In this document: positions 1 to 47,957 of the stretch, piece by piece
Layout: each line of letters opens with the position of its first letter
Numbering within the stretch: position 1 is the stretch's first letter
DNA from: Candidatus Planktophila sp.
GTDB taxonomy: Bacteria > Actinomycetota > Actinomycetes > Nanopelagicales > Nanopelagicaceae
Direction of reading: 5' to 3'
Length of the DNA stretch: 47,957 bases
Assembly (NCBI GenBank): GCA_013205535.1
Contig: JABMMN010000008.1
Span: 1-47,957, forward strand
The notes under the pieces: generated by a model
Database searches by the model: none
What the model saw: the letters and a program-made list of their open reading frames with translations, nothing else
What the model was told of the DNA's origin: nothing
Position numbers and translations under genes: made by a program

Positions 1-37
1 CAAGTCAGCTACGAGGGTTCGAATCCCTTCGGGGCTA
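1..37 (+). tRNA. 3' half of a tRNA, probably tRNA-Glu (truncated by window edge; CCA not encoded)
   Basis: T-arm GAGGG-TTCGAAT-CCCTT (13-29), acceptor 3' strand CGGGGCT and discriminator A37. It is preceded by the anticodon-loop end CAA, stem strand GTCAG and a 4-nt variable loop. An anticodon ending in C, short variable loop and A discriminator fit Glu, but the full anticodon lies outside the window. Confidence 0.8.
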
Positions 38-40
38 CGT

Positions 41-676
41 ATGATCTCTATGGTGCAGGTTCTCCCAGCCTTCATTGCCACCGCCTTTTTACTTGCGCTC
101 GTGCCTGGGCAGACAGTTGCCATGATCCTGCGCCAGGCAATCGTCGGTGGGACCAAGACTGCCTATACAACGCTGATTGGGACAAGTGGTGCCTTGATTA
201 TTTGGGGTGCAGCATCTGCCATCGGTCTCTCTGCCATATTCGCGCGATCACAAAGCGCCTATAACGCACTCAAATATGCCGGTGTCGCATTCCTTACCTT
301 TCTAGCCCTACAAACACTGTGGTCACTGCGCAAAGAGTTTGGAAAGTTTGATTATGAAGGAATGGCTACCTCTGGATTCGGGCCTGCATTTCGTCTGGGT
401 CTGATAACGAATTTAACAAATGTCAAGGCAGCGGTCTTCGCCGTTGCCTTCATCCCTGCATTTGTTCCCGCAGATTTCAATTTGGGATGGGGAATCTTTC
501 TTCTTTCGATTGTCCAAGCAATAACATCGGCATCGTGGTACTCATTTCTTGTCCACATTATCGGGCGAGCCACAACTATTCTGGCCAAACCTAAAGTACG
601 GCGTGCTCTTACCGCCTTTTCCGCTCTCGGAATCCTCTTTCTTGCTGCAACGCTCTTGCTTACCTCCCCGCGATAG
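41..676 (+). CDS. LysE/RhtB family amino-acid efflux translocator
   Basis: 211 aa, hydrophobic, N-terminal 'LALVPGQ', 'LKYAGVAFL', 'FRLGLITNLTNVKA' (NPK-like motif). Start may be the ATG at 50. Confidence 0.85.
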   Translation: MISMVQVLPAFIATAFLLALVPGQTVAMILRQAIVGGTKTAYTTLIGTSGALIIWGAASAIGLSAIFARSQSAYNALKYAGVAFLTFLALQTLWSLRKEFGKFDYEGMATSGFGPAFRLGLITNLTNVKAAVFAVAFIPAFVPADFNLGWGIFLLSIVQAITSASWYSFLVHIIGRATTILAKPKVRRALTAFSALGILFLAATLLLTSPR

Positions 677-688
677 TAAACCAAAGTG

Positions 689-943
689 CTATCGAGCCCA
701 CCTCAATAGTGGAGGAGCATCCTCAAGCATATTCTCAGCGATCCAAGATGCTCCATCTAAATTATCACCGATAGGTTGAACTACTTTTACATGAGCAAGT
801 ATTTGAAGTATCTCTCTTGAAATCTTTGCTGAATAACTGACATTTTGAGCTAGGCCACCTTGGATGAGAATCTCAGGTGAATCAGGCACCATACGTCGAA
901 AACGAGCTCAAAGTTTTTGTCTTAACTCGACATGCTTAGGCAT
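689..943 (-). pseudogene. Chimeric remnant: GntR-like regulator N-terminus fused in frame to the C-terminus of a BadF-type sugar (GlcNAc) kinase, with an internal TGA
   Basis: From ATG 943 the frame reads MPKHVELRQKL*ARFRRMVPDSP and continues EILIQGGLAQN...VVQPIGDNLDGASWIA. The first part resembles a GntR HTH start; the second resembles the GG and 'GD.LDGA' C-terminal motifs of BadF/BadG kinases. Divergent from nag genes. Confidence 0.55.
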
Positions 944-954
944 TAATTTTTATT

Positions 955-978
955 AGGTACCATAATCGTACAGTACCT
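955..978. promoter_or_regulatory. Inverted repeat AGGTAC-N12-GTACCT over divergent -10-like hexamers; possible operator
   Basis: AGGTAC (955-960) and GTACCT (973-978) enclose CATAAT (+, 961-966) and TACGAT (-, 965-970). Confidence 0.3.
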
Positions 979-1002
979 GAATTTATATGGAAAGATAGAG
1001 GG

Positions 1003-2037
1003 ATGAAAACGTCAGGCTCGGTAATGGCCTCTGAAATTTTTGAAACTCCAACAGTCTTTAGAAATATTCTAGAAAATCAGGACGTATTTGTAAATTTACA
1101 AAATTTGCTTAATAAACAAATGATTACATCAGTGTTGATTCTTGCCAGAGGTACCTCCGATAATGCTGCGCATTTCTTAAAGTATTTGATTGAGACCCAG
1201 ATTGGACTGCCTGTTGGATTGACCTCACCCTCCTCGGTGACGATTTACGACTCTAAATTGCGTTTTGAGAACACACTTGTCATTGCAATCAGTCAAAGTG
1301 GTCAGTCACCCGATTTAGTCAAGTTTGCAATGGCTGCTCGCCAGGCTAAGGCTTATTTAATCGCCATAACAAATGATGCGAACTCCCCACTAGCAGCCTG
1401 TGCACATAATCATATCCCTCTTCTTGCTGGTCCTGAGTTGGCAGTGGCGGCTACTAAGTCGTATAACGCACAGCTATTGATCTCATATCTACTAGTTGCC
1501 GCTTGGACGGGTAAGAAAGTAAATGGTGAGCAGATCGTAAGTGAGGCGACTCGTATTGTTTCAACCGTTGATCTGGTGACAAAGGCCGTCGCATCCGTCA
1601 CTCGAAATCAGGAGATCGTAATTCTTGGGCGTGGGTTTGCATACCCAAATGCCAGAGAGGCTGCCTTAAAGATTCAGGAGACGTGCAAGATCTCAGTTCA
1701 AGGCCTATCAACAGCAGATTATCTACACGGTCCAATATCAGCTTTGACTCCAGAAACCCAAGTCTTCATAGTGGCACCTAAACACATGCCGGTCTCATCA
1801 ATCACAGAGGCAAATGAAAAGATTCGTAGTGTCAATCCGCGTATCTTTTGGATAGGAAATGGAGGTACACCACAATCTACTGATCTTGTTTTGTCAGGCT
1901 CTGATTGTGATGATGAAATTCTTTCAACTATCGTTGATGCGATTGTGATTCAGAGATTTGCCTTGGAGTTCTCAGTCGCTGCAGGCTATGACCCAGATTC
2001 TCCAGCAGGTTTGAGCAAAGTCACTCTGACGAATTAA
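1003..2037 (+). CDS. SIS-domain glucosamine-6-phosphate deaminase (NagB-II, GlmS C-terminal-like)
   Basis: Two SIS domains: 'ARGTSDNA', 'AISQSGQSPD', 'VAATKSY', 'EAALKIQE', 'HGP', C-terminal 'GLSKVT'. No glutaminase domain; adjacent to nagA. Confidence 0.85.
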   Translation: MKTSGSVMASEIFETPTVFRNILENQDVFVNLQNLLNKQMITSVLILARGTSDNAAHFLKYLIETQIGLPVGLTSPSSVTIYDSKLRFENTLVIAISQSGQSPDLVKFAMAARQAKAYLIAITNDANSPLAACAHNHIPLLAGPELAVAATKSYNAQLLISYLLVAAWTGKKVNGEQIVSEATRIVSTVDLVTKAVASVTRNQEIVILGRGFAYPNAREAALKIQETCKISVQGLSTADYLHGPISALTPETQVFIVAPKHMPVSSITEANEKIRSVNPRIFWIGNGGTPQSTDLVLSGSDCDDEILSTIVDAIVIQRFALEFSVAAGYDPDSPAGLSKVTLTN

Positions 2038-3124
2038 CGAGGGTTATACCCTGTGTGGCACTGTCATAACTGAGCAAATCAGCCCTCATCCCAACAGCGA
2101 TAGAGCCTCGATCAGTTATCGAAAGTGCTTTTGCAGGATTTGTAGATGAGAGGGCAACGGCATCTACTAGTGAGATACCACAGTGCTTTATAGCGTTATT
2201 GAATGCCTGTGAGATACTCAAAGTGCTACCAGCTAATTTTTTATTATGTGCAAGTCGAGCGATGCCATCTTTTACAATTACAGGTAATTTACCGATCGTG
2301 TAATCGCCATCTATCGAGCCAGCAGCGGCCATTGCATCTGAGATAAGTATGCATCTGCTGCCAATTGCCTTAAGGATATCTGTAGCAACCTGAAATGGGA
2401 GATGGTGACCATCCAGAATTAATTCAGGCATGAGGCGTTCATCGGCCAAGATAAAAGCGGAGAAGCTATCGCTACTTAACTCTTTGTTCATGGCGTTCAT
2501 AAAGTGAGTAACCACTGTTGCTCCAGCATTTGCGCCCACTGCAGCCTGTTTGAAATCGGCATTAGTGTGACCCAGCGCCACCTTAACTCTTTGAGAGGCG
2601 ATATATGTGATTGATTCTGGTGCGCCTCTAAGTTCAGGGGCTATGGTAATCATTGCAATAGCTCCATCACCTAGTGCTACAAGCTCTTTTATCTGATCTA
2701 GATCTGGCTCGCGCAGCAACGAGGGCTCATGAGCACCACATTGTGCATGTGAGAGGTAGGGGCCCTCCAAATGGATTCCGATGATCTCATTACGATGAAA
2801 AAATGGGACCAGTCGCGCAATCTGCCGCTTCAAATCCTCTATGGATTCGGTGACGAGTGATGCCATGACGCCGGTGGTACCGAGAGCTCTATGGGAGGAA
2901 ATCACAGCCCTGATCTCATCATCACTTGATGCTGAGAAGTAATGGCCCCCACCACCATGACAGTGGATGTCGATAAAGCCAGGGATGAGGGTTCCGGTGA
3001 CCACAATGTGTGGGGCGCGATGCAGACCAGGGGATAGGGCAGAGATTATTCCTTTTTCTACCTCGACCCATAGCGAATCAACAAGCCCACGATTGATGAC
3101 CGCGCTATTGGCCTGGATAATCAC
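2021..3124 (-). CDS. nagA: N-acetylglucosamine-6-phosphate deacetylase
   Basis: 'PGFIDIHCHGGGG', 'HLEGPYL', 'GHTNA', 'THFMNAM', 'DGHH', 'LISDAM', 'LAGS'. Confidence 0.92.
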   Translation of the reverse strand: MIIQANSAVINRGLVDSLWVEVEKGIISALSPGLHRAPHIVVTGTLIPGFIDIHCHGGGGHYFSASSDDEIRAVISSHRALGTTGVMASLVTESIEDLKRQIARLVPFFHRNEIIGIHLEGPYLSHAQCGAHEPSLLREPDLDQIKELVALGDGAIAMITIAPELRGAPESITYIASQRVKVALGHTNADFKQAAVGANAGATVVTHFMNAMNKELSSDSFSAFILADERLMPELILDGHHLPFQVATDILKAIGSRCILISDAMAAAGSIDGDYTIGKLPVIVKDGIARLAHNKKLAGSTLSISQAFNNAIKHCGISLVDAVALSSTNPAKALSITDRGSIAVGMRADLLSYDSATQGITLVNSSE

Positions 3125-3208
3125 ACTCGTAGTTTAACCTGTAATGACATTCCTTCACATAGAATTGCTAACAGAAAAGGCGCTTCTTATTCAACATTGG
3201 AGACAAAC

Positions 3209-3556
3209 ATGGCTGTAGCGAAAAAGAGTGTTGCAAAGAGAGCGGTTATCTCTCCAGCGCGAACCGGAGTTGACTGGAAATCACTCTATCTCTACGCGGT
3301 CTGTTTGATTACGTTAATGGTTGTTCTCTTTTCAGTCATTAGTTTTATCAATGGTATTTTAGGCGTTGCTTTACCAGAGTCCACCTACATCGATCCATAT
3401 GCGACAACTGCGGTTAAACCAGATGCAGCCGTACTGGCTGCCCAAGAGTCAAATGAGCAACGTCGTGCCGTGAGGGGCATGCTGGGCTCTTTAGTCACCT
3501 TCGCTGTTGCAGCGCCTTTGTATCTCTATCACTGGCGCCAGACCAAAACTATTTAG
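3209..3556 (+). CDS. Small two-TM membrane protein, DUF5671-like
   Basis: 'LYLYAVCLITLMVVLFS' and 'PLYLYHWR' TM segments. ATG 3209 preferred over TTG 3197. Confidence 0.6.
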   Translation: MAVAKKSVAKRAVISPARTGVDWKSLYLYAVCLITLMVVLFSVISFINGILGVALPESTYIDPYATTAVKPDAAVLAAQESNEQRRAVRGMLGSLVTFAVAAPLYLYHWRQTKTI

Positions 3557-4434
3557 CCCGCTAAAACTTTAGAGATCGCCGCGGTATGGGTCGGGGATGA
3601 GCCACAACATGAACCAACGATATTGACGCCCATAGTCTGCATCTTTACTGCCCACTTGGCCATCTCCTCTGGTGTTCCATCGTAGACAAACTCATCACCT
3701 TGAAGTTTTGGTAGCCCTGCATTTGACTGCGCAATTATAAATATGCCATCGGGGCGTGCATTCACCATCTCTTGCGCGATAAGCGTCATTTCATCCGTGC
3801 CCCGGCCACAGTTGGCTCCAATAATACGAACGCCAAGCCCGGCTAAGTGAGTGATGGCCATTCCCGGCTTGACACCCATCATCGTCCGCAGATTTGTATC
3901 AAAGCTCATAGTGGCGATAATCGGTAGATCAGGTGCAACCTCTTTTGCTGCATTAACTGCGGCCTCAACCTCACCTAAATCAGACATAGTCTCAATAAGA
4001 ATCGCATCGACGCCACCTGCAACAAGTCCGCGAATTTGTTCGGTAAATAGAGCCTGTCCACTTTCTAGAGTCATCGTGCCCATAGGCTCCATCAAATCTC
4101 CCGATGGTCCGATATCACCCATGACAAAGCAGCCTGGATGCCGATCGGCGACCTTGCGTGCAATCTGAGCACCGGCTTTGTTGAGCTCAAAGAGGCGATC
4201 TTCAAGGCCATGCATTGCAAGGCGGCCACGTGTGCCACCAAAAGTATTGGTAGTGATAAAGCGCGCACCTGCAGCAGCATATGCCTCGAGCACTGCCTCA
4301 ATTTCGCCAGGTTTATCTACGTTCCAGAGTTCAGGGGCGCCACCATCAGTTAATCCACGATCTTGCAACATTGTTCCCATCGCACCGTCGGATGTAAGTA
4401 CTCCCTTTTCAAGTGCCTCATAGATAGCTGACAT
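3553..4434 (-). CDS. Stand-alone homocysteine S-methyltransferase (MetH N-terminal/Bmt-like domain)
   Basis: 'DGAMGTML', 'TNTFG', 'IETMSD', Zn ligands 'GANCG' and 'GSCCG', 'SNAGLP'. 293 aa, without the pterin or cobalamin domains. Confidence 0.9.
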   Translation of the reverse strand: MSAIYEALEKGVLTSDGAMGTMLQDRGLTDGGAPELWNVDKPGEIEAVLEAYAAAGARFITTNTFGGTRGRLAMHGLEDRLFELNKAGAQIARKVADRHPGCFVMGDIGPSGDLMEPMGTMTLESGQALFTEQIRGLVAGGVDAILIETMSDLGEVEAAVNAAKEVAPDLPIIATMSFDTNLRTMMGVKPGMAITHLAGLGVRIIGANCGRGTDEMTLIAQEMVNARPDGIFIIAQSNAGLPKLQGDEFVYDGTPEEMAKWAVKMQTMGVNIVGSCCGSSPTHTAAISKVLAG

Positions 4435-4730
4435 TATTTCTCTCCCATACTCTCAAGTAAGGCCTCTAATTTTTCAACGCTCAAATCACCCTCTAGTTCA
4501 CTAACGATACGCGCTGCAAGAAGATCGGGTCTATCACTTGCCTCAACCCATGGATCACGATTCCATCCAGCGGTGTATGCATCGGCATCGATCTCACCCA
4601 GGCGCATTGCCGCCTCATCGATCGCCTCTTGAAACCGTGCTGCCAGCATTACCTTAATAGTTGTCTCACCTTCACGTGCGATTACCATTGACGGTATCTC
4701 ACGCCAGCGCATGATCTGATATTGGCTCAT
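4434..4730 (-). CDS. 'Virulence factor' family (PF13769-like) small protein, coupled to the homocysteine methyltransferase gene
   Basis: 'WREIPSMV...L.ARFQEAIDEAAMR...DAY...W' pattern. Its stop overlaps the downstream ATG at 4434. Confidence 0.7.
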   Translation of the reverse strand: MSQYQIMRWREIPSMVIAREGETTIKVMLAARFQEAIDEAAMRLGEIDADAYTAGWNRDPWVEASDRPDLLAARIVSELEGDLSVEKLEALLESMGEK

Positions 4731-4759
4731 ACCTCAATTCTATAGGGGAGAGATGTGCT

Positions 4760-6334
4760 TCAACACTTTTTAATCTTGAGGACCACATTGCGATCTTTTG
4801 CCTCTCCATCGGCCCAACTCACATCGTGCTTAGCGCCAAGCTCTGATCGCTTTTGCCAGACATTGGCACTTACTACTCGAGACAGCGCTGCCATTTCAGT
4901 AGGACTTGTAGCATCACCATAGTCCGCGCTACCTGCGTGATCGACGATACTGAGCCCAAAGTAAATGTCACCCAAAGAATCGCTCACAATCTCAACAGTG
5001 CGTGACTGCTGTGGCCAATCGGCGTGAGAGGCGGTCTCAATGTGCCAAAACCCATGGACCTCCTCCTTGGTTCCGACCCACTCGATGTGATGGCGGTGTT
5101 CATGTCCAGCAAACCAAGCGATGATCTGTGGATATTTCAGGAGCATCTCACGTATCTCTTCGATACAGACGCGCCTTCCTACCGGCGCATAATCGTTGAA
5201 CATGGTGCTCAGCGGATGGTGGGAGGCGAGAACTACTGCTCTATCACTATTGCTGATCTCCTGTTCGAGCCACTCAAACTGTTCGACATCGAGTGAGCCC
5301 TGCCAACCCCCAAAGTGATTGACGCTATCTATAACAATAAGTTTGACTGCTCCAACATTAGTTGAATAGTACATATGTTTATTTTCAACGTGATCTTGAG
5401 TGAAGCCATGACCTTTGGGAAGTCCAGGAGATGCAACGTGCATCGCTGCATACTCACCACGCTCAACTGCACGTCGTTGTAAATCGGCAGTGACTTCTAC
5501 GAATGGCGCATCTCCAGCTTTGGGATAACTTGCAGGACCGATCTCTTGAAACTTACCAAGCACATCCCCAAGACTCACATCCGTTGGCAGCCCGATGTAG
5601 CGCTTACCACCGATGAGCTCAGAATTAATCTGTGGTTCAGGTGCAACCGTGCCCTGTAGTAGAGCATCGTGATTGCCGTGTACTGCATACCAAGGGAATC
5701 TAAGCCCCGTAGCTTTGAAGGCTTTGCGGCAAGAGTTCAAAAGATTGGGTACTACAGGAAAACCATATTTAGTTCGTGCATCATCATCTGTTTTTCCTAC
5801 CGGAGTGCCATGAGGGTGCCAGTATCGTGTGTCGTAATGCTCTGCACCATCATCGATTACACCCTCGTATTTACTGTTCTCTCCTGAATCAGGGCGAAAC
5901 TCTAAGCCATCCAATAAAGCCAAGTACCAGCTCACCTCATTTAACTGTGCATTATCAGTCGTATCTCCCGTAATAATCGCGCCATCAATGGGATGTCCCG
6001 AAAGCGGGCCAACGGTAATGGTGTTGAGAGATTGAATCATCGCCTCGACAACATGTGGTGAGAGCATCGCATGTGGGCGATAAGTACCGATAGTTCCAAC
6101 TTTTTCTCGGATAGGGCTATCAGGATCTGCCCATCGATCCAAATACTCTGGACGGGTGGGTGACTGCGCATCACATACATGTAGATCTGATAAGTGATGC
6201 ATGATGAGCAAGGGAGTGCTCACTGCAGGGAAGTCATGTCCGATATGAGACTCATCCTTATTCTTGACAAGGTTGCGCCATCCTAAAGCGTTTGCTTCAC
6301 CCCTGACATAGCTCACAGTTTGGATTCTAGCCAT
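4760..6334 (-). CDS. Calcineurin-like metallophosphoesterase, TIGR03767-like
   Basis: 'SDLHVCDAQSP.R', 'TGDTTDN', 'GNHD', 'SHH', 'AGHEH', 'TASHADWPQQSR'. ATG 6334 preferred over TTG 6364; no signal peptide evident. Confidence 0.8.
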   Translation of the reverse strand: MARIQTVSYVRGEANALGWRNLVKNKDESHIGHDFPAVSTPLLIMHHLSDLHVCDAQSPTRPEYLDRWADPDSPIREKVGTIGTYRPHAMLSPHVVEAMIQSLNTITVGPLSGHPIDGAIITGDTTDNAQLNEVSWYLALLDGLEFRPDSGENSKYEGVIDDGAEHYDTRYWHPHGTPVGKTDDDARTKYGFPVVPNLLNSCRKAFKATGLRFPWYAVHGNHDALLQGTVAPEPQINSELIGGKRYIGLPTDVSLGDVLGKFQEIGPASYPKAGDAPFVEVTADLQRRAVERGEYAAMHVASPGLPKGHGFTQDHVENKHMYYSTNVGAVKLIVIDSVNHFGGWQGSLDVEQFEWLEQEISNSDRAVVLASHHPLSTMFNDYAPVGRRVCIEEIREMLLKYPQIIAWFAGHEHRHHIEWVGTKEEVHGFWHIETASHADWPQQSRTVEIVSDSLGDIYFGLSIVDHAGSADYGDATSPTEMAALSRVVSANVWQKRSELGAKHDVSWADGEAKDRNVVLKIKKC

Positions 6335-6385
6335 TAATAAAGTATTTTTCACCACTACCGCCAATTATTCACGTATGCTTCATGT

Positions 6386-7120
6386 ATGCTCGAATATATT
6401 TTCGTCTTCTTTGTCGCAATTCTGGTTGGTGCAATCAACGGAGTGGCAGGCGGAGCATCAGTGATCTCTTACCCAGTCTTGTTGGCAACGGGAATGCCGC
6501 CGGTAACTGCTGCCATCACAAATGCCCTAGGCGTAACCCCTGCAAACTTCTTTGCTCTCATCTCTGTACGTCATCAGATGCGCGCATTTTTGAGAGAGTA
6601 TCGCCAGCTCATCACTATTTCAATTGCGGGTTCGATAATCGGGGCAGTACTGCTCTTGAGCGTGCCACCCCGTGTATTTGAAATGATCGTTCCCTTTCTG
6701 CTCTTATTCGCTAGTTTCTCTTTTTTGATCAGGCCAAAACCTGATCGTGGTAGGCACCAAAGGTTGGTCGAGAAAATCACGATTGGAGCAAGTGGCTTTT
6801 ACTGCGGTTATTTCGGGCCAGGCCAGGGTGTGATTGTCATCGCCGCACTGGCGCGCGATGCAGCGCGAGATCCCAAGACGCTCAACACCATTAAAAATGT
6901 AATCGTGGGTTGGACATCCATAATCTCCAACATCATCTATGTTTTTAGCGGCCGTGCGCAGTGGTCATTTGTCATCGCCCTGGCTCTGGGCGCCAGCATC
7001 GGAGGCGGGGTGGGTGGGCTGTGGGCAGGTCGTATCTCCCCAGCCTTCTACCGTGCTTTGATTATCACCGTGGGCTTTGGCGCATCGCTCTGGCTCTTTC
7101 ACCGCTACTACCTGGCGTAA
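6386..7120 (+). CDS. TauE/SafE (sulfite exporter) family membrane protein
   Basis: 'GAINGVAGGA', 'PPVTAAITN', 'GFYCGYFGPGQG'; about 8 TM segments. Confidence 0.8.
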   Translation: MLEYIFVFFVAILVGAINGVAGGASVISYPVLLATGMPPVTAAITNALGVTPANFFALISVRHQMRAFLREYRQLITISIAGSIIGAVLLLSVPPRVFEMIVPFLLLFASFSFLIRPKPDRGRHQRLVEKITIGASGFYCGYFGPGQGVIVIAALARDAARDPKTLNTIKNVIVGWTSIISNIIYVFSGRAQWSFVIALALGASIGGGVGGLWAGRISPAFYRALIITVGFGASLWLFHRYYLA

Positions 7121-7149
7121 AGGGCTCGCCAGCGCAGGCTATCAATCTG

Positions 7150-7168
7150 TATATCACTGATATATCAT
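7150..7168 (+). promoter_or_regulatory. GntR-type operator palindromes overlapping a leaderless -10 box
   Basis: TATATCA-C-TGATATA (7150-7164) and overlapping perfect palindrome TGATATATCA (7158-7167). TATCAT (7163-7168) lies 7 nt before the ATG at 7176. Confidence 0.65.
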
Positions 7169-7175
7169 CACCTCC

Positions 7176-7838
7176 ATGAGCCAGGTCATCCCGATTCTTC
7201 GCCGTGAGAGCACATCGCTCTCAGAGCAGGCCTACAGCCAGATCCGCTCGATGATCATCACATTAGAGCTTGAGCCCGGCTCCCTGATCAGTGAGAGCGA
7301 GTTGATGGCAACACTTTCAGTTGGTCGCACTCCGATTCGTGAGGCGTTGCGCCTGCTTGCAAATGAGAAATTGGTTGAGGTCTATCCACGCCGTGGAATG
7401 TTTGTCTCTCGCGTGGATGTGCATAATCTCTCTGCCCTTTCTGAGACGCGGGCAGTTCTGGAGATCAAAGCGGCCGAACTTGCAGCCACAAGATCTAGCG
7501 CGGCAGATCACGTTGTCACCAAGGCTCTTATCGCCGAGATAAAGGCACTTAAGGGCAATCTTGATATGGCGACACTGATCGGACTTGATCAGAGGATTCA
7601 CCATCATATTTATCAGTGCACTCATAATGATTTTCTTACCGCCGCTCTAGATAATTACTACGCACATGCACTGCGTATATGGTTTTTAGCTTTAGAGCGC
7701 GTTGCGGGCCTGACTGAGGCGGTTATCGAACATCAAGTGCTTCTTGAGGCGATTGCCAGTGGAGATGCCAAGGCTGCGGCAAAGGCGATGCGTGATCACG
7801 TTGAGGGCTTTGAAGCATCGATTCGTAAATCTCTATAA
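7176..7838 (+). CDS. GntR family (FCD/FadR subfamily) transcriptional regulator
   Basis: HTH 'ISESELMATLSVGRTPIREALRLL'; FCD 'DQRIHHHI...EHQVLLEAI...MRDHV'. Confidence 0.92.
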   Translation: MSQVIPILRRESTSLSEQAYSQIRSMIITLELEPGSLISESELMATLSVGRTPIREALRLLANEKLVEVYPRRGMFVSRVDVHNLSALSETRAVLEIKAAELAATRSSAADHVVTKALIAEIKALKGNLDMATLIGLDQRIHHHIYQCTHNDFLTAALDNYYAHALRIWFLALERVAGLTEAVIEHQVLLEAIASGDAKAAAKAMRDHVEGFEASIRKSL

Positions 7839-7868
7839 CCCACCACTAAAAAAACGAGGAAAACAGTT

Positions 7869-10388
7869 ATGAGTAAGTTACCAACAAAGGCAAAGTGTGT
7901 AGTCATCGGCGCAGGCATTGTCGGAAATGGCATGGTCTATCACCTTGCAAAGCTGGGTTGGAAAGATATCGTCCAGATCGATAAGGGACCCTTGCCAAAT
8001 CCTGGTGGATCTACAGGACATGCCTCGAACTTTATATTTCCAGTTGATCACTCAAAAGAGATGACGGCGATAACGGCCGAGAGTATGCGTCAATATAAAG
8101 AGTTTGGGACATTTACCGAGTCAGGTGGAATCGAAGTCGCTCGCACACCAGAGCGCATGCAAGAGCTTGCACGGCGAATAACATCGGCAAAGTCATGGGG
8201 CATTGAAGGGGGTCGTATCCTCACACCTGCTCAGGTCAAAGAGTTAGTTCCCTACATCGATGAGAGCGTCATATTGGGGGGCTATTACCAGCCTACGGTA
8301 GGCGTTGTTGACTCACTGCGAACCGGGACCCTGATGCGTGAAGAGGCTGCAAAGATGGGCGCAGCCCAATCATTTGCAAATATTGAAGTACTAGATATCT
8401 CTGTCGCAGACGGACGAGTCACTGGGGTTGTGACAGATCAAGGCACTATCGAGGCAGATTACGTCGTGATTGCAACTGGATGCTGGTCACCCAAGCTTGC
8501 AGCGATGGCTGGGGCTCATATTCCATTGACTCCTGCAGTACACCAGATGAAAGATATTGGGCCCGTGCCTTTCTTTGCTCAAACCAAGGGCGACATCGAG
8601 TGGCCGATTGTGCGTGATATGGATGTATTCATGTATGAGCGCCAACACGGGACTGGACTTGAAATCGGCTCATATGCTCACCGTCCGATTCTTTACACTC
8701 CTGAAGATATCCCTTCAAATGCCACAGCAACCCTGTCTCCAACAGAGTTTGCCTTCACTCAAGCAGATTTTGATATTCAAGATGAGCACTCTTACGAACT
8801 TATGCCCTCAATCGTGGGTGATGAAAACGTTCGTGAGAAGTATGCATGTAACGGAATCCTCTCCTATACACCGGATGGAATGCCAATCCTTGGAGAGACC
8901 CCGGAGGTCAAGGGCCTGTGGTCGGTAGCCGCTGTTTGGATTAAAGAGGGCCCAGGAACCTCAAAATCCGTAGCCGAGTGGATGGTCCTTGGTGATTCAC
9001 ACATCGACCTGCATGCATCAAATATTGCACGCTTTCATGAACACCAGAAGGCACAGTTTCATATCAAATCACGTGTCAATGAGAGCTTCAACAAGACATA
9101 CGGGATCGTGCACCCTCTCGAGCAGTATGCATCGAATCGAAATGTCCGCCTCTCGCCATTCTATGAATTAGAGAAAGAGCTTGGCGCGGTCTTCTATGAG
9201 ACCGCTGGTTGGGAGCGTCCATTCTGGTATGAATCAAATAAGAATCTGCTCGCAAAGTTTGGTGACAAGGTGATGCCACGCACGGCTGAGTGGGAGTCGC
9301 GTTGGTGGTCACCGATTATCAATGCAGAGCACCTACAAATGCGTGAGAGTGCGGGCATCGTCGATCTCTCAGCCTTCACGATCTTTGATGTGACTGGACC
9401 ATCGGCACTGGCCGTTGTCCAAAGAGCCGCGCTGCGTCAGATGGATGTCGCAATCGGAAGAGTGGTCTACACACCAATTCTGGGTCCCAATGGTGGATTC
9501 AAATCGGATTTAACGATCATGCGCTTGGATACCAATCACTTCCGTGTGGTCACGGGTGGGGCTCATGGAATGGCCGATAAAAAGTGGTTCAAAGACCTAT
9601 TACCCGAAGATGGCTCTGCACAGATCTCTGACCTCACATCGAGTTATACAACGATTGGTGTTTGGGGTCCTAAAGCCCGCCAGATTATCCAATCCATTAC
9701 TGCAAAGGATATGAACCATGAGGCATTCAAGTTCAGCACCTGCACAGTAATCGAGATAGGACCACTACGCGTGCTTGCTTCGCGAATCTCTTACGTCGGA
9801 GATCTTGGCTGGGAGTTCTATATCCCAATCGAACAGGGCGCACTGTTGTGGAAGATGTTGTGGGAAGCGGGAAAGACACACGAGATGATTCCCGTTGGAA
9901 TTGGCGTCTACGGCACCACGGGTCGACTTGAGAAGTGCTATCGCGCCTATGGTCCAGAGCTCGAGACGGAGTACACAGTCGTTGAAGCTGGAATGCAATC
10001 ACCTAAGTTGAAAGAGGCCGACTTTGTTGGCAAAGCGGCACACATCAAGCATCGCAGCGAGAGGCCTGTCACGATGCTCTGTACGCTCTTTGTCGATGAT
10101 CACAGATCATCAAATGGGGAGAAGCGCTACATGATGGGCAATGAACCAATCCTGACTTTGGATAAGCAGCCAATTATCGATACTCATGGTCGCCGCTCAT
10201 ATGTCACTAGTGCGGGATCTGCCCCATCACTGGGTAAGCATATTTTGATGTCTTATCTGCCGACAGAGCTCGCCGTTGCTGGCAATAAGTTCCTCGTGGA
10301 GTATCTGGGCGAGCACTATCCGTGCTCCATCACCGAGGTCGGTGCCACATCGGTCTTTGATCCCTCAAATGAACGGATCATGGCCTAA
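7869..10388 (+). CDS. Dimethylglycine/sarcosine dehydrogenase-like flavoprotein with C-terminal GcvT folate-binding domain
   Basis: 'VVIGAGIVG', 'GGSTGHA' (His for covalent FAD), 'YTPDG.P.LG', 'GWERPFWY', 'RISYVGDLGWE', 'RLEK.YR'. 839 aa; coupled to ETF genes. Confidence 0.85.
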   Translation: MSKLPTKAKCVVIGAGIVGNGMVYHLAKLGWKDIVQIDKGPLPNPGGSTGHASNFIFPVDHSKEMTAITAESMRQYKEFGTFTESGGIEVARTPERMQELARRITSAKSWGIEGGRILTPAQVKELVPYIDESVILGGYYQPTVGVVDSLRTGTLMREEAAKMGAAQSFANIEVLDISVADGRVTGVVTDQGTIEADYVVIATGCWSPKLAAMAGAHIPLTPAVHQMKDIGPVPFFAQTKGDIEWPIVRDMDVFMYERQHGTGLEIGSYAHRPILYTPEDIPSNATATLSPTEFAFTQADFDIQDEHSYELMPSIVGDENVREKYACNGILSYTPDGMPILGETPEVKGLWSVAAVWIKEGPGTSKSVAEWMVLGDSHIDLHASNIARFHEHQKAQFHIKSRVNESFNKTYGIVHPLEQYASNRNVRLSPFYELEKELGAVFYETAGWERPFWYESNKNLLAKFGDKVMPRTAEWESRWWSPIINAEHLQMRESAGIVDLSAFTIFDVTGPSALAVVQRAALRQMDVAIGRVVYTPILGPNGGFKSDLTIMRLDTNHFRVVTGGAHGMADKKWFKDLLPEDGSAQISDLTSSYTTIGVWGPKARQIIQSITAKDMNHEAFKFSTCTVIEIGPLRVLASRISYVGDLGWEFYIPIEQGALLWKMLWEAGKTHEMIPVGIGVYGTTGRLEKCYRAYGPELETEYTVVEAGMQSPKLKEADFVGKAAHIKHRSERPVTMLCTLFVDDHRSSNGEKRYMMGNEPILTLDKQPIIDTHGRRSYVTSAGSAPSLGKHILMSYLPTELAVAGNKFLVEYLGEHYPCSITEVGATSVFDPSNERIMA

Positions 10389-11143
10389 TGGATGTGCTTG
10401 TCTGTTTGAAACGAGTTCCATTAGCAGGTGGAACTCTGATCCTGACCCCAGATGCACGTGATATCGAGACTAAACATCTAGGTTTTGGAATCAGTCCACA
10501 TGAAGAGAATGCCGTTGAAGCTGGAGTGCAGTTAGTCGAGCAGATGGGTGGCACTCTGACGCTTTTGACTCTTGGCCCAAGTGATGCCGAGGAGCAGTTG
10601 CGCTCTCAATTGGCGATCGGTGCTACACGTGCAGTGCTCATCGAAACCGATGGACAAGAGTGGGATCCTCAGGGGACGGCAGCTGCATTGGTGGATGCAA
10701 TCAAGGCCGAAGAGACGAAGTTTGATCTGATCATCTTTGGCGCAGAGTCGGCCGATAGTGCAGGTTATCAAATCCATATTCGAATGGCTCACGCCTTGGC
10801 TCTACCTATCATCACGAATGTGAAGTCGATGAAAGTTGAAAATGGCACGGTCAGTTGTGATCGTGTCGTTGCGAACGGGCGCGAGCACTACGAGGCTCCG
10901 CTACCAGCGATAGTCACCGTGCGAGATGGTCTGAATATCCCTCGCTACCCATCGGTACCAGGACGTATGCAGGCGCGAAAAAAGATTGTAGATATGAAAA
11001 AAGCCGAGGCTCGTGTCCCAAAGCTGGAAAAGGTAACACTGGCCCTTGCACCATCAAAGGATAAAAGCGCACAGATTCTTGGAAAAGGTGCCGATGCAGT
11101 ACCTGCCTTAGTCGATGTCTTGAAACAGATTGGAGCTGTGTGA
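10388..11143 (+). CDS. etfB: Electron transfer flavoprotein beta subunit
   Basis: 'VCLKRVP', 'ENAVEAG', 'GAESAD', 'PRYPS'. Confidence 0.92.
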   Translation: MDVLVCLKRVPLAGGTLILTPDARDIETKHLGFGISPHEENAVEAGVQLVEQMGGTLTLLTLGPSDAEEQLRSQLAIGATRAVLIETDGQEWDPQGTAAALVDAIKAEETKFDLIIFGAESADSAGYQIHIRMAHALALPIITNVKSMKVENGTVSCDRVVANGREHYEAPLPAIVTVRDGLNIPRYPSVPGRMQARKKIVDMKKAEARVPKLEKVTLALAPSKDKSAQILGKGADAVPALVDVLKQIGAV

Positions 11144-12102
11144 TGATTTTAGTTCTCATCGATCACGATCGTGGAGAGATAGATCCTCTTTCACTGCGCG
11201 CATTGACCGCCGCTAAAAAATTAGATCAGGATGTAGAGGCGGTAGTCATTGGTAGCGATGGTGCGATTCTCGCTGGCATCGCAGGTGAATACGGAGCAAA
11301 GGTGCTACACGTTGCATCCCACAGTGCGATTGGTGACTACACACCCATGGCCTCAGGCCGGGCACTCAAAGATCTCGTGGCAAAACTCAATCCCGCTGCA
11401 GTCTTGGCCGCTGGAAGCCCACGCGGAAATGAACAGTTAGCCCACCTTGCCGCCTTCCTTGATATTCCAATGGCCGCTGAATGTTCAGAGATCACATTGG
11501 GTAGGCCTCACAACGTGCTACGTGCACGATGGGCAGGCAACTTGATTGAGTCGGCACTCGTTCACTCACAACTTCTGGTTGCAACGATCCTAAGTTTCTC
11601 CACTGAGCCACAATCATTAGGTGGGCCAGCGGCATCGGTTGTGCAGTTCGAACCTGCACTCGAGCCGGCAGACTCTGTCGTAAAGATCCTCAGTCGCGAT
11701 GCTGGGGAGTCAAAGGGTGGAGTGACTCTCAATGATGCAAAGGTCATCGTCTCAGGTGGTCGTGGTGTTGGCGGGCCCGATGGATTTGGCAATTTAGAAG
11801 AGCTCGCAGCCCTTCTTGGTGGGACAGTTGGATGTTCTCGCGTCGTGACAAGCTCTGGTTGGAGGCCACATGCAGAGCAAGTGGGTCAGACCGGTACGAA
11901 GGTTGCACCAGATCTGTATATCGCTGCCGGTATCTCAGGGGCGATGCAACATATTGCCGGCATGAAGAATAGTAAGACGATTGTTGTCATCAATACCGAT
12001 CCTGAGGCCCCGATCCTTCGTTACGCCGACTATGCGATTATCGGGGATCTACACCAAGTTATTCCTGCGCTTACGAGCGCAATCCGTGCAGCCAAGGGAT
12101 AG
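11143..12102 (+). CDS. etfA: Electron transfer flavoprotein alpha subunit
   Basis: 'VSGGRG', 'QVGQTG', '[15 protein letters not shown]', 'INTDPEAPI'. TGATG coupling to etfB. Confidence 0.93.
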
Positions 12103-12104
12103 AG

Positions 12105-13769
12105 ATGTCTGATATCGAAATTGCACAGGCTGCGACAATGAAGCCGATCAGTGAGATTGGCGCAGTGCTGGGCATCGATAGTGAGAATCTTGAGGCCTAT
12201 GGCAGGTATAAGGCCAAGGTAAATGTGAAATACCTGACGGCGCTTCCAGAGCGCAAAGGATCGAAGTTAATTCTCGTCACTGCAATCAGTCCAACACCTG
12301 CAGGTGAGGGAAAGACAACGACCACCGTTGGCCTAGGTGATGCACTCCGTCATATCGGTAAAAACGCGATGATTGCACTGCGCGAGCCATCTCTGGGTCC
12401 TGTCTTTGGGATGAAAGGTGGAGCCGCAGGCGGAGGCTTTGCTCAAGTTGTCCCGATGGAGGATATCAATCTGCACTTCACTGGGGATTTTAATGCGATA
12501 GCCCTTGCTAATAACTTACTTGCAGCCCTTCTTGATAACCATATTCACCACGGTAACGAGCTCGCAATCGACATTCGCCGAGTGGTGTGGAAGCGCGTTA
12601 TCGATATGAATGATCGTGCACTTCGTGAAATTATTCAATCTATCGGGGGAGTTGGTAACGGCTATCCCCGAAGTGATGGCTTTGACATCGTTGTCGCATC
12701 AGAGATTATGGCTATCTTCTGTCTTGCCACATCCATTGAGGACCTGAAGGAGAGAATCGGAAGAATTGTTGTCGCCTATAAGAGTGATAAGACTCCAGTT
12801 CTAGCAAGTGATCTCAATGCTCAAGGTGCCATGACGGTCATATTAAAGGATGCCTTTCAACCAAATCTAGTTCAGAGCCTTGAAAATACACCAGCATTTA
12901 TCCATGGTGGACCATTTGCAAATATCGCACATGGCTGTAACTCAGTTGTTGCAACGACCTCGGCTATGAAGTTAGCTGATTATGTGGTGACCGAGGCTGG
13001 TTTTGGCGCCGATCTAGGTGCTGAGAAATTTATCGATATCAAATGCCGTAAGTCAGGACTTCGTCCATCTGCCTGTGTGCTTGTTGCGACAGTGAGAGCA
13101 ATCAAATATCACGGTGGCGCTGATCTCAAGAGCATCACTACTGAGAACTTGAGCGCACTCGAAGCTGGTATCGTCAATTTGGAGCGCCATATCAAAAATA
13201 TTACGAGTGTTTACAATCTACCCTTGGTCGTATCAATCAATCACTTTACGAGTGATACTAAAGCTGAGATAGATCTTCTGCGATCTAGTGTTGAGGCGAT
13301 GGGCGTGAAGATTGTTCTTGCAACGCACTGGGCCGATGGCGGCGCCGGCGCAGCGGATTTGGCTCATGCCGTCGTTGAGCTCTGTGAGCAGGACAGTCAG
13401 ATGAACTTTGTCTATGAGGATGCTCAGACTCTGTGGGAGAAGGTCACTGCCGTTGCGACGAGGGTCTATGGAGCAAAGCAGGTCACCGCTGATACCAAGG
13501 TGATCAACAAGTTAAAGGAGTTCGAGGCATCTGGTTATGCTCACTTTCCGATCTGTGTGGCAAAGACCCAGTACTCCTTCAGTACCGATGCCAGTCTTCG
13601 AGGGGCACCAAGTGATCACACCATCAATATTCGCGAGGTAAAACTCTGCGCAGGTGCCGAGTTCATCGTCATAATCTGCGGAGATGTTATGACAATGCCT
13701 GGCCTACCTAAAACTCCTGCGGCCGAGCGAATTGATTATGTAGATGGAAAGGTCGTTGGTCTCTTCTAG
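12105..13769 (+). CDS. fhs: Formate--tetrahydrofolate ligase
   Basis: '[10 protein letters not shown]', 'KGGAAGGG', 'INLHFTGD', '[14 protein letters not shown]', '[10 protein letters not shown]', 'MTMPGLP'. Confidence 0.97.
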
Positions 13770-13785
13770 CTAAAGAAGTGATGTG

Positions 13786-14370
13786 TTAGTTTGAGATCAG
13801 CTCTAATACTTGCGTAGTAAGACCACTATAGCCAGCAGATTGAATCTCAAGGGGTAGTCCAATCTCCTTTGCCGCATCGATAGCGGCTCTCTCTAACTCT
13901 GGTGTGCGCACTTGGGCCAGCCAGATGACGCGTGTGTAGTTCTTGAAGTAATCATCGCGAAGATGGGGAAACCTATCTAGACCAAGCTCGACGATGACAC
14001 TTCGATGAAATGATTTGACGAGGAAATCAGTCAAGAAATAAGTACCGGCCTCTTGGGCCATCAAACGCTCTATCTCGGTTTTACCGGCAAAGATGTCATA
14101 GCAGTGGTTACCGGCAAGACGCTTAACATGATGTCGCTCGATCACCGCATCCAAAGCCCCATACGTCCCGCAGTCGGCATATGCCACGGCACAGATACTG
14201 TGCTTATCTTTGATCTCATGTAAGAGGGCATCTACCTCACCTGCTATTTTCTCAGGACGGTTATGAAGAAGCGGTGGTAGGGGATAGATAACGACATCGA
14301 GAGAATTCTCTTTTACGATATCGCCGATATGTGTGGCTAGAGCTCCGCAGGCCACTATCCCGATGCTCAT
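13786..14370 (-). CDS. DUF1638-like protein
   Basis: 'IVACGALA', 'LHNRPEKI', 'YADCGT.G.LD', 'HCYD', 'YFLTDFL', 'YF.NY'. Last gene of the corrinoid operon. Confidence 0.75.
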   Translation of the reverse strand: MSIGIVACGALATHIGDIVKENSLDVVIYPLPPLLHNRPEKIAGEVDALLHEIKDKHSICAVAYADCGTYGALDAVIERHHVKRLAGNHCYDIFAGKTEIERLMAQEAGTYFLTDFLVKSFHRSVIVELGLDRFPHLRDDYFKNYTRVIWLAQVRTPELERAAIDAAKEIGLPLEIQSAGYSGLTTQVLELISN

Positions 14371-16241
14371 GCTGGAAAGGCTAGACGATCCACAAACTTA
14401 TCGTTGAAATCTGCGCGATCAGATAGCTCTACATAATCAATCTCATCTAGTAATGCAGCCGCACCGTTACGTTCTGGGGCCGAGAGCAGAACCATCTTTG
14501 CGCCCTCTCCCGCCACATTTCCCGCCGACAAGATCCGCATCACCGATATTTTAGGTACAAGGCCGATCTTTATCGCAGAGGCTGGGGAGAGATAAGAGCC
14601 AAAGGAGCCGGCAAGTAGGACCTGTTGTATCTCGGACTCTGCAACATCAAACTCTTCTAGAAGTAGCGCCCAACCAGTTGCAATCGCTGCCTTTGCGAAT
14701 TGAAGCTCGCGTACATCGCGCTGAGTCAAAAAGACGCAGTCTGATAAATCTCCGACAGCCTTGCTCCATGTCAGGACGAATACTCGCTCACCTTCACGGA
14801 GCATGAGCCGATCGGCCAGAGTCGGTGCAACTCGTTGTGCTGTCTCTTCATCTACAAATTTTCCTGAGTGATCAAGAAGACCAATACCAAAGAGAGCGGC
14901 ACATGCATCGACCAAACCAGAGCCACAAAGACCAATTGCAGGAGCATCATCGATCGTTCCGATTACTAACTCACCATCTTGAATCTTAATTGTCTCAATG
15001 GCACCGGTTGCTGCGCGCACCCCACACTTGATGCTTGCCGCCTCAAAGGCGGGTCCAGCCGGAGCAGCCGTTGCTAAAATCTTGTCACCATCGCCAAGGA
15101 TGATTTCACAGTTAGTCCCAACATCGATGAAGAGACGCAATCTCTTGTCACGATCCATGCCAGATGCCAAAGCCCCAGCGATGATGTCACCGCCAACATA
15201 GGCACCGAGTGATGGAAAAATTACAACCTTTGCCCGTGGATGGATTGCAATCCCGATTTCATGAGCATTAACATCTGGAAAGCCGGCCGCCGACATGATG
15301 AATGGCGCGACTCCGAGCGGCTCTGGATCTATACCCAGCAGGAGATGCATCATGGTTGCATTTCCTGCGATGGCAATCTCATAGACATGAAGTGGATCGA
15401 TACCAGCCTCAAGACAGACCTCTTGCGTGAGTTGATTGAGCGTCTCTTGGGCCAGAGAGGAGAGTTTCTCAAGTGCTGCAGGATCAAGCATGGTTGCACT
15501 TATGCGCGTGATCACATCGGCCCCGAATGGCTGCTGTTTGTTGAGAATCGACTTAACACTCAAGGGAGTGCCAGTATTTAAATCTAAGAGAGTGGCGACA
15601 ACGGTAGTCGTTCCTAAGTCGTAAGCGATACCGTATCGAAATGCTGTAGTGTCGCCAGGTTCGAGATCGATAAAATCCTGATCGACAAAGACTGCCGTGA
15701 CCTTAAAATCTGAGCTACGCATCACTCGAGAGATATTGCGCATAGCCGAAAGGGATGCCGTGCCCTCAATATCCTCGATCGCATCAAAGAGGCGCACGAG
15801 ATCAGTGCGTTGATCATGCAAAGTCGGCTCTTCTAACTCGACATAGCGTTTCTGCACGGCAGGGCGCAAAATGACTTGACGACCAACTCCGACGGTTGCA
15901 GCTTTAGGGCGAGTAGTCAGTGGTGGTACGTCGATAGATACATCGCTACTGGTGCGCACCAAGCATGCTAGGCGCCAGCCCTCTTTGATCTCACTCTCTG
16001 AAAAGGCGCGAAAATCTAACTTTGATGGCGAGACATCTCCATCGGTAATTTTAATACGGCATTTTTTACAGGTTCCATATCCACCGCATGTCGAATCGAT
16101 CGCAATACCGTTCCAGGAGGCGGCATCATATGCACTCACACCAGTTGGCACGGTGATGGTCTTCTCAGATGAGACGGAGTTATCTTTTTCAAGGGATCTG
16201 AAGGCGAGTTTGACCCGCCCAGTGCCATCATGATCGGGCAC
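14367..16241 (-). CDS. ATP-dependent reductive activator of corrinoid proteins (RamA/RACo, ASKHA/DUF4445) with N-terminal 2Fe-2S domain
   Basis: 'CGGYGTCKKC...RLAC' ferredoxin motif, 'DLGTTT', 'GADVITRI', 'DVGTN.E', 'AGPAFE', 'GLCGSG', 'LAGSFG', 'GNVAG.GA'. Confidence 0.9.
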   Translation of the reverse strand: MPDHDGTGRVKLAFRSLEKDNSVSSEKTITVPTGVSAYDAASWNGIAIDSTCGGYGTCKKCRIKITDGDVSPSKLDFRAFSESEIKEGWRLACLVRTSSDVSIDVPPLTTRPKAATVGVGRQVILRPAVQKRYVELEEPTLHDQRTDLVRLFDAIEDIEGTASLSAMRNISRVMRSSDFKVTAVFVDQDFIDLEPGDTTAFRYGIAYDLGTTTVVATLLDLNTGTPLSVKSILNKQQPFGADVITRISATMLDPAALEKLSSLAQETLNQLTQEVCLEAGIDPLHVYEIAIAGNATMMHLLLGIDPEPLGVAPFIMSAAGFPDVNAHEIGIAIHPRAKVVIFPSLGAYVGGDIIAGALASGMDRDKRLRLFIDVGTNCEIILGDGDKILATAAPAGPAFEAASIKCGVRAATGAIETIKIQDGELVIGTIDDAPAIGLCGSGLVDACAALFGIGLLDHSGKFVDEETAQRVAPTLADRLMLREGERVFVLTWSKAVGDLSDCVFLTQRDVRELQFAKAAIATGWALLLEEFDVAESEIQQVLLAGSFGSYLSPASAIKIGLVPKISVMRILSAGNVAGEGAKMVLLSAPERNGAAALLDEIDYVELSDRADFNDKFVDRLAFPA

Positions 16242-16273
16242 AAGGGATGGATCTAACTCCTTCTTACTAATTT

Positions 16274-17149
16274 TTATTCACTCGCTCCCGCCGCCGCTTT
16301 GGCGGCCTCCATCGCTCTAAAGCGTGTGATCCAGTTTGATCCCCATGGATCTAAGCCAAGGAGTAAATCTGCGGCGCGCACTGATTCCACGATCATAGGA
16401 GTACGAGCATCCATCACCGCACTTGTTAAGCCATGCGACATAGCCGCAGGCAAGAAAGCGGCATTGAGAGCGTGGCGGTATGGAAGACCAAATGAGATAT
16501 TTGATGCTCCAAGTGTCATATTCAGCCCCCATTTTTCACGGATTAAATAGATTGTCTCAAGGGTAATTTTTACCGCTTCAGGATCTGCGCCAACGGTCAT
16601 TGCCAAGGGATCAATCACTAAATCCTCAAGAGGGATACCGTGCTTCTCGACGGCGCGAACGATCTTTTCAGTAATCACCATCCGCTCAGCGGCCGTTGCC
16701 GGAATTCCAGTCTCATCATTGGGAAGTGCGATTATCGCAGCACCATGCTTTTTTATAAGCGGAAGGACTAACTCCATACGATCATCTTCGCCTGTGACAC
16801 TATTTACGAGGGCTTTGCCCTGATATGTTTCAAGGCCTGCTTGTAAGGCCTCGATAATTGAAGAGTCGATACAGATGGGGGTATCGGTAATACTTTGGAT
16901 CAGGGTGATGGCTTTAGCTAAGAGTGCAGGCTCATCAGTCAGAGGCACGCCCATATTGACATCTAGTACGTCTATACCCCCGGCAATCTGATCATGGACA
17001 TCTTTTTCAATTGCACTCAGATCACCAGCCCGCAGCTGTAGTTGGAACTTTTTACGACCTGTTGGATTGATACGCTCTCCGATAATACAAAAGGGTTGAT
17101 CGTGCCCGATTGTTACCGTCTTGCCTGGTGATGATAAAACTGTATGCAT
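16274..17149 (-). CDS. Pterin-binding methyltetrahydrofolate:corrinoid methyltransferase (MetH pterin domain/AcsE/MtgA-like)
   Basis: 'IIGERINPTGRK', 'LDVNMG', 'IDSS', 'VNSVTGE', 'IDPL', 'GASNISFGLP.R'. Confidence 0.9.
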   Translation of the reverse strand: MHTVLSSPGKTVTIGHDQPFCIIGERINPTGRKKFQLQLRAGDLSAIEKDVHDQIAGGIDVLDVNMGVPLTDEPALLAKAITLIQSITDTPICIDSSIIEALQAGLETYQGKALVNSVTGEDDRMELVLPLIKKHGAAIIALPNDETGIPATAAERMVITEKIVRAVEKHGIPLEDLVIDPLAMTVGADPEAVKITLETIYLIREKWGLNMTLGASNISFGLPYRHALNAAFLPAAMSHGLTSAVMDARTPMIVESVRAADLLLGLDPWGSNWITRFRAMEAAKAAAGASE

Positions 17150-17163
17150 ATCAAGTCTCCTAA

Positions 17164-18060
17164 TTAGTAACTTGGTACTCTGGCAAGATCTGACATAAAT
17201 TGCGCTAAAGAGTCATCATGGCGGAAATCTGTTATGTGGAGTCCACGGACACCGGGGAGAGATAGCGCGTGCTTGGCTAGTTCAAGAGTTAGTTGATAGA
17301 CCTCATCTCTTTGGTCACTAGCGTTTTGTACTCGAGCCATTGAGGCTGCAGGTACATCTATGCCCGCAATCTTATCATTCATGAAGTTTAATGACTTGGC
17401 GCTTTTAACTAAGGCTACCGCTGGAATGAGTTTGAGCTCGGGTACAACCTCTGCCGCACCTTTACAAAAAGCCTCAAGGCGATCGGGGTGATAACAGATT
17501 TGAAGCTGTAAGAAATTGGCACCGGCACGGTGCTTCTTGAGTGCCCGTTGGATTCGATACTCAAAAGGTGGCGCCGCTGCATTTTCAACTGCTCCGATAT
17601 AGAAGTCGGGGGCTGGATCTATCTTTCTTCCCGATAGATAGCTTCCAGTTGCCATTCCCCGAGCGATATTTATGGCCTGGATACCATCAACGTCAAAGAC
17701 TCGGCGAGCCTCAGGCTCATCACCTGCCGTCACATCATCTCCAGTGAGCAGAGAGATATTGGTAATTCCATGCAGGGATGCACCCATCATGTCGGATTGG
17801 ATGGCAAGGCGATTCTTGTCACGACAGACAATCTGCATAATCGGCTCTAAGCCATACATTTTCATCGCAATCGCAGTCGTTGTGTTTGAGGCATGGGCAT
17901 GGGCAGCTGGATTATCAGTTGCATTGACCGCGTCAAACCATGGCGCTAAGCGTGCAGCGTTTTTTTCAACAGATGCCATCCCACCACCATCGATTGATGG
18001 AAACTCAGCAGTAAAAACCAAATCATCTGTATTTTCTAATTTCTCGCGCAGAGTTGACAT
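17164..18060 (-). CDS. metF: Methylenetetrahydrofolate reductase
   Basis: 'NATDNP', 'MQIVCRDKNRLAIQSD', 'LTGDD', 'K..AGA.FLQLQ', 'GVRGLHI'. Confidence 0.85.
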   Translation of the reverse strand: MSTLREKLENTDDLVFTAEFPSIDGGGMASVEKNAARLAPWFDAVNATDNPAAHAHASNTTTAIAMKMYGLEPIMQIVCRDKNRLAIQSDMMGASLHGITNISLLTGDDVTAGDEPEARRVFDVDGIQAINIARGMATGSYLSGRKIDPAPDFYIGAVENAAAPPFEYRIQRALKKHRAGANFLQLQICYHPDRLEAFCKGAAEVVPELKLIPAVALVKSAKSLNFMNDKIAGIDVPAASMARVQNASDQRDEVYQLTLELAKHALSLPGVRGLHITDFRHDDSLAQFMSDLARVPSY

Positions 18061-18440
18061 CAGTGGTCTCTATCTTTTACTGACCAACCAGCCGGTGTCT
18101 GTTGATCGCGCTTGGTTACTAAGTTAATCCACGATGATGAGCCTTGGAGACGCATGTCTACAGGTGGACGTAAATCGTTGTAATGCTCCTTCCACACTTT
18201 TGGCAGTGGAAGTGAGATGGTGCGATCGTAAGCCTTTACCCAGATGCATTGCATTTCAGGTTTTACTTCACAGTTTCCATTCTCTCGCACACCACCACAC
18301 GGACCATTGCGCAGAGTTTTAGGACAGGTCATAGGACAAGTCATTCCCGTCGAGTGCAAAACGCACTGACCACACATGCGACAGTCCCAAACGGGAGCCT
18401 TCAGGGCATGTTCGACTAACGGGAGAAGTTTTTTCAACAT
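18060..18440 (-). CDS. Cys-rich MTHFR C-terminal/MetV-like subunit
   Basis: 'CRMCGQCVLHSTGMTCPMTCPKTLRNGPCGG...CEV....CIW' (8 Cys). Translationally coupled to metF. Confidence 0.82.
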   Translation of the reverse strand: MLKKLLPLVEHALKAPVWDCRMCGQCVLHSTGMTCPMTCPKTLRNGPCGGVRENGNCEVKPEMQCIWVKAYDRTISLPLPKVWKEHYNDLRPPVDMRLQGSSSWINLVTKRDQQTPAGWSVKDRDH

Positions 18441-18449
18441 TGAATCGCC

Positions 18450-19115
18450 CTAAACAGAGACCGATGCGCGTTTTTTGGCGATGAGATCTTTGGCGATGCG
18501 CACGGCAGTCGATGCATCGGCGGCAAAGCCATCGGCGCCGACGACATCGGCATACTCCTGCGTAACGGGTGCCCCACCCACCATGATAAATACCTGATCG
18601 CGCAGGCCAGCCTTAGTAATCTCATGAATATTTACTTTAAACATTGGCATAGTCGTCGTTAAAAACGCCGACATTCCGACGATATCTGGCTTGTGTTCAA
18701 GGATTCCAGCGATGAATTTTTCAGGTGAAACCTGTACACCTAGATCAATGACGTCAAAGCCGGCGCCTTCCAGCATGATATTGACCAAATTCTTGCCAAT
18801 ATCGTGTACATCGCCTTTGACTGTACCCATTAAATATGTGCCAACTGTTTCAGCCCCGGTCTCAGCCAGAAGTGGGCGAAGCACGCTTAGAGCCCCCGAC
18901 ATCGCCTTACCTGAAACGAGCATCTCCGGTACGAAGAAATCTCCTCGCTCAAAGCGCGCACCAACCTCCTCTAGCGCGGGAATGAGTGCATCAAAAAGGA
19001 TAGTGCTGGGGGTCATTCCACCGGCAATCCCTTGATTGGTGAGCTCTAGAACTGCAGGAGCATTGCCAACTAAAGTTTCATCAAAGAGGGCTTTGATGAT
19101 TTCATCATGAGTCAT
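18450..19115 (-). CDS. Stand-alone corrinoid (B12-binding) protein, MtbC/MtgC-like
   Basis: Cap domain 'VGARFE.G.FFVPEML', 'GDVHDIGKN' (DxHxxG), 'SAFLTTT', 'MVGGAP'. Confidence 0.93.
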   Translation of the reverse strand: MTHDEIIKALFDETLVGNAPAVLELTNQGIAGGMTPSTILFDALIPALEEVGARFERGDFFVPEMLVSGKAMSGALSVLRPLLAETGAETVGTYLMGTVKGDVHDIGKNLVNIMLEGAGFDVIDLGVQVSPEKFIAGILEHKPDIVGMSAFLTTTMPMFKVNIHEITKAGLRDQVFIMVGGAPVTQEYADVVGADGFAADASTAVRIAKDLIAKKRASVSV

Positions 19116-19873
19116 GCTGCACCTATCTTTCCCTGCTTATTTATTTGGAGTGTGTGAATCTCGTCAATTATGACATCGCCAATCCTTGCTAAATCTCGTG
19201 CACTTAATCGCCTAGAAGGACCTGAGATTGAGATCGCCCCTACGACATGTCCATCATCTTCACGAACTGGTGCAGCTACTGCAACTAATCCATCTTCAAG
19301 CTCATCAGAGATGATGGCATATCCCTGTTTGCGCACACCTTCCAGCTCGGCCAATAAGCCAGAACGCGTGGTGATCGTCTTACTTGTGAGCCGCTCCAAC
19401 TTACCGGCTGGAATTGTTGCAACACCGTTTGCTAGAAGGACCTTGCCCAAGGCCGATGCATGGAAAGGGATCGCCTTGCCGACCCAGTTGGTCGCCCCTA
19501 AAAGATAATGAGAATCGACTTGATCGATTAATCTCATCTCACCATTGCCTGCAACGGCTAAGTTGGCAGTTTCACCTGTGCTTAGAGCCAGTTTTTCTAG
19601 AACTGGGCGCATTCGGGTAACTAATATCGAATCCTGGTTTTGTGAGCGTGCAAACTGAGTAAGAACATCTCCAGCGATGAAGGCTCCTGCGCTATCTCTG
19701 CGCACAAGACCGGCTCTCTCGAGTGCACTTAACATTCTGGAGGTCGTACTTTTTGGCAGCTCGTGATCACGCGCAATATCCGATAAAATTGGGGGAATCG
19801 GTGCCTCAAGGATGTGAATGAGCAGGGCATTAGCGCGATCAATTGCCTGAGTTCCGTTGACTAATTCGCTCAT
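19112..19873 (-). CDS. IclR family transcriptional regulator
   Basis: 'TQAIDRA', HTH 'LPKSTTSRML', 'GETANL', 'HASALGKVLLA', 'AVAAPV', 'AISISGP'. True start is ATG 19873 (RBS GAAAGGTG); the listed 20041 start overlaps the divergent gene. Confidence 0.92.
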   Translation of the reverse strand: MSELVNGTQAIDRANALLIHILEAPIPPILSDIARDHELPKSTTSRMLSALERAGLVRRDSAGAFIAGDVLTQFARSQNQDSILVTRMRPVLEKLALSTGETANLAVAGNGEMRLIDQVDSHYLLGATNWVGKAIPFHASALGKVLLANGVATIPAGKLERLTSKTITTRSGLLAELEGVRKQGYAIISDELEDGLVAVAAPVREDDGHVVGAISISGPSRRLSARDLARIGDVIIDEIHTLQINKQGKIGAA

Positions 19874-19900
19874 GTCTTCACCTTTCCTCAGCGAGGAGTA

Positions 19901-19936
19901 TTCCATCATATGGAACCAATGTTCCACTATATAGGG
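19901..19936. promoter_or_regulatory. IclR-type operator in the divergent promoter region
   Basis: Palindrome TTCCAT-CAT-ATGGAA (19901-19915) and a degenerate second copy TTCCACTATATAGGG (19922-19936), 21 bp apart. Confidence 0.65.
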
Positions 19937-19983
19937 GTATCCTCCTTTGTGTCGCCTGAACACTATGGGCAAAGGAGTCTGAC

Positions 19984-21420
19984 ATGTTTGAAAATAAGAT
20001 GCCGCGATACGAGATTTTAAGCCAGGAGTCGATGGCCACATTGACCCTGGGCTGGCGGCGCATCGTCTCGGAGATCGGTATCGAGTTCATGTCGCCGTGG
20101 GCGATCGATCTTTTGCGCGAGGCCGGACAGACGGTGGAGGGCGAAAATGTAAAGTTTGATCCCGACTGGGTACTCAAGCAGTGTGCACTTGCTCCAAGCG
20201 AATTCAATCTTCGCGCTCGCAACCCTTCAAACAACGTCCACATGGGTGGAAACTCAATGGTCTTTGGTGGCGTTTATGGCCCTCCATTTGTTCGTGAAGG
20301 TGATCTGCGCCGTGATGCAACATTTAAGGACTTTGAAAACTTTTGTAAGCTATCTCAATCATTTGAGGCCCTTGATAGCGTCGGTGGGGTCGTATGCGAA
20401 CCCAATGATTTATCTCTAGATTCACGTCACTTGGACATGGCATATGCCGCGGCCACCCTGACCGACAAGTTCTTTATGGGCAACGTTGTGACGGCAGAGA
20501 ACGCAAAAGATGTCATCACAATTGCTGAGATTATTCACGGTGGACGCAGCGCAATCGTCGATACCCCAGCTTTGATCTCACTTGTAAATTGCAACTCACC
20601 ACTGCGCTGGGATGATCGCATGTTGGATTCGATGCGCGAGTATGTCTTGGCCGGTCAGCCAGTCGTTGTCACCCCATTTTTGCTCATGGGTGCCATGAGT
20701 CCAGTGACGATTCCAGCCACATTAGCTCAGCAGATTGCCGAGGCATTAACTGGGATTGCACTTGCACAGACCCTGAACCCAGGATGCCCGATCGTCTTTG
20801 GCTCGTTTCTTTCAAATATAGATATGCAATCTGGCTCCCCTCAATTTGGCACACCAGAGTCTGGAATCGGGCTGCTATGCACTGGTCAAATCGCTCGCAG
20901 TTTCAACCTGCCATTTCGCGGCGGCGGCGGTTTGAACTCTTCACAGACCGTCGATGCACAATCTGCCTACCAAACGATGATGACGATGATGCCAACATTC
21001 CTCTCTGGCACCAACTGGGTCATGCATACTGCAGGCTGGCTTGAAGGTGGCCTCGTATCCTGTTACGAGAAGTTCGTTCTCGATATTGAGATACTGCAAT
21101 CACTCATGACCGAGTTCACCCCTCTTGAGTTCAACGTCGAATCATTGGCCTTTGATGCACATTTGGAGGTCGGCCATGGTGGCCACTTCTTGGGCGCGGC
21201 CCACACAATGGAGCGCTTTCGTGACTGCTTCTATCGACCTTTCTTGACCAATAGCGATAACTTCGAGCGCTGGACGCGTCTAGGTGGCAAAGATACGAAG
21301 GCCCGCGCAGCCGAGATCTATCTCAAGAAGTTAGAGAATTACGTTGCTCCAGAAATGGATTCACGCATGCGTCAAGAGCTCGATGAGTTTGTGGCGATGC
21401 GCAAAAGCCAACTAGATTAA
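19984..21420 (+). CDS. mttB: Trimethylamine-methyltransferase (MttB) superfamily, non-pyrrolysine; probable glycine betaine:corrinoid methyltransferase (MtgB-like)
   Basis: 'AP.EF.L.ARNP', 'NSPL.WD', 'GAMSPVT', 'GTPE', 'LPFRGGGGL...DAQ', 'H.AGWLEGGL..CYEK', 'GGHFLG..HT'. No in-frame UAG. Substrate inferred from neighbours. Confidence 0.88.
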   Translation: MFENKMPRYEILSQESMATLTLGWRRIVSEIGIEFMSPWAIDLLREAGQTVEGENVKFDPDWVLKQCALAPSEFNLRARNPSNNVHMGGNSMVFGGVYGPPFVREGDLRRDATFKDFENFCKLSQSFEALDSVGGVVCEPNDLSLDSRHLDMAYAAATLTDKFFMGNVVTAENAKDVITIAEIIHGGRSAIVDTPALISLVNCNSPLRWDDRMLDSMREYVLAGQPVVVTPFLLMGAMSPVTIPATLAQQIAEALTGIALAQTLNPGCPIVFGSFLSNIDMQSGSPQFGTPESGIGLLCTGQIARSFNLPFRGGGGLNSSQTVDAQSAYQTMMTMMPTFLSGTNWVMHTAGWLEGGLVSCYEKFVLDIEILQSLMTEFTPLEFNVESLAFDAHLEVGHGGHFLGAAHTMERFRDCFYRPFLTNSDNFERWTRLGGKDTKARAAEIYLKKLENYVAPEMDSRMRQELDEFVAMRKSQLD

Positions 21421-21427
21421 TTCCACT

Positions 21428-22903
21428 ATGGTCGCAACGCTCTACATCAACGGTCTCTGGCGAGAGGCATCAGATGGCGGATCTCACGATGTACAAAGTC
21501 CACACGATCAAAGCGTCGTCGCTACCGTCTCTCAGGCGAGCCAAACTGATGTCCTCGATGCTATCGCCGCTGCACGCGCATCCTTTGATAGTGGAGTATT
21601 TACCTCCTGGAGTTTCAAGGAGCGCAGTGAGTTAGTTGCAAAAATTGCAGATCTATTAGAGCGCGATGCCGATGTGATAGCCCGTAAAGAGAGTGATGAT
21701 ACGGGCAAGCGTTTTATCGAAGCGCAGTATGACGTGGCCGATGTCGTTGCAACCTTTAGGCACTTCGCATCCCTTGGCGCAAAAGAGCATGGGCGTAGTG
21801 TGGATGTCGGTATCGCACATGTTTCAAGCCGGATCGTTCATGAGCCCTTGGGTGTTGCCTCATTGATAGGTCCCTGGAACTACCCGCTACTGCAAATCGC
21901 CTGGAAGGTCGCACCAGCATTGGCCGCTGGCTGCTCCTTCATCATCAAACCAAGTGAGTTGACACCACAGAGTGCTATCGCCTTGACCAAGATCATCGAA
22001 GAGGCCGGCACTCCCAAAGGTGTCGCTAATTTGATCCTTGGTCCTGGCTCAGTTGTCGGGAGTTCACTCATCAGCGATCCCCGTGTTGATCTAGTCTCAT
22101 TTACCGGGGGATTAACAACGGGTCAGACCATCATGAAGGCAGCTGCCACCACCATCAAGAAGTTAGCACTTGAACTCGGTGGCAAGAATCCACACATCAT
22201 CTTTGCCGATGCCGACTTGGATGCTGCAATCGATAATGCAGTCACCGCGGCATTCTTACATTCAGGTCAAGTCTGCTCAGCCGGTACACGATTAATCGTT
22301 GAGCGCTCCGTGCATGATCGTGTTGTTACAGAGATTGTGCATCGTGCCGGAAAAATCAAACTCGGTGGTCCGAATGATGAATCGGCAGAGACTGGTCCAC
22401 TCATCAGCAAGTCACATTTGGCTAACGTCTCTACATATGTTGAAAAAGCAATCGCAGAGGGCGCCACATTATTGATCGGTGGAGAGCGCAGCGATAAAGC
22501 AGAGCACGCCAAGGGTTGGTATTTCCTGCCCACTGTCTTTGATAACTGCACGAGTGATATGTCATGTGTCCAAGATGAGTCCTTCGGTCCAATCATGACG
22601 GTAGAGATTTTTGACACCGAGGCGCAGGCGATTGCAATCGGCAATGACACGGTCTTTGGATTATCAGGTGGGCTCTGGAGCGGTGATAGTCAAAAGTGCG
22701 CTCGGGTTGCCAGCGCACTTCGCCACGGCACCATCTGGGTCAATGACTTTGGGCCTTACCGCCCGGCGGCAGAGTGGGGCGGATACAAGCAATCGGGGAT
22801 AGGCCGTGAATTGGGCGAGCATGGTCTGGGTGAGTACCTTGAAATCAAGCACATTTGGACCAACAATGCTCCTAGTCGATCTGGATGGTTCAAAGATCTC
22901 TAA
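21428..22903 (+). CDS. betB: Betaine-aldehyde dehydrogenase
   Basis: 'PWNYPL', 'KPSE', 'SFTGG', 'LELGGKNP', 'GQVCSAG', 'ESFGP', 'GGYKQSG.GRE'. Context with betA. Confidence 0.85.
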
Positions 22904-22920
22904 GTGAAGGGGTGAGCTCA

Positions 22921-23949
22921 GTGAGTACTGAAGCACCCATGATCACGGTAAGAAATCTGTGGAAGGTCTTTGGTACTAATCCAGAGAAAGTGATGGGCAG
23001 TGCCCTCGCCGATTTAACGAGATCAGAGCTGCGCGCCAAAACCGGCAACACGATCGCAGTTCGTGATGTCTCATTTGATGTCGCCCCCGGTGAAGTCTTC
23101 GTGGTCATGGGGCTCTCGGGCTCAGGCAAATCAACACTCGTACGTTGTATGACTCGCTTAATCGAACCTACTGCCGGAACTCTGACCTTTGAGGGCGAGG
23201 ATGTATTAAGCGTTGATGCCGCGCGTCTGCGTGAACTTCGTAAGACCCGTTTCTCAATGGTCTTTCAGCACTTTGGCTTACTTCCACACCGCAAGGTGAT
23301 CGATAACATCGCATACTCCCTTGAGATTAATGGAGTGAAAAAAGCCGAGCGCCATGCCCGCGCCAATGAGGTCATCGAACTCGTTGGTTTACAGGGATAT
23401 TCGCATGCATATCCTGAGCAGTTATCAGGTGGAATGCAACAGCGCGTCGGACTTGCCCGCGCATTGGCCGTTGACCCACAGGTTTTGTTTTTGGATGAGC
23501 CCTTTAGCGCACTTGACCCATTAATTCGAAGAGATATGCAGCAGGAGATCACTCGCCTACATCACGAACTCGGTAAAACGATGGTCTTTATTACACACGA
23601 TTTATCCGAGGCGGTAAAAGTTGGGGATCGCATCGCAATCATGCGCGATGGAGCGATAGTCCAGACAGGAACCCCAGAGGATCTGGTGGCAAATCCCATC
23701 GATGATTACGTCGCCAACTTTGTGCGCGATATCCCTAAATCACATGTGCTTACACTCAAGTATCTGGCTCGTAAATCTCACACAGGTGAGGCTCTGGATG
23801 GTCCAGAGCTGCCGGCAACCATGATTATCCGTGATGCTGCAGAGGTCATACTGCAGACTCATAAACCCGTGCGTGTGAGCGATAATGGAAAGGCTCTGGG
23901 CGTTGTCTCCAGTGAGGACGTACTGCGCTTGATTGCCGGAGTCACTTGA
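22921..23949 (+). CDS. proV: Glycine betaine/choline ABC transporter ATPase (ProV/OpuAA family)
   Basis: '[13 protein letters not shown]', '[16 protein letters not shown]', '[12 protein letters not shown]', 'FITHD'. Start approximate (GTG 22912 or 22921). Confidence 0.9.
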
Positions 23950-25877
23950 TGCCTGTTCGAAAATCCTATGTACTTTTAGGATCGGTTGTAGTCTGGATTT
24001 TTCTTGCTCGCATTCTCAATGGTAGGCACACCTTACAAATCGCTACATATGAGAATACTTTCTTTACATCCTTCGTTGGAGAGAGGGCGTTATCTATCCG
24101 TGGCAATCGCACGGAGAGCACAGCCTTCATTTACTTTTTCAATCCTATTCGTGGCGTGATTGATGGTTTCGTTCAGGCCATTAGAGATTTAATCGCTGTT
24201 CCAGCCCCAAATTCAGTGATACCGATCATTGGTTGGCTTGGTGTTATTGGAATCGTTGCCTTTGTAGTCTTTGCGACAAGCCAGTGGAGAACCGCCCTTT
24301 TATCTGTCTCTCTTCTCCTTGGTTGTGGAGTATTGGGTATGTGGCAGTTCACTATGGATTCAATTGCGCTCACTCTCGCAGCGGTCTTGCTTTCATTGGC
24401 CTTTGGTCTGCCTTTAGGTATCTGGGCAGGGTTATCTGATCGTGCATTAAGAGTTATGACTCCGTTTTTGGATTTAGCTCAGATTTTACCGACGCTTGTG
24501 TATATGGCCCCGATTGCACTCGTGTTTATGATTGGTGCGGCATCGGCAACGATTGCGACGATGATTTATGCGATTCCAATCTGTATACGCATCACCTCAC
24601 ACGCCATTAGAACTCTCAATCCTGCACCTGTGGAGGCATCCCTCTCGATGGGTTCGACCTCAAGCCAGACGTTGCGAAAAGTACAAATGCCCATGGCGAA
24701 GCAGATGATTGTCTTAGGGATAAATCAAACGGTAATGGCCGCTCTCTCCTTTGTCGTTATCGCAGCCCTTATTGGTGCGCCCGGACTTGGCAACCCGGTG
24801 ATCTCAGCGCTTATCATTCGAAATGTAGGTCAGGGCTTTGTGGCGGGAATTGCAGTGGTTTTCCTGGCAATTTTGATGGATCGCAGCACAAGCGCAGCGG
24901 CAAAGCGTCAAGAAACATTTATCCCCCCGAGCGCCCAGGATATAAAGCGAAAGCGCCTGACATTATTGATCACAGGAATCCTTGCGATTGTGACTGTCTT
25001 TATCTCTCGCACCGTTCTTTGGGCCGCTATCTGGCCTAAAGAGTTCATGGTTGCCCGACAAGTCCAGGAGATCACCAATGATGTAACGGCTTGGATATTA
25101 GAGAATCTCTTTATTTTCACTAATGGATTGAAAGACCTTATCTCGTACTCAATTCTTAACCCTCTTGAGACGATTCTCTCTCAATCTCCCTGGTATTTGA
25201 CGGTCTCAATGATTATTTGTTTAGCTGTAGTAATTGGTGGAGTGCGCACGGGAATCCTCGCGGGTGTCTTGGCCATGTGTATCGTCGTCTCAGGTCTCTG
25301 GTTTGAGTCTATGTTGACTCTGACCCAAACTATCGTCGGTACTTTACTTACAATGATCTTTGGAATGGCACTTGGAATCTGGGTAGGACGCAGTGATAGG
25401 GCAGCGCGCTCTTTGAGGCCCTTTCTCGATGCCGGTCAGACGCTTCCAGCCTTTGTATACCTGGTGCCGATTCTGGGACTGTTTGGTCCCACTAGGTTTA
25501 CTGCAATCCTTACGGGTGTCATCTATGCAACCCCTGTTGTGGTAAAACTTGTGAGCGAAGGAATTCGTTCAGTACCTACAACACTTATTGAGGCGGCAAC
25601 AGCGGCTGGATCAACGACTCGACAGATTATTATGAAGGTTCAATTACCGGCGGCAAAGAAAACAATTGTGTTAGCGACCAATCAGGGTCTGATCTATGTC
25701 CTGGCCGTGGTTGTGATTGGTGGTTTTGTTGGCGGAGGCGGGCTTGGCTATCTAGTCATCGTGGGAAATTCAAAGCCAGAGCTCCAAGGTAAGGGCCTCA
25801 TAGCCGGTGCCTGCATTCTGCTTCTAGGGGTAATTTTTGATCGGATCATGCAGGCCGGGGCCCGTCGCTCGAGTTAA
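23949..25877 (+). CDS. ABC transporter permease with two fused ProW/OpuAB domains
   Basis: Repeat 1 'LDLAQILPTLVY...EAS.SMG...KVQMP'; repeat 2 'LDAGQTLPAFVY...EAA.AAG...KVQLP'. About 640 aa. Confidence 0.88.
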   Translation: MPVRKSYVLLGSVVVWIFLARILNGRHTLQIATYENTFFTSFVGERALSIRGNRTESTAFIYFFNPIRGVIDGFVQAIRDLIAVPAPNSVIPIIGWLGVIGIVAFVVFATSQWRTALLSVSLLLGCGVLGMWQFTMDSIALTLAAVLLSLAFGLPLGIWAGLSDRALRVMTPFLDLAQILPTLVYMAPIALVFMIGAASATIATMIYAIPICIRITSHAIRTLNPAPVEASLSMGSTSSQTLRKVQMPMAKQMIVLGINQTVMAALSFVVIAALIGAPGLGNPVISALIIRNVGQGFVAGIAVVFLAILMDRSTSAAAKRQETFIPPSAQDIKRKRLTLLITGILAIVTVFISRTVLWAAIWPKEFMVARQVQEITNDVTAWILENLFIFTNGLKDLISYSILNPLETILSQSPWYLTVSMIICLAVVIGGVRTGILAGVLAMCIVVSGLWFESMLTLTQTIVGTLLTMIFGMALGIWVGRSDRAARSLRPFLDAGQTLPAFVYLVPILGLFGPTRFTAILTGVIYATPVVVKLVSEGIRSVPTTLIEAATAAGSTTRQIIMKVQLPAAKKTIVLATNQGLIYVLAVVVIGGFVGGGGLGYLVIVGNSKPELQGKGLIAGACILLLGVIFDRIMQAGARRSS

Positions 25878-25971
25878 ACCAAAGAAAGGCTCGCTTTTAA
25901 GCCTGCACCACCTACCTTTAACCCGATTTACACCCTAGGCTAAGTCAAAATTCAAACTCTGAGGAGGGTTC

Positions 25972-26934
25972 ATGAAGTCATTATTTAGGCCTCGCTCCGC
26001 AGTACTTAGTGCTGTTATCGCAGCTGCCTTGGTCGTTTCAGGGTGTAGCAGCAGCGTTAATGACTCTGCAGGCGAGGCATCAGGAGACTGCGGATCATGG
26101 GCAATTGCCATGCACGCATGGAATGGTTACACAGCATCGGCACAGGTAGTCGCCGAGATTGCTAAAAAGGAGTTAGGTTGCTCGATCACTCAGACCACAT
26201 TGGATGAAGGTCCGACTACTTATGATGCAATGGAGGCCGGAACAATCGATTTGATTATCGAAGATTGGGGCGGTGGACGTTGGCAAGAGTGGAGTGATAG
26301 AGGCGCAGTCATTGATCTTGGAGATGGTGGAAACGTTGGCCTCATCGGTGTCTATGTTGCACCGTGGATGGCTGAAAAATATCCAGATATCGTCGACTCC
26401 AAGAATCTTGGAAAGTATGCCGATCTCTTCAAGAATGCAGATTCAGGTGGCAAGGGCGCTTGGTATGAAGGTCCTCCGGGCTACACAACAATCGGTGAAA
26501 AGATGGTCTCTGCTAACAAGTTGAACTTCAAGGTCATCTTTGCAGGATCAGAGGCAGCTCTCATCGATGGTTTCACAAAGGCTGAGGCTAATAAGACTGC
26601 ATTCATTGGTTATGCATGGCAGCCCTGGACTCTTCACGCAAAGCTACCCAATCTTGAAAAGGGACATGTGAAGTTCCCTGCTAATGATTGGGTCGATGCA
26701 GCCACGGCCAGTGGTCTCACAGATTACCCATCAACACCACTCAAGAAGTTAGTATCCAAGAAGTTAAATGACAGTAACGGAGCATTTATGACTTTGATCA
26801 AGAACTTCAAGTGGACCAATGATGATCAGAACCTCGTTGCTCTTGATATCGAAGATGGAGCAACACCAGAGGCAGCGGCCCAGAAGTGGATCGATGCTCA
26901 CGCCGATATCGTGAAAAAGTGGCTCGGTAAGTAA
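25972..26934 (+). CDS. Glycine betaine-type ABC substrate-binding lipoprotein (ProX/OpuAC family)
   Basis: Lipobox 'VSGC', aromatic residues 'AWNGY', 'EDW', 'YAWQPW', C-terminal 'AAQKWI'. Strong RBS GAGGAGG. Confidence 0.85.
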   Translation: MKSLFRPRSAVLSAVIAAALVVSGCSSSVNDSAGEASGDCGSWAIAMHAWNGYTASAQVVAEIAKKELGCSITQTTLDEGPTTYDAMEAGTIDLIIEDWGGGRWQEWSDRGAVIDLGDGGNVGLIGVYVAPWMAEKYPDIVDSKNLGKYADLFKNADSGGKGAWYEGPPGYTTIGEKMVSANKLNFKVIFAGSEAALIDGFTKAEANKTAFIGYAWQPWTLHAKLPNLEKGHVKFPANDWVDAATASGLTDYPSTPLKKLVSKKLNDSNGAFMTLIKNFKWTNDDQNLVALDIEDGATPEAAAQKWIDAHADIVKKWLGK

Positions 26935-26948
26935 TTAGTTAACGATCG

Positions 26949-26999
26949 AATAACGCCCTTACTCGGTGAGAAATCACTGGGTAGGGGCGTTATTTATTT
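26949..26999 (+). terminator. 21-bp hairpin with GAAA tetraloop and T-rich tail
   Basis: AATAACGCCCTTACTCGGTGA-GAAA-TCACTGGGTAGGGGCGTTATT (26949-26994) pairs fully, with three G-U pairs, and is followed by TATTT. Confidence 0.8.
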
Positions 27000-27014
27000 A
27001 GTAGTATCTCGGGC

Positions 27015-28661
27015 ATGAGCCAACCGTATGACTACATCATCGTTGGTGGTGGCTCAGCCGGGAGTGCTCTGGCCAATCGATTGAGTGAGAACCCTGCGCA
27101 TCGAGTATTAGTTCTTGAGGCCGGTCGCCCTGATTACAAGTGGGATGTGTTCATCCATATGCCTGCCGCCCTGGCATTTCCAATCGGCAGCAAGTTCTAT
27201 GACTGGAAGTATGAGTCTGAGCCTGAGCCACATATGAATAATCGCCGTATCTATCATGCACGCGGCAAAGTCCTGGGTGGCTCTTCATCGATCAATGGAC
27301 AGATTTGGCAGCGTGGCAACCCCTTGGATTATGAGCGCTGGTCAAAGGATGAGGGGATGAGTAGTTGGGATTTTGCACACTGCCTGCCCTACTTTAAAAA
27401 AATGGAGAACTGTTTGGCGGATCAGAGCAATATTTTTCGCGGCAACAATGGCCCACTCAAGCTTGAACGTGGACCAGTCAAAGGCCCTTTGTTTGCCGCG
27501 TTTTTCAAAGCAACTGAGCAGGCTGGTTATCCACGCACAGATGATGTCAATGGCTATCGACAAGAGGGTTTTGCCGCCTTTGATCGAAATGTGTATCGGG
27601 GCCGGCGCTTAAGCGCTGCTCGCGCATATCTCTATCCAGTGATCAAACGCGCCAACTTGAGCGTGAAAACACGAGCTCATGTCACAAAAGTCTTATTTGA
27701 TGGCACAACTGCAACAGGAGTTGAGGTCGTGATTAAAGGAAAGAAGCACATCTTCAATTCACGTGAAGTCATACTGTGCGGAGGCGCTATCAATACCCCA
27801 CAGATTTTGCAGTTATCGGGGATCGGAAATGAAAAAGATCTCGCACCACTTGGAATCAAGATGGTGCATCACCTGCCCGGAGTTGGCGCAAATCTTCAAG
27901 ACCACCTCGAGGTCTATGTCCAGTACAAGTGCAAACAGCCAGTGACACAGCAGCCGATAACGCAGTTCTGGCGCAGACCATTTATTGGGGCTGCCTGGCT
28001 CTTCTTTCGCAGGGGCCCAGGTGCTACCAATCAATTTGAGGCTGGGGGCTTTACCAGAAGTAATAACGATGTTGCCTATCCCAATTTGATGTTTCACTTC
28101 CTGCCTCTTGCCATCCGCTATGACGGCACGGGAGATACTCGCGGACATGGCTATCAAGTCCACGTTGGCCCTATGTACTCCGACTCTCGTGGTTGGTTGA
28201 AGATAAAGAGTTCCGATCCCTTTGAAAAACCGGCAATTCAATTCAATTACCTGTCCACCAATGAAGATCGCCGTGAATGGGTTGAGGCTGTGAAAACTGC
28301 ACGAAACATCTTGACACAGCCAGCCATGGCAGATTACAACGCCGGTGAATCATCTCCAGGTGCATCCGTCGCAAGTGATGAGCAGATTCTCGAGTGGGTG
28401 CGCAAAGATGCCGAAACCGCGCTGCATCCATCATGTACAGCAAAGATGGGTAGCGATGCAATGTCAGTTGTCGATCCGGAAACGATGAAGGTATATGGTG
28501 TTGAAGGTCTTCGTATCTGTGATGCATCGGTCTTTCCTTACGTACCCAATGGAAATATATATGCACCCGTCATGATGGTCGCTGAGAAAGCTGCAGATCT
28601 CATCTTAGGAAATACGCCTTTGGCGCCACAAAGGACTGAGTTCTATCGACATGCAAAGTAA
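27015..28661 (+). CDS. betA: Choline dehydrogenase (GMC oxidoreductase)
   Basis: '[12 protein letters not shown]', 'IHMPAAL', '[13 protein letters not shown]', 'NLQDHLE', 'ETALHPSCT', 'NGNIYAP'. Confidence 0.93.
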
Positions 28662-28685
28662 ATTAGCCACCCCTATACTCGGTGG

Positions 28686-30545
28686 ATGTCAGCTGTTCAT
28701 CCATTAGATCCTCTCAGCCACGACGAACAAGTATTAATCGTCGCTCATGCCCGAAAGGCTTGGAATCTGAGTGAGCACCACATTTTTGCCATGGTGCAGT
28801 TGCATGAACCTACAAAGAGTGAGCTTGCATCAGGTAAGAAATTGGATCGCACCGCACGCATCACCATATGGGATCGCAAGAAGGCTGTCGTTACAGAAGG
28901 CTTGATAACTACCCAAGGCCACGTGAAGGATTATCAAGAGATAGCAGGTGCAAAGGCGCCGGTCACTGTCATCGAGTCGGCCATAGCCTTAGATGTCGTT
29001 CGCAGAGATCAATCAGTTAAAGATGCCTTAGCTCGTCGGGGAATCTTCGACATTATGAGTGTGCACATGGAGACCTGGCCAATAGGAGCGCAGATTCCTC
29101 AATATCTAGATGATGGTCGACGTTTGATCTGGACACCTATGTGGCACACACCGACACCAGAGGCAAATTTCTACGCCCATCCAATCAATGGCCTGCATGC
29201 GATAGTTGATTTGGATGCGCAAGAAGTAGTCGCTCTTGAAGATAATGACGATATTCCTATTCCACAGACTCCTGGTCCCTATCGCCAATCGCAAACGGGG
29301 GCCGATATCAAGTTGAAAGAGTTGATAATTCACCAACCCGATGGGGCATCCTTTGAGATCGAGGGCTGGAAATTCACATGGGAGAGATGGAGATTTCGAA
29401 TTGGCTTTGATCAGCGTGAAGGATTAATCATTCACGATGTGCATTTCAATGATGAGGGAGTATCTCGCAAGATCGCCCACCGTTTATCGATCGCCGAACT
29501 CGTCATTCCATATGGCGATCCAGCTCAGGGTGCCTATCGAAAGAATGCCTTCGATACAGGTGAGTATGGCTTAGGTAATTTCACGAACTCTCTGACCCTT
29601 GGGTGTGATTGCCTTGGTGAGATCCTGTATTTAGATACTGCAGTCACCGAAGGTGATGGCACTGTGCGGACTATCAAAAACGCTATCTGTGTACATGAAG
29701 AGGATTTTGGGATCTTGTGGAAGCATGTGGATGCAGATGGACATGTTGAAGTACGTCGAGGCCGCCGTTTTGTGGCATCTTCTATCGTGACCATTAATAA
29801 CTATGAGTATGGATATTTCTGGTACTTCTACCAGGATGGATCTATTGAGTTTGAGGCTAAGTTAACGGGAATCGTCTTGACCCTGGCCGATGCACCAGGT
29901 GCAGATCATCCATCTGCCACAGAGTTAGAGCCGGGATTATGGGCGCCATATCATCAACATATTTTATGTGCGCGTATGGATTTAGATATTGATGGTTCAA
30001 ATAACACTGTTATTGAGGTTGAATCTTTTGCCCATCCCGTTGGTGAGAAAAATCCATATGGAGGAGCCTATGAAACCTCAGAGAGCGTCTTTAAAAGTGA
30101 GAGCATGGCACAGCGGCTTATAGATCCAATCAAGAGCAGATTTTGGAAAATCATCAATCCAAATAAGCAGAACCATGTGGGGCACAGCGTTGGTTATAAA
30201 TTAATCCCTGGTCACACTACATATCCTCTGGCTCATCGAGAATCAGTATTGGGAAAGCGTGCAGGCTTTATGTACAGCCACCTATGGGTGACAGCGAACG
30301 TTGATTCAGAGCGATATCCGGCAGGAGATTACCCATTCCAACATAAGGGTGGAGCGGGCCTACCTGAGTGGACCAAGAAGAATCGTTCAATTGAAAACAC
30401 CGATGTTGTGATGTGGTACGTATTTGGAACCAATCACATTCCACGAACCGAAGATTGGCCTGTTATGCCAGTTGAGCGAACGGGCTTTCACCTCAAGCCC
30501 AGTGGATTCTTTCGGCGCAGTCCCGCCATGGATGTAGCTCCATAA
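28686..30545 (+). CDS. Copper/topaquinone primary-amine oxidase
   Basis: 'HPLDPL', 'NAFDTGEY', 'LGCDC', TPQ site 'TINNYEY', Cu ligands 'HQH' and 'NHIPR.EDWPVMP'. No signal peptide. Confidence 0.93.
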   Translation: MSAVHPLDPLSHDEQVLIVAHARKAWNLSEHHIFAMVQLHEPTKSELASGKKLDRTARITIWDRKKAVVTEGLITTQGHVKDYQEIAGAKAPVTVIESAIALDVVRRDQSVKDALARRGIFDIMSVHMETWPIGAQIPQYLDDGRRLIWTPMWHTPTPEANFYAHPINGLHAIVDLDAQEVVALEDNDDIPIPQTPGPYRQSQTGADIKLKELIIHQPDGASFEIEGWKFTWERWRFRIGFDQREGLIIHDVHFNDEGVSRKIAHRLSIAELVIPYGDPAQGAYRKNAFDTGEYGLGNFTNSLTLGCDCLGEILYLDTAVTEGDGTVRTIKNAICVHEEDFGILWKHVDADGHVEVRRGRRFVASSIVTINNYEYGYFWYFYQDGSIEFEAKLTGIVLTLADAPGADHPSATELEPGLWAPYHQHILCARMDLDIDGSNNTVIEVESFAHPVGEKNPYGGAYETSESVFKSESMAQRLIDPIKSRFWKIINPNKQNHVGHSVGYKLIPGHTTYPLAHRESVLGKRAGFMYSHLWVTANVDSERYPAGDYPFQHKGGAGLPEWTKKNRSIENTDVVMWYVFGTNHIPRTEDWPVMPVERTGFHLKPSGFFRRSPAMDVAP

Positions 30546-30562
30546 AAGCGCGCTGATCCCAC

Positions 30563-32047
30563 ATGTCACTAAAAAGGCTCGGTGCCTATGCAAAGGCGGC
30601 TCACTTTGGTCCCACCATGCTCATCACCACGATTTCATTTGTGCTGGCTACGCGGCTTTGGTGGGAAGGACCAGCATATGTAATCGCCTTTACGGTCTTT
30701 CTAGGTCAGTTGATCATCGGCTGGAGTAATGATCTCTATGACTTTAAGGATGATCTCAAACACGCAAGAGGAAATAAACCACTAGTTGCCGGAGCTATTT
30801 CAATCCCACAACTGCGCAGGGCCACTTTCATTCTTGCACCTATCGCAGTTCTTGCGAACCTGCTTGGCCCTCTGGGGCTCAAAGGTGGAGCGGTCTATCT
30901 GCTCGGAGTTGGCTGTGGGATTGCATATAACTTCTACTTTAAGTTCTCACCTCTCTCACCACTTCCATATGCGATTGCATGCGCGGCCCTTCCTGCAAGT
31001 ATTTTCTATGCAACCGATCGCACACCACCGACCTGGGTATTGATGGCCGGCTCCTTACTTGGCGTGGCCTTTCACTTTGCCAACGTGCTAAAAGATCTCA
31101 AGGCCGACCGGGAGAGCAATATCGGGGGCCTTCCTCAGCGCATGGGTATGGCCAAGTCAACTGCCCTAGCACTTGTGCTTGTAATTGCCGCTGCTCTAGT
31201 TTTCATGAATAGTCCAGTGCGCCAAGATTTAAGCTCTATTGAATTTGAATCAAGTGCAACATTTATTGCAGGTGGTAATCGCCCAGTCAACGTTCTCCTT
31301 CCAGCAGATTTTTTGGCACAGAGCCCAGCCCCACTTCTTATCGATCTTCATGGCTATAGCGGTGATAGCACGAGCCAGAGTAGTTTTACTTTTTTACAGA
31401 AAACCGCCTATGAGCAAGGGTTCATCTATGCAGCCCCTAATGGCCTAAAAGATAGCCAGGGTAATCAATTCTGGAATGCATCTGCGGCCTGTTGTAACTT
31501 CAATGCCAATCCAGTCGATGATGTTGCCTACATCAAATCTTTGATCGAGGAGATCTCAGAGAGATCATCGGTAGATCCCAAACGTATCTATCTCTTTGGC
31601 CACTCCAATGGCCATTTTATGACCTATAAATTCGCATGTATGTATCCACAAACAGTTGCGGCTATTGCAGGTCTTGCAGGTGCGATGGATACCGACCCAG
31701 ATTCATGTTCAGCGAGATCTGCCGTGAATATCCTGCACATCCATGGGATGGCCGATGAGGTCATCAGCTATAGCGGAGGAAATCTATTTCAAAACGCCTA
31801 TACCAGCGCAGTTCAAAGCGTCCAGCGCTGGGCGCAGATAGATAAATGTGTGATGAATCCAGTTAATGGAAAAGAATTTGATTTGGTGACGAGCATTGCT
31901 GGCACAGAGAGCGTTGCATCCACTTACTCATGTCCTGGTAGTTCAGTTGAGCTCTGGAGTATCAATGGCGGAGCACACAATCCAGAGTTAGATGAAAACT
32001 TTGCATCACAGATTCTAGATTGGTTTCTGGCTCACCCTAAGAAATAG
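30563..32047 (+). CDS. Fusion: UbiA-family prenyltransferase + PHB-depolymerase/LpqC-like alpha/beta esterase
   Basis: N-terminal ~215 aa multi-TM with 'NDLYDFKDD...KPL..G' and 'NVLKDLKAD'. C-terminal 'LHGY', 'WNAS.ACC', 'DDVAYI', 'GHSNG', 'HG..D', 'GGAH'. Confidence 0.8.
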   Translation: MSLKRLGAYAKAAHFGPTMLITTISFVLATRLWWEGPAYVIAFTVFLGQLIIGWSNDLYDFKDDLKHARGNKPLVAGAISIPQLRRATFILAPIAVLANLLGPLGLKGGAVYLLGVGCGIAYNFYFKFSPLSPLPYAIACAALPASIFYATDRTPPTWVLMAGSLLGVAFHFANVLKDLKADRESNIGGLPQRMGMAKSTALALVLVIAAALVFMNSPVRQDLSSIEFESSATFIAGGNRPVNVLLPADFLAQSPAPLLIDLHGYSGDSTSQSSFTFLQKTAYEQGFIYAAPNGLKDSQGNQFWNASAACCNFNANPVDDVAYIKSLIEEISERSSVDPKRIYLFGHSNGHFMTYKFACMYPQTVAAIAGLAGAMDTDPDSCSARSAVNILHIHGMADEVISYSGGNLFQNAYTSAVQSVQRWAQIDKCVMNPVNGKEFDLVTSIAGTESVASTYSCPGSSVELWSINGGAHNPELDENFASQILDWFLAHPKK

Positions 32048-32053
32048 TGGCTC

Positions 32054-33628
32054 TTAATCGGTGTAGTTGATGATGGCAAGGCACATCTCATCGCGTGTTC
32101 CCTCACCCCAGACGACGTAATTAGGGGAGAGGTTCTTAAACTCTGGCAGGCGTGCACGCAGCCCAATATCAAAGCTACAACTCACCTTCACACTATCGCC
32201 AGGCATTGCCTGGATTGGCTGGCTTTGCCAATCAGTACTCTGATTATCAAAGTCCCACATAGGCCGAGTGGAGAGAATAGTTACCTTTGAAGTCAACGCA
32301 CTCTGGTGAGTAATAGTGATAGATCTACCCAGTTGATGCATATGGCCCGTCGCACCATATATCTTTATAGGCGAGCGAAGAATACTCGCGCAATCTGAGT
32401 TTGGGCTCGGCACAGGTCTGAGAGGATCTCTTCCGCAGATTAAAAGCAGCCCTGTCTCCTGAAACGCCGCCTTTGAAGATGTGCGATTAGCCAGATCAAG
32501 AAGCGCAGCAGATCGCGTACACAATGGTCCTGACTCATTTGGTGCACAAGCGATCTCGATCGGTGCCGCAACAAGTAGTGTCTTTAACTCACTCACTGCA
32601 GATGGTGCGAGTTTGAGGGTGACCGCCATCGATGCCTTCATGTCTTGGGTGCTTGTCTGGCTACTCGTGTGAAAGTGAGCCTGTAGGACAAATTGATCAC
32701 CCGTTGCAATCTTCATCCCTACACCCACTGGGTAGGCCTTGAAATTTCCCCCGGGTGCCCAAAAGGAGATCCAACTCGATGCAGAGGCGGCAGAGAAAGC
32801 GCCCGCTCCGGGGATACCAGTGTCACCAAAGCATGACCATCCAAGACCAGACTCTCGTGAATCGACTAATTTAGTTGCCTCGACACTAGCCGCCGGTACT
32901 TTGTAGAGAATGCCGTGGTGTGAGACCTTCAAATTATCTGGAGTGATCGTCACTGACTGTAGGTATGAATCCACTGTGAACTCTGGATCGAGTAAGAAAC
33001 AGCGATACTCATCGCTTCCTCCTGCCGGTGGACTCGGCACATAGGCAGGAGTTGCAAGGATTAAATCTGATGAGCCCGGTGCCGCCAGAGTGTTGCCACT
33101 AGCACTGACAAACTTCAAAGATCTTGCCACATCCAAGAGCTGTGCATATGTGATTCCACCAAAGGCCTTAACCTGAATTTCGGTGGGGGAGAGATTTTTA
33201 GCACCCTTATTCGTAAATTTTAAGTAACCACCCACCCGAGTTATATCGGCGCTCGTACACTTCGCAAATGATGCCGGTTTAGATGGATCACAATAGACAT
33301 GCACTTTGGCCTTTGCACCATTAATTGTGATGCCTCGAAGCTCTTTAGATGGAGCTGGATCAGAGCATGTGACCCCAGCTTTGCTCTGCATGAGCTCTAG
33401 GTAGCGAACTGAGCCACCGAATTTTGTGTAAAGCCATGGCTCGTTTTGATCTGTACATGGGATCAACTCAAACTTGTTTGTACCCAAACCTAGGGTCTTG
33501 CCTGGTTTGTAGATGGTGTAACTCAGGGATGTCTGAGCATCGGCGTACTTGTCAGCTGGGCCTATTGCAAGAGTCGATACAGGTGCCAGAAATATCGCAC
33601 AGAGAAAAATTCCAATACTTTTCTTCAC
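32054..33628 (-). CDS. Secreted protein with copper type II ascorbate-dependent monooxygenase (PHM/DBH-like) domains
   Basis: Signal peptide; 'DEYRCF', 'HHGILY', 'WAPG', 'QAHFH', 'GHMHQLG', 'WDFDNQ', 'DEMCL'. An additional ~170 aa N-terminal domain is unassigned. Confidence 0.78.
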   Translation of the reverse strand: MKKSIGIFLCAIFLAPVSTLAIGPADKYADAQTSLSYTIYKPGKTLGLGTNKFELIPCTDQNEPWLYTKFGGSVRYLELMQSKAGVTCSDPAPSKELRGITINGAKAKVHVYCDPSKPASFAKCTSADITRVGGYLKFTNKGAKNLSPTEIQVKAFGGITYAQLLDVARSLKFVSASGNTLAAPGSSDLILATPAYVPSPPAGGSDEYRCFLLDPEFTVDSYLQSVTITPDNLKVSHHGILYKVPAASVEATKLVDSRESGLGWSCFGDTGIPGAGAFSAASASSWISFWAPGGNFKAYPVGVGMKIATGDQFVLQAHFHTSSQTSTQDMKASMAVTLKLAPSAVSELKTLLVAAPIEIACAPNESGPLCTRSAALLDLANRTSSKAAFQETGLLLICGRDPLRPVPSPNSDCASILRSPIKIYGATGHMHQLGRSITITHQSALTSKVTILSTRPMWDFDNQSTDWQSQPIQAMPGDSVKVSCSFDIGLRARLPEFKNLSPNYVVWGEGTRDEMCLAIINYTD

Positions 33629-33675
33629 CTCTAAATCATAACAAATATCATGAAATCAGTAGAATTGAAAGCCTC

Positions 33676-34875
33676 ATGAGAAGTAAAACAGGGCTAGTGA
33701 ATAGGGTTTTTGCTCTTTTTACAGAGCGCCGAATATGGGTCAGACAGATCGCTGTTACAGGTTTGGCGGGGGCTTTCGCCTGGTTAGTCGGAGATGTACT
33801 TGTGGACAATGGTGGCGTTGTTGCCGCGATCGTGTGCACCTTATCTATCCGTATTTCTCTCCATAAATCTTTGCGTGAAGGCTTTGGACAGATAGTGGGT
33901 ACAGCAATCGGAGCAAGTGTTGCACTTACTGCGGTGACGCTTTTCAATTTTGGATTTGTGTCAGTTGGTATCACGATCATTATGTGTGCGATTATTTCGC
34001 GCGCTCTCCACTTAGGTGAGGTTGCATCGGTCAACGTTCCGGTGACTGCGCTCATTGTTATCGGTCCAGGACTCTCTGAAAGTACTGCATTTCATCGCTT
34101 GGGATCGACCTTGATTGGTGCAGCAATTGCAATCTTCTTTTCCTATTTCTCCCATCCCAAGACCCCTGTCGGTCGCTCAATCGAACAGATTGCAACAGTC
34201 AGTACGAAGGCGGCAAATCTCCTGGCGCTGATGTCTGAAGGAGTCGCAACTGGATACACGCAAAAAGAGGCTGGTAATTGGTTAGCCAAGGCACGGTTAC
34301 TAATCGAGGAGATTCCAGCCATTCGTATGCAATCAGTTGAAGCTCGCGGACATGCACGGTGGTTTCCAACGGCTAAAAAAGATGAGGCCGAGGAGATCTA
34401 TATCCAAGGCATAGCACTCGAACATACAGTCGTTCAGATTCGCACGATTGCCCGGACATTATTCGATTCAGCTGTCAGTGGTGGTATTGCCGATTCAACT
34501 CAAAAAGCTATAGCAGTCGCCCTATCGGCTGCAAGCTATGCCATCTCCTCCAAGTTTGAAGATAGTGACATCAGTGCCGATGACGCACATCAAAGTGCAA
34601 CCTCTGATGCACGTGATGCGAGCTCTGCTCTTGCCGAATCTCTCATCGGTGATGCAAAGGATGCTGATCAGGAACAGATTGTGCGAGGGCTTTCAATGGT
34701 CGCAAATATCGACCGTATCGCAGACTCGCTCGATCAAAACTCACCAGCACTTCGCGATGTCATCACACCAGATGAGCCTGCAAAGGACAAGGTTTTAGGG
34801 ATCTCTTTGCGAGGTCAATTGATACGGCTGAAAACGCGTATTTTTGGACAACTAAGAAAAATCTTTAGAAGATAA
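33676..34875 (+). CDS. FUSC/aromatic-acid-exporter-like membrane protein
   Basis: N-terminal TM bundle ('Q...GTAIGA', 'HRL..TLIG') followed by a helical soluble domain. The listed start at 33424 overlaps the opposite gene; ATG 33676 is in frame. Confidence 0.7.
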   Translation: MRSKTGLVNRVFALFTERRIWVRQIAVTGLAGAFAWLVGDVLVDNGGVVAAIVCTLSIRISLHKSLREGFGQIVGTAIGASVALTAVTLFNFGFVSVGITIIMCAIISRALHLGEVASVNVPVTALIVIGPGLSESTAFHRLGSTLIGAAIAIFFSYFSHPKTPVGRSIEQIATVSTKAANLLALMSEGVATGYTQKEAGNWLAKARLLIEEIPAIRMQSVEARGHARWFPTAKKDEAEEIYIQGIALEHTVVQIRTIARTLFDSAVSGGIADSTQKAIAVALSAASYAISSKFEDSDISADDAHQSATSDARDASSALAESLIGDAKDADQEQIVRGLSMVANIDRIADSLDQNSPALRDVITPDEPAKDKVLGISLRGQLIRLKTRIFGQLRKIFRR

Positions 34876-34912
34876 GGCCATTGTCTTAAAGTTTTGAAAT
34901 AACGGCTAATCT

Positions 34913-36316
34913 GTGCAGATGATATTTGCCCGCTCAGCCTCTGAATCAATTGATGATCTGCGCACCGGTGCAGTAACCCCAGCGCTCCTAGCGGCGCAAG
35001 CCCTCGAACGTATAGATCAAATCGATGCAACGGGCTATGAGCTCAACTCAATTCTTGCACTTGCCCCAAACTCAGATGAGAAAGACTTTGACTTAGATAC
35101 ACCCCTTGCAGGGCTGCCAATTCTCATCAAAGATAATATCGAGGCGATTGGTCTGCCCGGTACCGCAGGATCAACTGCGCTACTTGATCACCCGGTGAGT
35201 ACAGATAGCGAGCTAGTACGCAGATTACGCGCAGGCGGTGCCAACATCATTGCATCGACAAATCTCTCTGAGTGGGCAAATATTCGATCCTCATCATCAA
35301 CTAGTGGATGGTCTGGCGTCGGGGGATTGACCGCTAATCCTTGGATACACAAACACAGTGCAGGTGGCTCATCATCTGGATCGGGAGCAGCGATTGCTGC
35401 AGGCCTTGTCACATTAGCTGTTGGTACTGAGACTGATGGCTCGATCATCTGTCCTGCATCTTTGAACGGTTGCGTTGGTATCAAGCCCACAGTCGGTCTT
35501 GTCCCAACACAGGGCATTGTTCCGATTAGTGCCAACCAAGATGCACCTGGCCCGATGGCGCGCTCTGTCAAAGATGCTGCGATTTTATTGGAGATTATGA
35601 GCGCAACAACCGGTCTGGTGAAGGCCTGCGATGACTCGCGTGCACTCAAGATCGGTGTGGTTCGATCATGGCTCACCGGCCACGGTGCAACGGATTCTCT
35701 TTTTGACTCTGTGCTCTCGCAACTATCGAAAGCGGGGATGACATTAGTAGAGGTTTCTCTCAAGACACCCGGAGAGGATGTTGGTGCTGATGAGTACGAG
35801 GTCTTGCTGCATGAATTATTCGATGAGATGGGATCATATTTGAGTGTGCGCGCCGATACATCACTGCGCTCCTTGGCCCAACTTGTTGCCTATAACAGCG
35901 CACATAAAGAGGCAGAGCTCAAATACTTCGCACAAGAGTTATTTGATAAGGCTATAAAACTAGGTGGACGCAACAACGCTTATAAGGTTAAGCGTGCACG
36001 CAACTTAGCCTGGGCCCAAAGAACTCTCGCCAAGGGCTTCACCGATGTCGATGTGTTAATAGGTGCTACCTATTCACCGGCCTGGATTAGTACATTGGGT
36101 GAAGGTGATGCTTACGGTGATAACAGTTGGATTACAATGGCTCCAGCAATTGCAGGCACACCGATTGGCACTGTTCCAATGGGAATAATTGAGGGCCTGC
36201 CTGTTGGTCTAGGAGTTGTGGCAAAGGCAGATGGTGAGACGCTCTTAGTGAGGGCTCTTGCTCAGATTGAGCAGATATTGGATATCGGAGCCTTGCAACC
36301 GAGCTTCAAGCGATAA
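34913..36316 (+). CDS. Amidase signature family enzyme
   Basis: 'GLPILIKDNI', 'TNLSEWAN', 'GGSSSGSG', 'GTETDGSI.CPAS..G.VG.KPT' (Lys-Ser-Ser triad). Confidence 0.9.
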   Translation: MQMIFARSASESIDDLRTGAVTPALLAAQALERIDQIDATGYELNSILALAPNSDEKDFDLDTPLAGLPILIKDNIEAIGLPGTAGSTALLDHPVSTDSELVRRLRAGGANIIASTNLSEWANIRSSSSTSGWSGVGGLTANPWIHKHSAGGSSSGSGAAIAAGLVTLAVGTETDGSIICPASLNGCVGIKPTVGLVPTQGIVPISANQDAPGPMARSVKDAAILLEIMSATTGLVKACDDSRALKIGVVRSWLTGHGATDSLFDSVLSQLSKAGMTLVEVSLKTPGEDVGADEYEVLLHELFDEMGSYLSVRADTSLRSLAQLVAYNSAHKEAELKYFAQELFDKAIKLGGRNNAYKVKRARNLAWAQRTLAKGFTDVDVLIGATYSPAWISTLGEGDAYGDNSWITMAPAIAGTPIGTVPMGIIEGLPVGLGVVAKADGETLLVRALAQIEQILDIGALQPSFKR

Positions 36317-36319
36317 GGA

Positions 36320-36982
36320 TCAGGTGAGTACCGGCATCTTCGGCTCATCTTTTTTCAAGGCGGCCATATGCTCTTTCACGACTGGCAGAACGCTCTCAAT
36401 ACCATTTTCTGCAGCGTTGATGGCTTGGGCTAGGAACCTGTTGAACTCTCTACCGACGCTGGCGTGAAATAAAATACCCGAAGTCTTCTGGCGATTACTG
36501 ACGTGAAAAATGTAATCACTCTCATCATCTGATGTAGCCGCCCCGTTCCACTTGGCAAAGGCCCATTCTTTGGTGTTATACATCCCGTTAAACATGATTC
36601 GATCAGTGCTCAGCACAACGTTTCCGACCTCTTTATACACTTGAATGGCATCTCCTGGAACAAATGTTCCCTTCATCGCACCGACGCGATATCTGATGCC
36701 GGCAACAATTGGAATACTCAATCCTTGACTTGCACCCACATACTGTCCCGGCGCACGCCCCGCCTCGTGGTACTGGCCCTGACCACTCCAGATCACGATC
36801 TCACCAGTTTTTTGCACCGCTAAATTAGAGGCTGCATCCTCACCTTTGATTGCGAGTTCGAATGCAGTTTTGATTTTATTGAAAATCTCGACATCACCAG
36901 CCCACTTTGCATGCGCAAAGTTGTAGTCATCCGTTGCCCGCGCTGATGCGCGCTTGGCCTTTCTATCTGCCCAAAACCCCAT
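36320..36982 (-). CDS. Hypothetical protein, possibly with a PH/GRAM-like beta domain
   Basis: 220-aa ORF filling the gap between known genes; 'G.VVLSTDRIMF.G' pattern. Function unknown. Confidence 0.6.
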   Translation of the reverse strand: MGFWADRKAKRASARATDDYNFAHAKWAGDVEIFNKIKTAFELAIKGEDAASNLAVQKTGEIVIWSGQGQYHEAGRAPGQYVGASQGLSIPIVAGIRYRVGAMKGTFVPGDAIQVYKEVGNVVLSTDRIMFNGMYNTKEWAFAKWNGAATSDDESDYIFHVSNRQKTSGILFHASVGREFNRFLAQAINAAENGIESVLPVVKEHMAALKKDEPKMPVLT

Positions 36983-37035
36983 TGTCCTAGTCTGCTCCTA
37001 ATCTCTGCGACTCAATACCGAGGGGAAACGAAAAT

Positions 37036-37800
37036 TTAGGTAGGAATCAGGGTGTTAGCAAAGATCTGCCAAGCTAGAGCAGATTTAGCGATGAGTGAGA
37101 GCGTGATGTAGGTGCGCTCTCCACGGATGTACTCACTCCACTTACCGACTTTTTTGTACTGCAACCACTGCACGAGGGCAAATGAGTTAAAGAATAGAAA
37201 GATGGTAAAGACGATGCCATAGACAAATGCTGGCGCCGTTGTATCACCGACTCCTCCGATGGATAGGACGTAAAACGATAGAACGATCCATGGCACGAAG
37301 CCGGTGATACAGCCGAAGATAAAGGGTAGCCAGCCGCCATTACCAGGGGTCTCGTACTTCTCCTGTAACCAACCAAAGAGGATCATCGATGCATTCACAC
37401 CAAAGATAGAGATGATCGCTGAAATCTCGGCAACACCTGTGACCTGAGCGATCAAGACGATCATCACTGAAGAGCTAATCGAGTACTCGACCCAGCGGAA
37501 GTAGTTTCTCTGGGCAGCAATACCTGCGCTGTAGCGAGGAAAGAAGGTAGGACTGGCCACGATGAAGTGTGCAAGGGCAGAGAGCCCAAGAAAAATCGCA
37601 ACAGTTAAACCCACAGGGGTATTAAAGAGAACTATTGGGGCTGCAAATTTCGTCCCAGGTGGACCTGCCATGTACGTAGCTGTGACAGGAAGTGCGAAGT
37701 CATTGCTCAGGGCTAAAACAGCCGCCATCTGAGAAAGGTGCAGGACTCCGGCAAAGAGATTGATTTTTCGAAGGCTTTGGACAGTAATGGATTTGCTCAT
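37036..37800 (-). CDS. Heliorhodopsin
   Basis: 7 TM; 'N..AGVLHL.Q', 'RWVEYSISSS.M' (counterion Glu), 'MILFGWLQE', 'GE..YI.LSLIAKSALAWQ' (SxxxK retinal lysine). Closely resembles actinobacterial HeR 48C12 as I recall it. Confidence 0.95.
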   Translation of the reverse strand: MSKSITVQSLRKINLFAGVLHLSQMAAVLALSNDFALPVTATYMAGPPGTKFAAPIVLFNTPVGLTVAIFLGLSALAHFIVASPTFFPRYSAGIAAQRNYFRWVEYSISSSVMIVLIAQVTGVAEISAIISIFGVNASMILFGWLQEKYETPGNGGWLPFIFGCITGFVPWIVLSFYVLSIGGVGDTTAPAFVYGIVFTIFLFFNSFALVQWLQYKKVGKWSEYIRGERTYITLSLIAKSALAWQIFANTLIPT

Positions 37801-37825
37801 GCGCGAATCGTACCTACCTAAACTG

Positions 37826-37853
37826 TGATTTGCCGTGATTCATTGGCAAATCA
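37826..37853. promoter_or_regulatory. Inverted repeat upstream of heliorhodopsin (operator, or terminator of the upstream gene)
   Basis: TGATTTGCC-N10-GGCAAATCA. A -10-like TACGAT on the minus strand (37807-37812) lies 6 nt before the ATG. Confidence 0.5.
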
Positions 37854-37899
37854 AAGTGGATCAAGGCCTCAGGCAGGCCCTCACCAGTATCAGAACTGT

Positions 37900-39327
37900 T
37901 TAATATCTCCAGCGAAGCTGATTTTGAACCGACCTACATGTGAGGCCAACAGCGACAAGTCCCGCCTTTGAACATGTCTTTCCGATTCTCGCTGCAGATC
38001 CCTCTGGATAAGCTGGCAAGGCAACTGGCAGTTTGATTGTCAAGAAGGAGGTCTTTAACTTGCCGACATCAACTAAGCCAGAGGTTGCATTATAAGCGAA
38101 GTTGAAGTCATTGTCATTGACAACCACGATGTGCTGAGAGTCAAGTACTGCAACACCTTCAACTTTTCCTGGCATGGTTGCTATTGATGTGCTGTTGAAA
38201 ATGACTTTTTTGATACTTAGCGCGATCAACTTTTCAACCTCAGCATTTGTTCCAACACCTGTATAGGTCTCTAGCGAGGGGGTGGTGGCCGCTAAGTCCC
38301 ATTTGCTACCTAGAATGTTCGCACTTTCTTCGATTGTGAATGTTGATAACAAGAACGAGTTATCTGTTCGCTCTTGGGTTAATAGTGTTTTAGAATCGAG
38401 TGCCACCAGGGCAGAGAGTTTCAAGTCGCTATTTTTGGTCGCCTTTGCATCAACTTTGGAGACAGTCTCAAAGCCAAAGACAAACTCTCCAGTAAATGAA
38501 TTAGAGGTGAGATCAAAGCGCAAAATCCGTGTAGCTAGGCTGGCATCTCCGACCGCCTTGGTTGGATTGAGAAGTGGACTTTGCAGACCGATAAACAACG
38601 TCTTTCCATCAGGAGTGAGTGCAAGGGCTTCAAAACCTCTATTGGCCTTTCGCTTCAAGTAAATCTCTGGAATCGTCTTTACCGCTTTAAAGGAAGTTGG
38701 TGATGCTTTCCATCCAGATGGAACGTAACGACTCGTTACGACTCCACGGGCTGAGAGTTGGACCAGACTTGGAGCATATTCATCCACTACCCAGAAATCG
38801 CCTTTGGAAGTTTTAACGATACCTTCTGCATCTAAACCAGCCAGGTTATAGAGAGCATCTGAGGTGATTCCTTTGGTATCTGTTGGAACTGCGTCATAGC
38901 CTTTGATATTTGGCAGACCTGTTACGCCCGCTCCATTTTTAGTCTTAATAGCAATTGTGCTCAAGAGCTTTACTGAGGATCCTAATAATTGAACCTTCAA
39001 AATTAGAGGTGAAAAAGTTGGCACTACAAATCCCGTTCCTGCAGATTTATCTGGCTGAACGGTGTCATTGTTTGGCCCACGATCTGTGATCACATAAAAA
39101 ATGTCTTCAGCATCTCCTGGCACATGAAAGAGATCAGAGCCCATCCCCCCAAGCAAGATACCTTCATCATTTACAACTGAATTTTCAATCGCGAGGTTTG
39201 AAGAGGTTTTGAGGGCGATATCTGGCATCACCGCTGTAGCGACCAGCTGAGGGGCTTCTGAGGCAAATACTGCCTGTGGGGCTGCGATCGCAGTTGCTGC
39301 CAGGGCCGCTAGTAGGACTCTTTTCAT
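37900..39327 (-). CDS. Secreted esterase-like/phytase-like beta-propeller protein
   Basis: Signal peptide from ATG 39327 (RBS GAGGAG); 'TDRGPN', 'D.EG', 'DEYAP', 'NRGFEAL', 'QSPL', 'ER', 'K.EG', 'NDNDF'. Confidence 0.85.
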   Translation of the reverse strand: MKRVLLAALAATAIAAPQAVFASEAPQLVATAVMPDIALKTSSNLAIENSVVNDEGILLGGMGSDLFHVPGDAEDIFYVITDRGPNNDTVQPDKSAGTGFVVPTFSPLILKVQLLGSSVKLLSTIAIKTKNGAGVTGLPNIKGYDAVPTDTKGITSDALYNLAGLDAEGIVKTSKGDFWVVDEYAPSLVQLSARGVVTSRYVPSGWKASPTSFKAVKTIPEIYLKRKANRGFEALALTPDGKTLFIGLQSPLLNPTKAVGDASLATRILRFDLTSNSFTGEFVFGFETVSKVDAKATKNSDLKLSALVALDSKTLLTQERTDNSFLLSTFTIEESANILGSKWDLAATTPSLETYTGVGTNAEVEKLIALSIKKVIFNSTSIATMPGKVEGVAVLDSQHIVVVNDNDFNFAYNATSGLVDVGKLKTSFLTIKLPVALPAYPEGSAARIGKTCSKAGLVAVGLTCRSVQNQLRWRY

Positions 39328-39453
39328 AAAACTCTCCTCTTGATAGGAGGCGAGAATTGCGTTTGAGGGCGACTTCTCTATTGCGTTTATGTGACTTGAA
39401 GGTGAACATCCTTTAAATTTTGGTCTCCTCTTAACCTCTTCTACAATTCCCAA

Positions 39454-40179
39454 ATGAATGGCTCTTTGGCACTTGTCGGATCAGGTGAATATCTGCCTGC
39501 AATGGCCAGCCTTGAGCGATCTTTAATCGATGATGCCCTCTCAAATGGCAAGCAACCCACATATATCCAGATCCCGACTGCAGCCGGGCGCGAGAGTGAT
39601 GCCAGATTAGATTTCTGGAGAGAGCTCGGTCAAGCCCAGGGCCAACGTATCGGCGTGCAATCAGTGCACCTGCCTATTTACACCCGCGATGATGCTTTCA
39701 AGCAAGAACATGTGGATGCCATCAATGACAGCGCTCTGATGTACATCTCTGGTGGGGACCCACACCATCTTGCGACAACGTTGATCGATACACCCGTGTG
39801 GTCTGCCATCGTCAGTAATTGGAGTACTGGTGGATCACTTGCCGGCTGCAGCGCAGGCGCGATGGTGCTTAGCTCACAGATTCCAAATTTTCGCTTCACC
39901 AAAAATCCGCCCACGCCAGGTTTGAATCTACTTCCCGATATCCGCGTGATTCCACACTTCAATAAGTTCTTCAAATGGATCCCAGATAGTGCAGCCAAAG
40001 TTTTAATGCACGCACCTAACGATGCAATTTTGATCGGTATCGATGAGATGACGGCTATCGTCAAACGATCTGGTGCCAAGCACTGGGTTGTAGTCGGCGA
40101 TGCCAAGGTGCATATCCTGAAGGGACTTCCCAATCAGGCTCTACACGATGGTCAAGAGATAGATCTGCGCCTCACATGA
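39454..40179 (+). CDS. Peptidase S51/cyanophycinase-like (class I glutamine amidotransferase-like fold)
   Basis: 'LVGSGE', 'IPTAAG', 'SGGDP', nucleophile 'GCSAGAM', 'IPHF', 'GIDE.TA'. Confidence 0.8.
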   Translation: MNGSLALVGSGEYLPAMASLERSLIDDALSNGKQPTYIQIPTAAGRESDARLDFWRELGQAQGQRIGVQSVHLPIYTRDDAFKQEHVDAINDSALMYISGGDPHHLATTLIDTPVWSAIVSNWSTGGSLAGCSAGAMVLSSQIPNFRFTKNPPTPGLNLLPDIRVIPHFNKFFKWIPDSAAKVLMHAPNDAILIGIDEMTAIVKRSGAKHWVVVGDAKVHILKGLPNQALHDGQEIDLRLT

Positions 40180-40216
40180 ACGTGCAGATCTAGCGCAGGT
40201 AAATTTAACGTAGTTC

Positions 40217-41083
40217 CTATTTCGCTTTGAATGCCTTCATGATCTGCTCTACTCCAGCACTTAATTCGGCCGGGATAACCCAGATCTTGCTCGCAGTTCC
40301 GTTGGCGATGGCAGGTAGCTGCTGAAGATATTGATATGCCAGAACCTTCTCATCAGGGTTAGCTTGGTGCACCGCATCAAAGACTAATTTGATTGCTGCG
40401 GCCTCACCATCGGCGCGTAATACCGCCGCTTGTGCATCTCCTTCGGCGCGCAAGATCTCAGCCTGACGGGCACCTTCGGCGGTCAGAATCTGACTCTGCT
40501 TCTCGCCCTCGGCAGTGAGAATCGCGGCACGCTTGTCTCTCTCTGCGCGCATCTGCTTCTCCATTGACTCTTGCACACTTGGAGGTGGATCAATCGCCTT
40601 GATCTCCACACGGTTAACACGCACACCCCACTTACCAGTTGCATCATCTAAAACTCCGCGAAGGGCGGCGTTGATGGAGTCACGTGATGTCAGCGCTGCC
40701 TCTAGATCTAGCCCACCAACGACGTTTCTCAATGTCGTGACCGTCAACTGTTCAATACCTTGAATGAAGTTCTCAATCTCATAGAGGGCAGATTTTGGAT
40801 CTGTCACCTGAAAGTAGATGACCGTATCGATTGAAACGACCAAGTTATCCTCAGTAATCACTGGCTGAGGAGGGAATGAAACGACCCGCTCACGCATATC
40901 AAGTAAGGGTCGCAGGCGATCAATGAAAGGAATGATAATGACTAAGCCTGCGCCAAGCGTGCGATGGTATCGGCCCAAACGCTCGACGATTCCAGCACTT
41001 GCTTGCGGAATTATTCGGATTGAGCGTGAGAGAACTACTCCAAAAATAAGAATAAGGAGAATCGTGACTCCATAGGAGAGCAT
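40217..41083 (-). CDS. SPFH/band 7 (stomatin/QmcA-like) protein
   Basis: 'VERLGRY', 'VITEDN', 'TTLRNVVG', 'WGVRVNRVE', 'QMRAER.KRA.IL.AEG'. Confidence 0.92.
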   Translation of the reverse strand: MLSYGVTILLILIFGVVLSRSIRIIPQASAGIVERLGRYHRTLGAGLVIIIPFIDRLRPLLDMRERVVSFPPQPVITEDNLVVSIDTVIYFQVTDPKSALYEIENFIQGIEQLTVTTLRNVVGGLDLEAALTSRDSINAALRGVLDDATGKWGVRVNRVEIKAIDPPPSVQESMEKQMRAERDKRAAILTAEGEKQSQILTAEGARQAEILRAEGDAQAAVLRADGEAAAIKLVFDAVHQANPDEKVLAYQYLQQLPAIANGTASKIWVIPAELSAGVEQIMKAFKAK

Positions 41084-41088
41084 TTGTC

Positions 41089-41514
41089 TTAACCTTTCTG
41101 CTTGACGACTGCAGTTGCGCCTTCGATGGCAACAACCTCGACTTGGGAACCATCTGCGATCTGACCTGTGTAACTACGCGCACTCCACGTTTCACCGCTG
41201 AGCTTTACCAAACCATCTCGATCAGTCACGACAGACAAGGCAAGAGCAGGAGCACCTACCAAGGCCTCGACATTTGTCGCATGATCTGCTGGCTTCTTCT
41301 TCAAATGGCGAAGAGCGATAGGGCGTAAAAAGAGCAGTGAGCCTGCTGCTCCGACTCCAAAGATGACACCCTGGATGACCACACCAGCGCCCAGTGCATT
41401 CGCACTCGCTGCAAGTAGGGCTGAAAATGCTAGAGATGCAAAGAGAAGATCAACGGTCAACATCTCAACAATGAGTAGAACACCAGCGGCCACAAGCCAC
41501 ATCCAGATTGGCAC
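41089..41514 (-). CDS. nfeD: Short NfeD family protein
   Basis: Three TM segments plus OB-fold 'G.VKL.GETWSAR...V.V..IEGAT..V'. Upstream of the SPFH gene. Confidence 0.88.
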   Translation of the reverse strand: MPIWMWLVAAGVLLIVEMLTVDLLFASLAFSALLAASANALGAGVVIQGVIFGVGAAGSLLFLRPIALRHLKKKPADHATNVEALVGAPALALSVVTDRDGLVKLSGETWSARSYTGQIADGSQVEVVAIEGATAVVKQKG

Positions 41515-41575
41515 CGAATAAACTCCTTCGCAGTTGAGTAGGACTTTTCCTCATCGTAAGCCTACTCTTTCAGAT

Positions 41576-41962
41576 GTGAGAGGCCAGATGGAATTAACGG
41601 TGATCTATGACGGTGAGTGTGAGTTCTGCAAGCAGTCTCTGACCTGGCTCGCGCGCAAACTTGAGCTGCGCGCCCTACCTTTTCAAAGCAGTGACCTAGC
41701 CCCCTTTAATCTCACCTTCGAACAATGTGCCAAACAGGTATGGGCTATCAAAGAGGGTAGGCAGTATGGGGGAGCAGATGCAATCGCTCTTCTTCTTCAA
41801 CATCGCGGCAATACCCTGCTTGCCTTTCTCATCAGAGTCTCGGGAGATTGTGGCCGTGCTGGTTATCGTGCAGTCGCATCCCACAGAAACTCAATCCCGG
41901 TCACAATAATGACCAGAGTGTTAAAGTTGAGCAATAACTCGTATTCAAAGAGAGAGCAGTAA
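41576..41962 (+). CDS. DCC1-like thiol-disulfide oxidoreductase (DUF393)
   Basis: 'VIYDGECEFC', 'GADAI', 'Y..VA.HR'. Start GTG 41576 or ATG 41588. Confidence 0.8.
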   Translation: MRGQMELTVIYDGECEFCKQSLTWLARKLELRALPFQSSDLAPFNLTFEQCAKQVWAIKEGRQYGGADAIALLLQHRGNTLLAFLIRVSGDCGRAGYRAVASHRNSIPVTIMTRVLKLSNNSYSKREQ

Positions 41963-41965
41963 CTA

Positions 41966-42211
41966 ATGTCTTTCATTATGTATTCAACAACGTGGTGCGG
42001 TTACTGCAAGCGCCTCAAATCCCAATTGGCCGAGCTTGGCGTTACCTTCGAAGAGATCAACATTGAAGAGGTACCTGGCACAGCCGAGATCGTCGAGAAA
42101 GTAAATGCTGGCAATCGCACAGTCCCAACACTGGTCTTCACTGATGGTGCTGCGATGACTAATCCCTCTGCCAAGCAGGTCGTAGAAAAATTGGCGGCGC
42201 TCAAGGGCTAG
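41966..42211 (+). CDS. mrx1: Mycoredoxin (glutaredoxin-like)
   Basis: 'MYSTTWCGYCKRLK', 'N.GNRTVPT..F.DG..MTNPS'. Confidence 0.88.
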   Translation: MSFIMYSTTWCGYCKRLKSQLAELGVTFEEINIEEVPGTAEIVEKVNAGNRTVPTLVFTDGAAMTNPSAKQVVEKLAALKG

Positions 42212-42244
42212 AGTTTTGTCGGTGTGCACGAGTAGCCTGTTCAC

Positions 42245-42643
42245 ATGTTTGAACTCATTCTGCTGACCCTTGTGATCTACCTCTTTCTCAATCGCAAAAA
42301 GAAAAAACGAAAACCTCGGGGCCTAGATGCCGAACTCAAGGCCCTCATCCAAGACTCCAACAACTCATCTGCCATCGGCACTGAGATCAAAGCCTTTCTG
42401 CTCGATGTCATCAACGATGATAAAAATGACATGGAGAAATTCTCTGATGCTCGCATCGCCCAAGCACAGCGGATCTTGGATCGTGCAGGTCCGGCCTCGT
42501 TTTATTGGATGAGTGAGATCGCAGCACAACTCTCGATTTTGGCTGCCGCGCAGATAAATGGGATACCTACGAACGTCAATGCAGAGCTTGGTGATGGCGC
42601 AACCCCTGAGGCCATTGTCAACATCGTCGTGCGAACGAAGTAG
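42245..42643 (+). CDS. Hypothetical membrane-anchored protein
   Basis: N-terminal TM followed by a basic run 'RKKKKRK'; TAGCCT -10 box 6 nt upstream of the ATG. Confidence 0.65.
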   Translation: MFELILLTLVIYLFLNRKKKKRKPRGLDAELKALIQDSNNSSAIGTEIKAFLLDVINDDKNDMEKFSDARIAQAQRILDRAGPASFYWMSEIAAQLSILAAAQINGIPTNVNAELGDGATPEAIVNIVVRTK

Positions 42644-42650
42644 CCTCTCT

Positions 42651-43634
42651 CTAAGGTTTCAAAACGATACGGATGGGATTGCCTATCTTCTTCGACAGTT
42701 TTTCTAAAGCATCGCTGGCTTGATCAAGAGGCACTATCTCTGAAATGGAGAGTGAGAGATTTAATCTTCCTGCCCGAGCGAATTCGAGTAGTTGATGAAT
42801 ATGTTCAGGCTCTGATCCATAGTGCCCGAGTATCTGGGTGCGCATGTATGTAAAGGCCATATCACTAGGGATCACGATGGGCTCATTGGCGATCCCAACG
42901 ATCACTAATCGTCCCTGCTCACCGAGCAAGGAGAGCGCCTGCTTTCGCACGGATGAGACCCCAGCGAAATCAAAGGCGGCACTTAATCCTCGATGGCTTT
43001 TAATCTCTGCATCATCTGGTGCACATGCGAAATCTGCACCTACTTTCAAAGCATTAGCCCGTGCATCTGCGCGGGGATCGATAGCTATGACCTTTGCGCA
43101 GCCAATCATCTTCAGTAACTGCACGGCGTGAATACCTAATCCACCAATACCAAAAACGGCAACACTCTCTCCTGCTTGGATCTTTGCAGTTGATGAGATC
43201 GCAGCCCATGGAGTCGATACTGCATCTGGAATGATGGCAGCCTGCTCGAAGGCAAGGTCATCAGGAATCTTCACGACTAGCGAGGCCTTAGTGAGCACGT
43301 ACTCGGCATAACCTCCGTCGTAATCAAAGCCCAATGTTGTTACCTGATTCTTATCATTGCGCTCTCCGGCGATGACAACCACTCGATCACCGAGGGCACA
43401 TGAATCAACGCCTGCGCCTATCTGATCGATCGTGCCTGCAACCTCATGGCCGAGTGTGACTTGATCACCGATGAGATATCCGGGTGAGAGAGTGCCATCG
43501 AGTAGATGCACATCAGAGAGACACACACCGGCTGCAGCGACTTTGATGCGCACTTGCCCGGCTCCCGCGCTCGGTGTGGGAATATCGATGACCTCAAATC
43601 GTCGAGTCGATACAGTGATGCGTCCGGCCCTCAT
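42651..43634 (-). CDS. Zn-dependent alcohol dehydrogenase (MDR family)
   Basis: 'GVCLSD', 'LGHE.AG', 'GDRV', 'PDAV.TP', 'G.GGLG'. The four-Cys structural Zn loop is absent. Confidence 0.88.
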   Translation of the reverse strand: MRAGRITVSTRRFEVIDIPTPSAGAGQVRIKVAAAGVCLSDVHLLDGTLSPGYLIGDQVTLGHEVAGTIDQIGAGVDSCALGDRVVVIAGERNDKNQVTTLGFDYDGGYAEYVLTKASLVVKIPDDLAFEQAAIIPDAVSTPWAAISSTAKIQAGESVAVFGIGGLGIHAVQLLKMIGCAKVIAIDPRADARANALKVGADFACAPDDAEIKSHRGLSAAFDFAGVSSVRKQALSLLGEQGRLVIVGIANEPIVIPSDMAFTYMRTQILGHYGSEPEHIHQLLEFARAGRLNLSLSISEIVPLDQASDALEKLSKKIGNPIRIVLKP

Positions 43635-44656
43635 AAGGCCAATCCTTGCGCACGATTGATCAATGTATTGACGGCGCCACCAAATCCTGCAAAGGCTGGA
43701 TTGGTCGTGGCACCCACCCGATAGCGCGCCCAGATCTGTTGGATGATCACTGATAAACGAAAGAGACCAAAGACCTCATAGAAGGTGAAGTCATTACACT
43801 GGCGATCACTCAACTTAAGATAGGAGGAGACAAACTCTTTTCGCGAGGGCATACCTGGCAGATGACTTGGCTGTCTGCGCAGTGATGCAAAGGCGGGATC
43901 ATCATCTGGATCCACCCAGTAGGCAAGGGCAGATCCCAGATCCATCAAAGGATCTCCTACCGTTGCAAGCTCCCAGTCCAGCACACCGGCCATACGTTTG
44001 CTCTCCAGATCAAAGACCATATTGTCGATGCGCCAATCCCCATGGATGATGCACGAGCCAACATCGGATGGCTTGTTCTTATCGAGCCATGTCATGAGTT
44101 CGTGCGCCTTGGGTACATCATCGGTCAATGCGTTGCGATAACGCTCTGACCATCCCGCAACTTGTCGGGTGACATAACCACTTCCCTTGTTGAGCTCACG
44201 CAGTAGCGATGAATCAACTGCATGCAACTGCACTAAACCCGATACTAAACTCTGTGCCATCACAGAGATATCACCTGGACTCATATCCGCGGGCACATCG
44301 CGTCGAAATATCTGACCGACGACCCGCTCCATCACATAGAAATCAGAGCCTAGAATCGAGTGATCATCACAGAGGGCGATCATCTGTGGGACCAATCCGT
44401 AGGCGGGTTTTAATCGAGATTGAATCAAAAATTCACGGCGCATGTCGTGGGCCGATATCGCCTTTGTACCAACAGGCGGTCTGCGAAGAACTAACTCAAG
44501 ATTTGGATAGCGCAGAAGATATGTCAGATTGGAGGCACCGCTTCGAAACTGTTCGACCTCTGGGGCACTGCTCTGATTGATAAAGGGTGATAACCACTGA
44601 TGCATCCGTGCAATATCAAAGCGATCCTCTTCACGGAGCGCACTTAGCTCCATCAT
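43631..44656 (-). CDS. APH-like phosphotransferase (ACAD10/11 kinase-domain type)
   Basis: '[10 protein letters not shown]', 'LRRPP', 'SAHDM.RE', 'HGDWRIDN', 'LDWELAT.GDP..DLG'. Confidence 0.88.
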
Positions 44657-45864
44657 GAAAGATAGGGCTTGATCTCTAACCGCGCGATATCTCGAAGATG
44701 CACCTCATCAGGTCCATCGACAATCCGAAGGGTTCGTATACCTGCATACATCGCAGCCAAAGGCGTGTCTTGACTGACTCCTGCGCCACCAAAGCTCTGG
44801 ATAGCGTTATCGATGATGCGCTCTGCCATTGCAGGCACGGCAACCTTGATCGCTGCAATCTCTTTGCGGGCAGCCTTTGCACCCACCGTATCGATCATCC
44901 ACGCCGCCTTTAGGACCAGTAGGCGTGCCTGTTCTATGTCGATACGCCCTTGGGCTATCCACTGCTGAACAACTCCCTGCTGAGCCAACTCTTTTCCAAA
45001 GGGGCTGCGTACCAATGATCTTTGGATCATGAGTGAGAGCGCGCGCTCTGCCATTCCGATCGCGCGCATACAGTGATGGATTCGACCTGGACCAAGTCGA
45101 GCTTGTGCCAGTGCAAATCCCTCACCTTGGGCACCAAGAAGATTGCTGGCAGGCACTCGCACATCGGTGAATGTGATCTCAGCATGGCCATGTTGATCCA
45201 CATAACCAAAGACTGTCAGATTGCGGATTACCTTTACACCTGGTGTGTTGATAGGGACAAGGATCATCGACTGCTGACGATGATCATCTGCATCGGGATC
45301 TGACTTTCCCATCACGATCAAAATCTCACAGCGTGAATCCAATGCACCGGTTGTCCACCACTTCGTACCGTTGATGATGTAGTGATCTCCATCTTTGATC
45401 ATCGAGGTCTTGATGTTTCGCGCATCACTAGATGCAACATCGGGCTCGGTCATTGCAAAGCCAGATCGAATCCGTCCCTCAAGGAGTGGCTCTAACCATT
45501 GACTCTTTTGCTCTGCGCTTCCGAACATATCCAGAAGCTCCATGTTGCCTGTATCTGGGGCTGCGCAGTTGATGACCTCGGGTGCGATCTCAGGTGACCA
45601 TCCTGTTATCTCTGCAAGCGTTGCATAATCACTCACACTCAATCCATGTCCATAGTGAGGCAGAAAAAGGTTCCAAAGACCCAACGCTTTAGCCTTCACC
45701 TTCAACTCTTCGATCACCGCTGGGCGCCCATGAGGCTGCCCAGCCTGCGCCAACTCGTGGCGTTGCCTATGATAAATACTCTCAGCGGGAAGGATCTCCT
45801 TATCCATGAAGGCCTGTAATCTGCTGGCATATTCACGTGTCTTATCGCTAGGGCTAAAATCCAT
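44653..45864 (-). CDS. Acyl-CoA dehydrogenase (ACAD10/11-like)
   Basis: 'GLWNLFLP', '[11 protein letters not shown]', 'FAMTEP.VASSDA', '[15 protein letters not shown]', 'DGPDEVH'. Confidence 0.92.
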
Positions 45865-45907
45865 GCCACTACCTTACGCACAGTTACCCTGATTGAGGAG
45901 AGAGATG

Positions 45908-46669
45908 ATGAGTGTTCTTGACCGCTTTCGTTTAGATGGAAAGGTCGCAGTAGTCACTGGCGCATCATCTGGCCTTGGGGTTGCATTCGCTAAAGCACTT
46001 GCAGAGGCCGGCGCAGATGTGGTTCTTGGCGCTCGCCGCTTTGAGCGTCTTGCAGATACTGGTGCCTTAGTAGAGGCGGCGGGCCGTAAATTTGCGGCAA
46101 AGCAGAGCGATGTCACCGACCCTGATCAATGCGATGCACTCATCGCATTCGCTATTGAGAAATTTGGCCATGTAGATATCTTGGTTAATAACGCTGGTGT
46201 TGGAACTGCCGTCCCTGCAACTCGTGAGACACCACAACAGTTCAAATCTGTCATCGATGTCAATCTCTTCGGTGCTTATTGGATGTCGCAGGCATTTGCA
46301 AAGGCAAACAAGAACGGTGGAGTAATCGTGAACATCTCCAGCATCTTAGGTATCAAACCACAGGGCCTTCCACAAGCTGCCTATGCATCCAGCAAGGCAG
46401 GGCTCATCGGATTGACCCGCGACCTTGCAACACAGTGGACTGGGCGCAAGAACATCCGCGTCAACGCCCTTGCACCAGGATTTTTTCCATCAGAGATGAC
46501 CGATGATCTCTCCCCAGAGATGGTCGAGATGGTCAAGATGTTCGCACCTGCTGGGCGTTTGGGTGATCCCGAAGAGTTAGCGGCAACATTGATCTGGTTA
46601 GTAAGTGATGCATCCAGCTATGTCACAGGTATCACCGTGCCTGTCGATGGTGGATTGGTGATGCCATAA
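45908..46669 (+). CDS. Short-chain dehydrogenase/reductase
   Basis: 'TGASSGLG', 'NNAG', 'YASSK', 'RVNALAPG', 'VDGG'. RBS GAGGAG at 45895. Confidence 0.92.
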   Translation: MSVLDRFRLDGKVAVVTGASSGLGVAFAKALAEAGADVVLGARRFERLADTGALVEAAGRKFAAKQSDVTDPDQCDALIAFAIEKFGHVDILVNNAGVGTAVPATRETPQQFKSVIDVNLFGAYWMSQAFAKANKNGGVIVNISSILGIKPQGLPQAAYASSKAGLIGLTRDLATQWTGRKNIRVNALAPGFFPSEMTDDLSPEMVEMVKMFAPAGRLGDPEELAATLIWLVSDASSYVTGITVPVDGGLVMP

Positions 46670-46689
46670 TTATTTTCAAGCCTTCATAC

Positions 46690-47142
46690 GTGGTGTTTTC
46701 ACTTCTCTGCGCCATGCTGATAACGGGCTGCTCGACATCTGCTGCTCCGAAGGCACAGGAGTCGAGCCCACAAAACGCCTTCACCTGTTCGAGCATGGAA
46801 ACAAGTGATGGCACGGCCTGGGTGAAGGGTCAGCTAGATGCCTTTAGTGGCTCAGATCCAGAGGCGGCCTATGCATTTGCATCGAGCTCATTTAAAGCCC
46901 GTAACAGTCTTGAACAGTTCATCGCTATCATCACCTCAAACTATGAGTTCCTTCTCAACCTTGACTCATACACAGTGGATGGGTGTTCAAAACAGGGCGA
47001 TTTCTATCTCTTTACCGTGAGCCTGAGCGATAGCAATGGCCAGGCCTACATCATGGAGTACACGCTCTCGCTGCTCGGCACGAGCTGGGGAGTAGATGCT
47101 GCATCTGTCATCTCTTCAGAGGGCGAACCCGCCTACTCTTAA
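46690..47142 (+). CDS. Lipoprotein, DUF4864-like
   Basis: Lipobox 'ITGC'; 'QLDAF...D...AYAFAS..F'. Start uncertain. Confidence 0.65.
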   Translation: MVFSLLCAMLITGCSTSAAPKAQESSPQNAFTCSSMETSDGTAWVKGQLDAFSGSDPEAAYAFASSSFKARNSLEQFIAIITSNYEFLLNLDSYTVDGCSKQGDFYLFTVSLSDSNGQAYIMEYTLSLLGTSWGVDAASVISSEGEPAYS

Positions 47143-47202
47143 ATACACTACCGATTACATCATCAAGGCGCAGATGTGCTCCTAGAGAGAGAGAGAGTTC
47201 AA

Positions 47203-47793
47203 GTGAAGCTGGATCGAAAATTTGGTATCGCGATACTTGGACTCTTGCTCTTTGGGATTGGATATATAAGTTTGTCTGGCGGTAAATCCTCAGATAGTGG
47301 CCATGACATGGGCTCGATGAGCCATGGCGCATCTAGTGATCAGATGAGCAGTAGTGATGCCATGTTTCTACAGATGATGATTCCTCATCACCAACAAGCG
47401 GTAGTCATGTCGCAGCTCGCTGTGAAAAACTCTTCCAATGCGCAGGTCATCGCCCTTGCTGAGAAAATTAGAGATGCACAGGGCCCTGAGATCGCCGCGA
47501 TGAAGAGCTGGCTCAAAGCGGCGGGTCTAGGTGAGGATCCTGGCCATTCAATGGGCTCAATGAAGGGGATGCTCACAGAGGATGATTTAGCCTCTTTGAA
47601 AAAAGCAACAGGCAAAGAGTTTGATAGGTTATTTCTGACTGGGATGATCGCCCATCACGATGGAGCCGTTGAAATGCTCTCAATGATAGAGAAGACAACC
47701 AATCCCGATATCAAGAGGTTAGGTAATGAGATACTCACCTCTCAAAGCGCAGAGATCGAAGTGATGAGCCAGATGCTCAAGGCGATCGGTTGA
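47203..47793 (+). CDS. DUF305 family (CopM-like, Met/His-rich) exported protein
   Basis: 'D.MFLQMMIPHHQQAV.MS', 'FL.GMIAHHDGAVEM', 'Q..EI..M' repeated; N-terminal TM. GTG 47203 preferred. Confidence 0.85.
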   Translation: MKLDRKFGIAILGLLLFGIGYISLSGGKSSDSGHDMGSMSHGASSDQMSSSDAMFLQMMIPHHQQAVVMSQLAVKNSSNAQVIALAEKIRDAQGPEIAAMKSWLKAAGLGEDPGHSMGSMKGMLTEDDLASLKKATGKEFDRLFLTGMIAHHDGAVEMLSMIEKTTNPDIKRLGNEILTSQSAEIEVMSQMLKAIG

Positions 47794-47796
47794 TTA

Positions 47797-47957
47797 GTGC
47801 TTGGCGGAATCAATAACGCGCTTTTCCTGCAGGCCTTCAGCGGCTTCTTTGCACTATCCATTCTCTTTCTTCTTCTGCGCTGGACATTTCCTCCCAAGAA
47901 AGATCCAGTAGCCAAGGCCCGCCGTAAGGAGCTCAAGAGCTCACTGCGCGCTCTGCG
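47797..47957 (+). CDS. Small membrane protein, 3'-truncated by the window edge (absent from the ORF track)
   Basis: GTG 47797 opens MLGGINNALFLQAFSGFFALSILFLLLRWTFPPKKDPVAKARRKELKSSLRAL... with no stop; 3 nt after the DUF305 stop. Confidence 0.6.
   Translation, partial: MLGGINNALFLQAFSGFFALSILFLLLRWTFPPKKDPVAKARRKELKSSLRAL

What the first reader, a model, noticed from the sequence alone, without database searches (positions are those of the whole stretch)
3553..28661. Near-complete choline/betaine corrinoid-dependent demethylation and C1 cluster in a probable streamlined freshwater actinobacterium
Seen: ABC importer, betA, betB, MttB-family methyltransferase, corrinoid protein, pterin methyltransferase, homocysteine methyltransferase, RamA/RACo activator, MetV-like+MetF, Fhs, DMG-dehydrogenase-like enzyme and ETF within ~25 kb, in operons with their own regulators. 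Known: MtgB/C/A-type systems move a betaine methyl group via a corrinoid to THF in anaerobes such as Desulfitobacterium and acetogens, and related genes occur in Rhodobacteraceae. Inferred route: choline -> betaine -> DMG + CH3-corrinoid -> methionine or CH3-THF -> CH2-THF -> formyl-THF -> formate + ATP, with DMG oxidised into ETF. An oxygen-sensitive, B12-demanding methyl-oxidation module in an acI-like aerobe would imply a little-recognised freshwater methylovory niche. I cannot confirm novelty without a search.
Basis: partly seen in the sequence, partly recalled or inferred. Interest (0 to 1): 0.88.

Follow-up and report, generated by a model that had tools for sequence, protein, structure and literature searches.

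The report
Lake bacterium's B12 betaine-demethylation cluster
A common oxygen-breathing lake bacterium carries an intact gene cluster that likely imports choline, likely strips its methyl groups with a vitamin-B12 enzyme for energy, and likely doubles as its only way to make methionine; the same system was shown in aerobic marine bacteria in 2025, so the host is new but the mechanism is not.

Summary
The host is most likely Ca. Planktophila (acI-A) with cytochrome c oxidase. The cluster has the gene set of the aerobic MtgBCDE betaine demethylase / split methionine synthase of Ruegeria and Phaeobacter, so an oxygen-sensitive corrinoid module in an aerobe is already in print. This scan found it before in other acI genomes.

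Added here: in 141 genus genomes MtgB (41) and fused MetH (97) are almost mutually exclusive (both 1, neither 4), though only 3 independent pairs back this. This genome's metH site is empty. 38 of 41 carriers also have formate dehydrogenase; this genome and its nearest relative lack it, so methyl carbon would stop at formate. A published KEGG table lists mttB in five cultured strains, including P. vernalis, without comment.

Betaine as substrate is inferred: three of four MtgB site residues are kept. Verdict: real, ecologically relevant, new member of a known kind.

The parts
3553..4434 (-). mtgE: stand-alone homocysteine methyltransferase module of a split methionine synthase
   Evidence: PF02574 E 1e-66; GANCG/GSCCG Cys motifs; 44% to S. 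meliloti bmt in its mtg locus; in 38 of 41 MtgB carriers, 0 of 96 MetH-only genomes
4434..4730 (-). 98-aa PF13769 protein, stop codon overlapping the mtgE start; function unknown
   Evidence: Pfam E 7e-13; beside mtgE in three complete genomes and in the S. meliloti mtg locus; overlap seen
7176..7838 (+). GntR/FCD regulator heading the dmg-etf-fhs operon
   Evidence: PF00392+PF07729
7869..10388 (+). Dimethylglycine oxidase/dehydrogenase-family flavoprotein with folate-binding domain
   Evidence: DAO, FAO_M, GCV_T; best solved match N,N-dimethylglycine oxidase 1PJ5, E 1e-149
10388..11143 (+). EtfB
   Evidence: PF01012; start overlaps the flavoprotein stop
11140..12102 (+). EtfA
   Evidence: PF00766+PF01012
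12105..13769 (+). Fhs, formate-tetrahydrofolate ligase; in most relatives followed by fdsG-fdsB-fdsA, which are missing here
   Evidence: NF010030 889 bits over cut-off 652; junction comparison
13786..14370 (-). DUF1638, partner of the B12 reactivase
   Evidence: [quoted passage not shown]
14367..16241 (-). RamA/RACo-type ATP-dependent corrinoid reactivase
   Evidence: Fer2, RACo linker, middle, C-terminal domains
16274..17149 (-). mtgD: methyl-THF:corrinoid methyltransferase
   Evidence: PF00809; NF005719 over cut-off
17164..18060 (-). MetF2-type methylene-THF reductase
   Evidence: PF02219; distinct from the canonical metF on contig C58
18060..18440 (-). MetV-like Cys-rich subunit
   Evidence: PF12225; 8 Cys
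18450..19115 (-). mtgC: corrinoid protein
   Evidence: PF02310+PF02607; DVHDIG at residue 102
19112..19873 (-). IclR regulator, first gene of the leftward operon (start at 19873 from homologue alignment)
   Evidence: PF09339+PF01614; intergenic alignment
19900..19927 (.). Conserved near-palindrome between the divergent operons plus a second half-site; predicted IclR operator
   Evidence: Conserved block in 69 aligned intergenic regions; motif in 78 of 83 loci with MtgB >=80% identical, 5 of 29 below that; single match in the window, 0.02 expected (pattern was derived from this site)
19984..21420 (+). mtgB: pyrrolysine-free MttB-family methyltransferase
   Evidence: PF06253 E 3e-179; Y98, R312, H348 match D. 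hafniense Y97, R312, H348; G356 in place of F356, W352 nearby
21428..22903 (+). Aldehyde dehydrogenase, likely BetB
   Evidence: Nearest solved structures are betaine aldehyde dehydrogenases; TIGR01804 best but under cut-off
22885..23949 (+). ProV-type ABC ATPase
   Evidence: TIGR01186 over cut-off
23946..25877 (+). Double permease of the quaternary-amine importer
   Evidence: PF00528 twice; TIGR03416 best, under cut-off
25972..26934 (+). OpuAC/ProX-family binding lipoprotein; ligand not determined
   Evidence: PF04069; only distant solved relatives, best E 4e-19
27015..28661 (+). BetA choline dehydrogenase; fdhD follows in FDH-bearing relatives, missing here
   Evidence: NF002550 and TIGR01810 over cut-off

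Best explanation
The cluster is an intact MtgBCDE-type system in an aerobic Planktophila-like lake actinobacterium that likely imports choline or betaine, likely moves the first methyl of glycine betaine onto a B12 protein and from there to folate or homocysteine, and likely serves as the cell's only methionine synthase because the fused metH gene is gone. Shown by sequence: gene content, order, intact frames, motifs, the empty metH site, no FDH or molybdenum-cofactor genes found. Inferred from known families: BetA and the aldehyde dehydrogenase turn choline into betaine; MtgB methylates Co(I)-MtgC, giving dimethylglycine; MtgD passes the methyl to THF (or back, for methionine synthesis without betaine); MtgE passes it to homocysteine; RACo with DUF1638 rescues oxidised Co(II); MetF2/MetV oxidise methyl-THF; the cluster's flavoprotein and a second one on contig C5 remove the other two methyls as methylene-THF with electrons to ETF; FolD and Fhs give NAD(P)H, ATP and formate. 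Most relatives would burn formate with an NAD-linked FDH; this genome would export it or use formyl-THF for biosynthesis. B12 would be scavenged. The role would be supplementary energy, methyl groups and glycine (methylovory), not growth on betaine alone.
For: Gene families and motifs. Same divergent layout and accessory genes as the Sinorhizobium and Paracoccus mtg loci, at 30-49% identity. Genetics in aerobes: R. pomeroyi mtgC and mtgD needed for both methionine and betaine use (PMC12478193); P. inhibens mtgB1; five-gene split synthase (PMC5764234). MtgB site residues Y98, R312, H348 invariant in 115 of 115 aligned homologues; the G356/W352 variant is shared with the Sinorhizobium and Paracoccus mtg-locus enzymes. 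mtgB, aldh, importer and betA in one run of genes in most related loci. MetH: 1 of 41 MtgB carriers against 96 of 100 non-carriers; flanking genes of metH are adjacent on G000 contig C12; no MetE in 5 of 5 genomes tested. FDH in 38 of 41 carriers and 0 of 96 MetH-only genomes, second flavoprotein in 38 of 41 and 4 of 96: the oxidative tail travels with MtgB. COX1, FolD, SHMT in G000. AdoCbl-riboswitch-like element (45.3 bits, cut-off 50) before a periplasmic-binding/FecCD transporter on C33; no CobS in G000.
Against: F356, whose loss raised Km several hundred-fold in D. hafniense MtgB, is glycine here; R312 is shared by carnitine, proline-betaine, butyrobetaine and phosphocholine enzymes, so it does not fix the substrate. 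MtgC scores under both NCBIfam MtgC cut-offs. The binding protein has no close characterised relative. The MetH/MtgB exclusion rests on 3 independent pairs, p 0.5, and does not hold in two genera with larger genomes (20 of 45 family carriers keep MetH). No CCG-domain ETF acceptor was found in this 87%-complete assembly (present in 4 of 4 others). No SdaA-type serine dehydratase in 5 of 5. Three literature searches gave nothing on choline or betaine supply in lake water that I read (listing only).
Confidence: 0.72

Rival explanations
1. Same machinery, other methyl donor: MtgB acts on choline/phosphocholine, proline betaine, dimethylglycine or another methylated amine, and betaine is only a side substrate.
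For: F356 replaced by Gly; aromatic pair is not conserved in non-betaine family members; binding protein only distantly related to known ones; a choline-kinase-like gene sits beside the second flavoprotein and a metallophosphoesterase beside mtgE; a copper amine oxidase follows betA in some loci.
Against: betA and the BetB-like dehydrogenase, which make betaine, are in the mtgB run of genes; a dimethylglycine-type enzyme for the product is linked; the same W/G motif is in proteobacterial mtg-locus enzymes; no monooxygenase gene lies in the window to fill the betaine-to-dimethylglycine step (not searched genome-wide).
Confidence: 0.15
2. The cluster is mainly anabolic: it is kept as a methionine synthase and methyl scavenger (betaine perhaps also an osmolyte), with little energy gain.
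For: It is the only methionine synthase found in 40 of 41 carriers; canonical metF was not found in 21 of 41 carriers, including two complete genomes; FDH is dispensable in this lineage.
Against: A 25-kb cluster replaces a 3.5-kb gene in a streamlined genome; FDH, its cofactor genes, Fhs, ETF and two demethylating flavoproteins travel with it; 20 family carriers keep MetH and still keep the cluster.
Confidence: 0.1
3. The module works only when oxygen is low, as in Desulfitobacterium-type anaerobic respiration, or came recently from an anaerobe.
For: RACo and MetV-like proteins resemble those of anaerobes; one P. vernalis strain has a nitrate-reductase island (PMC12817590).
Against: As sole methionine synthase it must work in oxic growth unless methionine is always imported; COX1 present; GC 49.9% against 49.6% for the genome; MtgB tree follows the RpoB tree apart from G123; nearest outside relatives are other actinomycetes at 66-73%.
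Confidence: 0.03

Closest known systems
Aerobic MtgBCDE glycine betaine demethylase / split methionine synthase of Ruegeria pomeroyi DSS-3 and Phaeobacter inhibens (PMC12478193; bioRxiv 10.64898/2025.12.19.695462; PMC5764234)
   Same: MtgB, C, D, E, RamA-like activator, DUF1638, MetF2; aerobic host; carriers mostly lack fused MetH and MetE (about 70% in that paper); linked betaine and C1 genes. The Sinorhizobium and Paracoccus loci have the same divergent layout.
   Different: Actinomycete host and fresh water; proteins only 30-49% identical; one compact cluster under IclR and GntR with choline importer; host apparently a B12 scavenger rather than producer; exclusion of MetH within the genus is nearly complete; this lineage has no FDH found. 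No experiment exists here.
Desulfitobacterium hafniense MtgB/MtgC/MtgA (PMC13080624; PDB 2QNE, 9YCE)
   Same: Pyrrolysine-free MttB fold along the whole length (E 1e-114); Y97, R312, H348 kept; corrinoid protein, THF methyltransferase and RamA homologue nearby.
   Different: F356 is Gly; anaerobic respiration there; no methionine-synthase role described; MtgC under the model cut-offs.
One-carbon capacity noted for Planktophila (PMC12817590; PMC5301498)
   Same: FDH, molybdenum cofactor, GlyA, FolD, Fhs in P. vernalis, IMCC19121, P. limnetica, P. polyoliphila; betaine/proline transporter, FDH and Moco in acI-A7; mttB, betA, fhs scored in the same five strains in Suppl. Table 13.
   Different: Neither main text links these genes to choline or betaine demethylation (betaine, choline, methionine: 0 hits in PMC12817590; one table hit in PMC5301498). 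The KEGG table scores metH (K00548) present in carriers too, which would hide the swap.

Membership tests
Aerobic MtgBCDE (Mausz 2025) | Pyrrolysine-free PF06253 methyltransferase | tested here: met
   Open 478-aa frame, PF06253 E 3e-179
Aerobic MtgBCDE (Mausz 2025) | Stand-alone corrinoid (PF02310), pterin (PF00809) and homocysteine (PF02574) modules | tested here: met
Aerobic MtgBCDE (Mausz 2025) | RamA-like activator plus DUF1638 instead of the PF02965 reactivation domain | tested here: met
Aerobic MtgBCDE (Mausz 2025) | MetF2 paralogue beside mtgD | tested here: met
Aerobic MtgBCDE (Mausz 2025) | Host aerobic and lacking fused MetH and MetE | tested here: met
   COX1; no fused MetH, empty site; MetE not found in the 87%-complete assembly or two complete carriers
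Aerobic MtgBCDE (Mausz 2025) | MtgC and MtgD required for both methionine synthesis and betaine use | not testable with these tools
   Needs genetics or reconstitution
Aerobic MtgBCDE (Mausz 2025) | MtgB/MtgC fall in the clade of the R. pomeroyi or P. inhibens proteins | not tested
   Those sequences were not among the records I could fetch; Sinorhizobium and Paracoccus homologues are 42-46% identical
Glycine betaine-specific MtgB (D. hafniense) | R312 and H348 bind the carboxylate; Y97 binds the ammonium | tested here: met
   Y98, R312, H348
Glycine betaine-specific MtgB (D. hafniense) | Second aromatic residue F356 | tested here: not met
   Gly in 115 of 115; W352 is a candidate substitute, not shown
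Glycine betaine-specific MtgB (D. hafniense) | [quoted passage not shown] | not testable with these tools
   Enzyme assay needed
Pyrrolysyl trimethylamine methyltransferase MttB | In-frame amber codon for pyrrolysine; TIGR02369 cut-off | tested here: not met
   No in-frame stop; 245.8 bits against 525
Direct betaine-homocysteine methyltransferase (BHMT) | One enzyme binding betaine and homocysteine, no B12 | tested here: inconclusive
   NF005718 274.8 against 338; 44% to S. meliloti Bmt, which PMC12478193 treats as MtgE lacking betaine-binding residues; residues not mapped here
Wood-Ljungdahl methyl branch of acetogens | CODH/ACS and corrinoid iron-sulfur protein | not tested
   None in the window; AcsV and AcsE models under cut-off; not searched genome-wide

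The most novel reading that the evidence does not exclude
The cluster marks a methylovorous ecotype of the dominant lake genus, including its most abundant species P. vernalis: about three in ten Planktophila species burn choline-derived methyl groups for energy, have discarded MetH (half also canonical MetF) so that their methionine supply runs through the betaine module and scavenged B12, and the FDH-less lineage seen here makes ATP at Fhs and releases formate into oxic lake water.
Probability: 0.35. Interest if true: 0.62.

Novelty: new member of a known kind. Interest (0 to 1): 0.38.

Why it matters
Planktophila is among the most abundant bacteria in lakes and up to 20 species coexist (PMC12817590). 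A choline/betaine-fuelled one-carbon route would name the missing methyl source for its published formate dehydrogenase and Fhs genes, give one concrete axis of niche separation, and add a freshwater sink for choline and betaine. It is directly testable: five cultured strains carry mttB. It also warns that KEGG metH calls hide a swap between fused and split methionine synthase. The chemistry itself is known.

Tried and rejected
Rfam at gathering thresholds and ARAGORN found nothing in the window. Recent transfer from anaerobes or Proteobacteria: rejected on GC, tree congruence and nearest relatives. Misassembly as the cause of missing FDH: rejected, since G095 (99% complete) is collinear over 20 kb across the fhs/DUF1638 junction and has no FDH match; G118 is inconclusive because the stretch fetched begins at its contig start inside the activator gene. 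My idea that mtgE is gained only where MetH is lost: rejected, mtgE matches were found in 40 of 40 further carriers searched, including the 20 with MetH. Statistical co-evolution of MtgB gain and MetH loss: not shown (3 pairs, p 0.5). First RpoB tree held one mis-extracted outgroup row (G041); rebuilt without it; G000 itself has no rpoB match and is not on that tree; 50 of 141 genus genomes were used. Lake RNA libraries: four runs from four studies hold near-identical contigs over the cluster (29, 25, 21, 29 of 30 bins for 3001-23000; e.g. 2618 bases with 4 differences over mtgD-mtgC), but flanking DNA is partly covered too (25, 17, 8, 25 of 30 bins for 23001-43000), the runs were chosen for holding mtgC-mtgB, and contigs give no strand or level, so transcription is not shown. 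ESM Atlas gave only PF13769 look-alikes for the small protein. A regular expression for the MetV Cys pattern matched nothing; Cys were counted instead. bioRxiv 10.64898/2026.09.15.751800 had no hit for my terms. The three supplements of PMC12478193 held as text had no hit for Actino, Planktophila, Nanopelagic or Acidimicrob. No structure or complex prediction was run.
Full report
Observation. The ORF list and family scans confirm every gene named, in three blocks: mtgE leftward at 3553-4434; gntR, a dimethylglycine-oxidase-family flavoprotein, etfB, etfA, fhs rightward at 7176-13769; and a divergent pair, iclR-mtgC-metV-metF-mtgD-raco-duf1638 leftward (19873-13786) and mtgB-aldh-proV-proW-proX-betA rightward (19984-28661). 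A near-palindrome at 19900-19916 between the divergent operons is conserved in 78 of 83 close loci and is the likely IclR operator (inferred).

Host. G000 is 1.17 Mb, 49.6% GC, 86.6% complete; its genus holds complete genomes of 1.3-1.5 Mb. Cytochrome c oxidase subunit I is present. Cluster GC equals genome GC.

Distribution. In an even draw of 141 genus genomes at least 80% complete, 41 have MtgB (24 of 73 high-quality). In 201 family genomes, 45, in 6 of 17 genera. Gene order is kept across loci; the named loci and the genome handles overlap in part and are not independent. An MtgB tree of 23 rows recovers the three carrier groups of the RpoB tree, except G123, which points to mostly vertical descent.

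Replacement of MetH. The reactivation domain of fused MetH (PF02965) is in 97 of the 141 genomes but in 1 of the 41 carriers; 4 genomes have neither. Stand-alone mtgE is in 38 of 41 carriers and 0 of 96 MetH-only genomes. In G000 the two genes that flank metH in G123 are adjacent on contig C12, so the absence is not a gap. MetE was not found in 5 of 5 genomes. On an RpoB tree of 50 genus genomes the state changes 4 times, 3 forced by strong branches, but only 3 independent pairs exist and the sign test cannot reach significance. At family level the exclusion is partial: 20 of 45 carriers keep MetH (16 in one genus and 2 in another, all 1.7-2.1 Mb, plus 2 more), while two other genera have lost it in 8 of 8 and 5 of 5 carriers. 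All 40 further carriers searched match mtgE. The simplest reading (inferred) is an ancestor with both systems and repeated loss of one of them in the smallest genomes. Canonical metF was not found in 21 of 41 carriers; G000 keeps it.

Formate. In three complete carriers an NAD-type formate dehydrogenase (fdsG, B, A) lies between fhs and duf1638, with fdhD after betA and, in two of the three, a molybdenum-cofactor operon next to tauE. FDH is in 38 of 41 carriers, 1 unassigned genome and 0 of 96 MetH-only genomes. In G000 all three positions are closed junctions inside the window and the genome gives only complex I hits for the FDH subunits and none for the cofactor genes. G095 shares the layout; among named loci 3 of 27 with fhs or fdhA next to duf1638 have fhs. 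FolD and SHMT are present.

Substrate. D. hafniense MtgB binds betaine with Y97, F356, R312 and H348 (PMC13080624, parts 1-3 of 6 read). The window enzyme has Y98, R312, H348 but G356, with W352 close by in sequence; all five are invariant in 115 aligned homologues, and the same W/G motif is in the Sinorhizobium and Paracoccus enzymes that sit in mtg loci. That paper notes R312 is common to all characterised members, so residues alone do not decide. Context does most of the work: betA and a BetB-like dehydrogenase make the substrate, and a dimethylglycine-type enzyme is linked for the product. A second such flavoprotein on contig C5 co-occurs with the cluster and would complete the route to glycine (inferred). 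B12 is probably imported: AdoCbl-riboswitch-like element just under cut-off before a transporter, no CobS; acI were described as cobalamin auxotrophs (PMC5301498, passages).

What is known. PMC12478193 (parts 1-3 of 6 and a supplement search) shows in aerobic R. pomeroyi that MtgC and MtgD are needed for both methionine synthesis and betaine use, lists MtgB, MtgE, RamA, DUF1638 and MetF2, finds about 70% of carriers without metH, and assigns 5% of ocean mtgC reads to Actinomycetota. bioRxiv 10.64898/2025.12.19.695462 (passages) adds an mtgB1 mutant. PMC5764234 (passages) first described the split synthase. For acI, PMC5301498 (passages) lists FDH, Moco and a betaine transporter in tribe A7 and sees no methylotrophy; PMC12817590 (passages, section 17, four parts or searches of supplement 3, which is cut as stored) notes one-carbon capacity in P. 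vernalis, IMCC19121, P. limnetica and P. polyoliphila, and its table scores mttB, betA and fhs in those five strains, with no mention of betaine, choline or methionine in the text. PMC12381374 (passages) adds nothing on this. Searches listed no paper describing the pathway in acI; Neuenschwander 2018 was not held and subscription journals are largely missing, so absence from print is not proven. Earlier notes of this scan report the same cluster in other acI and actinomycete genomes; a word search for the MetH and FDH pattern gave none.

Verdict. A real, conserved, intact cluster that works like MtgBCDE and meets every sequence-level feature of it; it fails one of four active-site residues of the D. 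hafniense enzyme, so betaine specificity is likely (about 0.8) rather than shown. The premise that corrinoid methyl transfer is odd in an aerobe is wrong. What is not in the literature I could search is the host, the link to the published one-carbon genes of the most abundant Planktophila, the near-complete MetH swap within the genus and the FDH-less variant. New member of a known kind; interest 0.38.

Noticed in passing
window 4434-4730 (-): PF13769 'virulence factor' protein coupled to mtgE here and lying upstream of metV-metF-mtgD in Sinorhizobium; a candidate unrecognised accessory subunit of Mtg systems.
   Followed up: partly
G000 contig C5 (L107:998-2938) and L101:8882-12263: Second DAO+GcvT flavoprotein, closer to mammalian dimethylglycine dehydrogenase, next to a choline-kinase-like gene between rplI and dnaB; in 38 of 41 carriers and 4 of 96 MetH-only genomes. 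Which enzyme takes dimethylglycine and which sarcosine is open.
   Followed up: partly
window 28686-30545 (+): Copper amine oxidase 24 bases after betA, nearest solved relative phenylethylamine oxidase; present in only some related loci.
   Followed up: partly
window 4760-6364 (-): TIGR03767 metallophosphoesterase stays next to mtgE even where mtgE lies 130 kb from the cluster (G029); could release choline from phosphate esters (untested).
   Followed up: no
G123 (L108, L109): Only genus genome with both MtgB and fused MetH; no mtgE match; its MtgB groups away from its RpoB neighbours, suggesting later transfer or mis-binning.
   Followed up: partly
G029, G031 (complete genomes): Only MTHFR found is the cluster's MetF2, so it must run reductively or methionine methyl must come from betaine or uptake.
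   Followed up: partly
window 26949-26994: Terminator-like inverted repeat followed by T-rich bases between the binding-protein gene and betA, seen by eye.
   Followed up: no
window 7158-7167: Perfect 10-base palindrome just upstream of gntR, possible operator, seen by eye.
   Followed up: no
window 37036-37800 (-): Heliorhodopsin (NF038020 over cut-off).
   Followed up: no
window 30563-32047 (+): One frame joining a UbiA prenyltransferase domain to a PHB-depolymerase-like esterase; in G031 a frame of like length, in G136 only 219 aa.
   Followed up: no
G029:C1:94483-98568: AdoCbl riboswitch, transporter and CobS close together: cobinamide salvage in a carrier.
   Followed up: no
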